From an uncultured Acidobacteriota bacterium (GTDB taxonomy: Bacteria > Acidobacteriota > UBA6911 > RPQK01 > JAPXNP01), in contig CAVZRV010000008.1 of NCBI GenBank assembly GCA_963777605.1, forward strand, positions 224,001 through 288,000: a DNA stretch of 64,000 bases. The letters run 5' to 3'. Below, one piece after another: positions 1 to 64,000 of this stretch. The notes below the pieces were generated by a model that did no database searches, was not told where the DNA came from, and was given only the letters and a program-made list of their open reading frames with translations. Both the position numbers and the translations under genes were made by a program. Within the stretch, counting starts at the first letter, position 1, and each line of letters starts with the position of its first letter.

Positions 1-1
1 C

Positions 2-1537
2 GACCAGGGGAGCCTTCTCTCTTTCCGGACGGACACCTACCCGGGGACAGCTGGCGTCTGGTCGGCAGCCGGGGGTGACGAACGGCATGCGGGGCGGCGC
101 GCCGTCACGGAGCCTCAACGGCTTTACTTCGCCCAGTTCGCGGATGGGGCGGGAGCCCTCGCGAGTCAGGTGATCCTCCTCAACCCCAACGCGAACCGGG
201 ACGTTGGAGCACGGATCGAGTTGCGTGACGACGCCGGGCAGCCTTTGACGATCGATCTGAATGGACAGGTCGTCCAGGGTGCGACGGTACTTGCTGTTCC
301 CGCCCAGGGGCTGCGGACGCTCCAGACCGATTCGTTGGGGGAACTCCAGGCCGGGTCGGCGCTGGTCGAGTCGAACGATCGACTTGCCGGACTGATTCTT
401 TTCGGGGGCAGCGTGGGCCTGGCGGGAGTCGGGGCCAGTGCGGCACAGCTCTCGCGATTTCTGGTCCCGATCGAGACTGCCTCGGGGAAGGGCTTGAACA
501 CGGGCGTTGCCATGATGAATCTCGAAGACACGGATCTTGCTGTCGGCCTGAGGCTGACTGACGGTGAAGGCCGCCCGCTGGCCCGGGCGACGCTATCCGG
601 CAGTGACAGCCTGCCCGCGGGAGGCCACCTGGCCCGCTTCGTAGACGGGTTCGACTGGGACGAACCGGTCGATTTTTCCGCGTTCGCCGGCCTGCTCGAG
701 GTTTCGGCAGCGGGCCGCCTGTCCGCGACCGCGATCCAGACCCGACCCGGGCAGTTCGCCACCATGCCCGTCACTTCATGGTCGGATCGCCAGTGGGGGA
801 AATTGCTCAGTGAAGGAATCCAGGCCCAGGTATCCGCGGGGACCGATTCTCCGTTTCACCTTCAGTTCGCGCAGTTTGCCGACGGGGCCGATGCCCTGTT
901 CAGCGAGATCCTCCTCTTCAACCCTGATGAATCGTTCACTGCCCGGGCAACTCTTCAGCTCAGGGACGACTCAGGATTGCCGATTGAAGTCGATCTCAAC
1001 GGGCAGGTCGTTGACGGATCATTGGAGGTGATTTTGCCCCCCCTTGGGATGAGGGTTCTCAAGACCGATGGGCAGGGTGACCTGGTCTCTGGTTCTGTCA
1101 CGGTGGAGTCCGATCTGCCGTTGTCCGGTGTCATTGTTTTCGGCGGAGTCGTAGGCCTGGCCGGGGTGGGGTCTAGCCAGGAGATGGTAGACGGTTTTGT
1201 CGCTCCAATCGAGACGAATGCAGCGCTGAAGACCGACACCGGGCTCGCCTTCATCAACCTTGAAGAACGGGAAACCTCCCTGGAGATGACGCTTCTCGAC
1301 CAGGATGGTGGAGTTGTGGCCGTGGCAAATCTGTCCGGGGATCAGGCGCTTCGCCCCGAAGGGCATCGGGCGCTTTTCGCAACGGAAATTGAGTGGGACC
1401 ATGTTGTTGACTTTACAAGTTTTCTCGGAACCTTGGAGGTACGGTCGGACGGGGCAATTGCGGCGACTGTGATTCAGACGCGGCCGGGCCAGTTCGCGAC
1501 AATGCCGGTCGTCCCGATAGCAACCCGCCAGAACTGA
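2..1537 (+). CDS. 5'-truncated putative surface/secreted protein ending in two tandem 217-aa FAQFADG domains
   Basis: Frame is open from base 2 (DQGSLLSFRTDTYPG...RLYFAQFADGAGALASQVILLNP) to TGA 1535-1537, so the track start at 170 is internal. Two homologous repeats, each ending TxIQTRPGQFATMPV. Confidence 0.8.
   Translation, partial: DQGSLLSFRTDTYPGTAGVWSAAGGDERHAGRRAVTEPQRLYFAQFADGAGALASQVILLNPNANRDVGARIELRDDAGQPLTIDLNGQVVQGATVLAVPAQGLRTLQTDSLGELQAGSALVESNDRLAGLILFGGSVGLAGVGASAAQLSRFLVPIETASGKGLNTGVAMMNLEDTDLAVGLRLTDGEGRPLARATLSGSDSLPAGGHLARFVDGFDWDEPVDFSAFAGLLEVSAAGRLSATAIQTRPGQFATMPVTSWSDRQWGKLLSEGIQAQVSAGTDSPFHLQFAQFADGADALFSEILLFNPDESFTARATLQLRDDSGLPIEVDLNGQVVDGSLEVILPPLGMRVLKTDGQGDLVSGSVTVESDLPLSGVIVFGGVVGLAGVGSSQEMVDGFVAPIETNAALKTDTGLAFINLEERETSLEMTLLDQDGGVVAVANLSGDQALRPEGHRALFATEIEWDHVVDFTSFLGTLEVRSDGAIAATVIQTRPGQFATMPVVPIATRQN
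122..1510 (+). repeat. Intragenic tandem duplication, 122-772 and 860-1510 (651 nt each)
   Basis: LYFAQFADGAGALASQVILLNP..DLNGQVVQG..GLILFGGSVGLAGVG..TRPGQFATMPV versus LQFAQFADGADALFSEILLFNP..DLNGQVVDG..GVIVFGGVVGLAGVG..TRPGQFATMPV; 29-aa linker between them. Confidence 0.9.
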
Positions 1538-1825
1538 TATGGTTTCTTTGACGCCGGGCCGCGAAACGACCTCCTGACGGATCGAAGTGACAATGAAGCG
1601 TATTGTCGAGCCCGTCCCGGGCATCTGTACATTGTCTATTTTCCGGACGGCGGCTCGGTAAATCTTGAAGGTGCGGAGACTCGCTCCTCGTTCTCTCTGA
1701 GATGGCTTGATGTCATGGCTGCCCCTTGGACCGACCCCCGAATTGTGGAGAGTGGAAACCTTGAGTTGGTCGCCCCGGGAGATGGAGATTGGGTAGCGGT
1801 TATTGAGCCGCCTGCTTCGCAGTAG
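1538..1825 (+). pseudogene. Start-less 95-codon fragment resembling the C-terminal putative collagen-binding domain of DUF4038-type glycoside hydrolases
   Basis: Manual translation: YGFFDAGPRNDLLTDRSDNEAYCRARPGHLYIVYFPDGGSVNL..LRWLDV..LELVAPGDGDWVAVI. In frame directly after TGA 1535-1537; no start codon or RBS seen at its 5' end. Confidence 0.6.
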
Positions 1826-3131
1826 AGTCTTCCAGTGTGATCTCGACGACGTTGTCCACAGCCTCGCGATCGAGCGACGGCAGGTGAAGGGTGGTCTGCG
1901 CGTCGCCATTTTCAAAGGAGACGGACGTCCCGGTTCCGTACATCTGAGCGGAAATCGGTCTCCTGGGGAGCCCTTCGAGGACGAGTGACGCGTCGTCCTG
2001 TTTGAGAATGTGCACGAAGACGGTATCACCCCGTTGGGTGGTAACGCCCCAGTCGGCCGGCGGCACCGGGCCTCCCCGGGTGCGATAGACGGTGTCCCCG
2101 TACTTCTCCAGCCACCTCCCGATGTCCCGCAGGATCAGAACCTGGCGCTCTTCAATGGTTCCTTCCGGCGTCGGCCCTACATTCAGGAGCAGGTTGCCGT
2201 CACCTCCGACTGTCTGAAGCAGAATCCGGATACAGTCGTTTGCCGACTTGAGCTTGTCGTTCGGCTTCCACGCCCACTGCTCTCCCAGAGTGATACAGGT
2301 CTCCCAGGGGGTTTCGGTGTTAAATGCCCCGACCTGCTGCTCGGGGGTCTCGAAGTCGCCTGCGTACTGAGCCCCCAGGCTCTTCCCCTCCATGCCCTGC
2401 CGTCCCTTGTCCACCCGATTGTTAATCAGAAGATCGGGTTTCAGCCCCCGCAACCAGGCGTAGAGATCCATCCCCATCTGGTGAGTCCAGGGCTTCTCCC
2501 ACTCCCCGTCAAACCAGAGGATCTGAGTTCCGTAGCGGTTCACCAGTTCTTCGAGCTGCATTTTCATAAAGGGGATGTACCGATCCATCGACGCTCCCGA
2601 CTTTTGAACGTCTCCGGTGTAGCGAATTGGATAGTCGGGGTGGTACCAGTCCAGAATCGAGTAGTAAGTGCCGAACAGAATGCCGCCCTGCTTGCATGCC
2701 TTCGAGACCTCCCCGACGATGTCGCGTCCGAAGGGAGTCCCGGCTACGTCGTAATCGGTCGCAGCCGAATCCCAGAGCGAAAAGCCATCGTGGTGCTTGG
2801 TGACCAGTACCAGGTAGCGCATCCCGGACTGGCGGGCGATTCGGACCCATTGGTCAGCATCAAAGTCAACGGGATTGAAGCGTTCGTAGAGCTGATCGTA
2901 CTCGGATGCCGGGACTTCGCGATCCCGGGACCAGCCGATTTCGGTGCCCTTGAGGGCCACCGGTCCCCAATGAATGAACATGCCGAACCGGAGGGCACGC
3001 CAGCGTTGAAGAGCCGGTTGGTTGGTCGTGAGTTGCGGGTAGGCTTCCCCTCCCCCTCTCAGGGCCTGCGCCCATCCACCACCGGGAAGGAGAAGACACA
3101 CTGCGATCAGCAAACCAGGTACTTTCCCCAT
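1800..3131 (-). CDS. Alpha-L-fucosidase, GH29, secreted
   Basis: RFGMFIHWG, TKHHDGF, LWFDGEW, WETCITL, GNLLLNVGP motifs; signal peptide MGKVPGLLIAVCLLLPGGGWA from ATG 3131. Confidence 0.93.
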   Translation of the reverse strand: MGKVPGLLIAVCLLLPGGGWAQALRGGGEAYPQLTTNQPALQRWRALRFGMFIHWGPVALKGTEIGWSRDREVPASEYDQLYERFNPVDFDADQWVRIARQSGMRYLVLVTKHHDGFSLWDSAATDYDVAGTPFGRDIVGEVSKACKQGGILFGTYYSILDWYHPDYPIRYTGDVQKSGASMDRYIPFMKMQLEELVNRYGTQILWFDGEWEKPWTHQMGMDLYAWLRGLKPDLLINNRVDKGRQGMEGKSLGAQYAGDFETPEQQVGAFNTETPWETCITLGEQWAWKPNDKLKSANDCIRILLQTVGGDGNLLLNVGPTPEGTIEERQVLILRDIGRWLEKYGDTVYRTRGGPVPPADWGVTTQRGDTVFVHILKQDDASLVLEGLPRRPISAQMYGTGTSVSFENGDAQTTLHLPSLDREAVDNVVEITLEDSTAKQAAQ

Positions 3132-3229
3132 ACCGGGAGAGTATGCAGATACGGAGAATTCCGCAAGTCTGCCCGCCGAGGAGATGCGTCCCCGCACGCT
3201 TCGCCGGTCAGGCCCGATTGCCCAGGGGT

Positions 3230-6200
3230 TCAGAATGTCAGCCGGAAGCCGAACTGGATCTGCCGCGGGTCGAAAGCCGAGGTGAAACCGAAGGGCCGGT
3301 TCGAAGCGACGTCGCTGCTGCCGGTCACGTGGCCGCTGTTGATCACCGTCGTGCCGATGACGTTGTTGACTCCCGAGTAGTTGACATTGTTGAAGAGGTT
3401 GAACGCCTCGAAAATCAGGTCGACGGCGACACTCTCCTGTGCCAGGGGCAGTCGTCTCGAGATGCGGAGATCCGTAGTCACATAGGCGGGTCCAGTTCCG
3501 GTGTTGCGCCCGACATTGCCGCCGCTTGAAGTCACCGGGCGATCGGTTTCCTCGTGAGTGTCCTCGTTTGCGTCGAACCCGAGGAGTAGATTGAACGGGC
3601 GCCCGCTTCCAATCGTGACGATCGGAGCCATCGTCCAGTCGGCAAGCAGATTCCGGACGAAGCCATTGTCGATCATTGGGCTGTGCGGGCTCTGGTAGAT
3701 GCCGCTGATGACGAACCTCTGCCGCTGGTCGAACGAGGAGAGGGAGCGCTCTGCCCTGAGATCGCGCTGGTTGTTTGGCTGGAGTTGGGTAATAAAGTCG
3801 GTAGTGTCGTCAATTCCCTTGCCGAAGGTGTAGGAGCCGCTGACGCTGTAACTCTGGCTGAACCGCTTCTTTAGCGAAGCCGTGAACCCGTGGTAGATCG
3901 AGCTGCCACTGGTCTCGATCATGTTCACCTGAACATAGCGAGGATCGAGTCCCGGAAGCGTGAACAGGTTGTCTCCGATCTGACGGACATTGACATCCCG
4001 GGATCGAATCAACCCAAGCCCCCGATTGAGCATGTAGTCGAGCGAAAGCGCCCAGTCCCTGGCCAGGCGACGCTCGATTCCGAAGCTTGCCTGGTGGCTA
4101 TAAGGGTTCTGGACGTTGGCCGCCCCGGGGAGGATTACGGAAGGAGTCGTTCCCGGCTGAAGACCCAGGCTTGCCAGAACACTCTCGTCGATCTTCCCGG
4201 CGGCTCGGAAAGCCCCGTAAACCTCCCTGGAGGTCGCGCTGATTCCCGGAAGGCCGGTCAGAGGCAGGAAGACCTGGGAGATTTGCCCGGAGAGCACCTG
4301 TGAGACAAAGGCGATCGCCTGGAAGAAATTCTGATAGAAGATTCCATACCCGGCGCGGATCACGGTTCCACCCGTACCATCCGGGTTCCAGGCCAGGCCG
4401 ACGCGAGGAGCAAAATTATTGTGGTCGGTGACGGCGAAGCGGTCAAGCGTAAATGGGGCGCTCTCGGAGGAAATCACGTTGAGAGTCTCCGGCCGCCAGT
4501 CGGTGTCATAGCGGACTCCCAGGTTCAGGGTGAAGGTGTTGGAGACCCTCCATGTGTCCTGGAGAAAGAGCGCCATCTGGGTGTAGTTGATGTCGGTTGT
4601 CGGATCCCCGAAGCCCTGGAAGTAGGTGATCGGGAGTCCGAGGTTGTACGACTGGACCGACGTGATCGGTTCGGTCAGGTTCGGGATCAGGTCGGGGCGC
4701 CCCAGTCCGCCCGCGCTCTGTGGGGTGCCCAGCAACGTTGCAACGGTCTGGGTGGTTCCGGTTCCCCCCGCCTGGTCAATGATCAGCCCGAGAGGAATGG
4801 CTTCCCCGAAACTGAACTGCCCCCCCAGGAAGACTTCGGCGTATCCGCCGATATTCAGGAGGTTCACATCTGCACCGGCCTTGAGGGTGTGGTTCCCCCG
4901 GATGAAGGTTGCCGCGTCGGTAACCTGAAACAACCTCTGATCGTAGCCACTCGGATTGAAGAACTCTCTCCCGAACTGGGCGACCCCGGCGAGGATGATC
5001 TCGGGTCCGTTGGGATCGTTGGTCATCGCCTTGAATTTGCGATCACCGTACTGGAACTTGGCGTCGTTGAGAGTGTTGGGGGAGAAGATGTGAGAGTCGG
5101 AAAAGACCAGCGAGAAATCGCGGGTGTCAAAACTCATGCCGTTACTGACACCCTGGAGGGCTCCAAAGTCAGCCCCGTCATTGAATGAGTTGGAGTAGCT
5201 CACCCGGGTGAAGAAATCATTGTTGTCCGAAAAGCGGTGGTCCAGCTTGACCGAGAAGAGATTCTGGTCTGCCCGGAACGGGAAGATCCCGCTTTCGTTT
5301 TCGAAGAGATTCAACGTTCCCGGAAAATTCAGCTTGGTCGTATTCAGGATTCCCACCTGAGGATTTATGAACGCCGCCGAAAGGGCGGCCAGTTTCGGGT
5401 CGCCGACAGCGCCAAGGAACCCGAACAAGGCGTTCTGAGACGAGGTTGCCTGGAAGATGGAAGGGTTATCGAGAAAGGTCACGAAATTCGACTCGTGGCG
5501 ATCCAGTCGTTCGAAGCTGCCAAAGAAGAAAGTTCGATCGCGGACGATCGGGCCGCCCAGCGTTCCTCCGTATTCGTACCGCTTGAAGGGAGGATCTTCC
5601 AGCCGGGCGAAGGCATTCCGGGCATCGAGGGCGTTGTTGCGGAAAAAGAAGAATCCGCTTCCGTGAAACGCGTTCGTCCCCGATTTGCTGACGATATTGA
5701 TAACGCCACCACGTGCCCGGCCGAATTCAGCGGAGAACGAATTCCGGCTGATCTGGAACTCCTGGATTGCGGCCTGACTCATCGTCGCGCGCACGCCGTT
5801 CGAAACGACATCGACATTGTCCGCCCCGTCGATCGTCACGTAGTTACTGCGCATATCCTGGCCGCCGAAGGAGATGCCCGAGGAGGGTGTCTGTGGCGCC
5901 GAGAAATTCACCAGGGAGTTCTTGGTGGTCGAACCCGGCGTGAGCAAGGAGAAGTCAAGGTAACTCCGTCCGTTGATCGGAAGGTTCTCGATCTGTTGTT
6001 CCTCGATCGTGGAGGCCTGCACCGTCTTCTGGCGCTCGACTATCTCGGTGCTGCCGGAGACCGTGATCGCAGTGTCCTGGGTGGAAACGACCAGGTCGAT
6101 GACGATTTCGGCGTACTGCCCGACCGTTAACTTGATTCCCTGGACTACTTTGGTGCCAAACCCCGGCATCTCGGCCCTGACCTCGTACTCGCCGGGAGGG

Positions 6201-6418
6201 AGCAGGAGAAGTTGGAAATTTCCCTCATCATCAGTTACGGAATTACGTTCGAGTCCGGTCGCTACATTGGTCGTCGTAACCGAGACTCCCGGCACGACTG
6301 CGCCCGAGGGGTCCTGCACGACGCCCCGGAGATTCGCCGTGTTCGACTGGGACTGGGCGTAACCACCCACGACCGTCACAAAAGCCAGAAGCCCTGCAAG
6401 AAACCAACTCCTTAGCAT
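3230..6418 (-). CDS. TonB-dependent receptor (Oar-like) with N-terminal carboxypeptidase-regulatory-like domain
   Basis: Signal peptide MLRSWFLAGLLAFV..; GVVQDPSGAVVPGV; LPINGRSY; FSAEFGRARGG; NNFAPRVGLAW; C-terminal RQIQFGFRLTF; GGAGG RBS before ATG 6418. Confidence 0.92.
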   Translation of the reverse strand: MLRSWFLAGLLAFVTVVGGYAQSQSNTANLRGVVQDPSGAVVPGVSVTTTNVATGLERNSVTDDEGNFQLLLLPPGEYEVRAEMPGFGTKVVQGIKLTVGQYAEIVIDLVVSTQDTAITVSGSTEIVERQKTVQASTIEEQQIENLPINGRSYLDFSLLTPGSTTKNSLVNFSAPQTPSSGISFGGQDMRSNYVTIDGADNVDVVSNGVRATMSQAAIQEFQISRNSFSAEFGRARGGVINIVSKSGTNAFHGSGFFFFRNNALDARNAFARLEDPPFKRYEYGGTLGGPIVRDRTFFFGSFERLDRHESNFVTFLDNPSIFQATSSQNALFGFLGAVGDPKLAALSAAFINPQVGILNTTKLNFPGTLNLFENESGIFPFRADQNLFSVKLDHRFSDNNDFFTRVSYSNSFNDGADFGALQGVSNGMSFDTRDFSLVFSDSHIFSPNTLNDAKFQYGDRKFKAMTNDPNGPEIILAGVAQFGREFFNPSGYDQRLFQVTDAATFIRGNHTLKAGADVNLLNIGGYAEVFLGGQFSFGEAIPLGLIIDQAGGTGTTQTVATLLGTPQSAGGLGRPDLIPNLTEPITSVQSYNLGLPITYFQGFGDPTTDINYTQMALFLQDTWRVSNTFTLNLGVRYDTDWRPETLNVISSESAPFTLDRFAVTDHNNFAPRVGLAWNPDGTGGTVIRAGYGIFYQNFFQAIAFVSQVLSGQISQVFLPLTGLPGISATSREVYGAFRAAGKIDESVLASLGLQPGTTPSVILPGAANVQNPYSHQASFGIERRLARDWALSLDYMLNRGLGLIRSRDVNVRQIGDNLFTLPGLDPRYVQVNMIETSGSSIYHGFTASLKKRFSQSYSVSGSYTFGKGIDDTTDFITQLQPNNQRDLRAERSLSSFDQRQRFVISGIYQSPHSPMIDNGFVRNLLADWTMAPIVTIGSGRPFNLLLGFDANEDTHEETDRPVTSSGGNVGRNTGTGPAYVTTDLRISRRLPLAQESVAVDLIFEAFNLFNNVNYSGVNNVIGTTVINSGHVTGSSDVASNRPFGFTSAFDPRQIQFGFRLTF

Positions 6419-6633
6419 GAACCCTCCACACTCTCCAAGTTCAGGGGGGCATCCGGTTGCCACCCCCCCAAAGACAAAAACACCCCACACAACCCGTTTC
6501 GAGCGTCGGCCATACTTGCCTCGGGCGGCAAACAAGCCGGCTCGAGCATTTCCCACAAAACTCAACCAAAAACGGAAGTTTCCCTGCGCGGGAAAGTAAA
6601 CGAAATCGTGCCCAAGGTCAAAGAAAAAACGGT

Positions 6634-7947
6634 TCAGCCCCGGAGGGCCCATCGCAGGATTGTGCGGATCCGAGGCGGTTGACCCTGCATCAGGATGCCG
6701 ACACGAAAGATCCTTCCCCCGGCCCACACCGCCAGTGAGGTCATCAGCAGGACACCGATCAAGCCCACCCAGGGTTGCCACCCTGGAATGTTCCCGGCCG
6801 TGCTGAGGCGCATCGTCATCAGCATGGGAGTGAACGGCGGTATGAACGACATCCAGGTCGAGAAAGCACTGTTCGGCTCCTGCATGACAGGGACCAGCAG
6901 GAGCATGGGGATCATCACCGGGAACATCCCTGGCATGGTCAGGTTCTGGGCATCCTTGGCGTCGCTGCAGGCAGCACCGAGGGAGGCCAGGATCGAACCC
7001 ATCATCAAGATTGCCAGCACCATGAATACCAGGAACCAGGGGAAAACCCGGAAAGGGATGAGTCCGGCAAAGCCGAGGTTGGAAAGCGCCAGCACTCCTG
7101 CGGCAATGTAGACCGTCGAAGCGGTCAGCGAAACACTAACTCCGCCAAGGACCTTTCCCATCATGAATTCGAATGGGCCTACCGAACCCAGCATGACCTC
7201 CGCGATGCCCTGGGTCTTCTCCTCCATGACTGCATTGAGCAAAGGAACTGCCCCCATCATCACCATCATGAACATGAGGAAAGTGATCCCCATCGGAACT
7301 CCGATGGCACGTCCTTCACTGGTTTCTGTCGCAGGCCCAACAGTGCCGTCCCTGCCTTGAGAAACGAGATCGGTCGGCTGAACGTCGTACCAGGCGAACA
7401 GGTAGTCCAGGTCTTTCTCGTCCACTCCGAGAGAAGCCAGTCGCGCTTTCCTGACCTCTCGATTTATTCGCTGGTTGAACCAGTTGCGGGTGTTGTCAAG
7501 AGCGGGGTTGGATGCGAAGTAACGGGGCCGTTCGACATCCCGGCCGGGATCCGCCGTCAGCAGGCCGGTCGGCAATTCCAGGAAGGCATGCAACTCCCGG
7601 TGCCGGACCTGGTTGCTCAACTCCAGCCTCAACTGATCCCGGTCGCGGCCGGCGGGGTCAATCTGCTCGAGGATGTAACGGGGTCGGACCTGGGCGCCGC
7701 TTTCTTCGTCAAAGATCTCGTTCTGGTTCCGCTTCTCCGCGGCTGCGATGAGAGAATCGGCCAGCTGTCCCGTGTAGTCGACAATGACAATCTTCTCATC
7801 GCTCAGGTCCACCTGGTCTTCGAACAGGGCCATTACGATAAAACTGCCTCCCATCAGAATCGGAGCCAACAGCAAACCAATAATGAAGCCCTTCGTCTTA
7901 ACGGCGGCAAGGTACTCCCGGCGTGCGATCTTAAGCGCCCGTTCCAT
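6634..7947 (-). CDS. ABC-2 type exporter permease (NatB-like)
   Basis: IARREY start, large periplasmic loop, VMEEKTQGIAEVML, MMGKVLG, IPPFTP, multiple TM helices; overlaps the ATPase gene. Confidence 0.9.
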   Translation of the reverse strand: MERALKIARREYLAAVKTKGFIIGLLLAPILMGGSFIVMALFEDQVDLSDEKIVIVDYTGQLADSLIAAAEKRNQNEIFDEESGAQVRPRYILEQIDPAGRDRDQLRLELSNQVRHRELHAFLELPTGLLTADPGRDVERPRYFASNPALDNTRNWFNQRINREVRKARLASLGVDEKDLDYLFAWYDVQPTDLVSQGRDGTVGPATETSEGRAIGVPMGITFLMFMMVMMGAVPLLNAVMEEKTQGIAEVMLGSVGPFEFMMGKVLGGVSVSLTASTVYIAAGVLALSNLGFAGLIPFRVFPWFLVFMVLAILMMGSILASLGAACSDAKDAQNLTMPGMFPVMIPMLLLVPVMQEPNSAFSTWMSFIPPFTPMLMTMRLSTAGNIPGWQPWVGLIGVLLMTSLAVWAGGRIFRVGILMQGQPPRIRTILRWALRG

Positions 7948-8851
7948 TGACTTCCTCCCCTGATGGCTCGCCGGCGATCCGGACAAAAATGTCGTGAAGC
8001 GACGGGTGTACGACTTCGAACCTTCGCACGCGGGCCTTCGGTACGAGCCGGACCAGGATGTCCTGGGGGTCGGCCCCGGCCAAGAGGCGAACTTCCTGGA
8101 CCTGGCCGTAATCCCGGACTCGTTCGACCTCGGGCATTCCGCGAAGCAAATCCGTTCCGCCGTCACACGCGACCCGCACGGTATCGACGCCATAGCTGGC
8201 CTGGATGTTCTCGAGCGTTCCGTCCAGCACCTTTTCCCCTTTGAAAATCATGAAGATGAAATCACAAAGGCGTTCGGCGACATTCATGTCGTGGGTGCTG
8301 AAGATGACCGTCGTGCCAGAACGCCTCAGATCAAGGATGGCTTCCCGCAAGGTTTCCGCGTTGACCGGGTCCAGTCCGGAGAATGGTTCATCCAGAATGA
8401 GCAGCCTCGGACGGGCGACGACCGTGGCAATAAATTGGACCTTCTGGCTCATGCCCTTGCTCAGCGCCTCTACTTTCCGGGAGGCCCACTTGGCGAGCCC
8501 AAGCCGATCGAGCCAGTAATCCACTTCACGGGAAACGTTCTCGCCATTCTTCAGGTGCCCGAAAAAGAGCAGGAGATCGCGGACCTTCATCTTCCGATAA
8601 AGGCCCCTTTCCTCGGGAAGGTAACCAATGTAATCGGAGGGCGAGGTCCCGGGGGACTGCTGAAAAACGCGAATCGATCCTCGATCCGGGTAGTAGATAT
8701 TCATGATCATTCGGAGCGTGGTCGTTTTGCCCGAGCCGTTTGGTCCGATGAATCCGTAGACGGAACCCTCCGGCACTACCAGCGAAAGGTCATCGACGGC
8801 GGTCACGTCCCCGAAGGTCTTGGTCACCCTGTTCAGTTCGACAATATTCAT
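7931..8851 (-). CDS. ABC transporter ATP-binding protein
   Basis: Walker A GPNGSGKT, signature LSKGM, Walker B LILDEP, H-loop STH. Confidence 0.95.
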   Translation of the reverse strand: MNIVELNRVTKTFGDVTAVDDLSLVVPEGSVYGFIGPNGSGKTTTLRMIMNIYYPDRGSIRVFQQSPGTSPSDYIGYLPEERGLYRKMKVRDLLLFFGHLKNGENVSREVDYWLDRLGLAKWASRKVEALSKGMSQKVQFIATVVARPRLLILDEPFSGLDPVNAETLREAILDLRRSGTTVIFSTHDMNVAERLCDFIFMIFKGEKVLDGTLENIQASYGVDTVRVACDGGTDLLRGMPEVERVRDYGQVQEVRLLAGADPQDILVRLVPKARVRRFEVVHPSLHDIFVRIAGEPSGEEVNGTGA

Positions 8852-9167
8852 TTATGACTCCGGCGTTCAACATTACGCGGAAGCACCAGTTTTGTTCACA
8901 GTTGGCAAGTGGCGCAAGTCCGCTCTTCGACGCTCGAGCCGGCCCGGAGTCAACCAGGGAAGCGGCCGAAAGCTTATGGATTCCTGAGTCGGCGCATAGT
9001 CTAATGACAACGGGACTGCGAGTTCGTGACGACCCCGGCTCCAGGAGGCTTTGCGGAGAAATGCCGTTCGCCTTACAAGCTGGCGTGAGAATCGTGCGAG
9101 GCCGGCGGTCCGGTGGGCAACGTTCTGTGCGGGAAACTGAAACTGCAGGCAACTGAGGGGACAGGAA

Positions 9168-11309
9168 ATGGGTTTGATCAATCGTCGTGATTTCGTCAAG
9201 GCAACTTCCGCCGGAGGGGCAACAATCGGCTTGGCCTTTGGCCCGGTTTCACAGGCCCGGGGGAACGGTCCCGGTTCGAAGGGCGCGGGAACCTCTGATT
9301 TGAGATTTAGACAGGTCCATCTCGATTTCCACACCAGCGAGTTGATCGAGGGAATCGGAGCGGCGTTTGACCCAGAGGAGTTTGCCGATACCCTGGCATC
9401 AGCCCACGTAGACTCGATCACCTGCTTCGGACGTGGCCACCACGGCTACATCTACTATGACACCGGCCTTTTCCCGGAAAGGCGCCATCCTCACATGGAT
9501 AAGGCCCTTTTGCCCCGCCAGATCGAGGCCTGTCACAAAAGAGGGATCCGGGTACCGATCTACACGACCATCCAGTGGGACCACTTCACAGCTCAGGCCC
9601 ACCCAGAGTGGTTGATCCTCGATGGAGAAGGGAGACCGATCGGAACTCCCATCTACGAGGCCGGTTTCTATCGTTTTCTTTGTGTGAATTCCCCTTATCG
9701 GGAGTTCCTCAGACAACACATCCGGGAGATTTTCGGCCAGGTTCCGGTCGATGGGTTGTTTCTCGATATCGTCCAGGAACGAGAGTGTTCCTGTCCTTAT
9801 TGCCGGAAACGGATGTTTGAAGCGGGAATGGATCCCTCCAACCCGGCAGACCGCAGCCACTTCGCAGAACTCACCGTCAATGGCTTCAAGGAAGAGATGA
9901 CCGATCTCATTCGCGGATTCAGTAGTGACTGCACAATTTTTTACAACGCGGGACACGTGGGCCCTTACATTCGTGGAAGTGCCGATTCTTACACCCACTT
10001 CGAACTGGAGTCCCTGCCCAGTGGGAGTTGGGGATACCTGCACTTTCCCCTGACCGCTCGCTATGCTCGGACCCTCGGAAAAAGCATTCTCGGAATGACC
10101 GGGAAGTTTCACACCTCCTGGGGAGACTTCCATTCCTACAAGAACTCTGCGGCTCTCCAGTTTGAGTGTTTTTCGATGCTGGCCCTCGGGGCGTACTGCT
10201 CGATCGGCGATCAGCTCCATCCTTCGGGCCGGCTCGACCCGGCGACTTATGACTTGATCGGGTCGGTCTACGGGGAAGTGGCTGAAAAGGAACCCTGGTG
10301 TGCGGGGGCCAAACCGGTGACCGAAATCGCGGTTCTGTCTCCGGAAGAGTTTGTCGGCGGGCGACTTCCATCGGCAGCCCTTGGAGCGGTTCGCATTCTT
10401 CAGGAAGGCCGTCAGCAGTTCGACGTGGTCGATTCCCGGAGTGATCTGACCCCCTACAAGCTGCTGATTCTTCCCGATGTGATCCCCTGCGATGCAGCCC
10501 TCACCGAAAAACTGGAGGAGTTCGTGGAGCTGGGCGGGGCGCTGCTGGCATCCTTTGAGTCGGGGCTCTCTCCGGACAAAGCCGATTTCGCGTTGAAGTC
10601 ACTGGGCGTTCAGAAAGTCAGCGACGGTCCCCGGGACAGCGATGGCAATCTCGCCCGCGGCCGCTACTACCCGCGCCACGACTACGCGGAGTACGTCCTG
10701 CCGTCCGGCCCCCTTGGGGATGGCCTGCCTGCGGTTGAGCACGTCATGTACATCCGGGGACTCGACGTCGCTCCCATGGGAGGGACCGAGATTCTCATGT
10801 TCAAGATTGAACCCTATTTCGACCGGACCTGGCGTCACTTCTGCTCCCACCGGCAGACGCCGTCGTCGGGGCGAAAAGGCCGGCCGGCGGCGATTCGCAA
10901 GGGGCGTTGTATCTACTTTTCTCACCCCGTCTTCTCCCAGTACGACCGGAATGCGCCCAGATGGTGCCGCCAGTTGGTGCTCAATGCTCTGAACCTGGTC
11001 GTGCGGGAACCCCTGCTCCGGGCGAGTGGACCGACGACGATGATCGCGACCGTCACCGAGCAGCCGGAGCAGCAGCGCCGGGTGATTCACCTCCTCAACT
11101 ACATCCCGGAACGCCGCGGGGAGGATTTCGACATCATTGAGGATGTGCTTCCTGTCTACGAGATCGGAATCTCCCTCAGGGCTGACCTGAAACCAACCCG
11201 GGTTCGATCGGTGCCGGCGGACCAGGACCTTCCGTTCGAAGTCATCCAGGGACGGATCAATTTCCGGCTTCCGCGGCTCAAAGGACACCAGATGATCGAG
11301 ATCAGTTGA
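9168..11309 (+). CDS. Tat-exported GH151-like (GHL6 plus GH42-type trimerisation domain) alpha-L-fucosidase
   Basis: Twin-arginine NRRDFVK; LRFRQVHLDFHTS, DGLFLDI, HFELESLPSG.WGY, GKFHTSWGDF, SIGDQLHPSG. Confidence 0.8.
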   Translation: MGLINRRDFVKATSAGGATIGLAFGPVSQARGNGPGSKGAGTSDLRFRQVHLDFHTSELIEGIGAAFDPEEFADTLASAHVDSITCFGRGHHGYIYYDTGLFPERRHPHMDKALLPRQIEACHKRGIRVPIYTTIQWDHFTAQAHPEWLILDGEGRPIGTPIYEAGFYRFLCVNSPYREFLRQHIREIFGQVPVDGLFLDIVQERECSCPYCRKRMFEAGMDPSNPADRSHFAELTVNGFKEEMTDLIRGFSSDCTIFYNAGHVGPYIRGSADSYTHFELESLPSGSWGYLHFPLTARYARTLGKSILGMTGKFHTSWGDFHSYKNSAALQFECFSMLALGAYCSIGDQLHPSGRLDPATYDLIGSVYGEVAEKEPWCAGAKPVTEIAVLSPEEFVGGRLPSAALGAVRILQEGRQQFDVVDSRSDLTPYKLLILPDVIPCDAALTEKLEEFVELGGALLASFESGLSPDKADFALKSLGVQKVSDGPRDSDGNLARGRYYPRHDYAEYVLPSGPLGDGLPAVEHVMYIRGLDVAPMGGTEILMFKIEPYFDRTWRHFCSHRQTPSSGRKGRPAAIRKGRCIYFSHPVFSQYDRNAPRWCRQLVLNALNLVVREPLLRASGPTTMIATVTEQPEQQRRVIHLLNYIPERRGEDFDIIEDVLPVYEIGISLRADLKPTRVRSVPADQDLPFEVIQGRINFRLPRLKGHQMIEIS

Positions 11310-11365
11310 CGCCGGATCTTTTTGCAATCCCGCAGGATCGTTCGGTATCTTTGCCCCTATATTGG

Positions 11366-11374
11366 TGTTAGAAT
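11366..11374 (+). promoter_or_regulatory. Candidate extended -10 promoter (TGnTAGAAT) for the methyltransferase gene
   Basis: TGTTAGAAT about 40 bp upstream of TTG 11414, followed by a hairpin TCGGAAC..GTTCCGA and a GGAGG RBS. Confidence 0.35.
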
Positions 11375-11413
11375 CGGAACGTTTAGGGGTTCCGAAGTGG
11401 GAGGAGGCTGCTC

Positions 11414-12040
11414 TTGGGCGTTGGTGTAGAACACGTCGAGAAGGTTTATAATCGCTATTCTCGTTTTTACGACCTGATCTTCGGACCGTTCTTCGACAGC
11501 GGTCGAGAAGTGGCTCCGCTCCTGCTCGATCTGGGGCCCGGTATGGAGTTGCTTGAGGTCGGAGTGGGCACGGGCCTTTCCTTGCCGAGACTCCCGCGAA
11601 ATATCCAGATCACCGGGATCGATCTGTCGGAGAAGATGCTCCAGTACGCAGCCAAGCGACTGGAAGCGGAAGATCTCACCCAGAATGTGAAGCTTCTCAA
11701 GATGGATGCTACCCACCTGGAGTTTGAAGACAACTCCTTCGATCGTGTGTTGGCGGCGTACTTCATTTCGACCGTGCCCGACCCGATCAAGGTGATCCAT
11801 GAGATGAGGCGGGTGTGCCGGCCCGGTGGACACCTGGTCTTCCTCAACCATTTCCGAACCGAGAATCCGGTGATCGGTTTCTTTGAGAAAATCCTGTCAC
11901 CGCTGTTTTACCGGATTGGCTTCCGGACCGACCTGGAAGCCCATACCTTGATGGCGCAGTGCGGCCTGGAGATTGAAACGCTGGAGAGAATTGACTTCCT
12001 GGGACACTGGAAGGCAGTCCGGTGTGTCAACCCGGAATGA
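11414..12040 (+). CDS. pmtA: Class I SAM-dependent methyltransferase, phospholipid N-methyltransferase (PmtA)-like
   Basis: YSRFYDLIFG, LEVGVGTG, GIDLSEKML, MDA, RVCRPGG.LVFLNHF pattern typical of Rhodobacter-type PmtA. Confidence 0.7.
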   Translation: MGVGVEHVEKVYNRYSRFYDLIFGPFFDSGREVAPLLLDLGPGMELLEVGVGTGLSLPRLPRNIQITGIDLSEKMLQYAAKRLEAEDLTQNVKLLKMDATHLEFEDNSFDRVLAAYFISTVPDPIKVIHEMRRVCRPGGHLVFLNHFRTENPVIGFFEKILSPLFYRIGFRTDLEAHTLMAQCGLEIETLERIDFLGHWKAVRCVNPE

Positions 12041-12268
12041 TCAATCCCCGGCAGTGAGGGTCTCCGGAGTGGTCATCTGGCCGATGACGTCGTCCTCTCC
12101 GGTAACGCGAGGGGAATATTTCTGGGAGAGTTCGTACCGATAGGTCAAGGCCTCTTCCAGGCTGTGAAAAGCGGCCAGTTCGACCTGCTCCATGACCTTT
12201 GTATCCTGGTTGCTCTCTTCGTCGACCTGCTCAACCGTCAGCCAGACCCGGTAGAACCGCTTAGTCAT
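12041..12268 (-). CDS. Small acidic hypothetical protein (75 aa)
   Basis: ATG with GAGGAG RBS, non-overlapping, convergent with the methyltransferase; no motif recognised. Confidence 0.6.
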   Translation of the reverse strand: MTKRFYRVWLTVEQVDEESNQDTKVMEQVELAAFHSLEEALTYRYELSQKYSPRVTGEDDVIGQMTTPETLTAGD

Positions 12269-12733
12269 AAAGGAGTCTCCTCAGAACGGAAATTGGGTAT
12301 TCGTCGATCTCAGGCAGATTATCGGCGCTTCCCCGGCAAATAGCAATTCCTGCGTCTATGAACCCAAAAGGATGGGGCAATTGCCCCTAGATTGCCGGTT
12401 TATGCAGGGTTCGGCTGAGGAGAGGACGATCGGAGACGAAACCGGGATTTCTCCTCAGTATGGGATGCTCGCCACCTGAAACGCTTCGATCAGAAGCTCT
12501 TTGAGAACCCGCATGGCTGGCCCGACTGCTGAGATCTGCAACCGTTTGGGGTAACTCGTATCAGAGAAGTGTGGAGATTCTGAACTGGAATGGATGTTGC
12601 GTTTTCCACACGCACGCTTAGTCAGATTAGCGCTTTAGTTATTGACACGTAGTTTTTCCAGGGAACAGTTGATTTTTGTCGTGGGGCTAAACTTGGAGCG
12701 AAAGCCGCTGTTGCCTCAGCGGAGTCTTTGCCA

Positions 12734-14644
12734 ATGAATTCAACCAGCAACCTAATTGAGTCATCCGGTGCATCCTCTGGTCAGATTGAGACCAGACGAG
12801 TCAAAGAGCAGATCATCGAGATCGTCAGCGACTCCGGCGAGGGTGCGCAAACTTGCGGCCAGATGTTCGGGACCATTTGCGCAAAAATGGGGAACGGCGT
12901 CTGGACCGTTGAAATCATACCTGCCGAAATCGAGCCTCCCTATCGGTCGCGGGCCGGAGCGTCGGGGAACCGAATTCGTGTTGGTGCCAAGATGGTGACC
13001 AATGCCGGCGATGAAGCCGACGTGGTCATCGCCTTTAACGAACAGGTGCTTTACAGTCGAATCGACGTCGGTGCGCTTCGCCCCGGGACGATTGTTTTCC
13101 TGGATCAGGTCTGGAAGAACGATCCCTCTGAGGCTGTGCAGCGAGCATACGCCGATGCCTTTAAGGACTTCGAGGAGAAGGGTTACATCGTCATCGAGAT
13201 TCCTCTCCACGAAGAGACCCTCAATTTCACCGACGATCCCCGAAAGGGGAAGAACATGTGGGCGTTGGGGTTGCTCTGCTGCCTGTACAACTGCGACATG
13301 GATATCGCTCGCAGCGAGGTCCGTAAGAAATTCACGCGCAAGGGCGAGCAGGTGATCAACGTCAACCTGGAGATCCTCGAATCAGGCTACCAGTGGGCGC
13401 AGGAATTCATGACAGTTCGTTTCAGCGTCCCTCCTGAAATGCCTTCTACGCCGATGGTGGTCATGAACGGAAACCAGGCTGTCGGGCTGGGTGTCATGGC
13501 GGCCGGGATGGAACTTTGCGCCATGTACCCCATCACGCCGGCCACCTCCGCTTCCCATTACCTCTCGGCAGTGTTCAACACGGTTGGTGGATTCGTCCAT
13601 CAGGCCGAAGACGAAATCGCCGCAATAGGCTTCGCAATCGGCGCATCCTACGCCGGAAAAACCGCAGTGACCATCACCTCGGGCCCAGGCCTCGCACTGA
13701 AGACCGAGTTTTTGGGGCTGGCCGTGATGGCTGAAGTCCCCCTGGTGGTCGTGGTGGTTCAGAGGGGAGGCCCGTCAACCGGGTTGCCGACCAAGATTGA
13801 GCAGGGAGACCTGCTGGCGGTGCTCTTCGCCTCTCCAGGCGACAGCCCGAAAATCGTGATGGCCCCGGCGACGATCGAAGAGTGCTTTCACTTCATTGTC
13901 ACTGCCCGCAAGCTCGCCGAGGACTTTCGCGGTCCGGTCATGGTTCTGACCGACACGAACCTGGCGACCGGTCAGCAACCCTTCGCCCGCCCGAAGGTGA
14001 AGGAAGAGTGGCTTTCAGCGCCGATTGACCAGTCTGCCTGGGACAAGGAGATTGTTCCTTATGCGTGGGACCAGGAAACCGGTCTCTCCAGCCGGCCTCT
14101 TCCTGGACAGCGAGGTGGAGAGTATGTCCTGACGGGTCTGGCTCACGATGAGCGGAGCAAGGTTGCGTACGAGTCTGGGATCAACCAGCGGGCAATGGCG
14201 ATGCGGAGCCGCAAACTGGCGGCTTTGCACAAGAGTCTGAACCCGCCCGAAGTCTATGGCGACCAGGAAGGCGATTTGCTCCTGGTGACCTGGGGGTCAA
14301 CTCTCGGCGCCGCCCGGGAGGCAGTAGAACGGGTTCGAAATGACGGAGGAAATGTCTCGCACGTGCATTTGCGTTTCCTTTCGCCTCTCGAACCGGGTCT
14401 CAGGGAGATCTTCCGGCGGTTCAAACGGGTGCTGACGATTGAGATTAACTACTCCGACGATGTCGATGGAGTTTACATTACCGAGGAGAACAGACGCCGG
14501 TCACAACTGGCAAGGATATTGCGAGACGCGACCCTGGTGGATGTCGATTGCTGGTCGAAAGTACCGGGCAGCCCACTTCCTCCGGGCCGGATCGAGGAAG
14601 AGATTCGAAAGCGGCTGTCTTCGGCGAAGAAGGGACTGGATTGA
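12734..14644 (+). CDS. korA: 2-oxoacid:ferredoxin oxidoreductase alpha subunit
   Basis: N-terminal gamma domain (SDSGEGAQTCG), MNGNQA, intact YPITP, AEDEIAA, TSGPG, QRGGPSTGLPTK; GGAG RBS before ATG 12734. Substrate not determinable. Confidence 0.93.
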   Translation: MNSTSNLIESSGASSGQIETRRVKEQIIEIVSDSGEGAQTCGQMFGTICAKMGNGVWTVEIIPAEIEPPYRSRAGASGNRIRVGAKMVTNAGDEADVVIAFNEQVLYSRIDVGALRPGTIVFLDQVWKNDPSEAVQRAYADAFKDFEEKGYIVIEIPLHEETLNFTDDPRKGKNMWALGLLCCLYNCDMDIARSEVRKKFTRKGEQVINVNLEILESGYQWAQEFMTVRFSVPPEMPSTPMVVMNGNQAVGLGVMAAGMELCAMYPITPATSASHYLSAVFNTVGGFVHQAEDEIAAIGFAIGASYAGKTAVTITSGPGLALKTEFLGLAVMAEVPLVVVVVQRGGPSTGLPTKIEQGDLLAVLFASPGDSPKIVMAPATIEECFHFIVTARKLAEDFRGPVMVLTDTNLATGQQPFARPKVKEEWLSAPIDQSAWDKEIVPYAWDQETGLSSRPLPGQRGGEYVLTGLAHDERSKVAYESGINQRAMAMRSRKLAALHKSLNPPEVYGDQEGDLLLVTWGSTLGAAREAVERVRNDGGNVSHVHLRFLSPLEPGLREIFRRFKRVLTIEINYSDDVDGVYITEENRRRSQLARILRDATLVDVDCWSKVPGSPLPPGRIEEEIRKRLSSAKKGLD

Positions 14645-15600
14645 TGTACGGACTCAAGAAGGATTGGGTTCTTGAAAAACAGCCAAGGGTTTGTGTTCTG
14701 GAAGACTACCAGGGAGCGGAAGCGCGTTGGTGTCCGGGATGTGGAGACCATGCGGTACTGAACGCGGTGCAGCGGGTTGCGCGCGACCAGCAACTGCTTC
14801 CGGAGCGTACCGTGGTCGTTTCCGGGATCGGCTGCTCGAGCCGGTTCCCGCACTACATGAAGACCTACGGCTTTCACGGGTTGCACGGAAGAGCTCTGCC
14901 GGTGGCAACCGGAATCAAGAGCCGGCGGCCCGACCTGGAGATCTTCGTGATCACGGGCGACGGTGACTGTTGCGCTATTGGAACCGCTCACTGGATTCAT
15001 GCGATCCGTTACAACATGAACCTGACGGTCCTGCTCCTGGATAACAACATCTACGGGTTGACTAAAGCCCAGACCTCTCCGACGACTCGTACTTCCGAGC
15101 GGTCCAACACCCACCCGAAAGGATCATTTTTCGTTCCCTTGAACCCGATCTCTGTCGTTCTGGGAATCAGTAACGCGTCCTTCGTCGCTCAGACGGTGGA
15201 CTGGAACCCGCCTCATCTGTACGAGACGATCAAGGCAGCAAGGGAGCACAAGGGAACAGCTTTTGTCCGTGTTCTCCAGCGCTGTCCCCATTACACATCC
15301 CACGTGTTTGCAGAGGCACAGCACGACACCTCTCGCATCCTGTACCTCCAGCACCCCGACGGAATCAACGTTCCGGATCAGGTGGCGAAGACATTCAAGA
15401 ATCAGATGGTGCACGATCCCGCCAATTTGTCCGAAGCGCGCGATATCGCCGAGGAGCCGAACGAGGCGTTCCCGGTCGGCCTGATCTACTTGAATCGCCA
15501 TGCACAGCGATACGACGAGGTGACTTGTCAGGGGCTGGGGATGAGCCCGGTGAAGAAGATCGAAGCGATCGACAAGGCCCTCGATCGATTCATGGTCTAG
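14644..15600 (+). CDS. korB: 2-oxoacid:ferredoxin oxidoreductase beta (TPP-binding) subunit
   Basis: WCPGCG, SGIGC, HGRA, TPP motif GDGD..NN, YGLTKAQ, LQRCP; TGATG overlap with korA. Confidence 0.93.
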   Translation: MYGLKKDWVLEKQPRVCVLEDYQGAEARWCPGCGDHAVLNAVQRVARDQQLLPERTVVVSGIGCSSRFPHYMKTYGFHGLHGRALPVATGIKSRRPDLEIFVITGDGDCCAIGTAHWIHAIRYNMNLTVLLLDNNIYGLTKAQTSPTTRTSERSNTHPKGSFFVPLNPISVVLGISNASFVAQTVDWNPPHLYETIKAAREHKGTAFVRVLQRCPHYTSHVFAEAQHDTSRILYLQHPDGINVPDQVAKTFKNQMVHDPANLSEARDIAEEPNEAFPVGLIYLNRHAQRYDEVTCQGLGMSPVKKIEAIDKALDRFMV

Positions 15601-15627
15601 CCGCTGGGGGTTCGGCCGAGCGTCACA

Positions 15628-18600
15628 ATGGAAAACATTATGGGCAGGACGTCTGCCCGGGAGGCATCTCAGTTGAGAAGAACGCCCGAAATCGCGTCGG
15701 GAGAAGTGCTTGCTTCCGCTTTGGAGTGCGTTGAAGAACTCGAGCGGGCTATCTGCGGCGAGTCTGGGGTGGGGAGTCCCGCCTATGCGTTGGGACGGTC
15801 ACTTTCCGGACTCAGGTCGGCGGGTATCCGCACTGCGGAATGCCGGTGTCCAAATGGCCCCTCGAAGCCGACTCCCGTAGTCATTCACAGTCCGTCGTTC
15901 GCTGGCGTCGCGGAAGATGCCGGCTTGGTCCTCGTATCCGGATCGCACCAGGCGGCTCTCGAAAACTGCATCGTGGCCAGGAGGGTGGCCCAAACCCTGG
16001 GTATTCGTGTCGAGCACGTCATCGCACCCGGGACGGCTGACACCTTGGGTCTCGCTCGACTTCCAGAAACTGGGCAACTCGACAAACTCCTTGCCGAGTC
16101 CGGCGCCGATCCCTCACCGTCGGGCGATTTGGCCGCGGCGGTTGCTGCCGCGTTTGAAACGGTTCGAAGCATCGTGGGGAGCCGCACCTCGGCAGTCCGG
16201 TGCTCGGGCACGACGGACTCTCCGGTCTGTGTTGTAAGCCTGGGTGCCGGCAGTGCCTACTGCGATGAACTGGCTGAACTCCCGGGTGTTTCGATTCGCG
16301 CGATCACGGTAAACCAGTGTCGGCCGTTTCCGGCTGAAGATCTCAAGACTGCTCTTAAAGGTGCGGAGTCCGTGATTTTTGTCGCGGCGGAGGAGTCTCC
16401 TCTCCACCTCTGGTTTTCCAACGAGTTGAATGAACTGGGCGTTACTCCGGTGAAGACGGTGTTGCTTGAAGATCTTCCCGGTTCGGCTGAGGGCTTGGCT
16501 GGACTGCTTTCGGAGAAGCTTCCGCAGGAGCAACGCAAAGCTTTGGCGGCGGCACCGGCCAAGAGGGAAGTTCCCTCCCTGGCGATTGCAGTGCATCCAT
16601 CGGGATCCCGGGCCCGCAAGATCCTCCTGAGGACCGGCGCGACGTTGTGGACTGCACTGGGTCTCCAACCCGGCGATCTCGCCGTTGACGGGTCACGCGG
16701 CTGGACCGCGCTGCGGGCAGGCAAAGACTCTGCGGGACGTGAACTCGATCTGGTAGTTTTGTTCGAAGACCAATTGGCGGACTCAGCCCCGGACTTCGAA
16801 ATGATCCGCCGCGGTGGCGGGGTCATTCTGGTGGCCGGACAGAACCTGGAAGCTTCTTCCTCCTGGAGGAATCTGCCCAGGTCGATACGCACCCAGATCG
16901 AGCAGGGCAACCTTCGGCTCTGGTGGATCAATGTTTCGCAGGAGAATGGTTCGGAGTGCCGGCTCTTGTCCCGGGCGCTCGTGTCTGCGATGGCCTCCGC
17001 CCAAATGATTTCGGTCACCGGCCAGAGCCCGGTTTTTTCCCTTCACCAACTGGACCCGGGTGTGCTTGATTCCAGCGCCGGTCAAGAAATCGACTTCAGG
17101 ACCGGTGCCGGGCTTCCCGGAATGGAACGGCCGCGTGAGGATGCTGAAGCGGCGACGACGCTCCTCCGCCGACTGGTGGAATTTCACCTTGCCGGCACGA
17201 AGCCGGGAGATTCCGTAGCTGCTCCCCAGGTCAGTCCCATGATTCCGGCGGCAGTTCGTGCCGAGTCTCTCGGCGAATCCCATACCGTGTTTCCGTTCTA
17301 CCTTCCCGCTCCCTCTGCGGAGGACCGGCCGAGATCACTCGCGGAGTTATTCTCGGAGGCGCTGGGCAGTTCGGCAGCCACCACCGTGCTGGGAAGAGTG
17401 TTGCCGGATGTGCTGGCTGGACTGACGTCGGAGATTCCCGATGGCGGTTCTCTTTCGATGGATCGGCTGCGCCAGGCCGTAAAGGGACTTGAGGCCCGGA
17501 TTGATGTGAGCGCTGCCGGGAAGGTACAACTCTCGGGAGAACTGAAAACGGTTGAAGAGAGCTTGCCCGCGAAAGGTTCGGTGGTCGGTGTTGATGGCGA
17601 CACCTGGGCCGGCCTCTACCATTGGAGCCTCACACGGGAGCGCAGCGCGGTGCGCAACCGGCTGCTCTTGCAGGTCGAAAGGCTTCTGAACGATCTGGAA
17701 GCGCTCCTTCTCGCTGACGACAAGCTCAAGCCGGAATCGCGCACCGCACCCGCAATTCAGTCCTCGCTCGGGTTCGAGGGGACCCTGTTCATCAATGCAG
17801 GGCGCCTCTCGGGAATCATTCCCCCTGCGCAAGGGTCCCAGGGGCTTACGCCGGAACGGCGAGAGCGGGTCGCCGGGGTTTGTGCCAGCCTTCGCCGATT
17901 CATTGAAGAGTCCGCCCAGACCCCGGACCTGTACGTTTTTCAATCGGGTTCCCTGGAACACGAACTTGCCGGAGTAGTGACGGTGAGGTCTGAAGATCCA
18001 TTCGATGCCGCCCTGGGCCTGTTCGACGGTCTGGCCGCCAAGGTTATCGAAGCCATGAAGGCGGTTCGCGTGGGGAATCTGGAACTTTCGGGGGAATTCA
18101 ATCCGGAGGTCCACCAGCGGATTCTGGAAGGCTTCACCTGGGAGGCACTGAACGAAGATGAAGTGCTCCTGCTGCCGAGCATTCTGGTCGTGGAAAAGAT
18201 TACCGGACTGCCCCGTCGGACCCTTCCCGGGTTCCATCGACTGCTTCAGTCCGGCATGCCCATTCACGTGGCGGTCCTGATCGACGGGGCCGAGTGGTCG
18301 GATGACGACCTGCTGAAGCAGTTGAGGGGTGTTCTTCCGGATCCTGGCTACCTCGGCCTGGCTCACCGTGAAGCGTTCGTGCTGCAGTCGTCGGTCTGCC
18401 GTCCCGATCACCTGCTTGCCGGCCTCGGCCGCATGATGCGGGCACCCGGTCCGGGAGTCCTGGTGCTCGAATTTGCCAGTGCCCCTTCGGATTCGGCGCG
18501 AGCCTGGTCAGGTTGGCTTGCCGCCTGGCTGTCGCGTACGGTACCTTTTTACAGCTATGACCCGTGGAAGGGCGATTCCTGGGCGGACCGCTTCTCGGTC

Positions 18601-19509
18601 GACGGCAACCTCAATCCCGAGAGCGCCTGGGTAGTCACCGAGTTCGAGTGCCAGGATGCCAATGGGTCTGAACAGTCGGTTGCAGAGTCGATCACCTTCG
18701 CCCACTTTGCGGCCCTCGACAGTCGACTCCGGAGCCAGTTCTACGTTCTTCCCCACGAAATTGAGTCCGACCGGCTAATTCCGGTTGCGGAATATCTCGA
18801 TCGCCTCGACGAACTGCCCGAAGGCGCAGTCCCCTTCATATGGGTACTGGCGGACAAAGGTGAGAAAGTTCGTCGCGCCGTCATCACCCGGGACCTGTTG
18901 GCTGGATGCCGGGATCGCTCCCGTGCGTGGAGAATTCTCCAGGAGCTGGCCGGCCTGCGCAATGTTTACGTGGAGCGGGCGGTCAACACTGCTCTGGAAG
19001 AATCAGCTCGAAGGGCGCAAGTCGAACAGGATGCCGCCGTCAAGGCAGCACGCCGGGAAGGGGCGACGGAAGCGGTCGACAAGTTGGTCTCCGCACTTTC
19101 CAACCCCGATGCGCTTGTACGCGGTGCGGCTGTTGACACAGTTGCCCGACCGGCCGTAGCAATGCCGTCCACCGAATCGACTTCGGCGGCCCCCCAGGCG
19201 GAGGAACAATCTGAGCCCGCGGCTCCGGCGGCTGAACCGGAACCGGAAGAAGAAGAGCTTTCCGCCGAGCCCTATATCGATTCCTTTTTGTGCACGAGCT
19301 GCAACGACTGCATCAACCTCAACTCACGAATGTTCGGCTACAACAGTGACCGTCAGGCGTACATCGTGGATCCGTCGCAGGGCACGTTTTCGGAACTGGT
19401 TCGGGCGGCGGAATCGTGTCCGGCGAGTTGCATTCACCCGGGACTGCCTCGTCCCGGTGACAAAACCGCGACGCCTGAGCTCGTGGAACGAGCCAAAGCT
19501 TTTCAGTAG
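15628..19509 (+). CDS. Degenerate pyruvate:ferredoxin oxidoreductase-fold protein with C-terminal ferredoxin domain (pseudo-PFOR 1)
   Basis: PFOR-like remnants GRSLSGLRS, CRPFP, GLAHREAFVLQSS, PFYSYDP..DRFSVDGN, ITFAHFA, WRILQELAG; no YPITP or GDG; C-terminal CTSCNDC..CPASC. Confidence 0.8.
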   Translation: MENIMGRTSAREASQLRRTPEIASGEVLASALECVEELERAICGESGVGSPAYALGRSLSGLRSAGIRTAECRCPNGPSKPTPVVIHSPSFAGVAEDAGLVLVSGSHQAALENCIVARRVAQTLGIRVEHVIAPGTADTLGLARLPETGQLDKLLAESGADPSPSGDLAAAVAAAFETVRSIVGSRTSAVRCSGTTDSPVCVVSLGAGSAYCDELAELPGVSIRAITVNQCRPFPAEDLKTALKGAESVIFVAAEESPLHLWFSNELNELGVTPVKTVLLEDLPGSAEGLAGLLSEKLPQEQRKALAAAPAKREVPSLAIAVHPSGSRARKILLRTGATLWTALGLQPGDLAVDGSRGWTALRAGKDSAGRELDLVVLFEDQLADSAPDFEMIRRGGGVILVAGQNLEASSSWRNLPRSIRTQIEQGNLRLWWINVSQENGSECRLLSRALVSAMASAQMISVTGQSPVFSLHQLDPGVLDSSAGQEIDFRTGAGLPGMERPREDAEAATTLLRRLVEFHLAGTKPGDSVAAPQVSPMIPAAVRAESLGESHTVFPFYLPAPSAEDRPRSLAELFSEALGSSAATTVLGRVLPDVLAGLTSEIPDGGSLSMDRLRQAVKGLEARIDVSAAGKVQLSGELKTVEESLPAKGSVVGVDGDTWAGLYHWSLTRERSAVRNRLLLQVERLLNDLEALLLADDKLKPESRTAPAIQSSLGFEGTLFINAGRLSGIIPPAQGSQGLTPERRERVAGVCASLRRFIEESAQTPDLYVFQSGSLEHELAGVVTVRSEDPFDAALGLFDGLAAKVIEAMKAVRVGNLELSGEFNPEVHQRILEGFTWEALNEDEVLLLPSILVVEKITGLPRRTLPGFHRLLQSGMPIHVAVLIDGAEWSDDDLLKQLRGVLPDPGYLGLAHREAFVLQSSVCRPDHLLAGLGRMMRAPGPGVLVLEFASAPSDSARAWSGWLAAWLSRTVPFYSYDPWKGDSWADRFSVDGNLNPESAWVVTEFECQDANGSEQSVAESITFAHFAALDSRLRSQFYVLPHEIESDRLIPVAEYLDRLDELPEGAVPFIWVLADKGEKVRRAVITRDLLAGCRDRSRAWRILQELAGLRNVYVERAVNTALEESARRAQVEQDAAVKAARREGATEAVDKLVSALSNPDALVRGAAVDTVARPAVAMPSTESTSAAPQAEEQSEPAAPAAEPEPEEEELSAEPYIDSFLCTSCNDCINLNSRMFGYNSDRQAYIVDPSQGTFSELVRAAESCPASCIHPGLPRPGDKTATPELVERAKAFQ

Positions 19510-19530
19510 AAAAGCCAGGAGCGAATAAAA

Positions 19531-20382
19531 GTGGAACCAGTGATTACGGCTGCAATCATTATGACCGGTCTGGGTGTGGTCTTCGCTTCCATTCTGGCCA
19601 CCGCAGACCATCTCCTCCGAGTCGAAGAAGATCCGAGGCTCGAACAGGTGGAAGGCATGCTCCCGGGAAACAACTGTGGGGCATGCGGCGAGCCCGGTTG
19701 CCAGGCTTTCGCCGGACGTCTTGTCAGGGGGGAAGTCGCTCCTGGCAAGTGTACGGTCAGCACGGAAGAAGCCCTCGTCCAGATCGCCGGGTTTCTGGGC
19801 GTTGATGTCGGCGGTGAAGAGAAGCGTGTCGCACGGCTCAAATGTGCGGGCGGAGAGGGCCTGGTTGCCGATCTGGCAGCGTACAACGGCATTTCGTCCT
19901 GCAGGGGTGCCGTCGTGGTTGACGGCGGAGGACGTGCCTGTACATGGGGCTGCCTGGGACTGGGCGACTGTGAAACCGCCTGCACATTCGATGCGATTCA
20001 CATGAACTGGGAAGGGCTTCCGCAGGTCGATCCGAATCTTTGCACTGCTTGCGGCGACTGCGTGGGCGCCTGCCCCCTCGACCTTTTCACTGTCGTCCCC
20101 ATGTCTCACAATCCGTTCGTACAGTGCAATTCACCGCTGACCGGCGAAGCCGCCCGGTCGCGCTGCCCGGTCGCCTGTGACGCTTGCGGTCGTTGTGCGG
20201 CCGACGCGCCGGCAGGAGTCATCGAGATCGTAAATGGATTGCCGGTGATTCACTACGACCGCGAGGAGAAGCCGACGCAGAGATCCACCTGGCGATGCCC
20301 GACAGGTGCCATTACGTGGATTGAGGGCGAGCAGTTTTCCGAACCTCTAGTTCAAATCAGTAGGGAGCGAATCCGTGCGTAA
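19531..20382 (+). CDS. rnfB: Rnf complex subunit B
   Basis: N-terminal TM helix, EDPR..LPGNNCGACGEPGC, CLGLGDCETAC, CTACGDCVGACP. Confidence 0.92.
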   Translation: MEPVITAAIIMTGLGVVFASILATADHLLRVEEDPRLEQVEGMLPGNNCGACGEPGCQAFAGRLVRGEVAPGKCTVSTEEALVQIAGFLGVDVGGEEKRVARLKCAGGEGLVADLAAYNGISSCRGAVVVDGGGRACTWGCLGLGDCETACTFDAIHMNWEGLPQVDPNLCTACGDCVGACPLDLFTVVPMSHNPFVQCNSPLTGEAARSRCPVACDACGRCAADAPAGVIEIVNGLPVIHYDREEKPTQRSTWRCPTGAITWIEGEQFSEPLVQISRERIRA

Positions 20383-23300
20383 TCTCATATCCAAACTCCG
20401 GTTCGAGCGTTTAAGAAAGTTGTTGGGTGCCGGTGCAGCCGACCAGGGGAAAAAGACCGCAAAAACGGAACTTCTGGAGGTTCAGGAAGCTGTAGCTCTG
20501 GCCGAGGCCATGATCTGCGACATGATCGCGCATTGCTCCGGAGAAGAGTCTCCGGGATTCCAGGAGACCTCCAACGGATTCTCCTCGACCAATGCTTTTG
20601 GCCGACAGGTAGTGAGCGTCGATCTTCCCGGCGTGGCTGAGGGGATTGCCGCTGGTGCCGGTATGACCATGAGTGGGCTCCGATCTTCGGTCTTTCTTCC
20701 CGGTGACCACCTTTCCGAGGGTTATGCCCAGCTCCAATCGATCGCGAGCCGCTATGTCCCTTTGGTGTTGCACGCTGCCTTTCGTGAGGGTTTTGGCCCC
20801 GGCAGCAATCATGCCGGCTACCACGGGGCCGCGGACCTGGGCCTTTTCCAGGCAATGCCCCAGACGGTCCAGCAAGCCATCGACCTCACCTTTCTGTTCC
20901 ACTGGGTTGCCGAGCGGACGTTGATCCCCGGGCTCCTGGCCTTCGACCGCCGTGTCGCCGAGATGGCCGCGTTCCCGACGATCGATTCCATTCGGGAGTT
21001 CCTCGGTGCGCCCGATGCCTCGCTCGCGGCACCCAATCCGGCGCAACTGTTGTTGTTCGGACCAGAGCGACCGGGTGTCCCCGGTTGGTTCGACGTGGAC
21101 CGGCCGGTTTCCTTCGGCTCTCTCCAGGGGTCCAACGACGCGGCCAGCGCCGCGGTCGGCAGACAGGCCTTCTTTGCCGGGCACCTGCCCGAATTGCTCG
21201 ACGAGGGCATGGAGCGGCTCTCGAAATTGACCGGTCGTCCCCTCACCTTCCTGGAACAGGACGAGGTTGATCGGGCCGATTTCGTGCTCGTCACCCAGGG
21301 CAGCTCTTACGAAACCGCTCGGGCGGCCGCCTCCTACCTGAGACAGAGCAAGGGGCTGTCGGTTGGCGTCCTCGGCTTGACCTGGCTGCGTCCCTTCCCG
21401 TCGGCCCAACTCGCCCAGGCACTGCGTGGGAAGCGGGGCATTGCCGTACTCGAGTGTTCCTCGGTGGTGCTTTCCGACCAGGGGAGCCTGATGCGGGAGG
21501 TTCGCTCGGCGGCGGGCGCCCAAAGTGGCAACGCGACCTGGATTTCGGCCAGCTTTGGGCTTCACGGCCAACCGCTTTCGGCCGGCCAGGTCGTTGATTT
21601 GACCATGGAGCTGAAGGAAAAGAAGCCGCGCTCCAAAGTCTGGCTGGGGATCGTTTCCGGGCCCTCGAAGATCGGCGACTACCCCAAGCGGGAAAGCCTG
21701 GTGAAGTCCGTAGCGAGCGATTATCCCGAACTGACCCAGAACACGATTACCGGCCACGGCGTAGAAAAGCTAAGCGCCCAGGAACTGAAGACGGTTCAGT
21801 GGGTGGGTTCCTCCAGTCTGGAACCATCCGACGTCATCCGGCAACTCGTTGATCGTTGCTCCGACGTGGCGCGCGCCAAGATCAGGGGTTTCGGCTGGTA
21901 TCCGGAACCGGGCATCCTCTCGGTTCGTGTTTCGATGGGGCCCGACGAAATTCCGATTGCCGAGGCGGGAGCAGGCGTAGACGTGCTGCTTCTGGGACGC
22001 CTCGGCCTCGACCTGATCCACAACCCTCTCGCGGATCTCGGAGCAGGCGCCACGATCGTTGTTGAATCCGACCGTGCGGCCCAGGAAGTTTGGCATCTGA
22101 TGCCCGATTTCTGGAGATCAGAGGTGCGGCGCCTGAAATTGAAAATGTACAAGGTGGAGACGGGCTTCGACCAGTTGGCGGCGGCGGCCGGCGCAATCAT
22201 CTCGGGCTCGGTGGATCTCCCGTTCCCCGAGATTGAATGGAAGAACCTGGAAGACCCAGCGGGCGACCCGGATGACGTTCCGAAGCTCGTCCGTCGGGCC
22301 GGGGACGCCGGTTCGAGTTACAGCAACCTGCCCCGGTTCTGGGGTGAGGTCATGCAGCCGAAACGGGGCGGGATTTCCGAGAATTTTCCAGATCCCCTGG
22401 TTACCGCGGACGCTGTTCCACCGTACACTGCGGCACTGGCGCGCCCGCGGGGAACGGCGCTGCCATCTATGCCGGTTCTCGACCCCGAGAAGTGTACCGG
22501 TTGCGGTCACTGCTGGCCGGTCTGCCCCGATTCCGCGATTGGTGCCACCCTGCTGAGCCTGCAGGACTACCTGGATGTGGCGGCGGATCAGACGGGGGTT
22601 GAAGGGAAAGTGGCGGCCGCCCTCAAGCGCGCCCACCGTCCCATTGCGGCCCGCGTCGCAGTGCTGATTCGCGAGCGCAACCTGAAGACGGTCCCTGAGG
22701 AAATCTGGCTGGAGGCCTTCGCATCGGTGATCGGCAAAATTTCGGTGCCGGATGGAGAAATGCCCCAGTACAAAGCCGCCTTCCAGGCGACTGCAGAGAT
22801 GGCCCACCGCCTGTCTCCGGTAGTCACCGAGCCGCTCTATTCCAAGCTGGAGTCGGAAAGCCAAAGGTAGCGGCCAGATTCTCATTTTGGCCTTTAACCC
22901 GGACGCCTGCCAGGGATGCCAGCTCTGCATCATGAGCTGTCCCGAATCGGCCCTGCTGGCGATGGACCGGGCCGGAACGGTGAAGGAGGATGCCCGGGAA
23001 GGATGGAAAGTCTGGGAGAATCTTCCGGATACTCCGGGTAACGTCATCGAGAAGGTGGAGGCCGACCTGGAACTCGGCCAGCTGGCCGCCCGTTTTCTGA
23101 GCCGCCACAGTTCCCAGGTCCAAGCCGTCGGGAGTTTCGGCGAGCCCGGTTCGGGCGAACGGCTGGCCTGCCGGATTGTGAGTGGAATCGTCGAGTCCCA
23201 GCTCCAGAAACGGCTCGCCGACCAGGCGGCCGAAGCATCGAAACTGGCCGGCCAGTTGCGGGACCAGGTGCAGGGACAATTGGCGAAAGGTCTCACCGAG

Positions 23301-24683
23301 GCCGACCCGAAAGCAATCCAGTCGGCACTCGAGAGCCTGCCTCGCCACCGGGTGAGCCTGAGCGACCTGAGCGAACGCCTCTCCTCGTTTGGAAAGGCGG
23401 TCTCTCTCGATCCCGTCAAGACTCTTCGACTCGCGCAGACCGCGCATGACCTCGAAACGGAAGCCTGGCAGTTGACCGAAGGGCCCAACCGGCTGGGCCG
23501 TTCGCGGTTCAGCGTGGTTATCGTCAGCCATCGAATCGCCCGTTGGGCGGGCCGGTTCCCCAACCATCCCTACAACGCGCCCCTGGTCGTTGAACCTTCT
23601 CCGGAAGGCGCAGGTCTCGCGGTGGGGCTGGCCGAGGCGGCTGCACTGAAGCATGTCGACCGGGTCCGTACCTATCGTCGTGCGAACCTCTACCTGGAGA
23701 ATCCTTCGGATCTTCCGGGGCGGCTCGTCGACCTGGAAAACCTGACCTGGAGTGATCTGACCGCTGAAGAGCGGGCTACTTGCCCGCCGCTGCTCGTGTT
23801 TGCCGATGAGAGTGCCTTGAGGCGGCAGGGCCTTGGAGCCCTGGGCAGCCTGCTTTCGAGCAAGATCCCCGTAAAACTCATTCTCCTCGACACCCGTTTC
23901 GTGAATCTGGCAACCCCGGAACCGGCCCTGTTTGGTCTCGGTTTCCCGGGGGCCTTCGTTCTCAGTGGTTCACTTGGAGCGCTGGTACACCTCGAGAACA
24001 ACCTTGAAGAGGCCATCAAATTCTCCGGTCCGGCCGTGATCCACATTCACGTTCCGATTCCGCAGGAACAGGGTTTCGAACCCTCCAAGACGATTGAGAG
24101 AGCGCGGTTGGCCGTGCAGGCCAGGGTTCAGCCGCTGTTCGTCTTCAATCCCGCAGCAGAAGGTGCGTTCGGTCTTCGGGTCTCTGTCGAAGGCAATCCC
24201 GGGATAGATTCTCCCTGGGGCGGTTGCGATCCGATCCAGTGGGCCTTCGAAGAGGAACGGTTCAAACCGTTCTTCGTTCCCCTGTCCGAGGATGTCCCAT
24301 CCACCGACTGGAGGGAATATGTTGGACTGGCGGAAGAAGATCGCCGGGACACGGTACCTTCCTACGAGGATGCTGGCGGCAACACCTGGAAGATCGACCG
24401 TCGGCTGGCGGCGTTCGCCGAACGTCGAAGTTCGATTTGGGAGATCTACCAGGAAATCGGAGGCATCGCCAGTCCTCACCTGGATCGGCTTCGCTCGGAA
24501 GTCGAGCAGGAAGTCACGGACCAGAGCCGGGCGGAGTTCGAGGAAACGAAGGCGGGATACGAAGCGCGCATCAGCCAACTGGAACAGGAATCCGATACCA
24601 GGCTCGCCGGACAATTGCGAGAGCGTCTCCTGGTTCTGGCCGGGTTCGGCTCCAAAACCCATACGGATGACACTAATGAGTAG
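20375..24683 (+). CDS. Degenerate PFOR-fold protein with a 2x[4Fe-4S] domain (pseudo-PFOR 2); one gene interrupted by a single-base frameshift near 22857-22870
   Basis: ORFs 20375-22870 and 22887-24683 join into about 1435 aa if one base is removed from GAAAGCCAAAGGTAG. AGMTMSGLRS, HAGYH, WLRPFP, CTGCGHCWPVCP, CQGCQLCIMSCP, RVQPLFVFNP. Could instead be a pseudogene or a sequencing error. Confidence 0.75.
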
Positions 24684-26013
24684 CGCAGTAACTGCTGAGA
24701 CAGCAACCAAGACTTTCCGTCACGGGGTTCACCCGCCGGAGAGAAAGGACTCGACTGAAGGCCGCCCGATTGAACGGGTTCCCTTCGGGAAGGAGTTCAC
24801 GCTTCCGCTCTCCCAACACATCGGTGCGCCTTCGGTTGCAATCGTGAAGCCGGGTCAGCGCGTGGTCCGGGGGGAGACGATCGCCAATCCGGGCGGATTC
24901 GTCTCCACCTGCCTCCACGCTCCCGTGACCGGAACGGTGACGGCGGTAGAACCCCGCCTGCACCCGAACGGAAAGATGATGCCTGCGATCGTGATCGAGG
25001 CCGATCCCTTTTCCTCTCAGAGAGTCGTTCCTCACAAGGTTCCTGCTCCTGAAGGCCTGAGCAATGGCGACCTGGTCAAGCAGGTCCAGATGTCCGGGCT
25101 GGTCGGACTCGGGGGAGCCGCCTTTCCAAGCCACGTCAAGCTCTCGCTTCCCGAGAAGCGCCGGATCGAGTTTGTGGTGATCAACGGCTGTGAGTGTGAG
25201 CCCTATCTGACCTGTGATCACCGAGTTATGGTGGAGCGCGCGGAGTTGGTCATCCGCGGCACCCAGATCATGATGAACAACCTGGGTGCCAATCGAGCCT
25301 ACATCGGGATCGAGTCAAACAAGCCGGACGCCGCCGAGGCATTGAAAGCCGTTGCCCCGTCAAACATTGAAGTCGTTGTGGTCCAGGTCAAGTATCCCCA
25401 AGGCGCCGAGAAGATGCTGATCGACGCAATTCTCGAGAAAGAGGTCCCGAGCGGGGGCATTCCCCTCGACATCGAAATTTTGACCAATAACGTCGGGACG
25501 ACGGCGGCCCTGGCCGACTGGTTTGACCGCGGCATTCCGCTTCTGGAGCGGGTAGTCACGGTAACCGGACCCGGAATCCCCTACCCGCGAAATCTGCTGG
25601 TCCCGCTCGGCACCCCAGTCTCGGCGATCGTGGACTACTGCGGCGGATTGTCCGCCGAAACCCGTCAGGTGATCATGGGTGGTCCTATGATGGGAATGGC
25701 CCAGAAGACACTGGACGTGCCGGTAATGAAGGGCACATCGGGAATTCTGGCCTTGACCGAAGTATTTCAGGCAGTCGCCCAGGAATATCCCTGCATTCGC
25801 TGTGCCCGCTGTCTCGAGGCCTGTCCCATGTTTCTTAATCCAACACGGTTGGCCCACCTCGCCAAGTTCGAGCGCGTCGATGATTTGAAGGATTATCACG
25901 TTCTCGACTGCTTCGAGTGCGCTTCCTGTTCATTTGTCTGCCCGTCGAATATCCCGCTGGTGCAGTGGATTCGGATGGGTAAGGCGGCGGTTCGAGAGGC
26001 ACAGAAGAAATGA
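24676..26013 (+). CDS. rnfC: Rnf complex subunit C
   Basis: TFRHGVHPP, QHIGAP, GLVGLGGAAFP, NGCECEPYLTCD, KYPQGAE, GGPMMG, CIRCARCLEACP, CFECASCSFVCP. Confidence 0.95.
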   Translation: MSSAVTAETATKTFRHGVHPPERKDSTEGRPIERVPFGKEFTLPLSQHIGAPSVAIVKPGQRVVRGETIANPGGFVSTCLHAPVTGTVTAVEPRLHPNGKMMPAIVIEADPFSSQRVVPHKVPAPEGLSNGDLVKQVQMSGLVGLGGAAFPSHVKLSLPEKRRIEFVVINGCECEPYLTCDHRVMVERAELVIRGTQIMMNNLGANRAYIGIESNKPDAAEALKAVAPSNIEVVVVQVKYPQGAEKMLIDAILEKEVPSGGIPLDIEILTNNVGTTAALADWFDRGIPLLERVVTVTGPGIPYPRNLLVPLGTPVSAIVDYCGGLSAETRQVIMGGPMMGMAQKTLDVPVMKGTSGILALTEVFQAVAQEYPCIRCARCLEACPMFLNPTRLAHLAKFERVDDLKDYHVLDCFECASCSFVCPSNIPLVQWIRMGKAAVREAQKK

Positions 26014-27041
26014 GTATCGCGCGCAAGCACGACCTGACACTTTCCACTTCACCCTTTCTCCACGCCCAGTCCACGACGCCGCGGATCATGGCCGACGTGC
26101 TGTTGGCGACGGTCCCGGTGATCCTGGCTGCGTGCTGGTTTTTCGGACTGGGCATTCTGCTCGTGGTCGCAGCTGCCACAGCCGGGGCGGTCTTTACCGA
26201 GTGGATCTTTACCCGGGGGCAACACCCCAGCCCTCTAGTCGACAACAGCGCGTTGCTCACCGGAGTTCTTTTGGGATTGGTATTGCCGCCGAGCTTTCCA
26301 CTCTGGATGGCCTTTCTCGGCGGAGTGGCCGCAATCGGGCTGGGCAAACTGATCTGGGGTGGACTCGGACAGAATGTTTTCAATCCGGCGCTGGTAGGAA
26401 GGGCCTTCCTCCAGGCGTCGTTTCCGACCGCCATTACCAGCTGGACGGCCCCGTCTCAGGGGCTCTTCTCCGTGCCCGCGAAGATCTTCACGGTTCCGCT
26501 CATGCAATCGACGGCGGACACGGTGTCGGCGGCGACTCCACTGGGTTTGTTCAAATTCTCCAGCGAGTTCACCGATGTCGTGTCGCTTTTTATCGGAAAG
26601 ATCGGCGGCTCAATTGGCGAGACGAGTGCCCTGATTCTGATCCTGTGCGGTCTTTGGCTCGGATTCAAGCGAATTTTCGACTGGCGGCTCCCGGCCAGCA
26701 CCCTTTTGTCCGTCGCCGTATTCAGTGGAATCTTCTGGGCCTGGAACCCGAGCAAATTTCCGAGTCCTCTGTTCATGTTGTTTTCCGGCGGAATTCTGTT
26801 TGCCGCGGTATTTATGGTGACCGATCCAGTCTCGACTCCGACTACCCGTAAGGGCGCCTGGATATTCGGGATTGGTGTCGGATTCCTGGTTGTGATCATC
26901 CGGCTCTTCGGCGGACTCCCGGAAGGTGTCATGTACGCGATTCTCTTGATGAACGCGGTGAACCCTTATATCAATCATTACACTCAGCCTCGCATTTTCG
27001 GCGGGGCCAAGAAGAAGTTGGCCGGAGCCGAAGGGAAATGA
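26010..27041 (+). CDS. rnfD: Rnf complex subunit D
   Basis: GGLGQNVFNPALVGR, flavinylation-site-like DTVSAATPL, GSIGETSA, FMVTDPVSTP. Confidence 0.95.
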   Translation: MSIARKHDLTLSTSPFLHAQSTTPRIMADVLLATVPVILAACWFFGLGILLVVAAATAGAVFTEWIFTRGQHPSPLVDNSALLTGVLLGLVLPPSFPLWMAFLGGVAAIGLGKLIWGGLGQNVFNPALVGRAFLQASFPTAITSWTAPSQGLFSVPAKIFTVPLMQSTADTVSAATPLGLFKFSSEFTDVVSLFIGKIGGSIGETSALILILCGLWLGFKRIFDWRLPASTLLSVAVFSGIFWAWNPSKFPSPLFMLFSGGILFAAVFMVTDPVSTPTTRKGAWIFGIGVGFLVVIIRLFGGLPEGVMYAILLMNAVNPYINHYTQPRIFGGAKKKLAGAEGK

Positions 27042-27098
27042 TGATGCGCTCCAGTAGTTGCACAGGTTGGACGCGCTGATTTGAGAGGAGCGTGAATA

Positions 27099-27740
27099 AT
27101 GAGTTCAGCAAAACGACCAGGACCGGCACGGCTGATTCTGACCCTCGGGGGGGCCGGATTCATCTCGGGGTTGCTCCTGGTAACCGTATACCTGGCCACC
27201 AAGCCGATCATCGAGCGAAACCAGGCCGAAGCTCTGGAGGCCGCAATCTATCGAGTTGTCCCGGGATCAACTACGCGAAAGGCATTTGAGCTGAAAGACG
27301 GCAAGCTGGTTGCCGTTGAGTCGAGCGGAAACGCGCTGCCTTCCGGCGAGGTGATCTACGGGGCCTACAATGACCAGGACCAGTTGCTCGGCTATGCCAT
27401 CCCGACCGAAGGAGCCGGTTTCCAGGACACCATCAAGCTTATCTACGGATTTGATCCCCACGACCAGAAGATTGTTGGAATGGAAGTCCTGGACAGTCGG
27501 GAGACTCCGGGACTTGGCGACAAGATCAGCAAGGATCAGCACTTCCTGGACAACTTCAAGGACCTTGCCGTGGAACCAGAGGTGGTCGCGGTGAAATCGG
27601 GGACAAAGACCAAGCAGAATGAAGTCGACTCGATCAGCGGTGCCACGATTTCGTCCAAGGCCGTAGCCAAGATTATCGAACAGGCCAATCTCCGCTACCT
27701 TCCGGCTATTAACGCGGCCCCACAGGAGCAATCGAAATGA
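27099..27740 (+). CDS. rnfG: Rnf complex subunit G
   Basis: N-terminal TM helix, ETPGLG, FMN-binding DSISGATISS. Confidence 0.93.
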   Translation: MSSAKRPGPARLILTLGGAGFISGLLLVTVYLATKPIIERNQAEALEAAIYRVVPGSTTRKAFELKDGKLVAVESSGNALPSGEVIYGAYNDQDQLLGYAIPTEGAGFQDTIKLIYGFDPHDQKIVGMEVLDSRETPGLGDKISKDQHFLDNFKDLAVEPEVVAVKSGTKTKQNEVDSISGATISSKAVAKIIEQANLRYLPAINAAPQEQSK

Positions 27741-28378
27741 GTACGCGAGAGAGGTTATACGACGAGACGGTCAAGGGATTCTGGAAAGAGAACCCGGTTT
27801 TCGTACAGTTGCTGGGCCTGTGTCCTGCCCTGGCCGTCACGAATTCGGCAATAAACGGGCTCGCCATGGGCTCGGCTACAACGTTCGTTCTGGTGGGTTC
27901 CAGTTTCCTGGTTGGATTGCTGAGGAACCAGATCCCCAAACAGGTCCGGATTACCAGCTTTATCGTTATCATCGCGACCTTTGTAACTGTTGCCGACCTG
28001 ACCCTCCAGGCCATGTTGCCCACCGTTCACAAAGAACTGGGTGCGTTCATCGCGCTGATCGTCGTCAACTGCATCATCCTTGGCCGCCAGGAAGCGTTTG
28101 CGTCGCGCAACCCGCTCGGCCTGGCCTTAGGAGATGCCTTCGGAATGTCTCTGGGGTTCACCTTTGCCCTGCTGACCGTGGGCAGCATCCGTGAAATCCT
28201 TGGATCCGGATCCCTGTTCGGTTATGACCTCTTCGCGGGCCACTTCGAGCCCTGGGTCATCATGATCCTGCCCCCGGGCGGATTTCTCACCCTGGGAGTG
28301 CTGCTCATAATCTTTGCGCAGGTCAAGAAGAACCGCGCCCTCAAGGCTGCCATGCGACTCGAGAAGGAGGCCGCATAA
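27737..28378 (+). CDS. rnfE: Rnf complex subunit E
   Basis: ENPVFVQLLGLCPALAVT, LIVVNCIILGR, LPPGGF. Confidence 0.95.
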   Translation: MSTRERLYDETVKGFWKENPVFVQLLGLCPALAVTNSAINGLAMGSATTFVLVGSSFLVGLLRNQIPKQVRITSFIVIIATFVTVADLTLQAMLPTVHKELGAFIALIVVNCIILGRQEAFASRNPLGLALGDAFGMSLGFTFALLTVGSIREILGSGSLFGYDLFAGHFEPWVIMILPPGGFLTLGVLLIIFAQVKKNRALKAAMRLEKEAA

Positions 28379-28956
28379 TGGGAAACTACCTCTGGATTTT
28401 CGTCTCGGCGGCGATTATCAACAACTTCACCCTGGCCTACTTTCTCGGGCTCTGTCCATTTTTCGGAGTCAGCAAGAAGATTGAGACCGCCTTTCGACTC
28501 GGCCTTGCGAACATCTTTGTCATGGTGATCACGTCGGTTTGCGCCTGGGCGCTGAACACGTTCGTGCTCCCCTACGCGCCATATCTCCGGCTGATGACCT
28601 TCATTGTGGTTATCGCGAGTACCGTTCAGTTCGTGGAGATGGTGATCAAGAAGCTGAGCCCCGCACTGTTCAAGGCGCTTGGGATCTACCTTCCCCTGAT
28701 CACGACGAACTGTGCCATCCTGGCGCTGGCGCTGTTTCAGACCAACCGGGGCTACGGGTTCGGCGAAGGCCTCGTGTTCGCGGTCGGTGCCGGCGTTGGC
28801 CTGACCCTCGCTCTGGTTCTCATGGCGGGTGTCCGGGAGGAAGCCGAACTCTCGACTATCCCTGACGTTCTGCAGGGCGCCGGCATGGCTTTTCTGATTG
28901 CCGGGATCCTCTCCATGGCCTTCATGGGCTTTGCCGGGCTTTTCAGCGGAGCTTAG
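28378..28956 (+). CDS. rnfA: Rnf complex subunit A
   Basis: NNFTLAYFLGLCPFFGVS, LGIYLPLITTNCAIL, AFMGFAG. Confidence 0.95.
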   Translation: MGNYLWIFVSAAIINNFTLAYFLGLCPFFGVSKKIETAFRLGLANIFVMVITSVCAWALNTFVLPYAPYLRLMTFIVVIASTVQFVEMVIKKLSPALFKALGIYLPLITTNCAILALALFQTNRGYGFGEGLVFAVGAGVGLTLALVLMAGVREEAELSTIPDVLQGAGMAFLIAGILSMAFMGFAGLFSGA

Positions 28957-28960
28957 CAAG

Positions 28961-29167
28961 ATGTGGAGCTACCTGATCGTCGCTGTTCTCCTGGGGCTTG
29001 CCTGCATCGTTTTCGGACTCCTGCGGGCGGACGTCAGCGAGGACGAAGATAGCCACTGTGAACCGGGTGATTGCCACGGCTGCTCGGAACACCACCGGTG
29101 CGGAGATGACTTTTCGTTCCATCAGCCGATGACTGATCCGAGGGAACTGTTTCGAAACCGAAAGTGA
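28961..29167 (+). CDS. Small single-TM Cys/His-rich protein (68 aa), NqrM-like or FeoB-associated-like
   Basis: MWSYLIVAVLLGLACIVFGLL then HCEPGDCHGCSEHHRC; ATG 4 nt after the rnfA stop. Confidence 0.7.
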   Translation: MWSYLIVAVLLGLACIVFGLLRADVSEDEDSHCEPGDCHGCSEHHRCGDDFSFHQPMTDPRELFRNRK

Positions 29168-29209
29168 TTTCCACGGCCGCCTGACTCGGCGCCCGTGCGG
29201 GAGATGACA

Positions 29210-29605
29210 CTAGCCGTTGACCAGATATTCGTCGATGAGGGCCTTGGCTTCGGCGATCTGGTCGGTTCCTATTGCCACGAAGGCGAAGTCGTGCTCCCGA
29301 CGGATGAATCGGACACTCCTCAGGTCGATGTTGGCCTCTTTGAGGCGCATCGCAACTTTAGCCAGTGCGCCCGGCTCATCTTTGAGCCGAACCAGCAGTG
29401 CGTCCTCGGTGATTGCCTGAAATCCGGCGTCGCGGAGACTTTCGAGTGCGTCGTTGTAGCGATCGACGGTCAGTTCTACGATGGCGGTGTCTTGAACTTC
29501 CTCAGCGTCGATCGTCTCAATGTTGATCCCCCGCGCAGCCAGCACAGCAGAGATATCCGCCAACAGCCCGGCACGGTTCGCGGTGACCACCGCTATCGAT
29601 CTCAT
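29210..29605 (-). CDS. Tandem ACT-domain protein
   Basis: NRAGLLADISAVLAARGINI and DEPGALAKVAMRLKEANIDL. Confidence 0.88.
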   Translation of the reverse strand: MRSIAVVTANRAGLLADISAVLAARGINIETIDAEEVQDTAIVELTVDRYNDALESLRDAGFQAITEDALLVRLKDEPGALAKVAMRLKEANIDLRSVRFIRREHDFAFVAIGTDQIAEAKALIDEYLVNG

Positions 29606-29629
29606 TTCGTTCTCCTGTCTGCTTCTTTC

Positions 29630-30805
29630 TTAATCGACCAGAGAAGCGGCGCGGTCTCTAACGGCATCCTCCGCAGCCTGGGCTGCGACAATCTCCTCGA
29701 TCAATCGGGTAATCTGTTCTCGGGAAATTGTCTGCATCACGACGATGTGAGCACGATTGCCCTGAACCGCAATCTGCCATTTGGCCAGAACGGATGCGGG
29801 TGGCCGCTCGAACACCACCGTGATGGAGTAGGGGTTCATCCAGGCCTTGATTCCATTTTCCAGGAACCGCTCGACCGCCCAAGCCGCCTTCTCGCGGCAT
29901 TCCTTCACTTCGCGCCGAAACCCCACCTCGCCGATAGTCCGGACGGCGTACCAGAGGAAAAGCGGCGCCAGGCCGTTCCGGGACCCGGTCAAGGTCGTGT
30001 CGAGGGTCCCGACGTATTCGATCGAACGGGCAATTCGATTCACGTATTCCTTCTTCGCCAGAACAATGCCACACGGGAACGGGGAGCCGATGAACTTGTG
30101 CCCGCTGACCGACACGCTGTCGATCCCGGCGCGGAAATCGAAGACGGGGGCGTCATCAATGAACGGAAGTGTCATCCCGCAGAGGGCGGCATCGACATGA
30201 ACGTAGTAGAGGTGGATTGCCAGGTCCTTGAGCATCCGTTGGATGCGCCTGATGTCGTCCTTCGCCTCGGTCATCGTGGTTCCGACGTTGGCGAATATGA
30301 TCGGGGGGACGTCCCGGTGGATCTCCAGGGTCCGATACAGGTCCTCGTAGTCGATTTCTCCGTTCGGCTGCGCCTTGATCATGATGTGTCGCATGTTCAG
30401 CACGCGAAGGTTCTTGGAAACGCTGTAATGGGTGTCCTCCGAGTAGTAGACGACTCCCTGCGGGAACAGCTCCCGGGCCAGAAAGAGCCCGTAGATGTTC
30501 CCTTCCGTGCCCCCGTTGGTCACGTAACCCCAAAAGGAGCCCTCTTCAACGTGGTGGAGACGGGCAAACCATTCCAGCACCTCCCTCTCGATCTCCCGGG
30601 TGTGGACCCGATAGCTGCACGGCGCAAAGGGATCTCCCAGGTTGTTGACGGGATAGTAGAGGAAGTCGAACAACTCGGAGTAGTCGAAGTAGCCGCGACA
30701 GGGGTATCCCACAAAAGTACCGGCCTGCTCGCGAATGTAATCGAGCATCCGATCCAGGCGATCGCGATCTTCCGGCGACAGGGAAGTTCCTCCGGCGCGT
30801 GTCAT
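29630..30805 (-). CDS. hdc: PLP-dependent group II decarboxylase, histidine/serine decarboxylase clade
   Basis: GYP, NNLGDPF, WGYVTNGGTEGN, THYSV, HVDAAL, PLP lysine SGHKFIGSPFPCG, GSRNG. Confidence 0.85.
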   Translation of the reverse strand: MTRAGGTSLSPEDRDRLDRMLDYIREQAGTFVGYPCRGYFDYSELFDFLYYPVNNLGDPFAPCSYRVHTREIEREVLEWFARLHHVEEGSFWGYVTNGGTEGNIYGLFLARELFPQGVVYYSEDTHYSVSKNLRVLNMRHIMIKAQPNGEIDYEDLYRTLEIHRDVPPIIFANVGTTMTEAKDDIRRIQRMLKDLAIHLYYVHVDAALCGMTLPFIDDAPVFDFRAGIDSVSVSGHKFIGSPFPCGIVLAKKEYVNRIARSIEYVGTLDTTLTGSRNGLAPLFLWYAVRTIGEVGFRREVKECREKAAWAVERFLENGIKAWMNPYSITVVFERPPASVLAKWQIAVQGNRAHIVVMQTISREQITRLIEEIVAAQAAEDAVRDRAASLVD

Positions 30806-30997
30806 CCTCGGCTCCTTCCGAATTCACTGGTTCGATCCCAGCATAGCCGATTTCAAATCGGCCGCCTAGTGACAGGACGCCGGCCTGCCTGCGTGCCTGT
30901 TGATTAAATCCGGCTGCTGTCGGAGGATGATCGAAATGGAATGGTTCTGCGCTGAGCAAAGGGATCTCACTGACGGGACAAACGGGCGCTGTCACTC

Positions 30998-32530
30998 ATG
31001 GAACTGAGCTTCTCCGATCTGATTGTTTTCGCCGTCTTTTACGGGTTGATCATCGCGGTCAGCATCTTCAAAAGCCGCCGGGAAAGGGACAGCACGGACT
31101 ATTTCCTGGCGGGGCATTCTCTCTCCTGGCCGCTGATTGGCATCTCGATTGTGGCAGCGAATCTCTCCACCGAGCAGTTCGTAGGGATGGCCGGACAGGG
31201 TGCCGGAGATGTCGGACTGGCCGTCAGCGCGTGGCAACTCACCGGGTCCGTCGGGATTGTCGTGGTCGCCTTTACCCTCCTGCCCAGGTTCCTGCGGGCG
31301 GGAATCTACACCATGCCCGAGTTTCTTGAATACCGCTACAATGCGACGGCCCGGTCGATCATGGCCTTGACCACCGTTGTGATCTACGTCTGCGTCCTCC
31401 TCACAACGGTGCTCTATTCGGGTGGACTCACGCTACGGACGATCTTCGGCATTCCGCTCACCTGGGGGATTGCCGCGATTGCGCTGATCGCCACGCTCTA
31501 CACGTTCTGGGGAGGACTCAAGGCAGTGGCCTGGGCCGATCTCTTCCAGGGTCTGGCACTCCTGGCGGGAGGCGTTCTGACGTTCTTCCTGGGACTCCAT
31601 GCCTGCGGGGGCTGGGACGTTTTCGCCGCACAGAACGCGGACCGACTCCACATCCTGCTGCCGTCCAACGATGCCCAGCTTCCCTGGACCGGAGTTGCGT
31701 CGGGGATGTGGATCGTCATTCTCTACTACTGCGGACTCAACCAGTTCATCGTCCAGCGCAACCTGGCCGCGCGCAGCCTTCGGGACGGGCAGATCGGCGT
31801 GATCTTTGCCGGTGCGCTCTGGTTGCTGGTCCCGTTTGCGATCGTGATGCCCGGGATCATGGCGGAACAACTCTATGGCGGAGAGATGGCTCGGCCGGAC
31901 GAGGCTTATCCCATGCTCATCAAGAGCCTGGTTCCCGTCGGATGGCGCGGATTCATGTTCGCCGCCATCGCCGGTGCCGTCATTTCATCCCTCGCCTCAA
32001 TGCTGAACTCAGCTTCCGCGATTTTCACGATGGACGTCTACCGCAGGCTGTTCAACCCGACCGCATCCCAAGCCCGTCTGGTCCGGCTTGGCCGCTTCAT
32101 GACGGTGGTATTCGTGATCGTTGGCTGTCTCCTGGCCCCGTTCCTGGACGATCCCGAACTCGGTGGGGTGTTCCAGTTCATCCAGCAGTACCAGGGATAC
32201 ATCTGGCCGGGAACGGTGGCGGCCTTTGTGGTGGGATTCGCTCTCAGCCGGGCTCCTGCGGCAGCAGGGGTCGCGGCTCTCGTCACCGGGCCGGTTCTTT
32301 ACGGAATCCTCCAGCATTGGGCTGCTGACGTCCACTTCCTGATCCAGGTGGCCGTTGCTTTCGGCCTGGTCTGCGCGGTGATGGTCGTTATCACTCTCGT
32401 CGCTCCACTCGAGGCTCCGCGAACCCTGCCGGTGAGAGCGGGCATCGAAATGCAAACTGAACCCGGAGTTTTCGTTTTAGGTGGAGCGGTCATCGTCGCT
32501 GTCATTACCTTTGTTTTCTTCTTCCGCTAG
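30998..32530 (+). CDS. Sodium:solute symporter (SSS), sugar-type
   Basis: [53 protein letters not shown]. Confidence 0.92.
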
Positions 32531-32616
32531 CGTCCTGGAGAAAAAACCGTCCTGGACTTCGAAGTGGTTTGTTGTTGGCCAACGACTCGGCTAACGTAGA
32601 AGCAGGAGCAAGGCCA

Positions 32617-33618
32617 ATGAAAGGACCCATTCTCACCATCGAGCGATTTGTCCAGGAGCGGCAACCAGGGCATGCCACCGGTGACTTCACGAAGCTTCTT
32701 TACGACCTGGCGCTGGCGGCCAAGCTGATTGCATCCAAAACCGTCCGTGCCGGCTTGATCGATATCCTCGGCGAGTCGGGGGTCGTTAACGTTCAGGGCG
32801 AGCGCCAGAAGAAGCTGGACGTTTACGCCGACGAAGCGATCGTCAAAATCTGCAATCACACGGGCCGACTCTGCGTGATGGCCTCAGAGGAAAGGGAGAA
32901 GATCATATCGATACCGGAACCCTACCGGAAAGGAAGGTACGCTCTCGTTTTCGATCCGCTCGACGGTTCGTCCAACATCGACGTGAATGTCGGCATCGGT
33001 ACCATTTTCGGAATTCACCGCTGCGTTGACTGGCTTGGCCGGGGACGCCTTGAAGACGTCCTGCAGGCGGGGTCCAAACTGGTTGCCGCGGGATACGTGT
33101 TTTACGGATCCAGCACAATGCTCGTATACAGCACGGGTCAGGGGGTTCACGCCTTTACGCTCAACCCGGAACTGGGGGAGTTTATCCTGTCGAACGAGTC
33201 ACTCTCATTCCCCGAGCCTCCACAATACTGCAGCCTCAACAATGCGAGGAGGTGGTCCTGGGACTCCCGCGTCCGCGAACTCGCCGACTGGTTTCATGGC
33301 CGGGACGAGGACAGCCCTGAACTGTCAAGCCGTTACGCAGGTGCCCTGGTGGCTGACTTCCACCGCAACCTGCTCAAGGGAGGAATCTACTGTTACCCGG
33401 CCGAGGAGAACCTGGAGCAAGGCAAGCTCCGGCTGGTTTACGAAGCGGCCCCGTTGGCATTTCTGGCGGAACAGGCTGGAGGCGCGGCATCGGACGGACG
33501 TCGCCGAATCCTTGAGTTGCAGCCGGAAGCACTTCACCAGCGGACTCCGCTCTTCATCGGGAATCGTCACCTGGTTGAGAAGGCCGGGCAGATTCTCGCA
33601 AAGGGTCAGACCGGCTGA
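32617..33618 (+). CDS. fbp: Fructose-1,6-bisphosphatase class I
   Basis: [46 protein letters not shown]; AGGAG RBS before ATG 32617. Confidence 0.95.
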
Positions 33619-33964
33619 TGACTGCGCCATGGTCCTGGCCCAACTGCAATGGAGGCCTCCTGGGGAGTTCCAAGCGCCCTGATCACATCGAATGCTCTTG
33701 CCGGTCGCACAGATGGGGCGCTGTCCGGTGAGCGTTCCCAACTCTTCGAGTGCTGCCTCCAACCGGCCCAGTGTCTCCTCCAGGTCGGGCTGGGTATCCA
33801 GGAGTTCCAGCTCAAGACGCTGAGCGTTCACCATGATGAAGCAGGCACCCCAACCGATAGAAATTCCTTTCTCCAGAGAAATGCCTTGAAGAACTGATGA
33901 CACCCGGAGGGCCAGGGGATATCATCCTTGAAAACAATCGGATTGACCGGAAGGAGGAATCACC

Positions 33965-35959
33965 ATGGGAAGCAGGCGCGGAGCGTCCATATTGCATCGG
34001 TCCATGTGCAGACGTGCGGGGGCTTTCGGGAGGCGCTTTCATGGCGTATTTCCAATTGCAGCAGGGTTGATGTTGCTCGCACTACCGTGGGGGCTTTCGG
34101 GCTGTGCCGGATCCGGTTCAGGAGAAGGCACTCTACCGGTCACGGTTACTTTCGATTCATCCCTCGAAGCCGCGGAGAACACGCTTCGACTGGGGACCCC
34201 GGGAATCGAACTTCCGACCGACTGGACCGGGTACGAAGCACTCGTGATGGAACTCCGGGCCTCATCGCCGCAGCGGATGAGCTTGAAGATCTATAACAAA
34301 TCGGACGAATCAGGGAAACCGTCATACAGCCGGGTCCTTCTTCATCCTTATCCTAAAGTCTGGATTCGGGCCGCGATCCCGGTAGAACTCCTGACCGCTC
34401 CTCCCAGCACCGGTCACGACATGGCTGCAGTTGGGAACCGTTCCCGGCCGGGCTACTTCCTCGGATTGTGGGGGCCGTTCGTACCCCTGACTTCGGTCGA
34501 GTCAATCGGATTCGAAATGCAGAACCCGATCGGTTCTCCGACCCTGGAGATTCGTTCCGTCCGGTTGGAGAAAGTCTCACCGGGAGACGCTGTCCTTGAC
34601 GGATTGCCGCTGGTTGACGAATTCGGGCAGTACATCCACTCAGACTGGCCTGACAAGGCGAAGAGTGCGGAGCAGTTGGCGGCTGCCTGGTCGGATGAGT
34701 CGGCTAAGCTGGCACCGGGAGACTTCGGTTATTGCAGTTATGGTGGCTACACCAACACCCGGGCCAAGGCGACCGGGTTCTTCCGGGTTGAAAAGATCGA
34801 TGGCCGATGGTGGTTTGTGGATCCGGACGGCCACCTGTTTCTGTCTGCCGGAGCAGATGTAATGCGGCCGGACATGGTTACGAGAAGCCGCGGCCGAGAT
34901 GCGTTCTTCAAGGAACTTCCTCCGGGAGATCTCCGTTCCGGCCGCGGACGGGGGGATGACCCGGGCGTTTCGTTCCTGACCTGGAACATCTCTCGGCGTT
35001 ATGGATCCGACTGGCAGCCGGGCTGGGCGGACACGACCTTCCGACGAATGGCCGCGTGGGGCTTGAACACGGTTGGAAACTGGAGCGATCCCCGCCTTTG
35101 GGATGCTCACTTGATGCCCTATGTGATTCCTCTCTCCGGTTGGCAGACCGAAGTCGATTACCTCGGACTGCCCGACGTCTACTCCGAGGACTTCGTCCGG
35201 TTGTCGGATGAGAGGGCACAGGAACAGTGCGCGGGTCGCAAAGATGACCCCTGGTTGCTGGGCTACTTCCTGGCCAACGAACCGCCCTTCCCTCAGAAGG
35301 CCCGGCAGACCGTCGAACTGATCATGGCCGGACCGGAGACGGCGACCAAGCAGAAACTCAGCGACTGGCTGGCAGAGGCAGACACTCCAGAGCGACGTGA
35401 AGAATTCATCGGTGAGGCGCTCGATCGCTACATCCAGGTCACCAGCGCCGCGGTGCGGAAACATGACCCCAACCATCTGAACCTGGGGATGCGCAGCGGC
35501 GGCCATCCTACTGAATCCGAAATCCGCGCGGCACGGGCATTCGACGTGTACAGCGTCAATATCTACGACTACCAGGTTGGGCCCGAGCGGGTGCAGGCTA
35601 TCGCCAACCTCTGCGGCAAACCGATTCTGATCGGCGAGTTTCACCTTGGAACCCCGGGGCGCGGCCTGGCTGCGAGCCTGGTTCAGGTCCGGGACGCGAC
35701 CGAGCGGGCGAAGGGCTACCGGTTCTACGTCGAACAGGCCTTCTCGATTCCCGAACTGATCGGGACACACTGGTTTCAGTGGGCTGACCAGCCCTGTACC
35801 GGAAGGTTCGACGGCGAAAACTACAACATTGGATTCATCGATGTGACCGATCGTCCCTACGCGAACATGGTGGACGCCCTGCAGGAGACCCATCAGCGCC
35901 TTTACCGGGTGCACCTGGGGGAAGCGGAACCCTACTCGGAACGGCCGGCCGTTAACTAG
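33965..35959 (+). CDS. GH50-like (beta-agarase/glucanase family) lipoprotein
   Basis: Lipobox LSGC; ATGFFRVEKIDGRWWFVDPDG, WGLNTVGNWS, GYFLANEP, LIGEFH, HWFQWADQP..GRFDGENYNIG. Exact start uncertain. Confidence 0.8.
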   Translation: MGSRRGASILHRSMCRRAGAFGRRFHGVFPIAAGLMLLALPWGLSGCAGSGSGEGTLPVTVTFDSSLEAAENTLRLGTPGIELPTDWTGYEALVMELRASSPQRMSLKIYNKSDESGKPSYSRVLLHPYPKVWIRAAIPVELLTAPPSTGHDMAAVGNRSRPGYFLGLWGPFVPLTSVESIGFEMQNPIGSPTLEIRSVRLEKVSPGDAVLDGLPLVDEFGQYIHSDWPDKAKSAEQLAAAWSDESAKLAPGDFGYCSYGGYTNTRAKATGFFRVEKIDGRWWFVDPDGHLFLSAGADVMRPDMVTRSRGRDAFFKELPPGDLRSGRGRGDDPGVSFLTWNISRRYGSDWQPGWADTTFRRMAAWGLNTVGNWSDPRLWDAHLMPYVIPLSGWQTEVDYLGLPDVYSEDFVRLSDERAQEQCAGRKDDPWLLGYFLANEPPFPQKARQTVELIMAGPETATKQKLSDWLAEADTPERREEFIGEALDRYIQVTSAAVRKHDPNHLNLGMRSGGHPTESEIRAARAFDVYSVNIYDYQVGPERVQAIANLCGKPILIGEFHLGTPGRGLAASLVQVRDATERAKGYRFYVEQAFSIPELIGTHWFQWADQPCTGRFDGENYNIGFIDVTDRPYANMVDALQETHQRLYRVHLGEAEPYSERPAVN

Positions 35960-36080
35960 TGTCCTGGCACGCATCATATGACGCTTTCAGAGCCCCGCTG
36001 GTACTGCACATTCGCGCGCCTGGCAGTTGGCTGCTTCTCGCCTTGCTGACAGTGCCATATGATGCGTGACAGGACGCTAG
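35956..36080. mobile_element. 125-bp MITE with 35-bp terminal inverted repeats and CTAG ends (IS630-like)
   Basis: Left CTAGTGTCCTGGCACGCATCATATGACGCTTTCAG versus reverse complement of right CTAGCGTCCTGTCACGCATCATATGGCACTGTCAG: 30/35 identical. Confidence 0.75.
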
Positions 36081-36955
36081 AGCCTTGTGCCGCAGATCAT
36101 GCAGAATTGGGCGTCTTCGTCGTGGCCCTGGCGGCCACAGCCGGGACAATCTTCTTGCGACTGTTGCCGCCGGTAGGCCTGGGTCAGTTCCGCCGTCACG
36201 ATACCGGTTGGAACCGCGATGATCCCGTAGCCGAGAATCATCAGGAGCGCGGCGATGGTCTGGCCAGGCACGGTCTGAGGCGCGATGTCTCCGTACCCAA
36301 CGGTGGTCATTGTGACAATCGCCCAGTAGATCGCCCTCGGGATGCTGGTGAAGCCGCTGGTCGGTCCCTCGACGAGATACATAGTGGCTCCCACGGTTAC
36401 GACGACCGAGAGAACCGTCACAATGAAGACGGTGATCTTGTACTGGCTGGCTCGCAACGCTTCCCGGAGCAGGTGAGCTTCGCCGATGAAGCGCGTCAGC
36501 TTGAAAACCCGGAATATGCGAAGCAGTCGAAAGACCCGGATAACCAGCAGGGTTTGCGCCCCCGAGAAGGTGACACTGAGGTAGGTGGGGAGGACAGCCA
36601 GCAGATCGATGATCCCAAAGAAGCTGAGTCCGTACCGAATCGGGCGTCGGACGCTGGCGAGTCGGAACAGGTATTCGACCGAAAAGAGAATGGTGAAAAG
36701 CCACTCGATGCCGTAGAGAATAGATCCATACTCCGTTCGGATCTCGGCGACGCTTTCCAGCATGACGGCAACCACGCTAAGAACGATTGCACCCAGGAGC
36801 GCAACGTCGAAGGCCTTGCCTGCCGGCGTCTCCGCCTCAAAGATGATTTCGTAGATACGGCTACGTCCGGGAGAGAGAGGGCGTTCCTCCCGAACCGAGT
36901 GTCGGGCCGACAATAGAGGACGATCTTCGGGGTCTTGCAATCGACCAGTTCCCAT
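36077..36955 (-). CDS. Voltage-gated-type potassium channel (6TM) with C-terminal zinc ribbon
   Basis: Filter TTVGYGD, S4 RVFRLLRIFRVFK, CPGC..CMIC. Confidence 0.93.
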   Translation of the reverse strand: MGTGRLQDPEDRPLLSARHSVREERPLSPGRSRIYEIIFEAETPAGKAFDVALLGAIVLSVVAVMLESVAEIRTEYGSILYGIEWLFTILFSVEYLFRLASVRRPIRYGLSFFGIIDLLAVLPTYLSVTFSGAQTLLVIRVFRLLRIFRVFKLTRFIGEAHLLREALRASQYKITVFIVTVLSVVVTVGATMYLVEGPTSGFTSIPRAIYWAIVTMTTVGYGDIAPQTVPGQTIAALLMILGYGIIAVPTGIVTAELTQAYRRQQSQEDCPGCGRQGHDEDAQFCMICGTRL

Positions 36956-37209
36956 GGAATGCCATAACTCTACCCAAGAAACCTGACCGGGCCAAGAACC
37001 CGGCCATTGTTTGCGAAAATCGTGCTCTCAAAAAGCCTTCAAGTCCCGAATCTGGCCAGGTCGATCATTCCCCGCCGGGTGATCGGGAACCGGGAGGCTG
37101 AAATGGTGTAGGATTTCCAGACTATCGACGGCCTGCAGGCGGCGGTCCACCTTACTGCGACCGAAGCCGCGCGGGCGAAAACGGCAGAGTTTTCGTGGAG
37201 AGATCGAGA

Positions 37210-37995
37210 ATGAACGACGGCCTTGGGAACAGTGGTCCCGCCATCAGAACCTGGGAAGGCCAGTACCGTGTACGACAGGACGAGGTCGGAGCCAACGGTG
37301 AACTCCAGGTCCCCTCTCTCCTCAACTTTCTCCAGGACGCGGCGCTTCACCATGCAGAGGAAATTGGAGTCTCAATCCGCACAATGGAGCAAGAAGGAAA
37401 GGCTTGGGTCTTGCGGACGATCCGGGTCGAACTCGTGCGTCCTCTGATCTGGGGAGACGTGGTAAAGCTCCAGACCTGGCCGACTGGGATCAACGGTCTG
37501 CTCGCTTTCAGGGACTACCACCTGCTGAATCCTGCCGGCCAGATCTGCGTCCGGGCGGACAGTTCATGGCTCATGATCGATCGTGCCCGTCGCAGGCCGA
37601 TCCGCCTGCCTGCTGACTGGAAGTCCTGGAATTTCCCCGGCCGACGGGCGTTTAAGGAGCGACCGAGCGACAGGCTTGCAGCAGACGCGGATCGGCAAAC
37701 CGGAACCGCCCAGGTTGAGGCCTGGGACCTGGACTTCAACGGCCACGTCAATCACGTGCACTACATCGATTGGTTACTCAGGACTCTGCCCGAGGACCTG
37801 ACCGGAGAATTTCGGCTCAACGGAATGACGGCCACGTTTATCCAGGAAGCCGTACTCGGGGAGCAACTCTGCATCGAGTGCAGCCCTCTCCCCCAGGTGC
37901 AGGACTTCCGTGAACTGCAGCACAAGATCACGCGCCTCAAGGGGTCCGGTCTGGTGGTCGCAGCAGCCACGGCCTGGACTCCCGGTCAGGCTTGA
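37210..37995 (+). CDS. Acyl-ACP thioesterase (double hot-dog fold)
   Basis: LLNFLQDAA, LQTWP, RDY, RRRPIRLP, DLDFNGHVNHVHYIDW. Confidence 0.9.
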   Translation: MNDGLGNSGPAIRTWEGQYRVRQDEVGANGELQVPSLLNFLQDAALHHAEEIGVSIRTMEQEGKAWVLRTIRVELVRPLIWGDVVKLQTWPTGINGLLAFRDYHLLNPAGQICVRADSSWLMIDRARRRPIRLPADWKSWNFPGRRAFKERPSDRLAADADRQTGTAQVEAWDLDFNGHVNHVHYIDWLLRTLPEDLTGEFRLNGMTATFIQEAVLGEQLCIECSPLPQVQDFRELQHKITRLKGSGLVVAAATAWTPGQA

Positions 37996-37997
37996 CC

Positions 37998-38033
37998 AGT
38001 CGGACCGGGCAGACTCATCCGACCAGTCCGACT
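37998..38033. terminator. Hairpin between convergent genes, candidate bidirectional terminator
   Basis: AGTCGGACCGGGCAGA-CTCA-TCCGACCAGTCCGACT, 13/16 paired. Confidence 0.45.
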
Positions 38034-38052
38034 CTTGCTCGCCCGGGGACGA

Positions 38053-40173
38053 CTACTTGTCCGACTTGTTGAACACCTGGTTACGGGCAAACTTGACCAC
38101 GTCGTAGGGCGCCGGCTGGCCACCGAGCCAACGGTGAAACCAGTCAAGGTGCGCGTTGTAGTAAAACGCCATCTCGTACCAGTTAGGCCAGTGTCCGGCC
38201 CCCGGAAAGACGACCAGCCGCGACGGGACGTCCATCTTCTGCAGGTCAGTGAAGAACTCGAGGCTCTGAGTATAGGGAACCCGGAAATCCTGCTCCCCGG
38301 TGATCACCAGACAGGGGGTTTTGAAATTCGTCACGAATTCGGAGGGGGACCATTTCAGGTAGAGATCGGACTTCCAGGGCGGTCCGCCAAGGTCTCGTTC
38401 CGGGAACCAGAGCTCTTCGGTAGACCCGTACATGGCGACGAGATCGTAGACACCCATCATGGATGCGATCGTCTTGAAGCGGGTCGTGTGTCCCTGAAAC
38501 CACATCATCATGTATCCGCCGTAGGACCATCCCATCGCCCCCATCCGGTTCTTGTCTACGTAGGGGAGTTCTTCGAGGGCGTCGGTGACCTTCATGAGGT
38601 CCCGGAAGACCCTCCCGCCCCAGTCCTTTCCGATCGCATCGGTGAAATCCTGGCCGAAGCCGGTGGAGCCGGTCGGATTGGGGAAAGCGACGACGTAGCC
38701 TTTCCCGGGGTAGACCTGCCAGTCACCCCGATAGGAATCCATCCACTGGGATTGCGGCCCGCCATGAACGTTTAGAATCAGCGGGTATTTCTTGGATGGG
38801 TCGAAATCATGTGGTTTCACGATAAAGACCTGAACCTTGTAGTCGCCGTCTCCCTGGACCCACATCTCCTCGGCGGGCCGGATATCGACCGACTCAACCA
38901 ATTGCCGGTTGAACTGGGTCAACTGTTCGCCTTTGTTCTCGCCCCAAACCGCTCTGAAGATTTCCGGAGGGGTCCCGATCGTTCTTCGGGAGTAAATCAC
39001 CGTCCGCCTATCGGGAAGGAATACCCAACCATCGATCGTCCCGTCATCGAGGACCTCTTCGATCTTCGATGAACCGAGCTGCATTCGGTAGAGCGGGTTC
39101 CGGCCGTGAACTTCACCCTGGAAATAGATGTGAGTCGAGTCGGGAGCCCACCCGATTTCGTCGATCCAGTTGTCGAAGTTTTCCCGGTCCGTGAGGTAGC
39201 GTACCGTTCCGGAAGTCCGATCGTAGATAGCAATTCGAAAGAGGTCGGACTCGTACCCCGGTGTGGTCTGGCTGCGGTAGGCGATGTACCTTCCGTCCGA
39301 GGAGTAGATCGGGCTGCCGTCCCACCCCCGGTTGGACGCAGTCAGGTTGACGGCGCTGGAGGGCCCGATTTCCTCGTCAAGCGGGACGACCCAGAGGTCG
39401 GCGTTGGTCGAGGAGGCCGGGTCCGCATCGTGATTGGAGACGTAGCAGATTTCCCGACCGTCCGGTGAGAAGTCGAAACCTCGGTCACCGGAGAGAGAAA
39501 ACGTTGGGCTGTCCCACTTGCCGGGGGTCAAGTCTTTGACCACCGCGCCAGAGTTCGGGTCAACCAGCAGAATGTGGGTGTACTTGCCGTCCCTCCAGGA
39601 GGTCCAGTGACGGTACAGGAGGGAATCGGCAAGGTGAACCTTGAGCTTCCCTTTGGTCATCGAGTCGACGTTCTTTCGGTTGCATTCGCCGTTGCTTCCG
39701 CACTCGGGGAAGACCTCGGCGGTTACGGCGATCCATCTCCCGTCCCGGGACCAACGCGGTTCCGACAGGTCGAGAGGGTAGTGGGTCAACTGGCGGGCCT
39801 CGCCTCCATCGATTGGGATCACGTAAAGCTGAGATAATCCATCGTTCCGGTCGGACAGAAAGAGGATCCGCTTGCCGTCCGGAGAGAAGACCGGTGAACG
39901 GTTGTTGTCCCGCCCTGTGGTCATTTGACGGAGGTCACTGCCGTCACTCTTCATCATCCAGATCTCAGACCAGGTCCGTCCCATTTCGAGTTCGTATTGA
40001 CGGACGGTGAACGCAACTTCCCCACTGCCGGGGTTGAAGACGGGAGCCCCGACAAAGGCGGTCCGATAGAAATCACTGATTTCGAAGGGAGCCCTGTCGT
40101 TCGCCGGCGCACCCAACATCGGAGAACCAGAAACGGTCAGAATTCCCAACCAGCAAGCGAGTCTCAATCTCAT
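38053..40173 (-). CDS. S9 family peptidase (DPP5/acylaminoacyl-peptidase-like), secreted
   Basis: Signal peptide, TolB-like propeller repeats, HGGP, nucleophile GWSYGG, D in QDFRV, H in AGHW. Confidence 0.93.
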   Translation of the reverse strand: MRLRLACWLGILTVSGSPMLGAPANDRAPFEISDFYRTAFVGAPVFNPGSGEVAFTVRQYELEMGRTWSEIWMMKSDGSDLRQMTTGRDNNRSPVFSPDGKRILFLSDRNDGLSQLYVIPIDGGEARQLTHYPLDLSEPRWSRDGRWIAVTAEVFPECGSNGECNRKNVDSMTKGKLKVHLADSLLYRHWTSWRDGKYTHILLVDPNSGAVVKDLTPGKWDSPTFSLSGDRGFDFSPDGREICYVSNHDADPASSTNADLWVVPLDEEIGPSSAVNLTASNRGWDGSPIYSSDGRYIAYRSQTTPGYESDLFRIAIYDRTSGTVRYLTDRENFDNWIDEIGWAPDSTHIYFQGEVHGRNPLYRMQLGSSKIEEVLDDGTIDGWVFLPDRRTVIYSRRTIGTPPEIFRAVWGENKGEQLTQFNRQLVESVDIRPAEEMWVQGDGDYKVQVFIVKPHDFDPSKKYPLILNVHGGPQSQWMDSYRGDWQVYPGKGYVVAFPNPTGSTGFGQDFTDAIGKDWGGRVFRDLMKVTDALEELPYVDKNRMGAMGWSYGGYMMMWFQGHTTRFKTIASMMGVYDLVAMYGSTEELWFPERDLGGPPWKSDLYLKWSPSEFVTNFKTPCLVITGEQDFRVPYTQSLEFFTDLQKMDVPSRLVVFPGAGHWPNWYEMAFYYNAHLDWFHRWLGGQPAPYDVVKFARNQVFNKSDK

Positions 40174-40263
40174 GAACGATCCACCTCCTCATCAGCTCAA
40201 CGGGACCCGGCACCGACCCAATTCCATGATTCGGGAACCGGTTCTCCCCGGGTTCCCATTACT

Positions 40264-41457
40264 TCAGGGGTTGCTGTCCCGATTCCGCCTCCATTCGTCA
40301 ATGAATGTCTCCAGGTTCTCCCAAGTTCTGGGTTCATCGACGGTGAGGTTGTCTACCGGGCAAAGGACGAATCCCGACGGGCCAAGGACCTCGATCGCTT
40401 CTCTGACCGCAGACCGGACTTCGTCTTCCGTGCCCATCTCTACCGTTACTGCTCCCGATACTCCACCCCAGAGGCAGACTCGGTGACCGATCTCCCGCTT
40501 CATCCGGGGCATGTCGGTGTAGGTTCCCTGGACCGGATCAATACCAATCAGAACGTCGATCCCGGCCTCCAGGTACTGGTTCATCATGGGTACCGTGCCA
40601 CTGGAGCAGATATACCCGAACTTTGCACCGCAACTGTGGGCCAACTCCACTTCCCGCTGCAGTCTGGGGAGAACGTGCCGCCGAAAAAACGCGGGAGTCA
40701 CGAAATCACAGCCCTCGTACCATGCCCTCCGGATGACGAGGTCAACGGGTGACGACAGAAGCAGTTCCATTCGCTTCACGTTCCAGTCGTGGACAAGTCC
40801 GATCAAGGCATCAACGAATTCCGGAGACTCCATGCTGAGGATGGTCAGGTTCTGCATTCCGCAGAGCCAGTCCGCCATGTCGAGGCCGACGCCCCACCCT
40901 GCGGCCAGCAGCACTTTTCGCGCGTCGGCAAACTCCTGGGCTCTCTTGGACTCGGCCTGGTATTCGAGCCGGTCCTCCTCGGACGGGGGTGTCAGCAGGA
41001 ACTGGAGAGCGTCCAGGTCCTCAGGTCCGGTCACGAGAGGTTTGACGGCTCGGGGAACCTGGTAGTCGTCCACAAAGGGTACGTGGTCGCCGTGAGGCCA
41101 GTCGTCGGAGGGGTGAACTTCAGTGGAAAGGGTACCCGCCGGGGTGATGTATTCCTTGTGCAGAGCTTTTCCGCCCCCGGGTCTTGTCTCCTGCCATTCC
41201 CGGGTGGTTACCTCAGGGCAGAGCCGAACGGGCAACCCGCGGAGATCGGGATGCTCCATCCGGCTGGAGCGAGGTGCAGTTGGGATGAAAAGCATGGAGT
41301 CAAGGCCCATCTCCAACTCGGCATCTACCAGGGCGTACAGGTCTTCGTTAACGCGCTTGCGCTGGATCGTGAAGCTCATGAAGCAGCAGGGAATCCGGTC
41401 TGAGTCTTGGAAATCGATGGTTCTCCGCATCCGCTCTCTTGAATTCAACTGGCTCAT
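40264..41457 (-). CDS. Uroporphyrinogen decarboxylase / MtaA-CmuA fold protein
   Basis: NSRERM..DRIP, YICSSG, CLWGGV, GTEDEVRSAV, GFVLCP. Confidence 0.75.
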   Translation of the reverse strand: MSQLNSRERMRRTIDFQDSDRIPCCFMSFTIQRKRVNEDLYALVDAELEMGLDSMLFIPTAPRSSRMEHPDLRGLPVRLCPEVTTREWQETRPGGGKALHKEYITPAGTLSTEVHPSDDWPHGDHVPFVDDYQVPRAVKPLVTGPEDLDALQFLLTPPSEEDRLEYQAESKRAQEFADARKVLLAAGWGVGLDMADWLCGMQNLTILSMESPEFVDALIGLVHDWNVKRMELLLSSPVDLVIRRAWYEGCDFVTPAFFRRHVLPRLQREVELAHSCGAKFGYICSSGTVPMMNQYLEAGIDVLIGIDPVQGTYTDMPRMKREIGHRVCLWGGVSGAVTVEMGTEDEVRSAVREAIEVLGPSGFVLCPVDNLTVDEPRTWENLETFIDEWRRNRDSNP

Positions 41458-41823
41458 GGGTTTCCCCCTTCCTATCCGATGAGTCCGGCAGCCCTCCCAT
41501 AAAGATCCGGTGAATGAAGCTGAAACCCGCCGGTTTGGCTCATAACCCGGTTTTTAGCCATGGTGCATCGCCATGCTACATCATGTCCGGGAACCCGGCT
41601 AGCCGGTGGGTTAAAGCTCAATATCGTATGATGTTGGGGACCGGACCGTCGGCGCAGGGGTCGGCGGATATCCTGTGCCGGGTATCCGGCAGGGTTTCCC
41701 GTCCGGGGAACCGGTCACTTCCATGACGGGATCAGACGCAGAGGGACCGACGCATATTCGTGCTGACGGACCAGCGCGGCTCGGCTTGGTTCCGGAACAG
41801 GTACCGGAAAGGAATCGGAAGCA

Positions 41824-43284
41824 ATGAAATGCTTCTCTCGAACTGGACTCTTGTTGATGTTACTGGCAGGCGGGGGGCCGCTCGGCGTTGTGGCTGCCCA
41901 GACGCCGGAATCGCGACCCTCGACCGGTGGGCCCTCTTCGCCCGCAGAATCGGTTCCGTTGTTGAGTGATCAAAGCCCGCTCCTCGGGAGTGTTCCGGAA
42001 GGTGAAGCGACCGGCGAGGAATTGGACTTGTCGTTGACCGATGCGGTGGCGCGTGGTTTGCGAAGCAACCTCGGGGTCTTGTTGAGCGGGCATGGGCGCA
42101 CCGCCGCAGAGGGAGAACGTCGCCAGGCGCTGAGTGCCCTGCTTCCCAAGCTGTCGGCCGGATTGAATGAGGCGGTCCAGCAGACCAATCTGGCCGCGCT
42201 TGGATTTCCAGGATTTCCCGGAATTCCCCAAATTATCGGTCCCTTCAGTGTTTTCGACGCGAGAGCCTACGCCAACCAGGATTTGCTGAACCTGCCCGCC
42301 CTGCACCGGCTCAATTCTGCGTCCGAGGATCTCAAGGCTGCTGACTTTTCGTATCAAAACGCACGGGATCTGGTTGTCCTCGGAGTGGTCGGCCTCTACC
42401 TGCAGGCACTCTCCGGGAAGGGTCGGGTCGAGGCCGCTCAGGCCCAGTTTGAGACGGCTCAAGCCCTCTACACCCAGGCGACTTCGTATAAGGAAGCCGG
42501 GGTCGTACCGGCGATCGAGGTTCTCCGTGCCCAGGTCGAAATGCAGTCTGAACAGCAAAGGCTGATCTATCTCCAAAACCGGTTTGAGAAGGAGAAATTG
42601 AAACTGGGTCGTGCCATAGGATTTAGTCCTGCCCAGCGATTCCGTTTGACCGACGATGCTCCTTACCGGCCAATGCCCCTGATCACGGTTGACCAGGCGA
42701 TCGAGCGGGCCTACGCATCCCGTCCCGACTATCAGAGTGCCCGGGCCCGCCTGCGATCGGCTTCTCTGGCCAGAAAAGCCGCGGAGAGCCAGCGACTGCC
42801 TACCGCGGACGTCGATTTCAACTACGGCACGATCGGACGGAGACCGGGAAGTTCCCACGGCACCTTCTCCTTTGCCGCGAATGTCGATGTTCCCATTTTC
42901 GAAGGCGGCCGGATCTCGGGAGAGGTCATGGAGGCGGAAGCCCTGGTTCAGGAGAGACAGAATCAGCTGGACAATCTTCACGCTCAGATCCGCTATGACG
43001 TGGAAACTGCGTTCCTTGACATCCGTTCGTCCGAGAACCAGGTCAAGGTTGCTGAGGACACCATTGATTTGGCACATCAGCAGTTGGAACAGGCCCGTGA
43101 TCGGTTCACAGCCGGAGTGGCGACAAACATCGAAGTTGTTCAGGCCCAGGCCGCACTGGCAACGGCCAACGAAAACTACATTTCGAGTCTCTTTGGCTAC
43201 AACCTGGCAAAGGCTGAGCTTGCCCGGGCCCTTGGCGGGGCAGAGAAGATCGTTCTGGAATACCTGCGGGGAGACACGAAATGA
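41824..43284 (+). CDS. TolC-family outer membrane efflux protein
   Basis: Signal peptide, LSLTDAV, LLPKLS, YKEAGVVPAIEVLRAQ, VPIFEGG, RFTAGVATNIEVVQAQ. Confidence 0.9.
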   Translation: MKCFSRTGLLLMLLAGGGPLGVVAAQTPESRPSTGGPSSPAESVPLLSDQSPLLGSVPEGEATGEELDLSLTDAVARGLRSNLGVLLSGHGRTAAEGERRQALSALLPKLSAGLNEAVQQTNLAALGFPGFPGIPQIIGPFSVFDARAYANQDLLNLPALHRLNSASEDLKAADFSYQNARDLVVLGVVGLYLQALSGKGRVEAAQAQFETAQALYTQATSYKEAGVVPAIEVLRAQVEMQSEQQRLIYLQNRFEKEKLKLGRAIGFSPAQRFRLTDDAPYRPMPLITVDQAIERAYASRPDYQSARARLRSASLARKAAESQRLPTADVDFNYGTIGRRPGSSHGTFSFAANVDVPIFEGGRISGEVMEAEALVQERQNQLDNLHAQIRYDVETAFLDIRSSENQVKVAEDTIDLAHQQLEQARDRFTAGVATNIEVVQAQAALATANENYISSLFGYNLAKAELARALGGAEKIVLEYLRGDTK

Positions 43285-44633
43285 GCGCAGCTCAAGATCA
43301 AGAATCGAGGCCGACAGATGCGCCTGAGGGAAACGCTTCAGATGAACGACCGCAGACCCGAAAAGACGGGGCTCGACCGTTATCCCGCAAGCGCCGCTAT
43401 GCCAGGTGGATCGTTCCCCTGGTGTTGGTGATCGCGGCCGTGGTGGGATACCAGGTGTGGGCCTACTATACGGTACGCGAATCGACCGATGATGCCCAGG
43501 TGAACGGACACATTCATCCCATCAGTGCCCGTGTCGGAGGCACGGTCATCGCCGTCAATGTAGACGAGAATGAAACTCACGACACCGGGACGGTCCTCGT
43601 GCAGATTGATCCCAGGGATTACCAGGTGGCACTTGAAAGGGCCCAGGCCGACCTGTTGGAGGCTCAGGCCGCGCTCGACGCGAGCCAGACCGGCGTGCCC
43701 ATAACCTCGACGACCACCGCCAGCGAGTTGAGCGGATCGGAGGCGGGCGTGCTGCAGTCGCGGGCGGCTCTCGAAACGGCTGAACGGGAGTTGAATGCGC
43801 AGAAGTATCGACTCAGTTCGGCCCAGGCCCAGTTGCAGCAGGCGGAGGCAAACTACAAGAAGGCTGCTCGGGATCTCGATCGAATGAAGCTGCTCATCTC
43901 CAAAGAGGAGATCTCCCGACAGCAGTTTGACGCCGTACAGGCAACTGAAGAGTCCCTCCAGGCCGTAGTCGCCTCTTCCGAAGCTGTTGTTGATGGGGCC
44001 GATGCGGGGATTCGGATTGCCGAAAGCCAGGTGGAAGTTGCACGTGCCCGCCTTGGGCAGGCACAGGCGGCCGAGTCGGCCGCCAAAACCGCCCCCCAGC
44101 AGGTCTCGGTCAGCCGGTCCAAAGTCAAATCGGCCGAGGCCCGGGTCAAGCGGGCCCAGGCCGCCGTGGACCAGGCCAATCTGAACCTGGAGTACACAAC
44201 CGTAAAGGCCCCGATCGGTGGAATCATCAGCAAGCGGAGCGTCGAAGTCGGCCAGGTCGTCCAGGCCGGGCAACCGCTGATGGCGATTGTTCCCCTGGAC
44301 GAAATCTGGGTGACCGCGAATTTCAAGGAGACCCAACTTGAGAACTTGAGGGTGGGACAGCCTGTCACGATTTCGGTGGATGCCTATGGCCATGATTACA
44401 AGGGGCGCGTGGAGAGTTTCTCGCCAGCAACCGGGGCCAAATTCAGCCTGCTTCCGCCGGAGAATGCCACCGGGAACTTCGTCAAAGTCGTACAGCGCGT
44501 ACCGGTTCGGATTGCGATCGACAAGGGACAGGATTCGGAACATCGGCTCCGTTTGGGTCTCTCTGTTGAAGCCACCGTGGTAACGGGCAGACACGGCAAC
44601 GACCAGGGCTCAGGTGGAGGAAGCGTCGAGTGA
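43281..44633 (+). CDS. emrA: EmrA/HlyD-family membrane fusion protein
   Basis: ESTDDAQV, ANFKETQL, FSLLPPENATGNFVKVVQRVPVRI. Confidence 0.93.
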   Translation: MSAAQDQESRPTDAPEGNASDERPQTRKDGARPLSRKRRYARWIVPLVLVIAAVVGYQVWAYYTVRESTDDAQVNGHIHPISARVGGTVIAVNVDENETHDTGTVLVQIDPRDYQVALERAQADLLEAQAALDASQTGVPITSTTTASELSGSEAGVLQSRAALETAERELNAQKYRLSSAQAQLQQAEANYKKAARDLDRMKLLISKEEISRQQFDAVQATEESLQAVVASSEAVVDGADAGIRIAESQVEVARARLGQAQAAESAAKTAPQQVSVSRSKVKSAEARVKRAQAAVDQANLNLEYTTVKAPIGGIISKRSVEVGQVVQAGQPLMAIVPLDEIWVTANFKETQLENLRVGQPVTISVDAYGHDYKGRVESFSPATGAKFSLLPPENATGNFVKVVQRVPVRIAIDKGQDSEHRLRLGLSVEATVVTGRHGNDQGSGGGSVE

Positions 44634-44725
44634 GGTGTCAGTTTCACGGACGCAGACCGGGAAGGTCTCGTTCGGGCTGAGCGCCTCGGCTGCGGAGTGA
44701 CCGGCTCCGCGGGTGGAGATGCATC

Positions 44726-45355
44726 ATGGAATTTCGGGTTGTGACTATTGCCAGAGAGTGTGGTAGCAGGGGCGGCGCAATTGCACGACTGCTTGGCGAG
44801 CGGTTGGGCTGGAGTGTCCTCGATCGGTCCCTGATTTCCGAGGTCGCTCGGCTTGCCAAGGTCGATCCCAAGCTCGTAGAGCGGTACGACGAAAGCGTTG
44901 ACAGTTGGATTTACAGGCTCAGCAAGAAGGCGCTCTGGAAAGGAGCATTCGAGGGTGTGGCCATGCCCGTGGAGGAGTCGTGCTTCGATGCTCAGGCCAT
45001 GTCCCAGATCGTCGCCGGGGTTATTCGCCAGGCTGCCGATGGTGGCAACTGCGTGATTGTCGGCAGGGGAGGGCAATGTCTCCTCCAGGATCGGGAGGAC
45101 GTGTTCCACGTCTTCATCTACGCGCCAATTGAGGATCGAATCCAGAGACAGGCAGAGCGCTTTGGTCAAACCACGGAGATGGACGTCGAGCAGTATCTCG
45201 ATCAGGTCGATCGCCGCAGGGCCGAGTGCGTCCGCTGGCTGTTTCAGCAGGACTGGACGAACCGCCACCTTTACCACCTGATGGCCAGTTCCACGATCGG
45301 CGAGGAGCGGGTCGTGGACGCGGTGGTGGAGGCGATGGGGAAGGAGCGGTCCTGA
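44726..45355 (+). CDS. Cytidylate kinase-like family protein
   Basis: VTIARECGSRGG, CVIVGRGG, HVFIYAP..RI, VDRRRA, YHL. Confidence 0.85.
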   Translation: MEFRVVTIARECGSRGGAIARLLGERLGWSVLDRSLISEVARLAKVDPKLVERYDESVDSWIYRLSKKALWKGAFEGVAMPVEESCFDAQAMSQIVAGVIRQAADGGNCVIVGRGGQCLLQDREDVFHVFIYAPIEDRIQRQAERFGQTTEMDVEQYLDQVDRRRAECVRWLFQQDWTNRHLYHLMASSTIGEERVVDAVVEAMGKERS

Positions 45356-45357
45356 CC

Positions 45358-46923
45358 TTGGCGAACGAGACGCCGGACTCAAGACCCCAGGTGAACCCCT
45401 GGATCGTGGCGATTTCCGTGATGTTTGCGACATTCATGGAAGTCATGGACACCACGGTGGTCAACGTGTCCCTCCCTCACATCGCGGGAAGCCTCTCCGC
45501 CAGTGTTAACGAGGCGACCTGGACGTTGACCTCCTACCTGGTTTCCAATGCCATTATTTTGCCGATGACCGGTTGGCTGGCGAATTACTTCGGTCGCAAG
45601 CGACTGCTGATGATGTCGGTGACCGGGTTCACGCTATCCTCGTTGGTTTGCGGTATTGCTCCCAGTCTTCCCGTGCTGGTGTTCACCCGGATCGTTCAGG
45701 GCGCGGCCGGCGGTACGCTACAACCCCTCTCGCAGTCGATCCTCCTGGAGGCCTTTCGCCCGGAAGACCGGGGAAAGGCGATGGGTTTCTGGGGTCTGGG
45801 CATTGTCGTGGCCCCCATCATGGGACCGGTTCTCGGAGGCTGGCTGACCGACCAGTACAGTTGGCGATGGGTCTTCTTCATCAATATCCCCGTCGGGATC
45901 ATTTCTCTCGTCATGACCAAGGCGTTCGTCTTTGACCCGCCCTACATCGGGAAGAACCGAAAGCGGATCGACTACTGGGGAGTGGGCATGCTGGCCGTCG
46001 GAATCGGGGCGCTCCAAGTGCTTCTCGACAAGGGGCAGGATGAGGACTGGTTCCAGTCACACCTGATGACTGCGCTGGCGGTGATCGCAGCCGTTTCCCT
46101 CATCCTTCTGATCATCCGCGAGTTGAAGACACGAGATCCGGTTATCGATCTGCAGGTATTTCGGAAGCGTACTTACAGCGCCGGGGTGTTCCTCATGACC
46201 TCGCTGGGGTTCGTGCTGTACGGGAGCCTGGTGCTGGTGCCGATTCTGATGCAGACACTATTGGGCTACTCCGCCTTCGAGGCGGGAATTGCCATGGCTC
46301 CACGCGGGTTCGGGTCGTTTCTGACCATGCCGATCGTGGGAGTTCTGGTCGGAAAGTTTGATCCCCGCAAACTGTTGGCGATGGGCTTTACGCTGTGCGC
46401 GTTCAGCCTCTACAAGTTGTCCATTCTAAACCTGAATGCGGGCTATTGGGACTTCTTCTGGCCCCAGTTCATTCAGGGTGTGTCCCTGGCTTTGCTTTTT
46501 GTGCCGCTGACGACGACTACCATGGACCCGATTGCGAATGAGAACATGGGGAATGCAACCAGCATCTTCAACCTGCTCCGCAACATCGGGGGTAGCATGG
46601 GTATTGCGGCGGCAACCACCTACACTGCCCGTCATCAGCAGCAGTTGATCAGCGTCTTCGGCCGCCACATCAACCCGTACGATCCAACTTCGCAGTTGGC
46701 CGTCGGCGAGATTCAGTCCCACCTCATGCAACGGGGAGCGGACCCATTTACGGCCGCTCAACAGACTCACGGGATCCTTTTTGGAATCGTTCAGCAGCAG
46801 GCGGCGCTCGTCTCATTCATGAACGCCTTCCTGATCCTGGGGATCGTGTTCCTCTGCGTCCTCCCGGTAATCCTGATCATGAAGAAGCCGGCAGACAGAA
46901 GAGGAGCGCCGCCGATGCACTGA
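45358..46923 (+). CDS. emrB: DHA2 (EmrB/QacA) MFS efflux permease
   Basis: FMEVMDTTVVNVSLP, TSYLVSN, GPVLGGWLTD, WRWVFFIN, RNIGGSMG; start TTG 45358 approximate. Confidence 0.93.
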   Translation: MANETPDSRPQVNPWIVAISVMFATFMEVMDTTVVNVSLPHIAGSLSASVNEATWTLTSYLVSNAIILPMTGWLANYFGRKRLLMMSVTGFTLSSLVCGIAPSLPVLVFTRIVQGAAGGTLQPLSQSILLEAFRPEDRGKAMGFWGLGIVVAPIMGPVLGGWLTDQYSWRWVFFINIPVGIISLVMTKAFVFDPPYIGKNRKRIDYWGVGMLAVGIGALQVLLDKGQDEDWFQSHLMTALAVIAAVSLILLIIRELKTRDPVIDLQVFRKRTYSAGVFLMTSLGFVLYGSLVLVPILMQTLLGYSAFEAGIAMAPRGFGSFLTMPIVGVLVGKFDPRKLLAMGFTLCAFSLYKLSILNLNAGYWDFFWPQFIQGVSLALLFVPLTTTTMDPIANENMGNATSIFNLLRNIGGSMGIAAATTYTARHQQQLISVFGRHINPYDPTSQLAVGEIQSHLMQRGADPFTAAQQTHGILFGIVQQQAALVSFMNAFLILGIVFLCVLPVILIMKKPADRRGAPPMH

Positions 46924-47000
46924 TTGCGTCCGGTCGCCTACTTGAGTTGGAATCGGATCGCAGCGTCGGCATGGGCCGAGGTTTTTCCCCTTTCCTCGAA

Positions 47001-47303
47001 AATCCGGTGACACGCACCAATCAAACTCGTAACTCCCTTGAACAAGAGATTTTCCTGCAGGCCTGGTACGAATTATTCGTGCAGACATCTGCCCTGTGTT
47101 CTCTAAAGGAAGATTGAAGAGCGAAACCACGAGACCTCAGAATGGTTGCGTTCAGGGCCTAGTGGGGCGACCGCATCTCGCGGAATGGAGGGGACCCGGC
47201 ACTCCGAAAGACTGTTGCAACGATGCTTAAAAGGTACCAGGCCTCAGGAAAAAGTCTTATCCTGCAGCTGTTTACGGATCCAAACGGTGCGTGTCACCGA
47301 ATT
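47001..47303. repeat. 303-bp element with about 70-bp imperfect terminal inverted repeats (MITE/REPIN-like)
   Basis: AATCCGGTGACACGCACC (47001-18) / GGTGCGTGTCACCGAATT (47286-303), 17/18; inner TTTTCCTGCAGGCCTGGTAC (47050-69) / GTACCAGGCCTCAGGAAAA (47234-52). Confidence 0.75.
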
Positions 47304-47539
47304 CGTGACGCCTGGCGGTCGCGCTCCGTAGCTTTGCGGCCGATCAGGAGAAAAACGATGCCGCTAATCAGCATGAATGCTCCCCACCAGAGGCTGGGAT
47401 TGGTTTCGCCCAACACGGTCTTGGGCAATTCCGTGGCGGCGTAGTAGACGCCCGTCAAGGTGATGATGGCACCGTATACCGTCAGGACCATTCCAACCCA
47501 GCTCCAAATCGAAATCATGGTCGCTTGCTGCTTCGACAT
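47294..47539 (-). CDS. Small two-TM membrane protein, likely SSS accessory subunit
   Basis: Two hydrophobic helices; 15 nt downstream of the SSS gene with a GGAGG RBS. Confidence 0.75.
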   Translation of the reverse strand: MSKQQATMISIWSWVGMVLTVYGAIITLTGVYYAATELPKTVLGETNPSLWWGAFMLISGIVFLLIGRKATERDRQASRIR

Positions 47540-47554
47540 AGCCGTCCTCCGCCC

Positions 47555-49225
47555 CTACCAGAAATAGATGTTCAAGGCGATGCAGAGCGCCAGTGCGATC
47601 GCCGCCCACATCTCGGGTTTTTTCCAGAATGGTACCTCCTCCAGGGAGGTGATGTCGGTCAGGCCTCTTACCAGCCCTGTTAACTCGCTTATGGGCTTGG
47701 GCTTCGTTACCAGGCTGACGATAATCGTCAGGCTCAGGGTCAGCAACCAGGCCCACCAAGCACGCCAGAGGTTCTCAGCCATGTCGCTCGGATGGTTGGA
47801 AAGAGTGACGGAATAGGCGGAGATCCATTCGAATCGGAGCGCGATGAAGAGGAAAAAGGAAGTGCTCATTCCGACGAGGAGTCCCCAAAATGCGCCGGCC
47901 GACGTAGTTCGCTTCCAGAACATCCCCAACAGCATGGTCGCGAAAAGGGGCGCGTTGACCCAGCTGAAAATCGCCTGGATGTAATCCATGATGCTCTCGA
48001 ACGCCATCGCCCAGTAGGCTGTGAGGATCGACAGGAAAATCCCCACAATCGTGGTCACGCGGCCTACCCAGACCAAGTGTTCGTCGGTAGCATCCCGCTT
48101 GATGATCGCGCGGTAGATGTCGTACGTCCAGACCGTGTTGAACGCTGAGACATTTCCGGCCTGGCCCGCCATGAAACCCGCGAGAAGCCCGGTGATCCCG
48201 AGCCCGACCAGCCCCGCCGGGTAATAGCGCGCGATCAACAGCGGCAGTGCCGAGTCATACCAGATTTCGCCATTCTCTTTGGTCATGAGGGCGAAGCCGC
48301 TGTCGGGGTTCTGGCCCAGTTTCCAGGCAACCAGCCCTCCTCCGACGACAATGAACGGCAAAGCCATCTTGAAGAACGAAGCGATCACCGGAGTGTTCCG
48401 GGCGGCCTGCAGGTCGCGAGCCGAGAACGCACGCTGGACGATGAGAAAGTCGGTCGTCCAGTACCCGAACGAGAGTACGAAACCAAGTCCGATCACGATC
48501 CCGAGCCAGGTGACCCCCATCTCATTGGCCGAAGCACTGCCGGTCGTGGACCAGAGCGCGGACATCTCAGGAGGGAGGCTGGCAAGCAACTTGCCGATGC
48601 CTCCCACCTCCACCAACCCGAGCAGGGCAACCAGGAAGAGCCCGAACCAGATCAGAAAGAACTGGATGATTTCAGTGAGAATCGCCGACAGCAGTCCGCC
48701 CATGGTGATGTAGGCCGCCACCGCGGCCGCCGAGATCCAAATCGACACGTGCATGTTCCACCCCAGGACGATGTGAAAAACCACCGCCATGAGGTAGAGA
48801 TTGATCCCACTCATCAGAACCGTCATGAAAGCGAAAGAAAAGGCATTCAGGAGCCGGTTCTTTTCGTCGAAACGCAGCAGAAGATAGCCCGGGATCGAGT
48901 GGATCCGGCTGCTGTAGTAAAACGGCATCATGAAGAGGGCGAGGAAGAGCATGGCCGGGACTGCCCCGATCCAGTAGAAGTGCGAGACGAACATCCCGTA
49001 CTTGACGGTTCCGCCGGTCCAACCCAGGATTTCCAGGGCCCCCAGGTTGGCAGACAGAAAAGCCAGGCCGGCCACCCATGAACTGTTGCGCCGGCCTGCC
49101 AGGAAAAAGTCTTCTCCTTTGTCACCGAACTTCTTCAGGTAGATACCAATCCCGATGATCGCTCCGAAATAGAAAAGGATCACCAGCCAATCCACCAGGT
49201 GGAGAGTGATTTGATTAGAGTTCAT
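47555..49225 (-). CDS. Sodium:solute symporter (SSS)
   Basis: DFFLAGR, SANLGALE, YWTTDFLIVQRA, AFNTVWTYDIY; many TM helices. Confidence 0.92.
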   Translation of the reverse strand: MNSNQITLHLVDWLVILFYFGAIIGIGIYLKKFGDKGEDFFLAGRRNSSWVAGLAFLSANLGALEILGWTGGTVKYGMFVSHFYWIGAVPAMLFLALFMMPFYYSSRIHSIPGYLLLRFDEKNRLLNAFSFAFMTVLMSGINLYLMAVVFHIVLGWNMHVSIWISAAAVAAYITMGGLLSAILTEIIQFFLIWFGLFLVALLGLVEVGGIGKLLASLPPEMSALWSTTGSASANEMGVTWLGIVIGLGFVLSFGYWTTDFLIVQRAFSARDLQAARNTPVIASFFKMALPFIVVGGGLVAWKLGQNPDSGFALMTKENGEIWYDSALPLLIARYYPAGLVGLGITGLLAGFMAGQAGNVSAFNTVWTYDIYRAIIKRDATDEHLVWVGRVTTIVGIFLSILTAYWAMAFESIMDYIQAIFSWVNAPLFATMLLGMFWKRTTSAGAFWGLLVGMSTSFFLFIALRFEWISAYSVTLSNHPSDMAENLWRAWWAWLLTLSLTIIVSLVTKPKPISELTGLVRGLTDITSLEEVPFWKKPEMWAAIALALCIALNIYFW

Positions 49226-49298
49226 TCCTACCCCTCATGTCACATCTGCTGATACCGAAGGCACATTGCCGATTCATAATAAGTCCAGTTCAAAGCCC

Positions 49299-50729
49299 CT
49301 ATCCGCGACCGGGTTCCGCCCCATTGGGAGATGTCGGCACGTAGAAGCTCCACTGGCGATCGTGGGCTCGCTCGTCGTCCCACTCCGGAGTCGGCGGAAA
49401 GTACTCCCGCTCGGGGTCCTTCAGATCCCGCTTCACGGCGTCTTCGTTCAACTCGATACCGAGTCCGGGAGCATCCGGAACCGGGACGAAACCGTCACGA
49501 GTCATGAACGGCTTCGGAGGCCCTTCGACTGCGGTCTCGTACCGCGGGTCATCCACCCCGTGGTGCTCCATGACCAGGAAGTTCTCGGTTGCGGCCGCAC
49601 AGTGGATGCTCGAGAAGAGAGTAACCGGCCCTCCCGCCATGTGCATGGCCATGGAAATGCCGTTGCGCTGGGCGTAATCACCGATCTTTTTGGTCTCCAG
49701 AAGTCCCCCTGACGTGGCCAGGTCGGGATGAATCATGGAGACTGCCCTGCGGTCGATCAGTTCCTGAAAACCGTCCAACAGGTAGATGTCTTCACCCGTG
49801 AGCACGGGTGTCCGGCACGAATTCTTGAGCCGCACCAACTGGTCCGGGTACCACCACGGGACCATGTCTTCGTACCAGGCGAAATTGCACTTGTCGAGTC
49901 GCTGCGCCAACTTGATCCCGTCCTCGATGCCGAAATGCCCGTAGTGGTCGGTAGCCAGCGGGATCTCCCAGCCCACTCCGTCCCTCACCGCAAGGCAGTA
50001 CTCTTCCATCAGCGCCAGACCCTTTTCGGTTAAACGAATCCCGGTGAAGGGATGGGGCTTGGAGGTCCACTCCCAGTTGTCGTCACCCCACTGCTGGAAC
50101 GGGTTCACGCCCTGTCCTTTCGGCCAGGTTACCGCGCCCTCGATCCCCTCGAGGAGAGAGATCTGGACATCCATTTTCAGAAATGAGAATCCCTCATTCA
50201 TCCTTCCGAGCAACCGTTCAGCCTGCTTTTGGGGATCCTTCTCGAAAGTCGTGTCGGCGTAGAGCCGGATCTTGTCCCTGAACTGTCCCCCCAGCATCTG
50301 CCAACAGGGGACTCCCCAGGCTTTACCGGCGATGTCCCAGCAGGCCTCTTCAATGGAAACAGGGCCGGCGGACTGGCGGGCGTGAGAGCCGAACTGCTTT
50401 ATGTGCCGGAAGATCTTGTCCACGTGACAGGGGTTCAGCCCAAGCACCCGACTCTTCAGCATGAGTGCGTAGGTCGGGCTCGCGCCGTCGCGGAGTTCTC
50501 CGTAGCCATGGAGTTCCTGGTTGGTGTCCAGTCTGAGAACCCAGTGACCGTGAACGTTGCAGACCCGCAGGTCGGTGATCTTCAACCTGGATGGCTGAGA
50601 ATTCGTGTTGACGTTCTGGGCGACGGCCTCGTAATCCTCGGAAGTAACGACGCATCCCGCAGCCAGGGCTGCGCCGACTCCCGTCGCCTTCCGCAGGAGG
50701 CATCTCCGGGTGATCCCGTAATTCTTCAT
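49299..50729 (-). CDS. Mandelate racemase/muconate lactonising enzyme family protein with Tat-like signal
   Basis: TRRCLLRK..LAAGC leader; WDIAGKAWGVP, FLKMD, metal ligands DH..WYED..TGED, AMH; GGAGAGG RBS before ATG 50729. Confidence 0.88.
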   Translation of the reverse strand: MKNYGITRRCLLRKATGVGAALAAGCVVTSEDYEAVAQNVNTNSQPSRLKITDLRVCNVHGHWVLRLDTNQELHGYGELRDGASPTYALMLKSRVLGLNPCHVDKIFRHIKQFGSHARQSAGPVSIEEACWDIAGKAWGVPCWQMLGGQFRDKIRLYADTTFEKDPQKQAERLLGRMNEGFSFLKMDVQISLLEGIEGAVTWPKGQGVNPFQQWGDDNWEWTSKPHPFTGIRLTEKGLALMEEYCLAVRDGVGWEIPLATDHYGHFGIEDGIKLAQRLDKCNFAWYEDMVPWWYPDQLVRLKNSCRTPVLTGEDIYLLDGFQELIDRRAVSMIHPDLATSGGLLETKKIGDYAQRNGISMAMHMAGGPVTLFSSIHCAAATENFLVMEHHGVDDPRYETAVEGPPKPFMTRDGFVPVPDAPGLGIELNEDAVKRDLKDPEREYFPPTPEWDDERAHDRQWSFYVPTSPNGAEPGRG

Positions 50730-50984
50730 CCCACCTCTCCTGAGTAAAGTACTGCCCGGGTTGAATTCCTCCCCGCTGAATCCGGGCGCAAGAGGCCAGT
50801 CGCTGATCGGTTCACGATCAGACGGTAGCGTAACATCCTGGGAAAAAGAAGACCAAGAGGAAATCTCCGAGAGAAGCGATGCCGACTCGGTGCGATCGCC
50901 GTGGCATCCGCCATGCCGGAGATCCCGGGTTCGGCTGAGTTGAAACTTCAATTGGGATGAGTTCCTGGTTCCTGGTTTCTCGTT

Positions 50985-51113
50985 CCTGGAGGGAGAGTAA
51001 TCCGGGCAGGCCCTGCCTGCTATGGCGGCCGGGCAGCTTGCCCGGCGGAAGTGAACATTCTCAATCCAGGATTCTTGATTTCCGGTTTGTTCTGAAACAG
51101 GACTGAATCGTAC
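50985..51113. repeat. Structured intergenic repeat, copy A
   Basis: Homologous to 63856-64000 (51/59 and 32/40 identity blocks) with identical core CCGGGCAGCTTGCCCGGC. Confidence 0.85.
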
Positions 51114-51124
51114 TTTCAGTCCTG
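51098..51124. terminator. Perfect 10-bp hairpin, possible terminator
   Basis: CAGGACTGAA-TCGTACT-TTCAGTCCTG, downstream of the LytTR gene; no U tract. Confidence 0.35.
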
Positions 51125-51277
51125 CAATGCGGTCTCGGCTGCCATTCCCGGGGCGTTGCCGCCGGGCTGAAATTGACCCTGCGCCGTTGGCGCCCTCGTC
51201 TGGCGATGCTTCACCGGTCTCACTCTTTGAATGATCCGCGCGGGGGCGGGGCTAACTTGAAGCAACCGCACGACCGG

Positions 51278-52045
51278 TTACGCGAATCCTTGGCGAGGGG
51301 GATGTTCCAGGTGTTTGAAAACGGCTTCCCGGTAGGTTCTTCCAAGTGGGACTCGACTTTCGTCCTTCATCACGATTTCGAAATCACCGTGGGAAAGCAC
51401 GCTCAACTCTTTCACGAACTTCACGTTGACCAGGTGACTGCGATGGACTCGAATGAAAATAGCCGGGTCGACGCGGGCTTCCAGGTTCTGAATCGTCTCC
51501 CGGTAGAGCACTGACCTGCCCTCGAAGAACAGCCGTACGTACTTGTCTTCGGCGGCGACCCGGCTGATGGAGCCCATCTCGATAAATACGATCCGGCCCG
51601 AAAGGCGGAGCAGCAAGCGCTGAAGGGGAGTCTGCTGTTTCCTCATCTCCGCCAACAGTTCATCGATGCGGGGATCGCGAATTCCCGACATCGGCTCTGC
51701 TGCACGGTCAACGGCCTGTCGAAAGCGCTCCTCCTCGACCGGTTTCAAGAGGTAATCGAGCGCCCTGACCTCAAATGCCTTGATCGCATACTGATCGAAG
51801 GCGGTGGTAAAGATCACCCGCGGCCGGTCGGCTCCGAGGGCCTCGAGAACTTCGAACCCGTTCATTCGCGGCATCTGAATGTCCAGAAAGAGCAGGTCAG
51901 GTCGGCGCTGTTCGGTCAGTTCAACGGCCTGTTCGCCGTTTTCCGCCTCACCTACGACTTCGAACCTGGGGTCTCCCTTGAGGAGCCGGATCAGCTTTCG
52001 CCGGGCCGGTGGTTCATCGTCAACAATCAGCACTCGGATGCTCAC
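51278..52045 (-). CDS. LytTR-family response regulator
   Basis: VDDEP, FLDIQMP, TTAFDQYA, DYLLKP, FIRVHRSHLVN. Confidence 0.95.
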   Translation of the reverse strand: MSIRVLIVDDEPPARRKLIRLLKGDPRFEVVGEAENGEQAVELTEQRRPDLLFLDIQMPRMNGFEVLEALGADRPRVIFTTAFDQYAIKAFEVRALDYLLKPVEEERFRQAVDRAAEPMSGIRDPRIDELLAEMRKQQTPLQRLLLRLSGRIVFIEMGSISRVAAEDKYVRLFFEGRSVLYRETIQNLEARVDPAIFIRVHRSHLVNVKFVKELSVLSHGDFEIVMKDESRVPLGRTYREAVFKHLEHPPRQGFA

Positions 52046-53172
52046 TTGCCGGTCTCCATTTCAGCCTGTCGAGCCCTGGCCGCCGGGATCGAAACGCGAA
52101 CCGTCAAGCCAAGCGTCGAAGAAGAGTCGAGTTCCATGCTCATCTCTTCGCCGTAGAGATTTCTCAACCGTTCAAGGGTGTTCCTCAGCCCAACTCCCTT
52201 CTCAGCCGCGGCATCGAGTCCCCCGGGGAACCCGGGACCGTTGTCGCCAACTTCAATCTGGAGAGCGTTCCCGACGAACCTGGCGGTAACCGTCACGCTT
52301 AGCAGTTCCACGTCTCCCAGAGAACCATGCTTGACTGCGTTTTCCACCAACGGCTGAAGGAGAAATACAGGGACGGGGACGCCTGTTGCATCCGAATCGA
52401 CATCGAGTTGAAAGCTCAGACGGTTTTGAAACCGGCACGACATGATCTCCAGGTAGGCCTCGACGAACTCGATCTCCTGTGCCAACGGTATTTTTTGCCG
52501 TTCGGCCTGGTCCAGGCTGTAACGCAAGAGGCGACTGAGTCGGGCGATCATCCGATCCGCCGAGTCGACGTCCTCGTACATCAGCGAGGAAATCATGTTG
52601 AGCGTGTTGAACAAGAAGTGAGGTTGCAGCTGTCCGCGCAGCGCATCCAGGCGGGACTCGACCAGGCTGGACTGAAGATGGGCGGCCCGCAACTCAAGTG
52701 CCGCCGCTTTCTTTTCCTCTTCCTGTTTTTCGAGGTAGATCCAGATGAAGTGAACCGCGATGACGATCCCGAAATAGGCCAGGAACTGTTTTTGGTACTC
52801 CATCCAGAAGCGCAGGAAAGGATCTCCCATCTGGTAGGCGCCCAGCCCCAGGGCAGGGTAGAGGATAATCCGCGATCCCGTCATGATCAGCGTGTGACTG
52901 ACGCCGAAAACGGCGCTGGCCCCCAGGTGGACGGGGACGGCCCAAAACCAGTTTTCTCGCCGAACCGGGAAATGTCCAATGAATGGCAACACCAGCGGCA
53001 GGAGCAAGAAGACGCCGTAGGAGCCAGTGAACTCGTTGACTAGAAGCGCCTGATACGGGGTAGGGTCCCCCTCGAGCAACTTCTTCGCCAGGAACGTGGA
53101 TGAGCTCAGAAGCCCCATGAAGGTGCAGAAGGCGAACAATGCCAACCACTTCTTCCAAGGTCCCACTTGCAT
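52042..53172 (-). CDS. LytS/YehU-family sensor histidine kinase
   Basis: N-terminal TMs, QLQPHFLFNTLN, LQPLVENAVKHG, DNGPG, GVGLRN. Confidence 0.95.
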   Translation of the reverse strand: MQVGPWKKWLALFAFCTFMGLLSSSTFLAKKLLEGDPTPYQALLVNEFTGSYGVFLLLPLVLPFIGHFPVRRENWFWAVPVHLGASAVFGVSHTLIMTGSRIILYPALGLGAYQMGDPFLRFWMEYQKQFLAYFGIVIAVHFIWIYLEKQEEEKKAAALELRAAHLQSSLVESRLDALRGQLQPHFLFNTLNMISSLMYEDVDSADRMIARLSRLLRYSLDQAERQKIPLAQEIEFVEAYLEIMSCRFQNRLSFQLDVDSDATGVPVPVFLLQPLVENAVKHGSLGDVELLSVTVTARFVGNALQIEVGDNGPGFPGGLDAAAEKGVGLRNTLERLRNLYGEEMSMELDSSSTLGLTVRVSIPAARARQAEMETGK

Positions 53173-53223
53173 CGCCCCCGGTCCATTCCGGCGGAATGTG
53201 TTTCCCGCCTGATCATCTACATC

Positions 53224-53251
53224 CTAGTATCCCATCACACATCATGTGACG
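53224..53251. mobile_element. Solo degenerate end of the same IS630-like MITE family
   Basis: CTAGTATCCCATCACACATCATGTGACG versus MITE left end CTAGTGTCCTGGCACGCATCATATGACG, 22/28. Confidence 0.55.
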
Positions 53252-53271
53252 GAACACCAGAATCGTCGTGG

Positions 53272-54471
53272 TTAAACCGAATCCCCTGAAACGGGCTGAC
53301 GGAGCCCTTTTACCCATTTCAGTGGCAGAGGAATCGGGCGCGCCAACTTCAGCCCGAAGGCAGGACGGAGGAGATTCATTCTTCGGATCGGAAACTCGTA
53401 GAGCAGCCAGCTTCCAAGAAAAGTGATCAGGGCCAGCAAGAGGAACTTGACAGTAATCCCGGCATTCCAGCCCGCCAGGTAGTAGCCGGCAACCACGGTG
53501 ATTGTCTGGTGCAGGATGTAGAAGGGATAAACCGCCCCGGTGGCATAGCTCAGAAGGCGACTCGAGAACCTCAGATAGCGATATCCGAAACCCAGAATTG
53601 AGACGATCCAGAACCAGAGATTCGAGCTCTGCAGCAGCCGGTAGAGGACGTCGCCACCGACGGGGACCTTGAGTCCACCGTACCAGCAGAGGTAGAGGAG
53701 AGTCGTCGTTCCTGTCGCCAGCAGGAGGGATCGCATTCGATTGCGTTCCAGGACCGGCCAGACGCAATCGGAAGACGCAAAACAGAAGCCCAGTGTGAAG
53801 ATGATCAGCGTGGTCGTGAATTGGGCCCAATCGCCGAACAGATTGTTCCGGTTCTCAGGCCAGAAAGGCCGGAGAGTGAGCTCGCTCAGGGCCAGCGGAG
53901 CGGAGCCCAGCAGCAGGAGAGGGTAACTGGCGAAACGATCCATTACCCGCTTCAAGAGAGCCCGGCCCTTCTCAGTCTTGAACCATGCGAACGGCAACAG
54001 CATGAGAAGGGAAAAAGTGAAGATGTAGGGAATGTACCAGAGGTGATGCCAGCTGAAGTTCCCTTCCGGGTACGGCCGGAAGTCCAGGATCGTCGTGTAA
54101 AACTCCGTGAATCCGCTGAAATGCCTCCCCTGAAAGAGTCTTTCGAAGTAGACCTGGGGTGGAATGACGACAAACATCCCGAAGACCAGGGGAAGCAAGA
54201 GGCGTTTGATCCGTTCCCACGCGAATCTCCGCGGGGCGTACTTCTCCATCGCAAACCAGACCGCAGCTCCCGAGATAAAGAACAGCAGCGGCATTCTCCA
54301 CTGGTGCAAGAAGATCATGACGTACTCGAAAGCCGCGCTCCTTTGCGGGTTCTTCACGTGCCAGTCCCAGTTGTTGAACATCATCCCGGTGTGAAAGAGG
54401 ATCAGGAGTGCGAAGGCGAGCACTCGCAACCAGTCCAGGTCGAAGCGCCTCTGGTAATTCTTTCTTGCCAT
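53272..54471 (-). CDS. Acyltransferase family 3 (OpgC/MdoC-like) membrane protein
   Basis: RRFDLDWLRV..LILFH, WRMPLLFFISG, RIKRLLLP, HHLWY, YPFYILHQT. Confidence 0.9.
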   Translation of the reverse strand: MARKNYQRRFDLDWLRVLAFALLILFHTGMMFNNWDWHVKNPQRSAAFEYVMIFLHQWRMPLLFFISGAAVWFAMEKYAPRRFAWERIKRLLLPLVFGMFVVIPPQVYFERLFQGRHFSGFTEFYTTILDFRPYPEGNFSWHHLWYIPYIFTFSLLMLLPFAWFKTEKGRALLKRVMDRFASYPLLLLGSAPLALSELTLRPFWPENRNNLFGDWAQFTTTLIIFTLGFCFASSDCVWPVLERNRMRSLLLATGTTTLLYLCWYGGLKVPVGGDVLYRLLQSSNLWFWIVSILGFGYRYLRFSSRLLSYATGAVYPFYILHQTITVVAGYYLAGWNAGITVKFLLLALITFLGSWLLYEFPIRRMNLLRPAFGLKLARPIPLPLKWVKGLRQPVSGDSV

Positions 54472-54563
54472 GGTTCGATTCCTTTTCGGATCGGCGACAA
54501 ACGAATTTCAATCGGTTCCAGGATTCACCCTATTGGCCCGGAGTCGTCGCTGCCAACCGCATT

Positions 54564-54595
54564 GTCGCGAGCTGCGGCTTGGCGTCGCGAACTGC
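54564..54595 (-). promoter_or_regulatory. Candidate LytTR binding site (direct repeat)
   Basis: Minus strand GCAGTTCGCGAC-N8-GCAGCTCGCGAC (11/12, 20-bp period), 93-124 bp upstream of the acyltransferase start. Confidence 0.55.
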
Positions 54596-54719
54596 ACGGG
54601 GAGGGCCGGATTCCATTCCATCTCCGGGCCTGGTGCCTGCAAGTGGAAGCCGATCGAGGGGAGGTGATGCCGGGAAAGCGTCAGGCTGTCATAATGGTGA
54701 ACTTCGAAAGAGTGTTGCA

Positions 54720-56315
54720 ATGATCGACCAGTTCATCAGCCACCCGGTGGCGCTCCTATTCGTGATCATTGCCCTGGGTTCGGCACTGGGGAACCTGCGG
54801 GTTGCCCGCATTTCTCTCGGCTCATCGGGAGTGCTCTTTGTCGGCCTCCTTTTTGGTCATCTCGGCGTGAAGCTCCCGTCAACAGTGCAGGACCTCGGGA
54901 TCATTCTCTTCGTGTACGCCATCGGGCTTCAGGCCGGGCCCAGGTTTTTCAACCAGTTCCGGCACCGGGGCATCATCTTTGCAAAGATCGGCGTGATCGT
55001 TGTCCTGGGCGGAGCTCTCATTACCTGGGCGACCACCTGGATCATGGGACTCGACCCGGCCCTGGCGGTGGGGATGTTCGCCGGTGCCTTGACGAGCACC
55101 CCCGGGTTGGCCGCCGCCATGGACGCCGCCGGTGATCCTCGGGTCAGCGTGGGATTTGGAGTGGCCTACCCGTTCGGCGTGATCGGGGTCGTGCTCCTGG
55201 TCCAGCTCCTGCCAAGGCTTCTCGGGGTCAACATCCCAACCGAGGAGCAACGATTGAGCCAGGCTGAGCTCGCCTCCAAAACACTACAGAGAAGACAGTT
55301 CAAGGTCAGCAACCCGGCTTGTATAGGAAAGTCCCTGGCGGAACTGCGGTTCCACCGGTTGAGCGAAGTCAATATCACCCGGCTTTCCCGGGCGGGACAG
55401 GTGAGCCCGGTCCGTCAGAACGAGATCCTCCAGCAGAATGATGTCGTCGTTGCCGTGGGCAGGCCGGACGAACTTCAAAAGCTCGAAATCCTGTTCGGGG
55501 AGGAGATTCAGGGAGAGGAGATCTTTGAAACGACCGACGTGGTTTCCAGGGATGCCATGGTCTCGACTGACTCAATGGTGGGGAAGTCCCTGAAAGACCT
55601 GGATGTCGTCAAATCGTACGGCGTGGTGGTCAGTCGGGTGTTCCGGGAGGAACTTGACTTCATTCCCACCGGCAGCTACACGTTGGAACTCGGGGACCTG
55701 ATCCGCGTCGTGGGCGCCAGGGAGGATTGTGAACGTTTTGTCCAGGCCGTCGGGGAAAAGGAGAAGCGGATATACGAAACCAGTATCTCGGCCCTCTCGA
55801 TCGGGATCTTTCTCGGAGTCCTGCTGGCCTACCAGGAATTCTCACTCCCCGGCGGAGCCACGTTTCGCCTCGGGCTGGCCGGGGGACCACTGTTCGTCAG
55901 CCTGGTCCTGGCACATTTCGGGCGTATCGGCCGTCTCAACATCCGGACCCCACGTCCGGCCAAGTACATCCTTCAGCAACTGGGCCTCGTACTCTTCCTG
56001 GCGGGTGCCGGAACCGCGGCAGGAGGATCGATCGGCACGGTCATCGCCGATTCCGGAGTTTCTCTACTGGTCGCCGGGGCGATGGTGACGGTTTTTTCCT
56101 CCATGCTGGGCTTCGTGGTCAGCCGTTACGTGTTCAAGCAGGATTTTCTCACCGTCCTGGGATCAATCTGTGGAGCAATGACCAGCACGCCCGCCCTCGG
56201 AGCGATCAGCGACCTGAGCAGCCGGAGCGAGCCAGTGCTTGCCTACACTGGTGTCTACCCGGTTGCGCTGATTGTGATCACCGTGGTCTGCCAGCTCCTC
56301 TACTTCTTGATTTGA
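54720..56315 (+). CDS. AspT/YidE/YbjL-family antiporter with two TrkA-C domains
   Basis: GSSGVLFVGL, IGLQAGP, GALTSTPGL, YPFGVIG, GLAGGPL, GAMTSTPAL. Confidence 0.92.
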   Translation: MIDQFISHPVALLFVIIALGSALGNLRVARISLGSSGVLFVGLLFGHLGVKLPSTVQDLGIILFVYAIGLQAGPRFFNQFRHRGIIFAKIGVIVVLGGALITWATTWIMGLDPALAVGMFAGALTSTPGLAAAMDAAGDPRVSVGFGVAYPFGVIGVVLLVQLLPRLLGVNIPTEEQRLSQAELASKTLQRRQFKVSNPACIGKSLAELRFHRLSEVNITRLSRAGQVSPVRQNEILQQNDVVVAVGRPDELQKLEILFGEEIQGEEIFETTDVVSRDAMVSTDSMVGKSLKDLDVVKSYGVVVSRVFREELDFIPTGSYTLELGDLIRVVGAREDCERFVQAVGEKEKRIYETSISALSIGIFLGVLLAYQEFSLPGGATFRLGLAGGPLFVSLVLAHFGRIGRLNIRTPRPAKYILQQLGLVLFLAGAGTAAGGSIGTVIADSGVSLLVAGAMVTVFSSMLGFVVSRYVFKQDFLTVLGSICGAMTSTPALGAISDLSSRSEPVLAYTGVYPVALIVITVVCQLLYFLI

Positions 56316-56323
56316 GGCAGTAT

Positions 56324-57778
56324 ATGCGCTTTGCTGACGAGTACATTGAGAACGTTCTCCAACAGAACTTCCAGGATTTTCGAGATCTCTTTTTCGAACA
56401 CCTGCTCGACATCCACTATGCCCATCTGGTCATGCTCCGCGAGGCCGGTATCGTGTCGGCGGAGACCGCGCGGCGCCTCGTGGAAGCTCTCGACTCGATC
56501 GATTCCGACCTCCTTGACGACGTCGAGTTTGACGGGTCCTTCGAGGACGCCTTCTGTTTTGTGGAAGAACAACTGGCTCGAATCGCCGGACCAGACACGG
56601 CCGGGCGACTCCACACGGCTCGAAGCCGCAATGACATCGACGTGACTCTTTACCGGCTGCGTTGGCGGCAGGACTTTGCCGCAGTGCAGGCATCGGTCCT
56701 CGATCTCCGCTCGGCTCTACTCGAACTCAGCGTGCGCGAACTCGAGACCATCCTCCCGCTCCACACTCACACTCAACCGGCCCAGCCGTCGACGGTAGCC
56801 CATTACTTTCATGCCGTCATCGAGCACCTCGAGCGGGACAATCAGCGCTTTCGCAACGCACTTCTTACGCTCAATCGAAACCCCCTCGGATCCTGCGCCA
56901 TCACGGGAACCGGTTTCCCGATCGATCGGGACCGAACCAGCGATCTGCTCTCATTCGACGGTCCAGCCGGAAACACCTATGCCGGAATCGTTGCCGCCGA
57001 CTACCTGCTGGAGGGGATCTCCGCGGCTGCGGTACTGTTGTCGATGCTGGGGAGATTCACCCAGGACATGCTGCAGTGGTCGATGCGCGAATTCGGTGTT
57101 CTGCATCTGGGCGACGGATATGTTCAGCCGAGCAGCATCATGCCGCAGAAACGGAATCCCGTTTCTCTGGAGCACTCGCGTGCGTTGATCAGCCGGGCTC
57201 TGGGGCAGGCGCAGGCAGTCTTTCAGGTCCTCCACAACACTCCATTCGGCGACATTGTGGACGTTGAAGACGACCTCCAGCCGCTCGTTTTCAGGACGCT
57301 TCAGGATACCTTGCGCCCCCTGAGATTGCTGGCAGCCGCACTCTCCACCGCGTCTTTTGACCGCGCCCTGCTCGAAAAGCGGGCCGCTGAGGGGTGGATC
57401 ACCATCACCGACCTGGCCGATGCTCTGGTGACGCGGGAAAACATGGCGTTCCGGACGGCGCATCAGTTGTCCCGCATGGTAATTCAGTCTGTCGAGACGG
57501 GAACCGCATCGTCGCCCGAGGAAGCCCTCGCCGCCGCAAGCAGGGAGTTGATCGGTCGGGAGATCCAGATCACGGCGAGTGAAATCTCCGAGTTGCTCAG
57601 CCCGCGCGCCTTCGTGAACCGGAGGAGGACGGTCGGCGGACCCAGCCCTGCGATCCTCGGCCAGGCTCTCGAAGAATCCCGGAAGATGCTGGAACGGGAC
57701 CGATCGGAATTGGAATCCTTCCTGGGGCGCCTGAAGTCTTACCGCTCCCGGCTCAGGCAAACGGCCAGGAGTCTCTGA
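56324..57778 (+). CDS. argH: Argininosuccinate lyase (divergent type)
   Basis: LHTARSRND, THTQPAQP, PLGSCAITGT, signature SSIMPQKRNP, DLADALV..FRTAH; start ATG 56324 or TTG 56312. Confidence 0.8.
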   Translation: MRFADEYIENVLQQNFQDFRDLFFEHLLDIHYAHLVMLREAGIVSAETARRLVEALDSIDSDLLDDVEFDGSFEDAFCFVEEQLARIAGPDTAGRLHTARSRNDIDVTLYRLRWRQDFAAVQASVLDLRSALLELSVRELETILPLHTHTQPAQPSTVAHYFHAVIEHLERDNQRFRNALLTLNRNPLGSCAITGTGFPIDRDRTSDLLSFDGPAGNTYAGIVAADYLLEGISAAAVLLSMLGRFTQDMLQWSMREFGVLHLGDGYVQPSSIMPQKRNPVSLEHSRALISRALGQAQAVFQVLHNTPFGDIVDVEDDLQPLVFRTLQDTLRPLRLLAAALSTASFDRALLEKRAAEGWITITDLADALVTRENMAFRTAHQLSRMVIQSVETGTASSPEEALAAASRELIGREIQITASEISELLSPRAFVNRRRTVGGPSPAILGQALEESRKMLERDRSELESFLGRLKSYRSRLRQTARSL

Positions 57779-57809
57779 CCGGCGTCGACTCGAACGCCCG
57801 GTCGTTTGT
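57777..57809 (+). terminator. Candidate intrinsic terminator after argH
   Basis: GACCGGCGT..ACGCCCGGTC stem followed by GTTTGT. Confidence 0.4.
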
Positions 57810-57862
57810 AAAAGAGTCTGCCGATCGCTGGTTCAAACCGCGGCACCGAAACTCGGTTGATC

Positions 57863-58606
57863 CTATTTCAGAATGGAGTCGAGGAGACTTTTCGCTTTTT
57901 CCGCGGCACCGTTGCCAAGCTTCCGCTTGATCAATTCCTCGGCTCCGCGGCGGGCCGCCAGCCGGGCGGCAGAGTTGACGAACTCCCTCAAAACCTGGGC
58001 TCCGATCTCGCTCGGGGTGCCACCGTTTGCTCCCCCAACATTGGAGAGGTTGATCGCCGGCAGTTCCTCCTCGAGCGGTTCCTTCAGCTGGGGAGCCGTG
58101 ATCTTCATTTGGCCGGCCTCGAAGACGAACCGATCGATCTTGAGTCGCTGGGCTTCACCCCGCGGCTCCTCGGGACCCTGGGAGGAAGGCTCTCCTTCTT
58201 GCTTCTTGAGGTTGTCCACGATGACGTCCAGGTTTCCCTTGCCTTCAGCGTTTTTCTCGTAGCTCACCCGCGGGGAGATGACCAGGAGCTCTTTGAGGAC
58301 GATCGGATTTGCGGCGATGCTTCCGAGGTCAACTACAAACGTTATCTCGTCGAGTTCAAAGGCGTTGCCGCTGGAGAATCCGGGCGGGTTGGCAACCGTC
58401 AGTCCCCGGATCGTTCCCTTTCCGTCTCCCAGCGACAACTCGACGGAATCCAGGGAAACTCGGGTTCCAGTGACTTCCGACCCGTAGCGCCCAATGGCAA
58501 CTTTTACGAGGGCATCCAGATTCGAGCGCAGCAGAAGGACCACTCCCACCACGCAGATCACCAGGACAATTCCCACTCCAATGACAATCTTGGTCTTGGT
58601 CGACAT
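57863..58606 (-). CDS. AsmA-like membrane-anchored hypothetical protein
   Basis: N-terminal TM helix, GSEVTGTRVSLDSV, LTVANPPGFS, beta-rich body. Confidence 0.75.
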   Translation of the reverse strand: MSTKTKIVIGVGIVLVICVVGVVLLLRSNLDALVKVAIGRYGSEVTGTRVSLDSVELSLGDGKGTIRGLTVANPPGFSSGNAFELDEITFVVDLGSIAANPIVLKELLVISPRVSYEKNAEGKGNLDVIVDNLKKQEGEPSSQGPEEPRGEAQRLKIDRFVFEAGQMKITAPQLKEPLEEELPAINLSNVGGANGGTPSEIGAQVLREFVNSAARLAARRGAEELIKRKLGNGAAEKAKSLLDSILK

Positions 58607-58753
58607 GATTTCTTCCCCCAAGTCCGGATTCAAATAGTGGCCGGCTGACGCGCTTTGCCTGGGATGATATGTCTTTGCGTTGAGGCGGGGCAAGCCGCCG
58701 GGTTTCATTACGCTGGCGATCCTCTACAATAGCTTTCGGCAAGGAGGAGTGTC

Positions 58754-60313
58754 ATGCGGGAACGTCTAATTTTCATCGTAGTTTTGCTGCTTTCATTCAG
58801 CTCGGGCCTGGCCTTCACCCCGGGTCCAGGCGAAATCAAGGTGTTGATCATCGACGGGCAGAACAATCACCAGTGGCAGGTGACGACACCGGTAATCAAG
58901 GACATCCTGGAGAATACCGGCAGGTTCGTGGTCAACATCATGACTACTCCTTCGGCCGGTGTCGCCACTTCCAATTTCAACCCGGATTTCGATTCCTATG
59001 ACGTGGTGCTGAGCAACTACAACGGGGAGGCTTGGCCGGCAGGCATCCGGGAGGCATTCGAACGATTTGTTCGAAACGGAGGTGGGTTCGTTGTCTATCA
59101 TGCAGCCGACAATTCCTTCCCGGACTGGCCCGAATACAACCGGATGATCGGACTCGGCGGGTGGGGCGGCCGAAACGAGAAAGACGGCCCCTACATTCGT
59201 TGGCGGGACGGGAAAGTGGTCCGGGACAACTCTCCAGGGCCGGGCGGTTCCCACGGGCAGCGTCACGAGTACGTCATTGAAAACCGGGATCCCGGGCATC
59301 CGATCATGAATGGCCTCCCGGCCAAATGGCTCCACTCCCGTGACGAACTTTACGATCGCCTGAGGGGACCGGCCGAAAATCTCGAGGTCCTCGCCACGGC
59401 GTACTCGGACCCGGACACGGGAGGCACGGGTCAGGAAGAACCCATTCTCATGACGATTCGGTACGGGAAGGGACGAGTTTTTCACACCGTCCTGGGCGAC
59501 AACATCCTTCCGCTGGCCAACGTCGGCTTTCAGGCAACCCTGGCTCGAGGGACCGAATGGGCGGCGACCGGCCGAGTTACTATCCCGGTGCCAAGGCAGT
59601 TTCCGAATGCCACCAGGATCGTCAACCGTGACGCCGCGACGCCCTACCTGCGGGATGCCGTCGATTGGAGACCGCTTTTCAACGGGAAAGATCTGACCGG
59701 CTGGAAGCAGGTCAACGGAACTGCACAATACAAGGTGATCGGGGAAGAAGGTGTCCTCGTGGGGACGACCGCCAAAGGAAGCCCGAACTCGTTTCTTGCC
59801 ACCGAGCACGAGTTTGGGGACTTTGAACTGCGGTTCGAAGTGAAGCTGGACAACCCTGAGTTGAATTCAGGAATCCAGCTGCGCAGTCACCAGTACGACT
59901 CGGAGCGTGAGGTCAACGCTGGTGGCCAGAAGTTCCGCGTGCCCAAGGGACGGGTATACGGGTATCAGGTCGAGATCGAAGCGGCGGCCGACCCCCGTTA
60001 CCCTGACGCCGATTTTGGGGATGCCGGATGGATCTACGACGAAGCCCGGCGCGGCTGGCTCTTCGACGACGCCCAGCGAAGCGACACTCTCAAGCGATCT
60101 GCCTTCATCAACGATCACTGGAACCAGTACTTCATTCGATGCCTTGGGGGCCGAATTGAGACCTGGATTAACGGAATCAAGATCGCCAATCTCAACGACG
60201 ACATGGACCGGCGCGGTCGAATCATGCTGCAGGTGCACATGGTCCCGGACGACCAGGGGCCCTGGAGTGTTCGGTGGCGCAACATCCAGATTCGGGAACT
60301 GGACTCGGAGTAG
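58754..60313 (+). CDS. Secreted ThuA-like domain plus DUF1080 (3-keto-glycoside hydrolase family) fusion
   Basis: Signal peptide; [33 protein letters not shown]; then [41 protein letters not shown]. Confidence 0.88.
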
Positions 60314-60326
60314 GAATGTGACCGCT

Positions 60327-62810
60327 ATGGGATCGGAAACGCCTCAAGAGAGACGACCCCTGGGCCAATCGAGGTTCGGGAGTGAGTCCGAGGCTTCCCT
60401 CGGGGTAAGACCGTTGAAATTGTGGTACGAGCGACCGGCAAAACAATGGACCGAAGCGCTCCCGGTCGGCAACGGACGCTTGGGGGTGATGGTCTACGGC
60501 AAGCCGCGGGAAGAGCTTCTTCAACTGAATGAAGATACCCTCTGGTCGGGAGGGCCAAAAGAGTGGAACAACCCTGAATCGCGGAAATGGCTGTCCCGGG
60601 TGCGGGAGGAAATCTTTCGCGGAAACTACCCCGAGGCCGACCGCCTCAGCCGAAACATGCAGGGTCCGTATAACCAGTCCTACCAGCCGTTGGGCGACCT
60701 GACTCTGCGGTTCGATTTCGATGGAGAGTCAGTCGACTACTACCGGGAACTCGACCTCGACAGGGGCGTGGTGCTGACTCGGTTCCGAGTGAACGGGACA
60801 ACCTTTACCCGGGAGGTTTTCGCGAGCTGCCCCGACCAGCTCGTCGTGGTCTCCCTCACCTCGGACCGTCCGGGCTCGATAGGGTTTACTGCCTCGCTTG
60901 CCAGCCCCCTTCACCACCAGGTTTCCGGTGAACCACCGCGAAGGCTGGTCCTTCGCGGCCGCGCGCCGGCCCATGTCGATCCCAACTACCTGGGAAACAC
61001 GAAAGAACCCGTTGTCTACGAACAAGGGCCGAACGGGGAAGGCATGCGCTTTACGGTCGTTCTCCAGGTTTTGAACCAGGGGGGGAGCATCAGCGTTACG
61101 GACTCAGATTTGACCGTTGAGAAGGCTGATCGGGTGGTCCTCCTGATTTCGGCGGGGACGAGTTTCAACGGCTTTCAGAAGTCGCCGGGCCGCGAGGGCA
61201 TCGACCCGGATCGGGCAGCCTTCGGCGGCCTGGAGAAAGCCGCGCCTTCGCCCTACGAACAATTGCTCGAGCGGCACCTTGCTGACTACCGCGCACTCTT
61301 CAGGCGAGTCGAGTTGAAACTGGGCGCATCGAGGGATGACTTGCCGACCGACCGGCGAGTGACTCAGTACGAGCCGTCCGCCGACCCGGGGTTGGTGGAA
61401 CTGATTGTCCAGTACGGCCGCTATCTCCTGATCTCTTCCTCCCGGCCGGGAACGCAGCCCGCGAATCTCCAGGGAATCTGGAATAATCAGATGCGTCCTC
61501 CCTGGTCCAGTAACTGGACCATGAACATCAACAGTGAGATGAACTACTGGCCCGCGGAGACCGCCAATCTTTCGGAGTGTCATCTGCCGATGCTGGATTT
61601 CATCGCCGAACTGGCAGTGAACGGGAGGGAGACCGCCCGGGTCAATTACGGCATGAATGGCTGGGTCGCACATCACAACTCCGACCTCTGGCGACAGTCG
61701 GCTCCGGTCGGCAACTACGGGTCGGGGAGCCCGACCTGGGCGAACTGGGCAATGGCCGGGATCTGGCATTCCATGGACCTCTGGGAACACTTCGTTTTCA
61801 CACAGGACCGCGACTACCTCAGGGCCCGGGCCTATCCGGTGATGAAAGGGGCCGCGGAATTCGCCCTCGACTGGCTGATGCGGGACCAGGTGGGGAACTG
61901 GGTCACCGCGCCGTCGGTTTCGACCGAGAATACCTTCCGGACGGCCGATGGCCAGGTCGCCCAGGTCAGCATGGCCTCGACCCAGGATATCGCTCTGCTC
62001 TGGGACCTCTTCACGAACTGCGTGGAGGCTTCCAGAATTCTGGGAGACGATGAAGCGTTTCGGTCACGCCTTCTGGAAACCCGGGCTCAGTTCCCTTCAT
62101 ACCGAATCGGGGCGCGCGGTCAGTTGCAGGAGTGGTTCAAGGACTTCGACGAGCCGGAACCTCACCATCGTCACTTGTCCCACCTCATTGGAGCGTACCC
62201 GGGCCGGCAGATCACGCCGCGGCGTACGCCGGCGCTGGCCGCCGCGGTCCGGCGATCTCTTGAGCTGCGCGGAGACGAGAGCACCGGCTGGTCGATGGGA
62301 TGGAAGGTCAATCTCTGGGCGCGACTTCATGACGGGGACCGGGCCCTGCGCCTGATCGATTACATGCTGCGCCTTGTCGGCACCAATGAGACCAATTACA
62401 CGGGCGGAGGGGGTGTCTATGCCAACCTTTTCGATGCCCACCCGCCATTCCAGATCGACGGCAACTTCGGTGTGACGGCCGGCGTCATCGAGATGCTCGT
62501 CCAGTCCCACGAGATCGATTCGAACGGCAGGAGTGTGCTGGGACTGCTCCCGGCACTGCCGTCGGCTTGGCCAGAGGGGAGTGTCAAAGGTGTCCGGGCG
62601 CGTGGCGGGTTCGAAGTCAGCCTTGGCTGGGATGACGGCAAACTCTCGCGGGCATCTGTGCGTTCACTGGCAGGCTGCCCCTGCAGCGTCCGGCTGGCTG
62701 ATCGCACCATCGAATTGAACCTTCAAAAGGGCGAGACCGCCCGGCTGGACGGGGCCTTGAATCGGATCGGCTCCGGCCGGGACGGATCCCGCCGGGAGCG
62801 AGACCAATGA
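60327..62810 (+). CDS. GH95 alpha-1,2-L-fucosidase
   Basis: [63 protein letters not shown]; no evident signal peptide. Confidence 0.93.
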
Positions 62811-63820
62811 AAGTCCTTTTTGTCGGAGGAACCGGCAACATATCGGCCGCCTCCAGCCTGCTGGCTTTGGAAAAGGGGATCGAACTTCACCTGCTCAACC
62901 GGGGTTTTCGCAGGCTGGACCTGCCCGGAGCCCGGTGGCACACGGCCGACATCCACGACCCTGAACAGGTCCGAAGTGTGCTCAAGGACCAGTATTACGA
63001 TGCCGTCGTCAACTGGATCGCCTTTGAACCGTCGGACATCCAGCGCGACATCGACCTCTTCCGCGACCGGACCGATCAGTACGTTTTCATCAGCAGCACG
63101 GCCGCCTATCAGAGGCCGCCGAGCCACCCGGTGATCACTGAATCGACTCCGCTCCACAACCCGCGGTGGAAGTACGCCCAGAACAAGATTGCCTGCGAGG
63201 AGCAGCTCAATAACGCCTATCGGGAAGGGCAGATCCCCATGACGATCGTCCGACCATCCCTCACCTACGACACGGTGATCCCCATTCCGATCGGCGGCTG
63301 GGACAACTACACCATCATCGACCGGATGAAGCGGGGGGAAAAGGTGGTTGTTCACGGGGACGGAACCTCGCTCTGGACGATCACTCACTCGGAAGACTTC
63401 GCCAAGGGGTTTGTCGGGCTCCTCGGGCACCAGCAGGCAATTGGGCACGCCTTTCACATCACCTCCGACGAACTGTTGACCTGGAACCAGATTTACCAGG
63501 CCGTCGCCGCGGCGGCCGGAGTGGAGGCGAAAATCGTCCATGTTCCTTCCGACCTGATCGCCCTGATCGACTCCGATCGGGGAGACAGCCTGCTCGGCGA
63601 CAAGTCGCACAGCGTGCTGTTCGACAACAGCAAGATCAAGCGGTTCGTGCCCGAATACAAGGCTACGATTCCCTTCAAAGAGGGAATCCGGAGGACCGTC
63701 AAGTGGTTCGAAGCCGACCCGGCCCGGATGAGGGTTCTTCCCGAGAAGAACGCCCAAATCGATCGCATACTGGCGGTCTATGAGCCATTTTTTGAGAGGG
63801 TCGCCGCGGAAGCAGTCTGA
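62807..63820 (+). CDS. NAD-dependent epimerase/dehydratase (extended SDR)
   Basis: GGTGNIS, FISS, YAQNK (YxxxK), IVRPS; ATGA overlap with GH95. Confidence 0.9.
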
Positions 63821-63855
63821 GTCGGTGTCGGAAGGGTCGGACCTGAACCTCCATC

Positions 63856-64000
63856 CCTGGATGACTGCAGTGTAATCCAGGCAGCCGTGCCTGGGATGTC
63901 GCCCGGGCAGCTTGCCCGGCTGAAGTGAAAAGGGGGTCAATCCAGCATTCTCGGTTTTCGGTTCGACCCGAAACAGCCCGCCACCGGAATTGAATCGCAC
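63856..64000. repeat. Structured intergenic repeat, copy B (runs to the window edge)
   Basis: Homologous to 50985-51113, same orientation. Confidence 0.85.

Follow-up and report, generated by a model that had tools for sequence, protein, structure and literature searches.

Gene layout of the cluster

What are two giant proteins derived from PFOR doing in an Rnf operon headed by a 2-oxoacid:ferredoxin oxidoreductase? The question is raised by a stretch of 64,000 nucleotides (the window, to whose positions all coordinates refer), in which korA-korB-X1-rnfB-X2-rnfCDGEA and a gene for a small Cys-rich membrane protein follow one another on the + strand. As first annotated, these eleven genes are co-directional and overlapping or close together, with gaps of 27, 21, 57 (the largest) and 4 nt and overlaps of 1-8 nt. 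The true ATG of korB overlaps the korA stop by 1 nt, and X2 does overlap both neighbors, by 8 nt with rnfB and by 8 nt with rnfC. The features are:

korA, 12734..14644, + strand: fused gamma-alpha subunit (PFOR domains III, I, II) of a two-subunit 2-oxoacid:ferredoxin oxidoreductase
korB, 14644..15600, + strand: TPP-binding beta subunit (domain VI), one [4Fe-4S] site
X1, 15628..19509, + strand: 1293 aa, catalytically dead PFOR paralogue, long form
X1 linker (residues ~1167-1209), 19126..19254, + strand: low-complexity Ala/Glu/Pro-rich tether
X1 C-terminal domain, 19270..19509, + strand: single-cluster ferredoxin domain, Pfam Fer4_13
rnfB, 19531..20382, + strand: Pfam FeS (PF04060) and 4Fe-4S dicluster domains
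X2 5' part, 20375..22870, + strand: 831 aa, degenerate PFOR domains I-III plus the ferredoxin domain's first Cys motif
X2 frame-break site, 22857..22859, + strand: AAA run, two bases in three orthologous loci
X2 3' part, 22824..24683, + strand: 619-aa open frame, 598 aa from TTG 22887
rnfC, 24676..26013, + strand: TIGR01945, 528 bits (cut-off 246)
rnfD, 26010..27041, + strand: TIGR01946, 328 bits (cut-off 207)
rnfG, 27099..27740, + strand: TIGR01947, 107.8 bits (cut-off 102)
rnfE, 27737..28378, + strand: TIGR01948, 230.3 bits (cut-off 213.4)
rnfA, 28378..28956, + strand: Pfam Rnf-Nqr (8.9e-55); TIGR01943 225.7 bits, just below the cut-off of 229.3
small membrane protein, 28961..29167, + strand: 68 aa, one TM helix, Cys/His-rich tail (HCEPGDCHGCSEHHRC)

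The module ends at 29167. A 570-aa ORF downstream of it (29195-30907) has no family match and lies antisense to a PLP-decarboxylase gene (29630-30805, - strand). The sole match of the small Cys-rich protein is weak and sub-threshold (PF12669, 17.8 bits against 27); a heuristic script found a similar protein after rnfA in 14 of the 18 loci with room.

All six Rnf subunits are present. Four reach the NCBIfam cut-offs and two fall just under them, RnfB among the latter (TIGR01944, 67.5 bits against 68.7), with matches to NF005504 (E 4e-58) and NF005503 (E 1e-53). PDB matches include the solved Rnf complexes 7zc6 and 9eri-9erl (RnfB chains), and the rnfD gene is the only one found in the genome. 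The subunits and the order rnfB...rnfCDGEA are those of the known Rnf complex (RnfABCDGE, the ion-translocating ferredoxin:NAD+ oxidoreductase), but here rnfB and rnfC are separated by a PFOR-derived gene of ~1430 aa, and another such gene precedes rnfB. The characterized Rnf complexes that we know of have six subunits and receive electrons from free ferredoxin, and a literature search found no description of an Rnf operon with dead PFOR paralogues.

KorAB

The catalytic motifs of KorAB are intact, as the first-pass annotation had claimed: KorA retains YPITPAT and the Glu of EDE, and KorB retains CPGCGDH, GIGCSS, GDGD, LDNN and RCPHY. KorA contains the Pfam domains POR, POR_N and PFOR_II, exceeds the TIGR03710 cut-off (531.4 bits against 482.75) and has 6n2n_A as its closest solved relative (E 1.4e-86). 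KorB contains TPP_enzyme_C, matches 5b48_B (4e-51) and 6n2n_B (3e-50), and scores 239 bits with TIGR02177, below the cut-off of 261.9. Both share architecture and motifs with KorAB (PDB 6n2n) and the Sulfolobus OFOR (5b46, 5b48). Judging from gene context, including sucC-sucD between X2 and rnfC in some loci, and from 6n2n as the closest solved relative, the substrate is probably 2-oxoglutarate. G000 also encodes sucA, the E1 of 2-oxoglutarate dehydrogenase (875 bits), and there is no complementary distribution to support the KorAB-Rnf module as the sole 2-oxoglutarate step of the citric acid cycle. Enzymes of the two-subunit KorAB type use external ferredoxin. They have no ferredoxin (delta) subunit or domain of their own, and X1, nearly always the next gene in these loci, carries one.

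X1, a dead PFOR paralogue ending in a tethered ferredoxin domain

Residues 1-~490 of X1 are degenerate PFOR domains I-III, and residues ~495-1165 comprise a cluster-less equivalent of domain V, a domain-VI-like fold and a long helix. The X1 profile matches PFOR 6cin in its N-terminal part (1.2e-18), and an AF2 model of residues 495-1293 (pLDDT 83) has PFOR and OFOR beta chains as top Foldseek matches. Motif inspection of the PFOR-derived core detected no YPITP, GDG or cluster Cys. The C-terminal domain is a ferredoxin, with 30.7 bits for Fer4_13 (cut-off 24.5), E 8e-4 against PDB 1dax ferredoxin I and a Foldseek match to 1fxr_A (TM 0.79, rmsd 2.1 A). It holds the only invariant Cys of the family (C1222, C1225, C1228 and C1264), C1268 being almost invariant.

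The stretch from L1157 to C1222, which contains the linker, measures 54-68 residues in all 29 family members; it is 46% A+E+P and unconserved in sequence. In the AF2 model pLDDT drops below 50 over model residues 673-715 before the confident ferredoxin domain. In 2-oxoacid dehydrogenase complexes, swinging lipoyl domains are borne on Ala/Pro-rich linkers, and X1 likewise has a small carrier domain on a tether of conserved length and variable sequence beside a 2-oxoacid-oxidizing enzyme, although its carrier is a [4Fe-4S] or [3Fe-4S] ferredoxin rather than lipoate. By this analogy, the ferredoxin domain of X1 may be mobile.

The X1 core family counts 819 cluster representatives at E <= 1e-30. 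Of 80 X1 relatives, 60 match just residues ~495-1293 and lack PFOR domains I-III, as judged from tblastn extent, with some cut by contig ends. Therefore, the proposed X1:X2 heterodimer mimicking a whole PFOR homodimer is not a general architecture.

X2 and its frame break

X2 has the domain order I-II-III-V-VI and retains a two-cluster ferredoxin domain. Its 5' part contains Pfam POR_N, PFOR_II and Fer4 and matches PDB 6cin_A (1.6e-16); for the X2 family profile the match to 6cin reaches 8.8e-77. The 3' part starts with the second Cys motif (Fer4, residues 2-23), followed by a fold resembling domain VI, in which the ligands for TPP and for a cluster are missing, and by helices that extend the C terminus. 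It matches the OFOR beta chains 5c4i_C (5e-08) and 9bt4_C (6e-06), as well as residues 795-1142 of X1 (BLASTP 1e-14).

X2 had been described as one ORF of ~1435 aa. Its relatives do have a single frame, but the window does not. Here one extra A splits it into frames of 831 and 598 aa: the frame from 20375 stops at 22870 and the remainder is open in the +1 frame (22824-24683). The break falls inside the ferredoxin domain, after its first Cys motif and before its second; at this site the window reads GGAAAGCC and three orthologous loci read GG-A[AG]--, placing the extra A at 22857-22859. Both halves lie in a single open frame in all 52 loci that hold both, and the continuous product has at least 1150 aa in 45 of them, from many phyla. 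Public reads do not bridge the site. The extra A may be an assembly error or a real mutation; if real, the KorAB-X1-X2-Rnf module may be impaired in the source genome.

Both CxxCxxCxxxC motifs are present in most X2 rows (34 rows). Fe-S Cys were lost from one or both motifs in the Planctomycetota/Phycisphaerae loci L039, L048, L076 and L085, and also in L060 and L030, so X2 is not an obligatory wire everywhere.

Origin and conservation of X1 and X2

Both X1 and X2 descend from a long PFOR and are paralogues of each other. The PFOR descent first assigned to both giants was corroborated by profile, hhalign and Foldseek matches, and the two families align with each other over 1129 columns (hhalign probability 100, E 9.7e-81). 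In the genome's 1688-aa long PFOR, as in X1 and X2, ~135 residues are inserted between the two ferredoxin motifs and the C terminus carries a long extension; like X1, it also ends in an extra ferredoxin domain. X2 shares its domain order with the homodimeric PFOR (PDB 6cin, 1b0p, 7plm), and X1 an N-terminal match and the core fold, but neither family has YPITP, the catalytic Glu, GDG or the Cys ligands of the proximal [4Fe-4S] cluster. The motifs YPITP, EPEGEH, GDGAClGCGE, TGC[ST] and GGDG...DTQVYSNT, present in at least 80% of 8 long PFOR rows, occur in none of the 29 X1 or 34 X2 rows. Thus, the catalytic death noted in the window extends to the families, and orthologues retaining YPITP or GDG, the possible counter-evidence, were sought and not found in these rows. 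JGI names were 'pyruvate-ferredoxin/flavodoxin oxidoreductase' for 3 of 4 named X2-relative rows, in line with the expectation that pipelines would probably label both proteins as PFOR; X1 relatives are mostly called 'ferredoxin'.

In the tree, each of three groups is set off by one branch: X2 (34 rows, support 100), X1 (29 rows, support 100) and long PFOR (8 rows, support 98). Because each of the two dead families is a single group with good support, their catalytic losses are ancient, with the genes kept afterwards. Neutral evolution, raised in the first-pass annotation as a check, was not observed: both genes are under purifying selection, with dN/dS of 0.18-0.28 (X1) and 0.06-0.13 (X2); the rnf genes gave 0.03-0.16 (dS was saturated in two of three gene-pair comparisons).

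Synteny across genomes

Of the 536 genome loci that encode X1, the 80 with the best scores were surveyed for gene order; this is not a random sample, and relatives within it are not independent. Where the flank was long enough to tell, X1 is immediately preceded by korA-korB in 62 of 66 loci and the full rnfB-X2-rnfCDGEA order is found in 33 of 49. Another seven loci miss the full order solely because sucCD pushes its end off the flank. The gene after X1 is rnfB in 61 of 76 loci. The proposed neighborhood is thus conserved across many phyla. Record titles include Acidobacteriota, Myxococcota/'Deltaproteobacteria', Planctomycetota, Gammaproteobacteria, Spirochaetales, Latescibacterota, Schekmanbacteria, Verrucomicrobiales, Kiritimatiellae and Lewinellaceae. 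The sucC-sucD insertion between X2 and rnfC, a new observation, was found in 7 of these best 80 loci, all gammaproteobacterial. In a set made up of G000 and 40 relatives, the 15 genomes that hold X1 are exactly those with a strong rnfC match (E <= 1e-142); none of the 26 others has one.

X1 is linked more tightly to korAB than to rnf. Ten genomes whose korAB-X1 has no neighboring rnf were examined; a long PFOR of 1630-1720 aa lies directly before rnfC in seven and between rnfB and rnfC in six. This long PFOR in the X2 slot had the full catalytic motif set in all three checked, and the resulting arrangement, rnfB-PFOR-rnfCDGEA with an intact enzyme, is also a new observation. Since X1 tracks korAB and X2 fills the long-PFOR slot, the two look like a KorAB-side and an Rnf-side part, not the symmetric pair suggested initially.

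Proposed function and alternatives

We propose that the cluster provides a route dedicated to carrying electrons from 2-oxoglutarate to NAD+ through Rnf, in which X1 is a tethered ferredoxin and X2 acts as scaffold and wire on the Rnf side (probability about 0.55). KorAB would catalyze 2-oxoglutarate + CoA <-> succinyl-CoA + CO2 + 2 e-, X1 would serve as its built-in ferredoxin, swinging on a flexible tether of ~60 residues, and X2 would be the docking platform and the wire to RnfB, so that electrons would pass through the carriers in this order and free ferredoxin could become dispensable. The net reaction would be 2-oxoglutarate:NAD+ oxidoreduction coupled to Na+/H+ translocation. The route would be reversible, and autotrophs could use it to make 2-oxoglutarate at the expense of NADH and the ion gradient. 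That KorAB, X1, X2 and Rnf are functionally coupled as one module is quite probable; their physical association in a stable assembly is put forward tentatively.

Alternatively, the operon may reflect co-expression only: X1 would be a soluble 'giant ferredoxin' dedicated to KorAB and X2 a soluble carrier or adaptor, with electrons delivered to RnfB by carriers that diffuse and dock transiently, like ordinary ferredoxins. Within the best 80 of 536 loci, korAB-X1 has no adjacent rnfB in 15 of 76 and is then followed by unrelated genes, so X1 also works, or at least persists, away from rnf; in addition, the one cofactor site conserved in X1 belongs to a ferredoxin domain of the ordinary kind, and no membrane anchor was seen in X1 or X2. 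However, a plain carrier would not require a conserved PFOR scaffold of ~800-1400 residues maintained by purifying selection, the position of X2 or the intact long PFOR between rnfB and rnfC is fixed, with overlapping stop and start codons, and Rnf accompanies X1 in 15 of 15 carriers among the 41 genomes searched. We consider such co-regulation without a stable complex unlikely.

Less likely still is a new TPP-independent activity or a regulatory or assembly role of X1 and/or X2, for example CoA or succinyl-CoA binding, gating of electron flow, or Fe-S maturation of KorAB or Rnf. Many residues outside the X1 ferredoxin domain are invariant or nearly so (including R914, E915, R970, W985, R988, N994 and W1101), X2 conserves EPGSGERLA and PSPxRHGF, and certain X2 orthologues were kept despite their lost Fe-S cysteines; but most such stretches align to structural parts of PFOR domain VI and the C-terminal region, no new cofactor motif was found in X1 or X2, and their Pfam/NCBIfam matches are to PFOR and ferredoxin domains and to no other family. 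Finally, functionless decay of PFOR duplicates, with X2 already a pseudogene in the source genome, would fit the missing catalytic motifs and the 1-nt frameshift, but is highly improbable and already contradicted at the family level by the size of the X1 core family, the 45 loci with intact X2, the low dN/dS and the ancient losses followed by retention.

The proposed route through X1, X2 and Rnf resembles an arrangement in tubeworm symbionts and Thioflavicoccus mobilis, where korABCD is interspersed with flxABCD-hdrABC and a complex shuttling electrons directly to OGOR was proposed (PMC6315080). The underlying idea, that gene arrangement ties an OGOR to an energy-converting electron-transfer complex, is the same; the partner there is Hdr-Flx instead of Rnf, the OGOR has four subunits, and dead PFOR paralogues do not feature in the arrangement described. 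The cluster reported here suggests that the citric acid cycle is wired directly to the membrane in a way that conserves energy.

Organization of the cluster

The genes from korA to rnfA, together with a small reading frame at the 3' end, are arranged as listed below; X1 and X2 are the two large PFOR-derived proteins.

Genes of the korAB-X1-rnfB-X2-rnfCDGEA cluster (window coordinates)
12734-14644, +, korA: POR gamma, POR_N and PFOR_II domains; TIGR03710 531 bits (cut-off 483)
14644-15600, +, korB: the conserved protein begins at the ATG overlapping the korA stop
15628-19509, +, X1: 1293 aa
19531-20382, +, rnfB
from 20375, +, X2: in two frames in the assembled sequence
24676-26013, +, rnfC: TIGR01945 above cut-off
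26010-27041, +, rnfD: TIGR01946 above cut-off
27099-27740, +, rnfG: TIGR01947 above cut-off
27737-28378, +, rnfE: TIGR01948 above cut-off
28378-28956, +, rnfA: TIGR01943 225.7, just below its cut-off of 229.3
28961-29167, +, small 68-aa protein: one transmembrane helix and a Cys/His-rich tail

The junctions are gaps of 27, 21, 57 and 4 nt, the remainder being overlaps of 1-8 nt. The korB ORF that opens at TTG 14548 is over-long when compared with the conserved start. KorA retains YPITPAT and the EDE glutamate, and KorB retains CPGCGDH, GIGCSS, GDGD, LDNN and RCPHY. By these motifs KorAB is a two-subunit 2-oxoacid:ferredoxin oxidoreductase (OFOR) with TPP and cluster sites intact. The Rnf gene set is complete (RnfA, B, C, D, E and G), the rnfB model TIGR01944 scoring 67.5, just below its cut-off of 68.7; rnfD is single-copy in G000, the genome that holds the window. 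The 68-aa protein scored 17.8 bits (E 0.004) against PF12669, the FeoB-associated Cys-rich membrane protein, under a cut-off of 27, and the family-model search gave it no NqrM match. A heuristic script detected a similar protein directly 3' of rnfA in 14 of 18 related loci, and by analogy with NqrM it may be a maturation factor.

A 570-aa ORF (29195-30907, +) was rejected as a spurious member of the module. It has no family match, and the opposite strand carries a gene for a PLP-dependent decarboxylase (29630-30805, -), probably the real gene there; the cluster is therefore taken to end at 29167. A consensus scan of 11900-30000 for promoters and terminators found sites no more numerous than in shuffled sequence, and the Rfam search of window 9000-33000 matched nothing. 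The flanks (window 9168-12040 and 30998-32530) encode a GHL6-family glycosyl hydrolase, a class I methyltransferase and a sodium:solute symporter, which seem unrelated to the module.

Conservation of the gene order

A scan of one genome per species yielded at least 536 loci with relatives of X1. The best 80 were taken with 10-kb flanks (L numbers denote fetched loci), and neighbouring genes were called by tblastn with the window proteins. Among these best 80, and counting only loci with enough flank, korA-korB lie immediately 5' of X1 in 62/66 (flank of at least 3.2 kb), X1 is followed next by rnfB in 61/76 (at least 1 kb), and the entire rnfB-X2-rnfCDGEA order is present in 33/49 (at least 9.5 kb). 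The synteny on which the first-pass annotation had based its proposal of a module is thus conserved elsewhere, across many phyla. Record titles in this set include Acidobacteriota, Myxococcota/'Deltaproteobacteria', Planctomycetota, Spirochaetales, Latescibacterota, Schekmanbacteria, Verrucomicrobiales, Kiritimatiellae and Lewinellaceae, as well as many Gammaproteobacteria (Thiodiazotropha, Sedimenticola, Thiomargarita, Woeseiaceae, Chromatiaceae), while some binned labels, such as 'Enterobacteriaceae', appear unreliable.

Seven of the best 80 loci, all gammaproteobacterial, carry the succinyl-CoA synthetase genes sucC-sucD between X2 and rnfC (L038:17238-19300, L043:18158-20206, and L045, L054, L056, L067 and L068). 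These genes push rnfE and rnfA beyond the flank, which explains 7 of the 16 failures of the full rnf order. Parts of a second, divergently oriented rnf cluster (rnfA/E/D or rnfG/D, 32-52% identity) were seen just 5' of korA at L043:1718-4586, L080:1488-4507 and L073:5172-6741; these Gammaproteobacteria have two Rnf systems side by side.

X1 was found in 15 of the genomes formed by G000 and 40 relatives, and these 15, with no others, also have a strong match to rnfC (E <= 1e-142, at least 69% identity); the count is descriptive only, because kin are not independent. One of the 26 genomes with neither gene is the unpublished G018, without which the figure is 15/40.

X1 and X2 as putative inactive PFOR paralogues

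X2 is clearly a PFOR homologue by profile comparison. A profile of its orthologues (34 of the 45 reference loci that give a continuous product) matched Moorella PFOR (6cin_A, E 8.8e-77) and Desulfovibrio PFOR (1b0p_A, 1.1e-70) over PFOR domains I, II, III, V and VI. The relationship of X1 is more distant to standard searches, Pfam finding just its C-terminal Fer4_13 domain, but several comparisons lead to the same family. The X1 profile matched PFOR 6cin in its N-terminal part (1.2e-18), hhalign, run on the alignments of both families, paired X1 with X2 across 1129 columns (probability 100, E 9.7e-81), and X1 795-1142 matched the 3' part of X2 by BLASTP (1e-14). An AlphaFold2 model of X1 495-1293 (40-row alignment; mean pLDDT 83.1, pTM 0.73) retrieved PFOR chains at the top of a Foldseek search (6ciq_B, E 2e-06, probability 1.00), followed by OFOR beta subunits (TM to target 0.4-0.48). 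In an unrooted FastTree of 71 rows and 809 columns, X2 (34 rows, support 100), X1 (29, 100) and the long PFORs (8, 98) each form one side of a branch. The long PFORs are catalytically intact paralogues of about 1630-1720 aa with a C-terminal ferredoxin domain.

The same 8 long PFORs, 29 X1 and 34 X2 rows were compared for motifs in one alignment. The long PFORs conserve, at 80% or more, YPITP, EPEGEHAAA, both ferredoxin motifs, GDGAClGCGEKT, NaTGCtSVW and GGDGAMYDIGF...DTQVYSNT. In X2 the TPP site (YPITP, the domain I catalytic Glu and the domain VI GDG...DT(x)YSNTGGQ) is absent or unconserved in the 34 orthologues and in the window, and the proximal [4Fe-4S] ligands are gone, with EPGSGERLA in place of CxGCGE, a Cys-free stretch in place of TGCSS and PSPxRHGF in place of the C-terminal PC. 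Most of the 34 X2 orthologues have both CxxCxxCxxxC(P) motifs in domain V, and so does the window, where the frame break splits them. In X1, motifs of the TPP site and of all three PFOR [4Fe-4S] sites occur in 0/29 rows, those of domain V falling in gaps. As families, X1 and X2 are thus predicted to be catalytically dead. The loss of YPITP and GDG noticed at first in the window extends to their orthologues, and KorAB keeps the catalytic motifs. Some X2 proteins have degenerate ferredoxin motifs with Cys lost in one or both (L039, L048, L076 and L085, from Planctomycetota/Phycisphaerae, and L060 and L030); gene and operon position are kept in these loci.

The invariant cysteines of X1 (C1222, C1225, C1228 and C1264, with C1268 nearly so) are all in its terminal domain, a single-cluster ferredoxin with CxxCxxC...CP (PF13370, Fer4_13, 30.7 bits against a cut-off of 24.5), whose model superposes on D. 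africanus ferredoxin I (1fxr_A) with TM 0.79 and rmsd 2.1 A. The last long helix and this domain are separated by 54-68 residues (median 61) in 29/29 sequences. This segment is 46% Ala+Glu+Pro and unconserved in sequence, has an acidic run preceding the ferredoxin domain, and shows pLDDT < 50 in the AlphaFold2 model, features that mark a flexible tether.

Both proteins seem to be maintained by selection. Nei-Gojobori dN/dS over three usable locus pairs, with dS saturated in two and about 0.3 in the third, was 0.18-0.28 for X1, 0.06-0.13 for X2, 0.06-0.11 for korA and 0.03-0.16 for rnf genes, which does not agree with neutral drift of X1 and X2. The pair L007/L008, korB of two pairs and X2 of L019/L016 (L016 ends at a contig end) were left out. 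Of 1.84 billion cluster representatives, 1811 match the X1 core (residues 495-1293) at E <= 1e-3, and 819 do so at E <= 1e-30.

The relatives of the X1 core occur in long (about 1270-1370 aa) and short (about 780-870 aa) forms. By tblastn extent, just 20 of the best 80 are long and 60 match residues ~495-1293 only, a few of them being cut by contig ends. The first-pass annotation had pictured X1 and X2 as a heterodimer mimicking a whole PFOR homodimer and docking KorAB onto Rnf; such mimicry cannot hold generally, because most X1 proteins are without domains I-III. A predicted complex limited to residues 55-598 of the X2 3' part and 725-1165 of X1 (29-row alignment each) had a score of 0.00 and a mark of 0.32, which speaks neither for nor against the pairing.

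An active long PFOR in the X2 position

G000 also encodes a long PFOR of 1688 aa (G000:C7:980129-985195, that is L093:4130-9196), which retains YPITP, the Glu, CxGCGE, TGCS and GDG. It has in common with X1 and X2 a ~135-residue insert between the ferredoxin motifs and a C-terminal extension, and with X1 a terminal Fer4_13. This gene lies apart from rnf, and an ApbE flavin-transferase gene is found about 1 kb downstream on the opposite strand (L093:10287-11318, -).

In 15 of 76 loci (best 80 of at least 536) korAB-X1 has no adjacent rnfB, and the genes 3' of it, where named, were unrelated in the six loci viewed. The genomes of ten such loci were searched and the surroundings read. In 7/10, a protein of 1630-1720 aa with 48-51% identity to the G000 long PFOR is encoded directly before rnfC (L100-L106): G041 Pirellulaceae, G042 Bryobacteraceae, G044 Verrucomicrobiales, G045 Kiritimatiellae, G046 Acidobacteriia, G047 Latescibacterota and G049 Thiotrichaceae. 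The gene lies between rnfB and rnfC in six of the seven, the G045 contig beginning inside it, and rnfDGEA follow wherever the locus extends that far (L100-L103). The three long PFORs checked (L100, L101 and L103) keep YPITP, two GDG, CxGCGE, TGC[ST] and the ferredoxin motifs. The order rnfB-long PFOR-rnfCDGEA, seen in Planctomycetota, Acidobacteriota, Verrucomicrobiota, Latescibacterota and one Thiotrichaceae genome, thus constitutes a second operon type, apparently an undescribed one; the full-text literature search found no published description of either operon type, of X1 or of X2. By its position and lost motifs, X2 appears to be the dead counterpart of the long PFOR in the rnfB-PFOR-rnfC slot. 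These seven genomes carry korAB-X1 elsewhere.

Other arrangements were seen as well. X2-like genes come after an rnfB in G049, in addition to its long PFOR (L109), and about 1 kb upstream of rnfC in G048 (L110); the long PFOR of G050 lacks rnf genes within ~1.1-1.5 kb (L107). The search of G043 gave no clear long PFOR or X2-like case beside rnf.

The frame break in X2

The X2 frame that begins at 20375 stops at TAG 22868-22870 (831 aa), and the remainder is in the +1 frame, open over 22824-24683. One Pfam 4Fe-4S motif closes the first piece and one opens the second, so the break splits the ferredoxin domain. When the DNA is aligned to three orthologous loci, one surplus base falls in the run GGAAAGCC (AAA at 22857-22859). 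The single large ORF supposed at first is therefore real in the relatives, where both halves share one open frame in 52/52 loci holding both and the continuous product is at least 1150 aa in 45 of them, but not in the window as assembled. Open frames of X2 in the family genomes measure 1421-1916 aa; the exceptions are G000 (619 aa), G012 (1128 aa) and a genome in which the frame lies where its contig starts.

A programmed frameshift was set aside, the break being in G000 alone among the family genomes; read by eye, the short run of A there shows no recognised slippery motif. The extra A is either an assembly error or a real lesion, and the reads decide for neither: four public runs gave no bridging contig across 22857-22859, and five runs contained just 4-9% of sampled words.

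Two other loci have a broken X2. In G004 (L018; G004:C1, ~4.876 Mb and 4.000 Mb) X2 is divided: its first ~570 residues adjoin rnfB, and the remainder lies with rnfC ~875 kb off, through rearrangement or misassembly. In L033, rnfB, X2, rnfC, rnfD and rnfA are each in several tblastn pieces, which looks like an error-rich assembly and not biology.

Proposed function

Rnf, PFOR and KorAB are familiar systems individually. The conserved cluster brings together a complete Rnf, a two-subunit OFOR that is intact, and a pair of dead PFOR paralogues with ferredoxin-type sites only. We infer that KorAB is a 2-oxoglutarate:ferredoxin oxidoreductase (OGOR) from 6n2n, the closest solved structure to KorA, and from sucCD inside the operon in seven of the best 80 loci. 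X1, which goes with korAB, would be the built-in tethered ferredoxin of KorAB, the tethered domain replacing a soluble ferredoxin. X2, fixed between rnfB and rnfC, would be a platform on the Rnf side and, where its clusters are retained, also a wire. The net reaction would be a reversible 2-oxoglutarate:NAD+ oxidoreduction coupled to ion translocation. The operon with the active long PFOR may likewise encode a membrane-bound, ion-pumping pyruvate:NAD+ oxidoreductase, of which the form with dead X2 and KorAB-X1 would be the 2-oxoglutarate version. More tentatively, there may be a widespread and undescribed class of Rnf complexes that has long PFOR-type proteins as integral peripheral subunits; to this reading we give about one chance in three.

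Several observations count against a strict wire model, namely the loss of X2 Fe-S ligands in some Planctomycetota, the standalone korAB-X1 units of some genomes, the frameshifted X2 of the window, and the presence in G000 of sucA, the gene for 2-oxoglutarate dehydrogenase E1. A distribution complementary to 2-oxoglutarate dehydrogenase was also considered and rejected, sucA being present in G000 and most carriers; genus g8 was the only one in which it was not found.

According to PMC6315080, an analogous direct link has been proposed for korABCD-Hdr-Flx; the partner here is Rnf. PMC11636981 describes, in Endoriftia, a 'PFOR-like' gene and a dimeric korAB ('korAB(3)') that are co-regulated, their expression falling together; the two might be orthologues of X2 and KorAB.

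Implications

Automated pipelines had been expected to label both giant proteins as PFOR. Public annotation calls the relatives of X2 'pyruvate-ferredoxin/flavodoxin oxidoreductase' in 3/4 named rows, and those of X1 'ferredoxin' or 'hypothetical protein'. As a result, metabolic reconstructions may count X2 as an active PFOR. The X1 core family reaches environmentally important groups, including Acidobacteriota, Myxococcota, Planctomycetota and thiotrophic symbionts. The finding bears on the conservation of low-potential electrons released by 2-oxoacid oxidation, and on how sulfur-oxidising and other autotrophs may lift NADH-level electrons to the ferredoxin level for reductive carboxylation. 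A hard-wired unit of OGOR and Rnf (likewise of PFOR and Rnf) would add an ion-translocating step to central carbon metabolism, would shield the low-potential carrier from side reactions, and would be a clear case of pseudoenzymes recruited as scaffolds or wires of a respiratory complex. If this is true, the citric acid cycle would have an extra energy-coupling site, and the complex, running in reverse, would fix CO2 as a gradient-driven carboxylase.

Follow-up and report, generated by a model that had tools for sequence, protein, structure and literature searches.

The interval 20375-24683 of the window, the 64,000-nucleotide stretch analysed here, encoded a PFOR homologue of approximately 1436 residues (PP2), which is a pseudoenzyme: the fold is kept, the catalytic ligands are lost and the gene is under selection. 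Mg-thiamine and proximal-cluster binding have both been lost, and thus PP2 would not oxidise 2-oxoacids. The gene was located in a conserved Acidobacteriota operon, korA-korB-PP1-rnfB-PP2-rnfCDGEA, for which no description was found in the literature searched. From sequence and gene order, we lean towards the reading that PP2 serves mainly as a structural subunit of a KorAB-PP1-PP2-Rnf assembly, tying a working 2-oxoacid oxidoreductase to the pump.

Catalytic losses and fold of PP2

All the PP2 motifs quoted in the earlier note were present in the translation where it had placed them. Domain I contained NAFGR (20591-20605), AGMTMSGLRS (20657-20686), HAGYHGAADLGLFQ (20810-20851) and AERTLIPGL (20909-20935). 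PP2 was aligned with E. coli YdbK as the canonical PFOR reference, in which the ferredoxin cysteines are at 689/692/695/699 and 745/748/751/755, YPITP at 24-28, the proximal cysteines at 819/822/847/1071 and GDG at 962-964. In this alignment, AHCSGEESPGF (20528-20560, + strand, as for all sites below) stood at the YPITP loop of domain I, with SGEES at YPITP itself. The four proximal-cysteine sites read E-S-R-I: FGEPGSGE (23136-23159) stood where the CxGC loop had held the proximal cluster, with Glu and Ser in place of Cys, as in most clade rows; SHRIARWAG (23526-23552) placed Arg at the third site (TGCSS in YdbK), and HVPIPQEQG (24048-24074) placed Ile at the fourth. FADESAL (23799-23819) replaced the Mg-TPP motif GGDGWAYDIG, with DES at GDG, and the NTGGQ stretch after it was deleted. 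The ferredoxin sites, by comparison, read CCCC/CCCC, and PP2 carried the two CxxCxxCxxxC(P) motifs of a 2x[4Fe-4S] bacterial-type ferredoxin domain, CTGCGHCWPVCP (22493-22528) and CQGCQLCIMSCP (22908-22943).

Searches against Pfam and NCBIfam were in line with these losses. TPP_enzyme_C and POR domains were absent from PP2 in Pfam, and with TIGR02176 an intact orthologue scored 64.9 bits and the window copy, in a search of the genome, 45.3 bits, both below the curated cut-off of 911.35 bits. The CoA-binding domain III (PF01558), which intact long PFORs match at 1e-27, was not recognised by Pfam in PP2, unlike in homodimeric PFORs; a folded segment was modelled in its place in the PP2 orthologue, and the f12 orthologues were entirely devoid of this segment. 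No Pfam or NCBIfam family beyond the PFOR and ferredoxin ones matched, and the only sign of homology to RnfA, B, C, D, E or G came from the rnfB model TIGR01944, which weakly picked up the ferredoxin motifs (29 bits; cut-off, 68.7).

PP2 belongs to the PFOR/OFOR superfamily by fold, with domains I, II, III, (IV), V and VI collinear. A profile of nine PP2 orthologues retrieved 6cin and 1b0p from the PDB with E values of 5e-32 and 2.6e-24, respectively. The PP2 orthologue model (pLDDT 80.1) was collinear with PFORs over model residues 30-1200 at Z scores of approximately 41; against 6cin_A, 787 residues aligned (Z 41.4; model 30-1200 to chain 2-1051). The global rmsd of this match was approximately 24 Å despite the in-order domains, so the domain arrangement of PP2 may differ from that of PFOR, or the model may be wrong. 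The same model, that of the 69%-identical orthologue, also matched the oxalate oxidoreductase alpha subunit 5c4i_A (Z 41.7, rmsd 2.1, 363 residues), and the AF2 model of the window's own C-terminal 598 residues (pLDDT 88.9) matched residues 735-1170 of 6cin_A (Z 33.0, rmsd 4.1, 356 residues). Compared with homodimeric PFORs (M. thermoacetica 6CIN, D. africanus 1B0P and E. coli YdbK; TIGR02176), PP2 shared the collinear domains I-VI and both CxxCxxCxxxCP motifs, but lacked YPITP, GDG...NTGGQ and the four proximal cysteines, and carried a helical domain VI insert of ~100 residues and an extension, likewise helical, at the C terminus. The C-terminal tail, LRERLLVLAGFGS (24615-24653), was conserved: it formed invariant alignment columns and was seen in other phyla too.

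The window copy was not a single open frame. Its N-terminal part (20375..22870, + strand, 831 aa) ran from the dead domain I through domains II-IV to the middle of the ferredoxin domain V, and ended at a premature TAG in frame 2 (22868-22870). Homology resumed in frame 0 with the C-terminal part (22860..24683, + strand), which covered the second half of domain V, the dead domain VI with its insert and the C-terminal extension. Comparison with orthologue DNA located the shift at an AAA run (22857..22859, + strand) containing one A more than the in-frame orthologues (GAAAGCCAAAGG in the window, GAAGCCAAGGG in genome G002). Relatives had a single intact frame, and intact PP2 frames of 1416-1437 aa were found in seven genomes of the same family, with 46-69% identity to the window's N-terminal part. 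The one-base frameshift is either an artefact of assembly or damage that occurred very recently, and being frameshifted, the window copy might not be made at all. It is possible, if doubtful, that the shift is genuine and that PP2 in this genome is a recent pseudogene, with no full-length protein and with an operon that is decaying or working without PP2. The inserted base is followed by a stop three codons on, the public gene calls for the contig give PP2 as two proteins (831 and 583 aa), and a scan of the 31 other window ORFs revealed no split one, so the assembly was not obviously error-ridden. Damage also occurred in related genomes: PP2 of G004 was a truncated 643-aa frame without rnfC after it, and in G012, PP1, rnfB and PP2 were each in two pieces. 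Against this, the insertion sits in a homopolymer, where assembly errors are common, and the neighbouring operon genes were all intact. The 598 codons downstream of the shift were also stop-free and had not drifted further from the orthologues than the codons before it: against G006, the C/N identity ratio was 0.93 for the window and 0.91 for G002.

Operon organisation and comparison with known systems

All genes of the operon were on the + strand. The korA-like gene (12728..14644; start codon uncertain) encoded a 2-oxoacid:ferredoxin oxidoreductase alpha subunit with fused domains III-I-II (Pfam POR_N, POR and PFOR_II). Its product exceeded the cut-off of the NCBIfam model TIGR03710 (531 bits against 482.75), and its best solved relative was the M. 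marinus OGOR 6n2n_A (E 1.4e-86). The korB-like gene (14644..15600), starting at the ATG of MYGLKKDW at 14644, encoded a beta subunit with the TPP-binding domain VI and a single cluster (Pfam TPP_enzyme_C, 1e-26), scoring 239 bits against the TIGR02177 cut-off of 261.9. PP1 (15628..19509, 1293 aa) was another dead PFOR paralogue, carrying a single-cluster ferredoxin tethered at its C terminus. It was followed by rnfB (19531..20382, 283 aa; Pfam FeS and Fer4 families, NCBIfam RnfB models) and, after PP2, by the Pfam-assigned genes rnfC (24676..26013), rnfD (26010..27041), rnfG (27099..27740), rnfE (27737..28378) and rnfA (28378..28956), of which the last two were also best BLAST matches across loci. 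The start and stop codons of PP2 overlapped both neighbours, the rnfB stop overlapping the PP2 start and the rnfC ATG overlapping the last 8 bases of PP2.

This co-location and coupling with the rnf genes is conserved. Among dead-clade loci with flanking sequence, rnfB was directly upstream of PP2 in 19/19 and rnfC directly downstream in 19/19; PP1 was upstream of rnfB in 18/18 dead-clade loci, and korAB upstream of PP1 in 12/14. In the g8 genus, korAB was unlinked, lying ~0.9 Mb from PP2 in G007.

Residues 789-1293 of PP1 aligned to residues 1160-1660 of intact long PFORs, with a Pfam Fer4_13 match at 1217-1270; the domain-V cysteines, the proximal cysteines and GDG were absent from PP1. The cysteines of its tethered-ferredoxin tail were kept in 15/15 orthologue rows. 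PP1 has thus retained only the tethered ferredoxin and PP2 only the domain-V cysteines, a complementarity that we count in favour of the proposed assembly.

The same genomic slot is used by catalytically competent enzymes. The sister clade of PP2 consists of Rnf-linked long PFORs (1500-1710 aa, rnfB-PFOR-rnfCDGEA; Hydrogenedentota and others), for which no published description was found in the literature searched. They share the slot and the helical C-terminal extension but keep every catalytic motif, all 12 cysteines and the terminal tethered ferredoxin, whereas neither the catalytic sites nor the ferredoxin survive in PP2, the latter being retained by PP1. A stand-alone long PFOR was also present in the window's genome (G000:C7). 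A PP2 gene always lying between rnfB and rnfC is a further difference from homodimeric PFORs.

The electron path of the Rnf complex has two cytoplasmic ends, RnfB for ferredoxin and RnfC for NADH, and runs between them via the membrane subunits. The earlier note had proposed PP2 as a relay between rnfB and rnfC, a view that mistook gene order for an electron path. Direct electron transfer by PP2 between RnfB and RnfC is very improbable. The gene does lie between the two with overlapping stop and start codons, and its two ferredoxin motifs are intact; however, a soluble bridge would bypass the ion-translocating membrane subunits and short-circuit the pump, and PP2 lineages without clusters exist (see below). 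Furthermore, intact, catalytically competent PFORs fill the same slot in other phyla, and the slot is therefore that of an electron donor to RnfB rather than of a bridge.

All six canonical subunits of RnfABCDGE (e.g., C. tetanomorphum 7ZC6) were encoded here in the order B...CDGEA. Structures of the complex have also been obtained from A. woodii and A. vinelandii. The complex is described as having six subunits and using a free ferredoxin (PMC12174285); in this operon, korAB and two large genes for pseudo-PFORs come in addition. The upstream korAB was of the same type as the two-subunit (alpha-beta)2 OFOR/OGOR (M. marinus 6N2N, S. tokodaii 5B46), without domain V. Those enzymes use free ferredoxin, whereas here korAB was accompanied by genes for a tethered ferredoxin (in PP1) and for an orphan domain V (in PP2). 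PP2 also resembled PorD/delta of four-subunit OFORs, a two-cluster ferredoxin module in trans to the catalytic core, and TIGR02179 (NCBIfam) weakly matched its domain V. Unlike PorD/delta, the PP2 module was embedded in a dead PFOR body of 1400 residues, and its clusters were lost in some lineages.

Conservation of PP2 across relatives

Intact PP2 orthologues of 1416-1437 aa occurred across genera and phyla, and for the window's C-terminal part, 454 representatives gave matches with E<=1e-30. Among the 141 relatives placed in a tree, the 107 dead rows formed one clade (SH-like 100, stem 0.49) with 30 intact PFORs of 1500-1710 aa, mostly between rnfB and rnfC, as its sister. GDG, YPITP and the proximal CxxC were found in 0/107 clade rows and in none of 134 further 50%-identity representatives. 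A Cys at the third or fourth proximal site was present in 0/107 clade rows, and a lone Cys at the fourth in 5/134 of the further representatives. Because the motif pattern recurs in both sets, it is not due to chance; the catalytic losses are ancient and fixed, resulting from a single ancient loss. The replacement of the YPITP, TPP and proximal-cluster motifs, reported earlier from the window alone, therefore extended to every clade member, and the replacement residues were themselves conserved: 'ES' occupied the first two proximal positions in 93/107 tree rows and 113/134 further representatives, and the GSG of the replacement loop was nearly invariant.

Such conservation might reflect dead sites rebuilt for a new ligand or for a regulatory or sensing role, for example with binding by the EPGSGER loop or with the clusters as a redox sensor. 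The domain VI insert and the C-terminal tail, both conserved and both missing in canonical PFORs, would fit this idea, which we nonetheless regard as improbable, as only PFOR and ferredoxin families matched PP2 and conserved replacements are equally expected as fillers of the former cluster cavity.

All eight ferredoxin-domain cysteines, retained 8/8 in the window, were kept in 99/107 clade rows and 112/124 further representatives. The orthologue alignment for which the earlier note had called revealed that the cysteines were not lost at random, along with the absence of canonical TPP and proximal motifs from the clade. In the g8-type lineage (7 rows), the cysteines lost were exactly Cys I-III of motif 1 and Cys IV of motif 2, the full set of four ligands of a single cluster. 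A further lineage, comprising at least 8 representative clusters, had other residues in place of Cys II and III in each motif. This cluster-less lineage kept a full-length PP2 in the complete ten-gene korAB-PP1-rnfB-PP2-rnfCDGEA operon, with rnfC after PP2 in 6/6 loci and korAB and PP1 before it in 4/4 with flank. The selective retention of two clusters claimed by the earlier note is thus the usual state, from which one lineage departed by losing one cluster and another by losing both: the two clusters are usually kept yet dispensable.

These patterns bear on whether the essential task of PP2 is to conduct electrons through its two domain-V clusters, e.g., from the KorB cluster or the PP1 ferredoxin to PP2 and on to RnfB, with the dead body only holding the wire. 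Eight cysteines were kept in most rows of both sets while every other cofactor ligand was gone, and losses came as whole-cluster sets. In addition, forms such as L069 and L074 combined dead TPP motifs with all 12 cysteines and a tethered ferredoxin; in these, korAB followed rnfA. However, the g8 lineage retains only one cluster, and the presence of cluster-less PP2 in a full operon indicates that a wire is not its indispensable role; we therefore consider an obligate wire unlikely.

Proposed role of PP2 in a KorAB-PP1-PP2-Rnf assembly

In the structural reading that we favour, PP2 would be retained as a mainly structural subunit, present in stoichiometric amounts in a one-operon assembly. The chemistry, probably the conversion of 2-oxoglutarate to or from succinyl-CoA and CO2, would fall to KorAB, a two-subunit enzyme devoid of a ferredoxin domain; this probable substrate derives solely from the nearest solved relative. 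OFORs of the two-subunit type are described as having no domain V and as offering a pocket to an external ferredoxin, and the dimer interface in all OFORs is formed by domains I, II and VI (PMC5020499). PP1 and PP2 would both descend, as dead forms, from an Rnf-linked PFOR ancestor that was an obligate dimer, and we infer that their heterodimer could act as a platform holding KorAB near Rnf. Association of PP2 with KorAB, PP1 or Rnf is suggested by gene order and homology.

Electrons would pass to or from RnfB via the ferredoxin tethered at the PP1 end, with both route and direction putative. This ferredoxin would be the constant redox shuttle of the assembly; its cysteines were also intact in 7/7 rows from loci with cluster-less PP2. 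The two predicted domain-V [4Fe-4S] clusters of PP2, expected in this lineage and in ~90% of lineages, would probably extend or buffer the electron path. Since the eight cysteines are strictly kept in ~90% of lineages, the clusters may well matter where they are present, and 'mainly structural' may understate the role of PP2 in this lineage.

Descent of PP2 and its place in the operon

The operon in the window lies entirely on the + strand. It starts with korA and korB (12728-14644 and 14644-15600), which encode a korAB-type two-subunit 2-oxoacid:ferredoxin oxidoreductase, and continues with the PFOR paralogue PP1 (15628-19509; an ORF of 1293 aa), rnfB (19531-20382), the PFOR homologue PP2 in two frames (20375-24683), and rnfC, D, G, E, and A (24676-28956). 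The GTG start of PP2 overlaps the stop of rnfB, and its last eight bases overlap the rnfC ATG. The closest solved relative of KorA was the M. marinus 2-oxoglutarate enzyme (E 1.4e-86), and it is solely from this relative that we infer 2-oxoglutarate as the likely substrate of KorAB. A 570-aa ORF after rnfA (29195-30907, +) had no Pfam match and no counterpart in 59 related loci, and we therefore do not count it as a member of the system; the gene in this region, if any, may lie on the opposite strand (29630-30805, -).

By both descent and fold, PP2 belongs to the PFORs. The Pfam scan detected PFOR_II, Fer4 families, and, weakly, POR_N, and found neither TPP_enzyme_C nor the POR domain. A profile of nine orthologues matched the M. 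thermoacetica PFOR at E 5e-32, domain VI included (profile 1149-1303 to chain 974-1146). Residues 1-1200 of an intact orthologue (69% identical) were modelled with AlphaFold2 (pLDDT 80.1, pTM 0.76); PFORs ranked first in Foldseek, with alignments of about 1275 columns at E about 1e-36, and domains I-II of the model matched oxalate oxidoreductase alpha with Z 41.7 and an rmsd of 2.1 A. Against whole PFOR chains, 787 residues aligned in order, from 30-1200 in the model and 2-1051 in the chain; the global rmsd was about 24 A, and thus the relative domain placement of PFOR was not reproduced by the model. The window's own 598-aa part was modelled with a pLDDT of 88.9 and matched PFOR 735-1170 over 356 residues (Z 33.0, rmsd 4.1 A).

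The two frames of PP2 cover 20375-22870 (831 aa) and 22887-24683 (598 aa). Frame 0 is open from 22839 on, reading KGSGQILILAFNPDAC, and orthologues read ..E(S/A)KGSGRLLLLAFNPDAC within a single frame; at the DNA level, the window (GAAAGCCAAAGG) compared with genome G002 (GAAGCCAAGGG) has one additional A in the run 22857-22859. A programmed +1 frameshift was ruled out because the orthologues aligned, seven complete ones from the same family and two from another, read through in one frame. The 598 codons after the break contained no further stop, and this part had diverged from orthologues no more than the part before it (N-part and C-part identities of 64.8 and 60.2% for the window vs genome G006, and of 66.9 and 61.2% for G002 vs G006, respectively); the lesion is therefore a recent event or an assembly artefact. 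The Pfam scan of the other 31 window ORFs gave no sign of split genes. Public DNA runs contained just fragments, with at most 0.09 of the words, no RNA run was among those listed, and no contig from 4 of the runs spanned 22857-22862 with 31 letters on each side.

Catalytic sites and cysteine census

Every motif quoted in the earlier note was recovered, in position, in the translation of the window. In the alignment to E. coli YdbK, our canonical reference for motif reading, YPITP is replaced by SGEES and GDG by DES, the NTGGQ stretch is deleted, and the four proximal-cluster Cys sites are occupied by Glu, Ser, Arg, and Ile, with all eight domain-V Cys of the two CxxCxxCxxxCP motifs present. 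The TIGR02176 score of the intact orthologue was 64.9 bits vs a cut-off of 911. Judged from its sequence, PP2 is predicted to be dead as an enzyme.

The census covered the 107 rows of the dead clade described below and 134 further 50%-identity representatives retrieved with the C-terminal part of window PP2 (454 matches at E<=1e-30). GDG, YPITP, and the proximal CxxC pair were each found in none of the 107 clade rows and none of the 134 representatives; the Cys losses, for which the earlier note had proposed an orthologue alignment, are conserved. A Cys at the third or fourth proximal site occurred in 0/107 and 5/134 (a lone Cys at the fourth site), and 'ES' occupied the first two proximal sites in 93/107 and 113/134, respectively. 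All eight domain-V Cys were kept by 99 of the 107 rows and by 112 of the 124 representatives covering both motifs, while at least three of the eight were missing in 12/124. Conservation of the eight Cys thus holds for most members but not for all, as one-cluster and no-cluster lineages exist.

The one-cluster state characterizes the g8-type lineage, seven rows forming one subclade within the dead clade (SH-like 100). These rows read x-S-S-C / C-C-C-S, motif 1 having lost Cys I-III and motif 2 having lost Cys IV, and this state was present in six separate 90%-identity clusters. By the standard two-cluster ferredoxin ligand scheme, we take the missing Cys to be the four ligands of one cluster, presumably the distal cluster of PFOR. 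All three g8 genomes carried korA elsewhere in the genome. In one g8 genome (G012:C13, L021 / L038), each of PP1, rnfB, and PP2 is split in two, which reflects either assembly noise or decay of the operon as a whole.

The pattern C-x-L-C / C-P-x-x, in which Cys II and III are missing from both motifs, was found in clade row P0092 and in most of the 12 exceptional representatives. A metagenome scan with P0092 alone as query found no relative; with an alignment of eight cluster-less proteins, 35 loci were retrieved, and the 20 with long matches were examined. Six of these (L094, L095, L096, L098, L099, and L100) encoded a cluster-less PP2, with rnfC downstream in 6/6, rnfB upstream in 5/5 with flank, and korA-korB-PP1 further upstream in 4/4 with flank.

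Relatives of PP2 and their gene neighbourhoods

A close PP2 was present in 12 of 15 same-family genomes: seven of the copies are intact single frames (1416-1437 aa), another three run into contig ends, that of G012 is broken, and that of G004 is truncated. G004 is a single-contig genome, and its locus (L020, G004:C1:4866000-4882000) carries korA, korB, PP1, rnfB, and then a PP2 frame of just 643 aa (8168-10096, - strand), followed by unrelated genes without rnfC; this operon has possibly decayed or been rearranged. Two genomes of another family carry a PP2 without domain III. Both orthologues (L022 in G026 and L023 in G035) lack the entire domain III segment, which spans about 190 alignment columns, as well as the N-terminal stretch, and the G035 orthologue contains long low-complexity inserts. 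The carriers in both families are Acidobacteriota, and more distant members were found in Myxococcota, Woeseiaceae and other Gammaproteobacteria, and 'Deltaproteobacteria'.

A FastTree analysis of 141 rows, from which garbled or short sequences (P0057, P0031, P0070, and P0106) were excluded and sequences identical to locus ORFs were dropped, recovered the 107 dead rows as a single clade (SH-like 100, stem 0.49), whose sister group comprised 30 intact rows. One protein, L071, is dead yet lies on the intact side, and L069 and L074 have dead TPP motifs with all 12 Cys kept; the three have long branches and their placement is uncertain. L069:625-5571 (1649 aa) and L074:3066-8105 (1680 aa) are long PFOR-like proteins in the rnfB-rnfC slot that lack YPITP and have degenerate TPP motifs (GDT and GDQ); L069 keeps the tethered-ferredoxin Cys pattern, and both loci carry korA(B) after rnfA. 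They may be intermediate forms, or may have arrived at the same state independently.

Across the 22 genome loci of the dead clade, rnfB directly preceded PP2 in 19/19 loci with flank, rnfC directly followed it in 19/19, PP1 lay upstream of rnfB in 18/18, and korAB lay upstream of PP1 in 12/14, both exceptions being g8. In Hydrogenedentota and others, the rnfB-rnfC slot holds a PFOR of 1500-1710 aa that keeps every catalytic motif and 12/12 Cys and has a single-cluster ferredoxin tethered at its end. The window's own genome encodes an intact long PFOR of 1709 aa (contig C7, 980067-985193; L026:5067-10193, +) that does not adjoin rnf genes; it has all 12 Cys as well as YPITP and GDG, and carries a Fer4_13 ferredoxin tethered at the C-terminus. 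A search of this genome revealed no canonical NifJ scoring above the TIGR02176 cut-off. Four metagenome loci (L108, L111, L114, and L127) carry a PFOR-like gene of 1707-1728 aa, rnfB, a second PFOR-like gene of 1576-1620 aa, and rnfC.

PP1 residues 789-1293 align to domain VI and the C-terminal extension of long PFORs. Domain-V Cys, proximal Cys, and GDG were all absent from PP1, and the C-terminal ferredoxin pattern CxxCxxC...CPxxC was kept in 7/7 rows at cluster-less loci and in 15/15 genome-locus rows. A basic N-terminal motif is common to the dead clade (e.g., RNLISKLRFERLRKLL, GWLRRLWRR, and LRLFQRLF; window 20375-20430, PP2 residues 1-18) and absent from the five intact long PFORs examined. 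Residues 2-17 were modelled as a low-confidence helix. On the idea that this conserved stretch might be an amphipathic helix for membrane contact or docking, its hydrophobic moment was calculated; the median hydrophobic moment of the N-terminus was 0.56 over 75 rows vs 0.46 for an internal control (window 0.41). The RnfB tail is basic beside intact long PFORs (..KG..A+K-I.RKS.LP.G) and reads ..F.EPL.QISRERIRA in Acidobacteriota dead-PFOR operons (alignment A3).

A probable non-catalytic role beside Rnf

The catalytic sites were lost early and completely, the losses are fixed, and the protein has kept its full length across phyla, which together argue that PP2 is a pseudoenzyme with a conserved non-catalytic role. 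This role cannot depend on the clusters of PP2, because two-, one-, and no-cluster lineages all keep it in the same operon. The clusters are kept in about nine lineages of ten and lost as whole sets, and to judge from the sequences they are probably functional where present. The relay role proposed in the earlier note therefore does not account for the conserved function. A complex prediction for RnfB residues 30-285 and residues 1-690 of the orthologue's PP2 yielded no answer (score 0.00) and counts neither way.

On the most economical view, an ancestral Rnf-linked, ferredoxin-tethered PFOR dimer may have been duplicated and lost catalysis, with PP1/PP2 now serving as a platform for recruited KorAB. 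Two-subunit enzymes of this type lack a ferredoxin domain and have a pocket for external ferredoxin (PMC5020499). Electrons would be carried to RnfB by the tethered ferredoxin of PP1, with the PP2 clusters as an accessory relay, and the flow would run towards either 2-oxoglutarate oxidation with energy conservation or gradient-driven reductive carboxylation. More tentatively, and at somewhat below even confidence, KorAB, a PP1/PP2 heterodimer, and Rnf may form one membrane-bound, hard-wired 2-oxoglutarate:NAD+ oxidoreductase coupled to ion translocation. The dead PFOR dimer would be its chassis, the tethered ferredoxin of PP1 its swinging arm, and the two clusters of PP2 an optional relay or electron store; in reverse, such a complex would act as an NADH- and gradient-driven 2-oxoglutarate synthase.

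In searches of the full-text literature, none of the matches listed named such a protein, and neither a dead PFOR in an rnf operon nor a korAB-rnf operon was found described there or in main-text passages of an RNF/NQR review (PMC12174285), a 2026 review of PFOR diversity (PMC13768988), and Gallionellaceae papers. The present analysis contributes the clade-wide Cys census, the one- and no-cluster lineages together with their gene neighbourhoods, the finding that the PP1 ferredoxin is constant, and the frameshift in the window's PP2 copy. Public databases label these proteins 'pyruvate-ferredoxin/flavodoxin oxidoreductase' or '4Fe-4S binding protein', and the former name overstates pyruvate metabolism in the carrier genomes.

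The usual view of Rnf is of a pump with six subunits that receives its electrons from free ferredoxin. In the operon described here, which is widespread (Acidobacteriota, Myxococcota, Woeseiaceae, and other Gammaproteobacteria), the rnf genes are joined by those for two giant dead PFORs and for a working 2-oxoacid oxidoreductase, which implies a dedicated, possibly channelled link from a TCA-cycle step to the pump in carriers that are mostly not classical anaerobes. If KorAB, PP1/PP2, and Rnf do form a single complex, it would be a respiratory supercomplex whose scaffold is a recycled, catalytically extinct enzyme. The natural two-, one-, and no-cluster variants provide ready-made controls on whether the clusters carry current, and PP2 would be a clear natural example of an enzyme turned scaffold.
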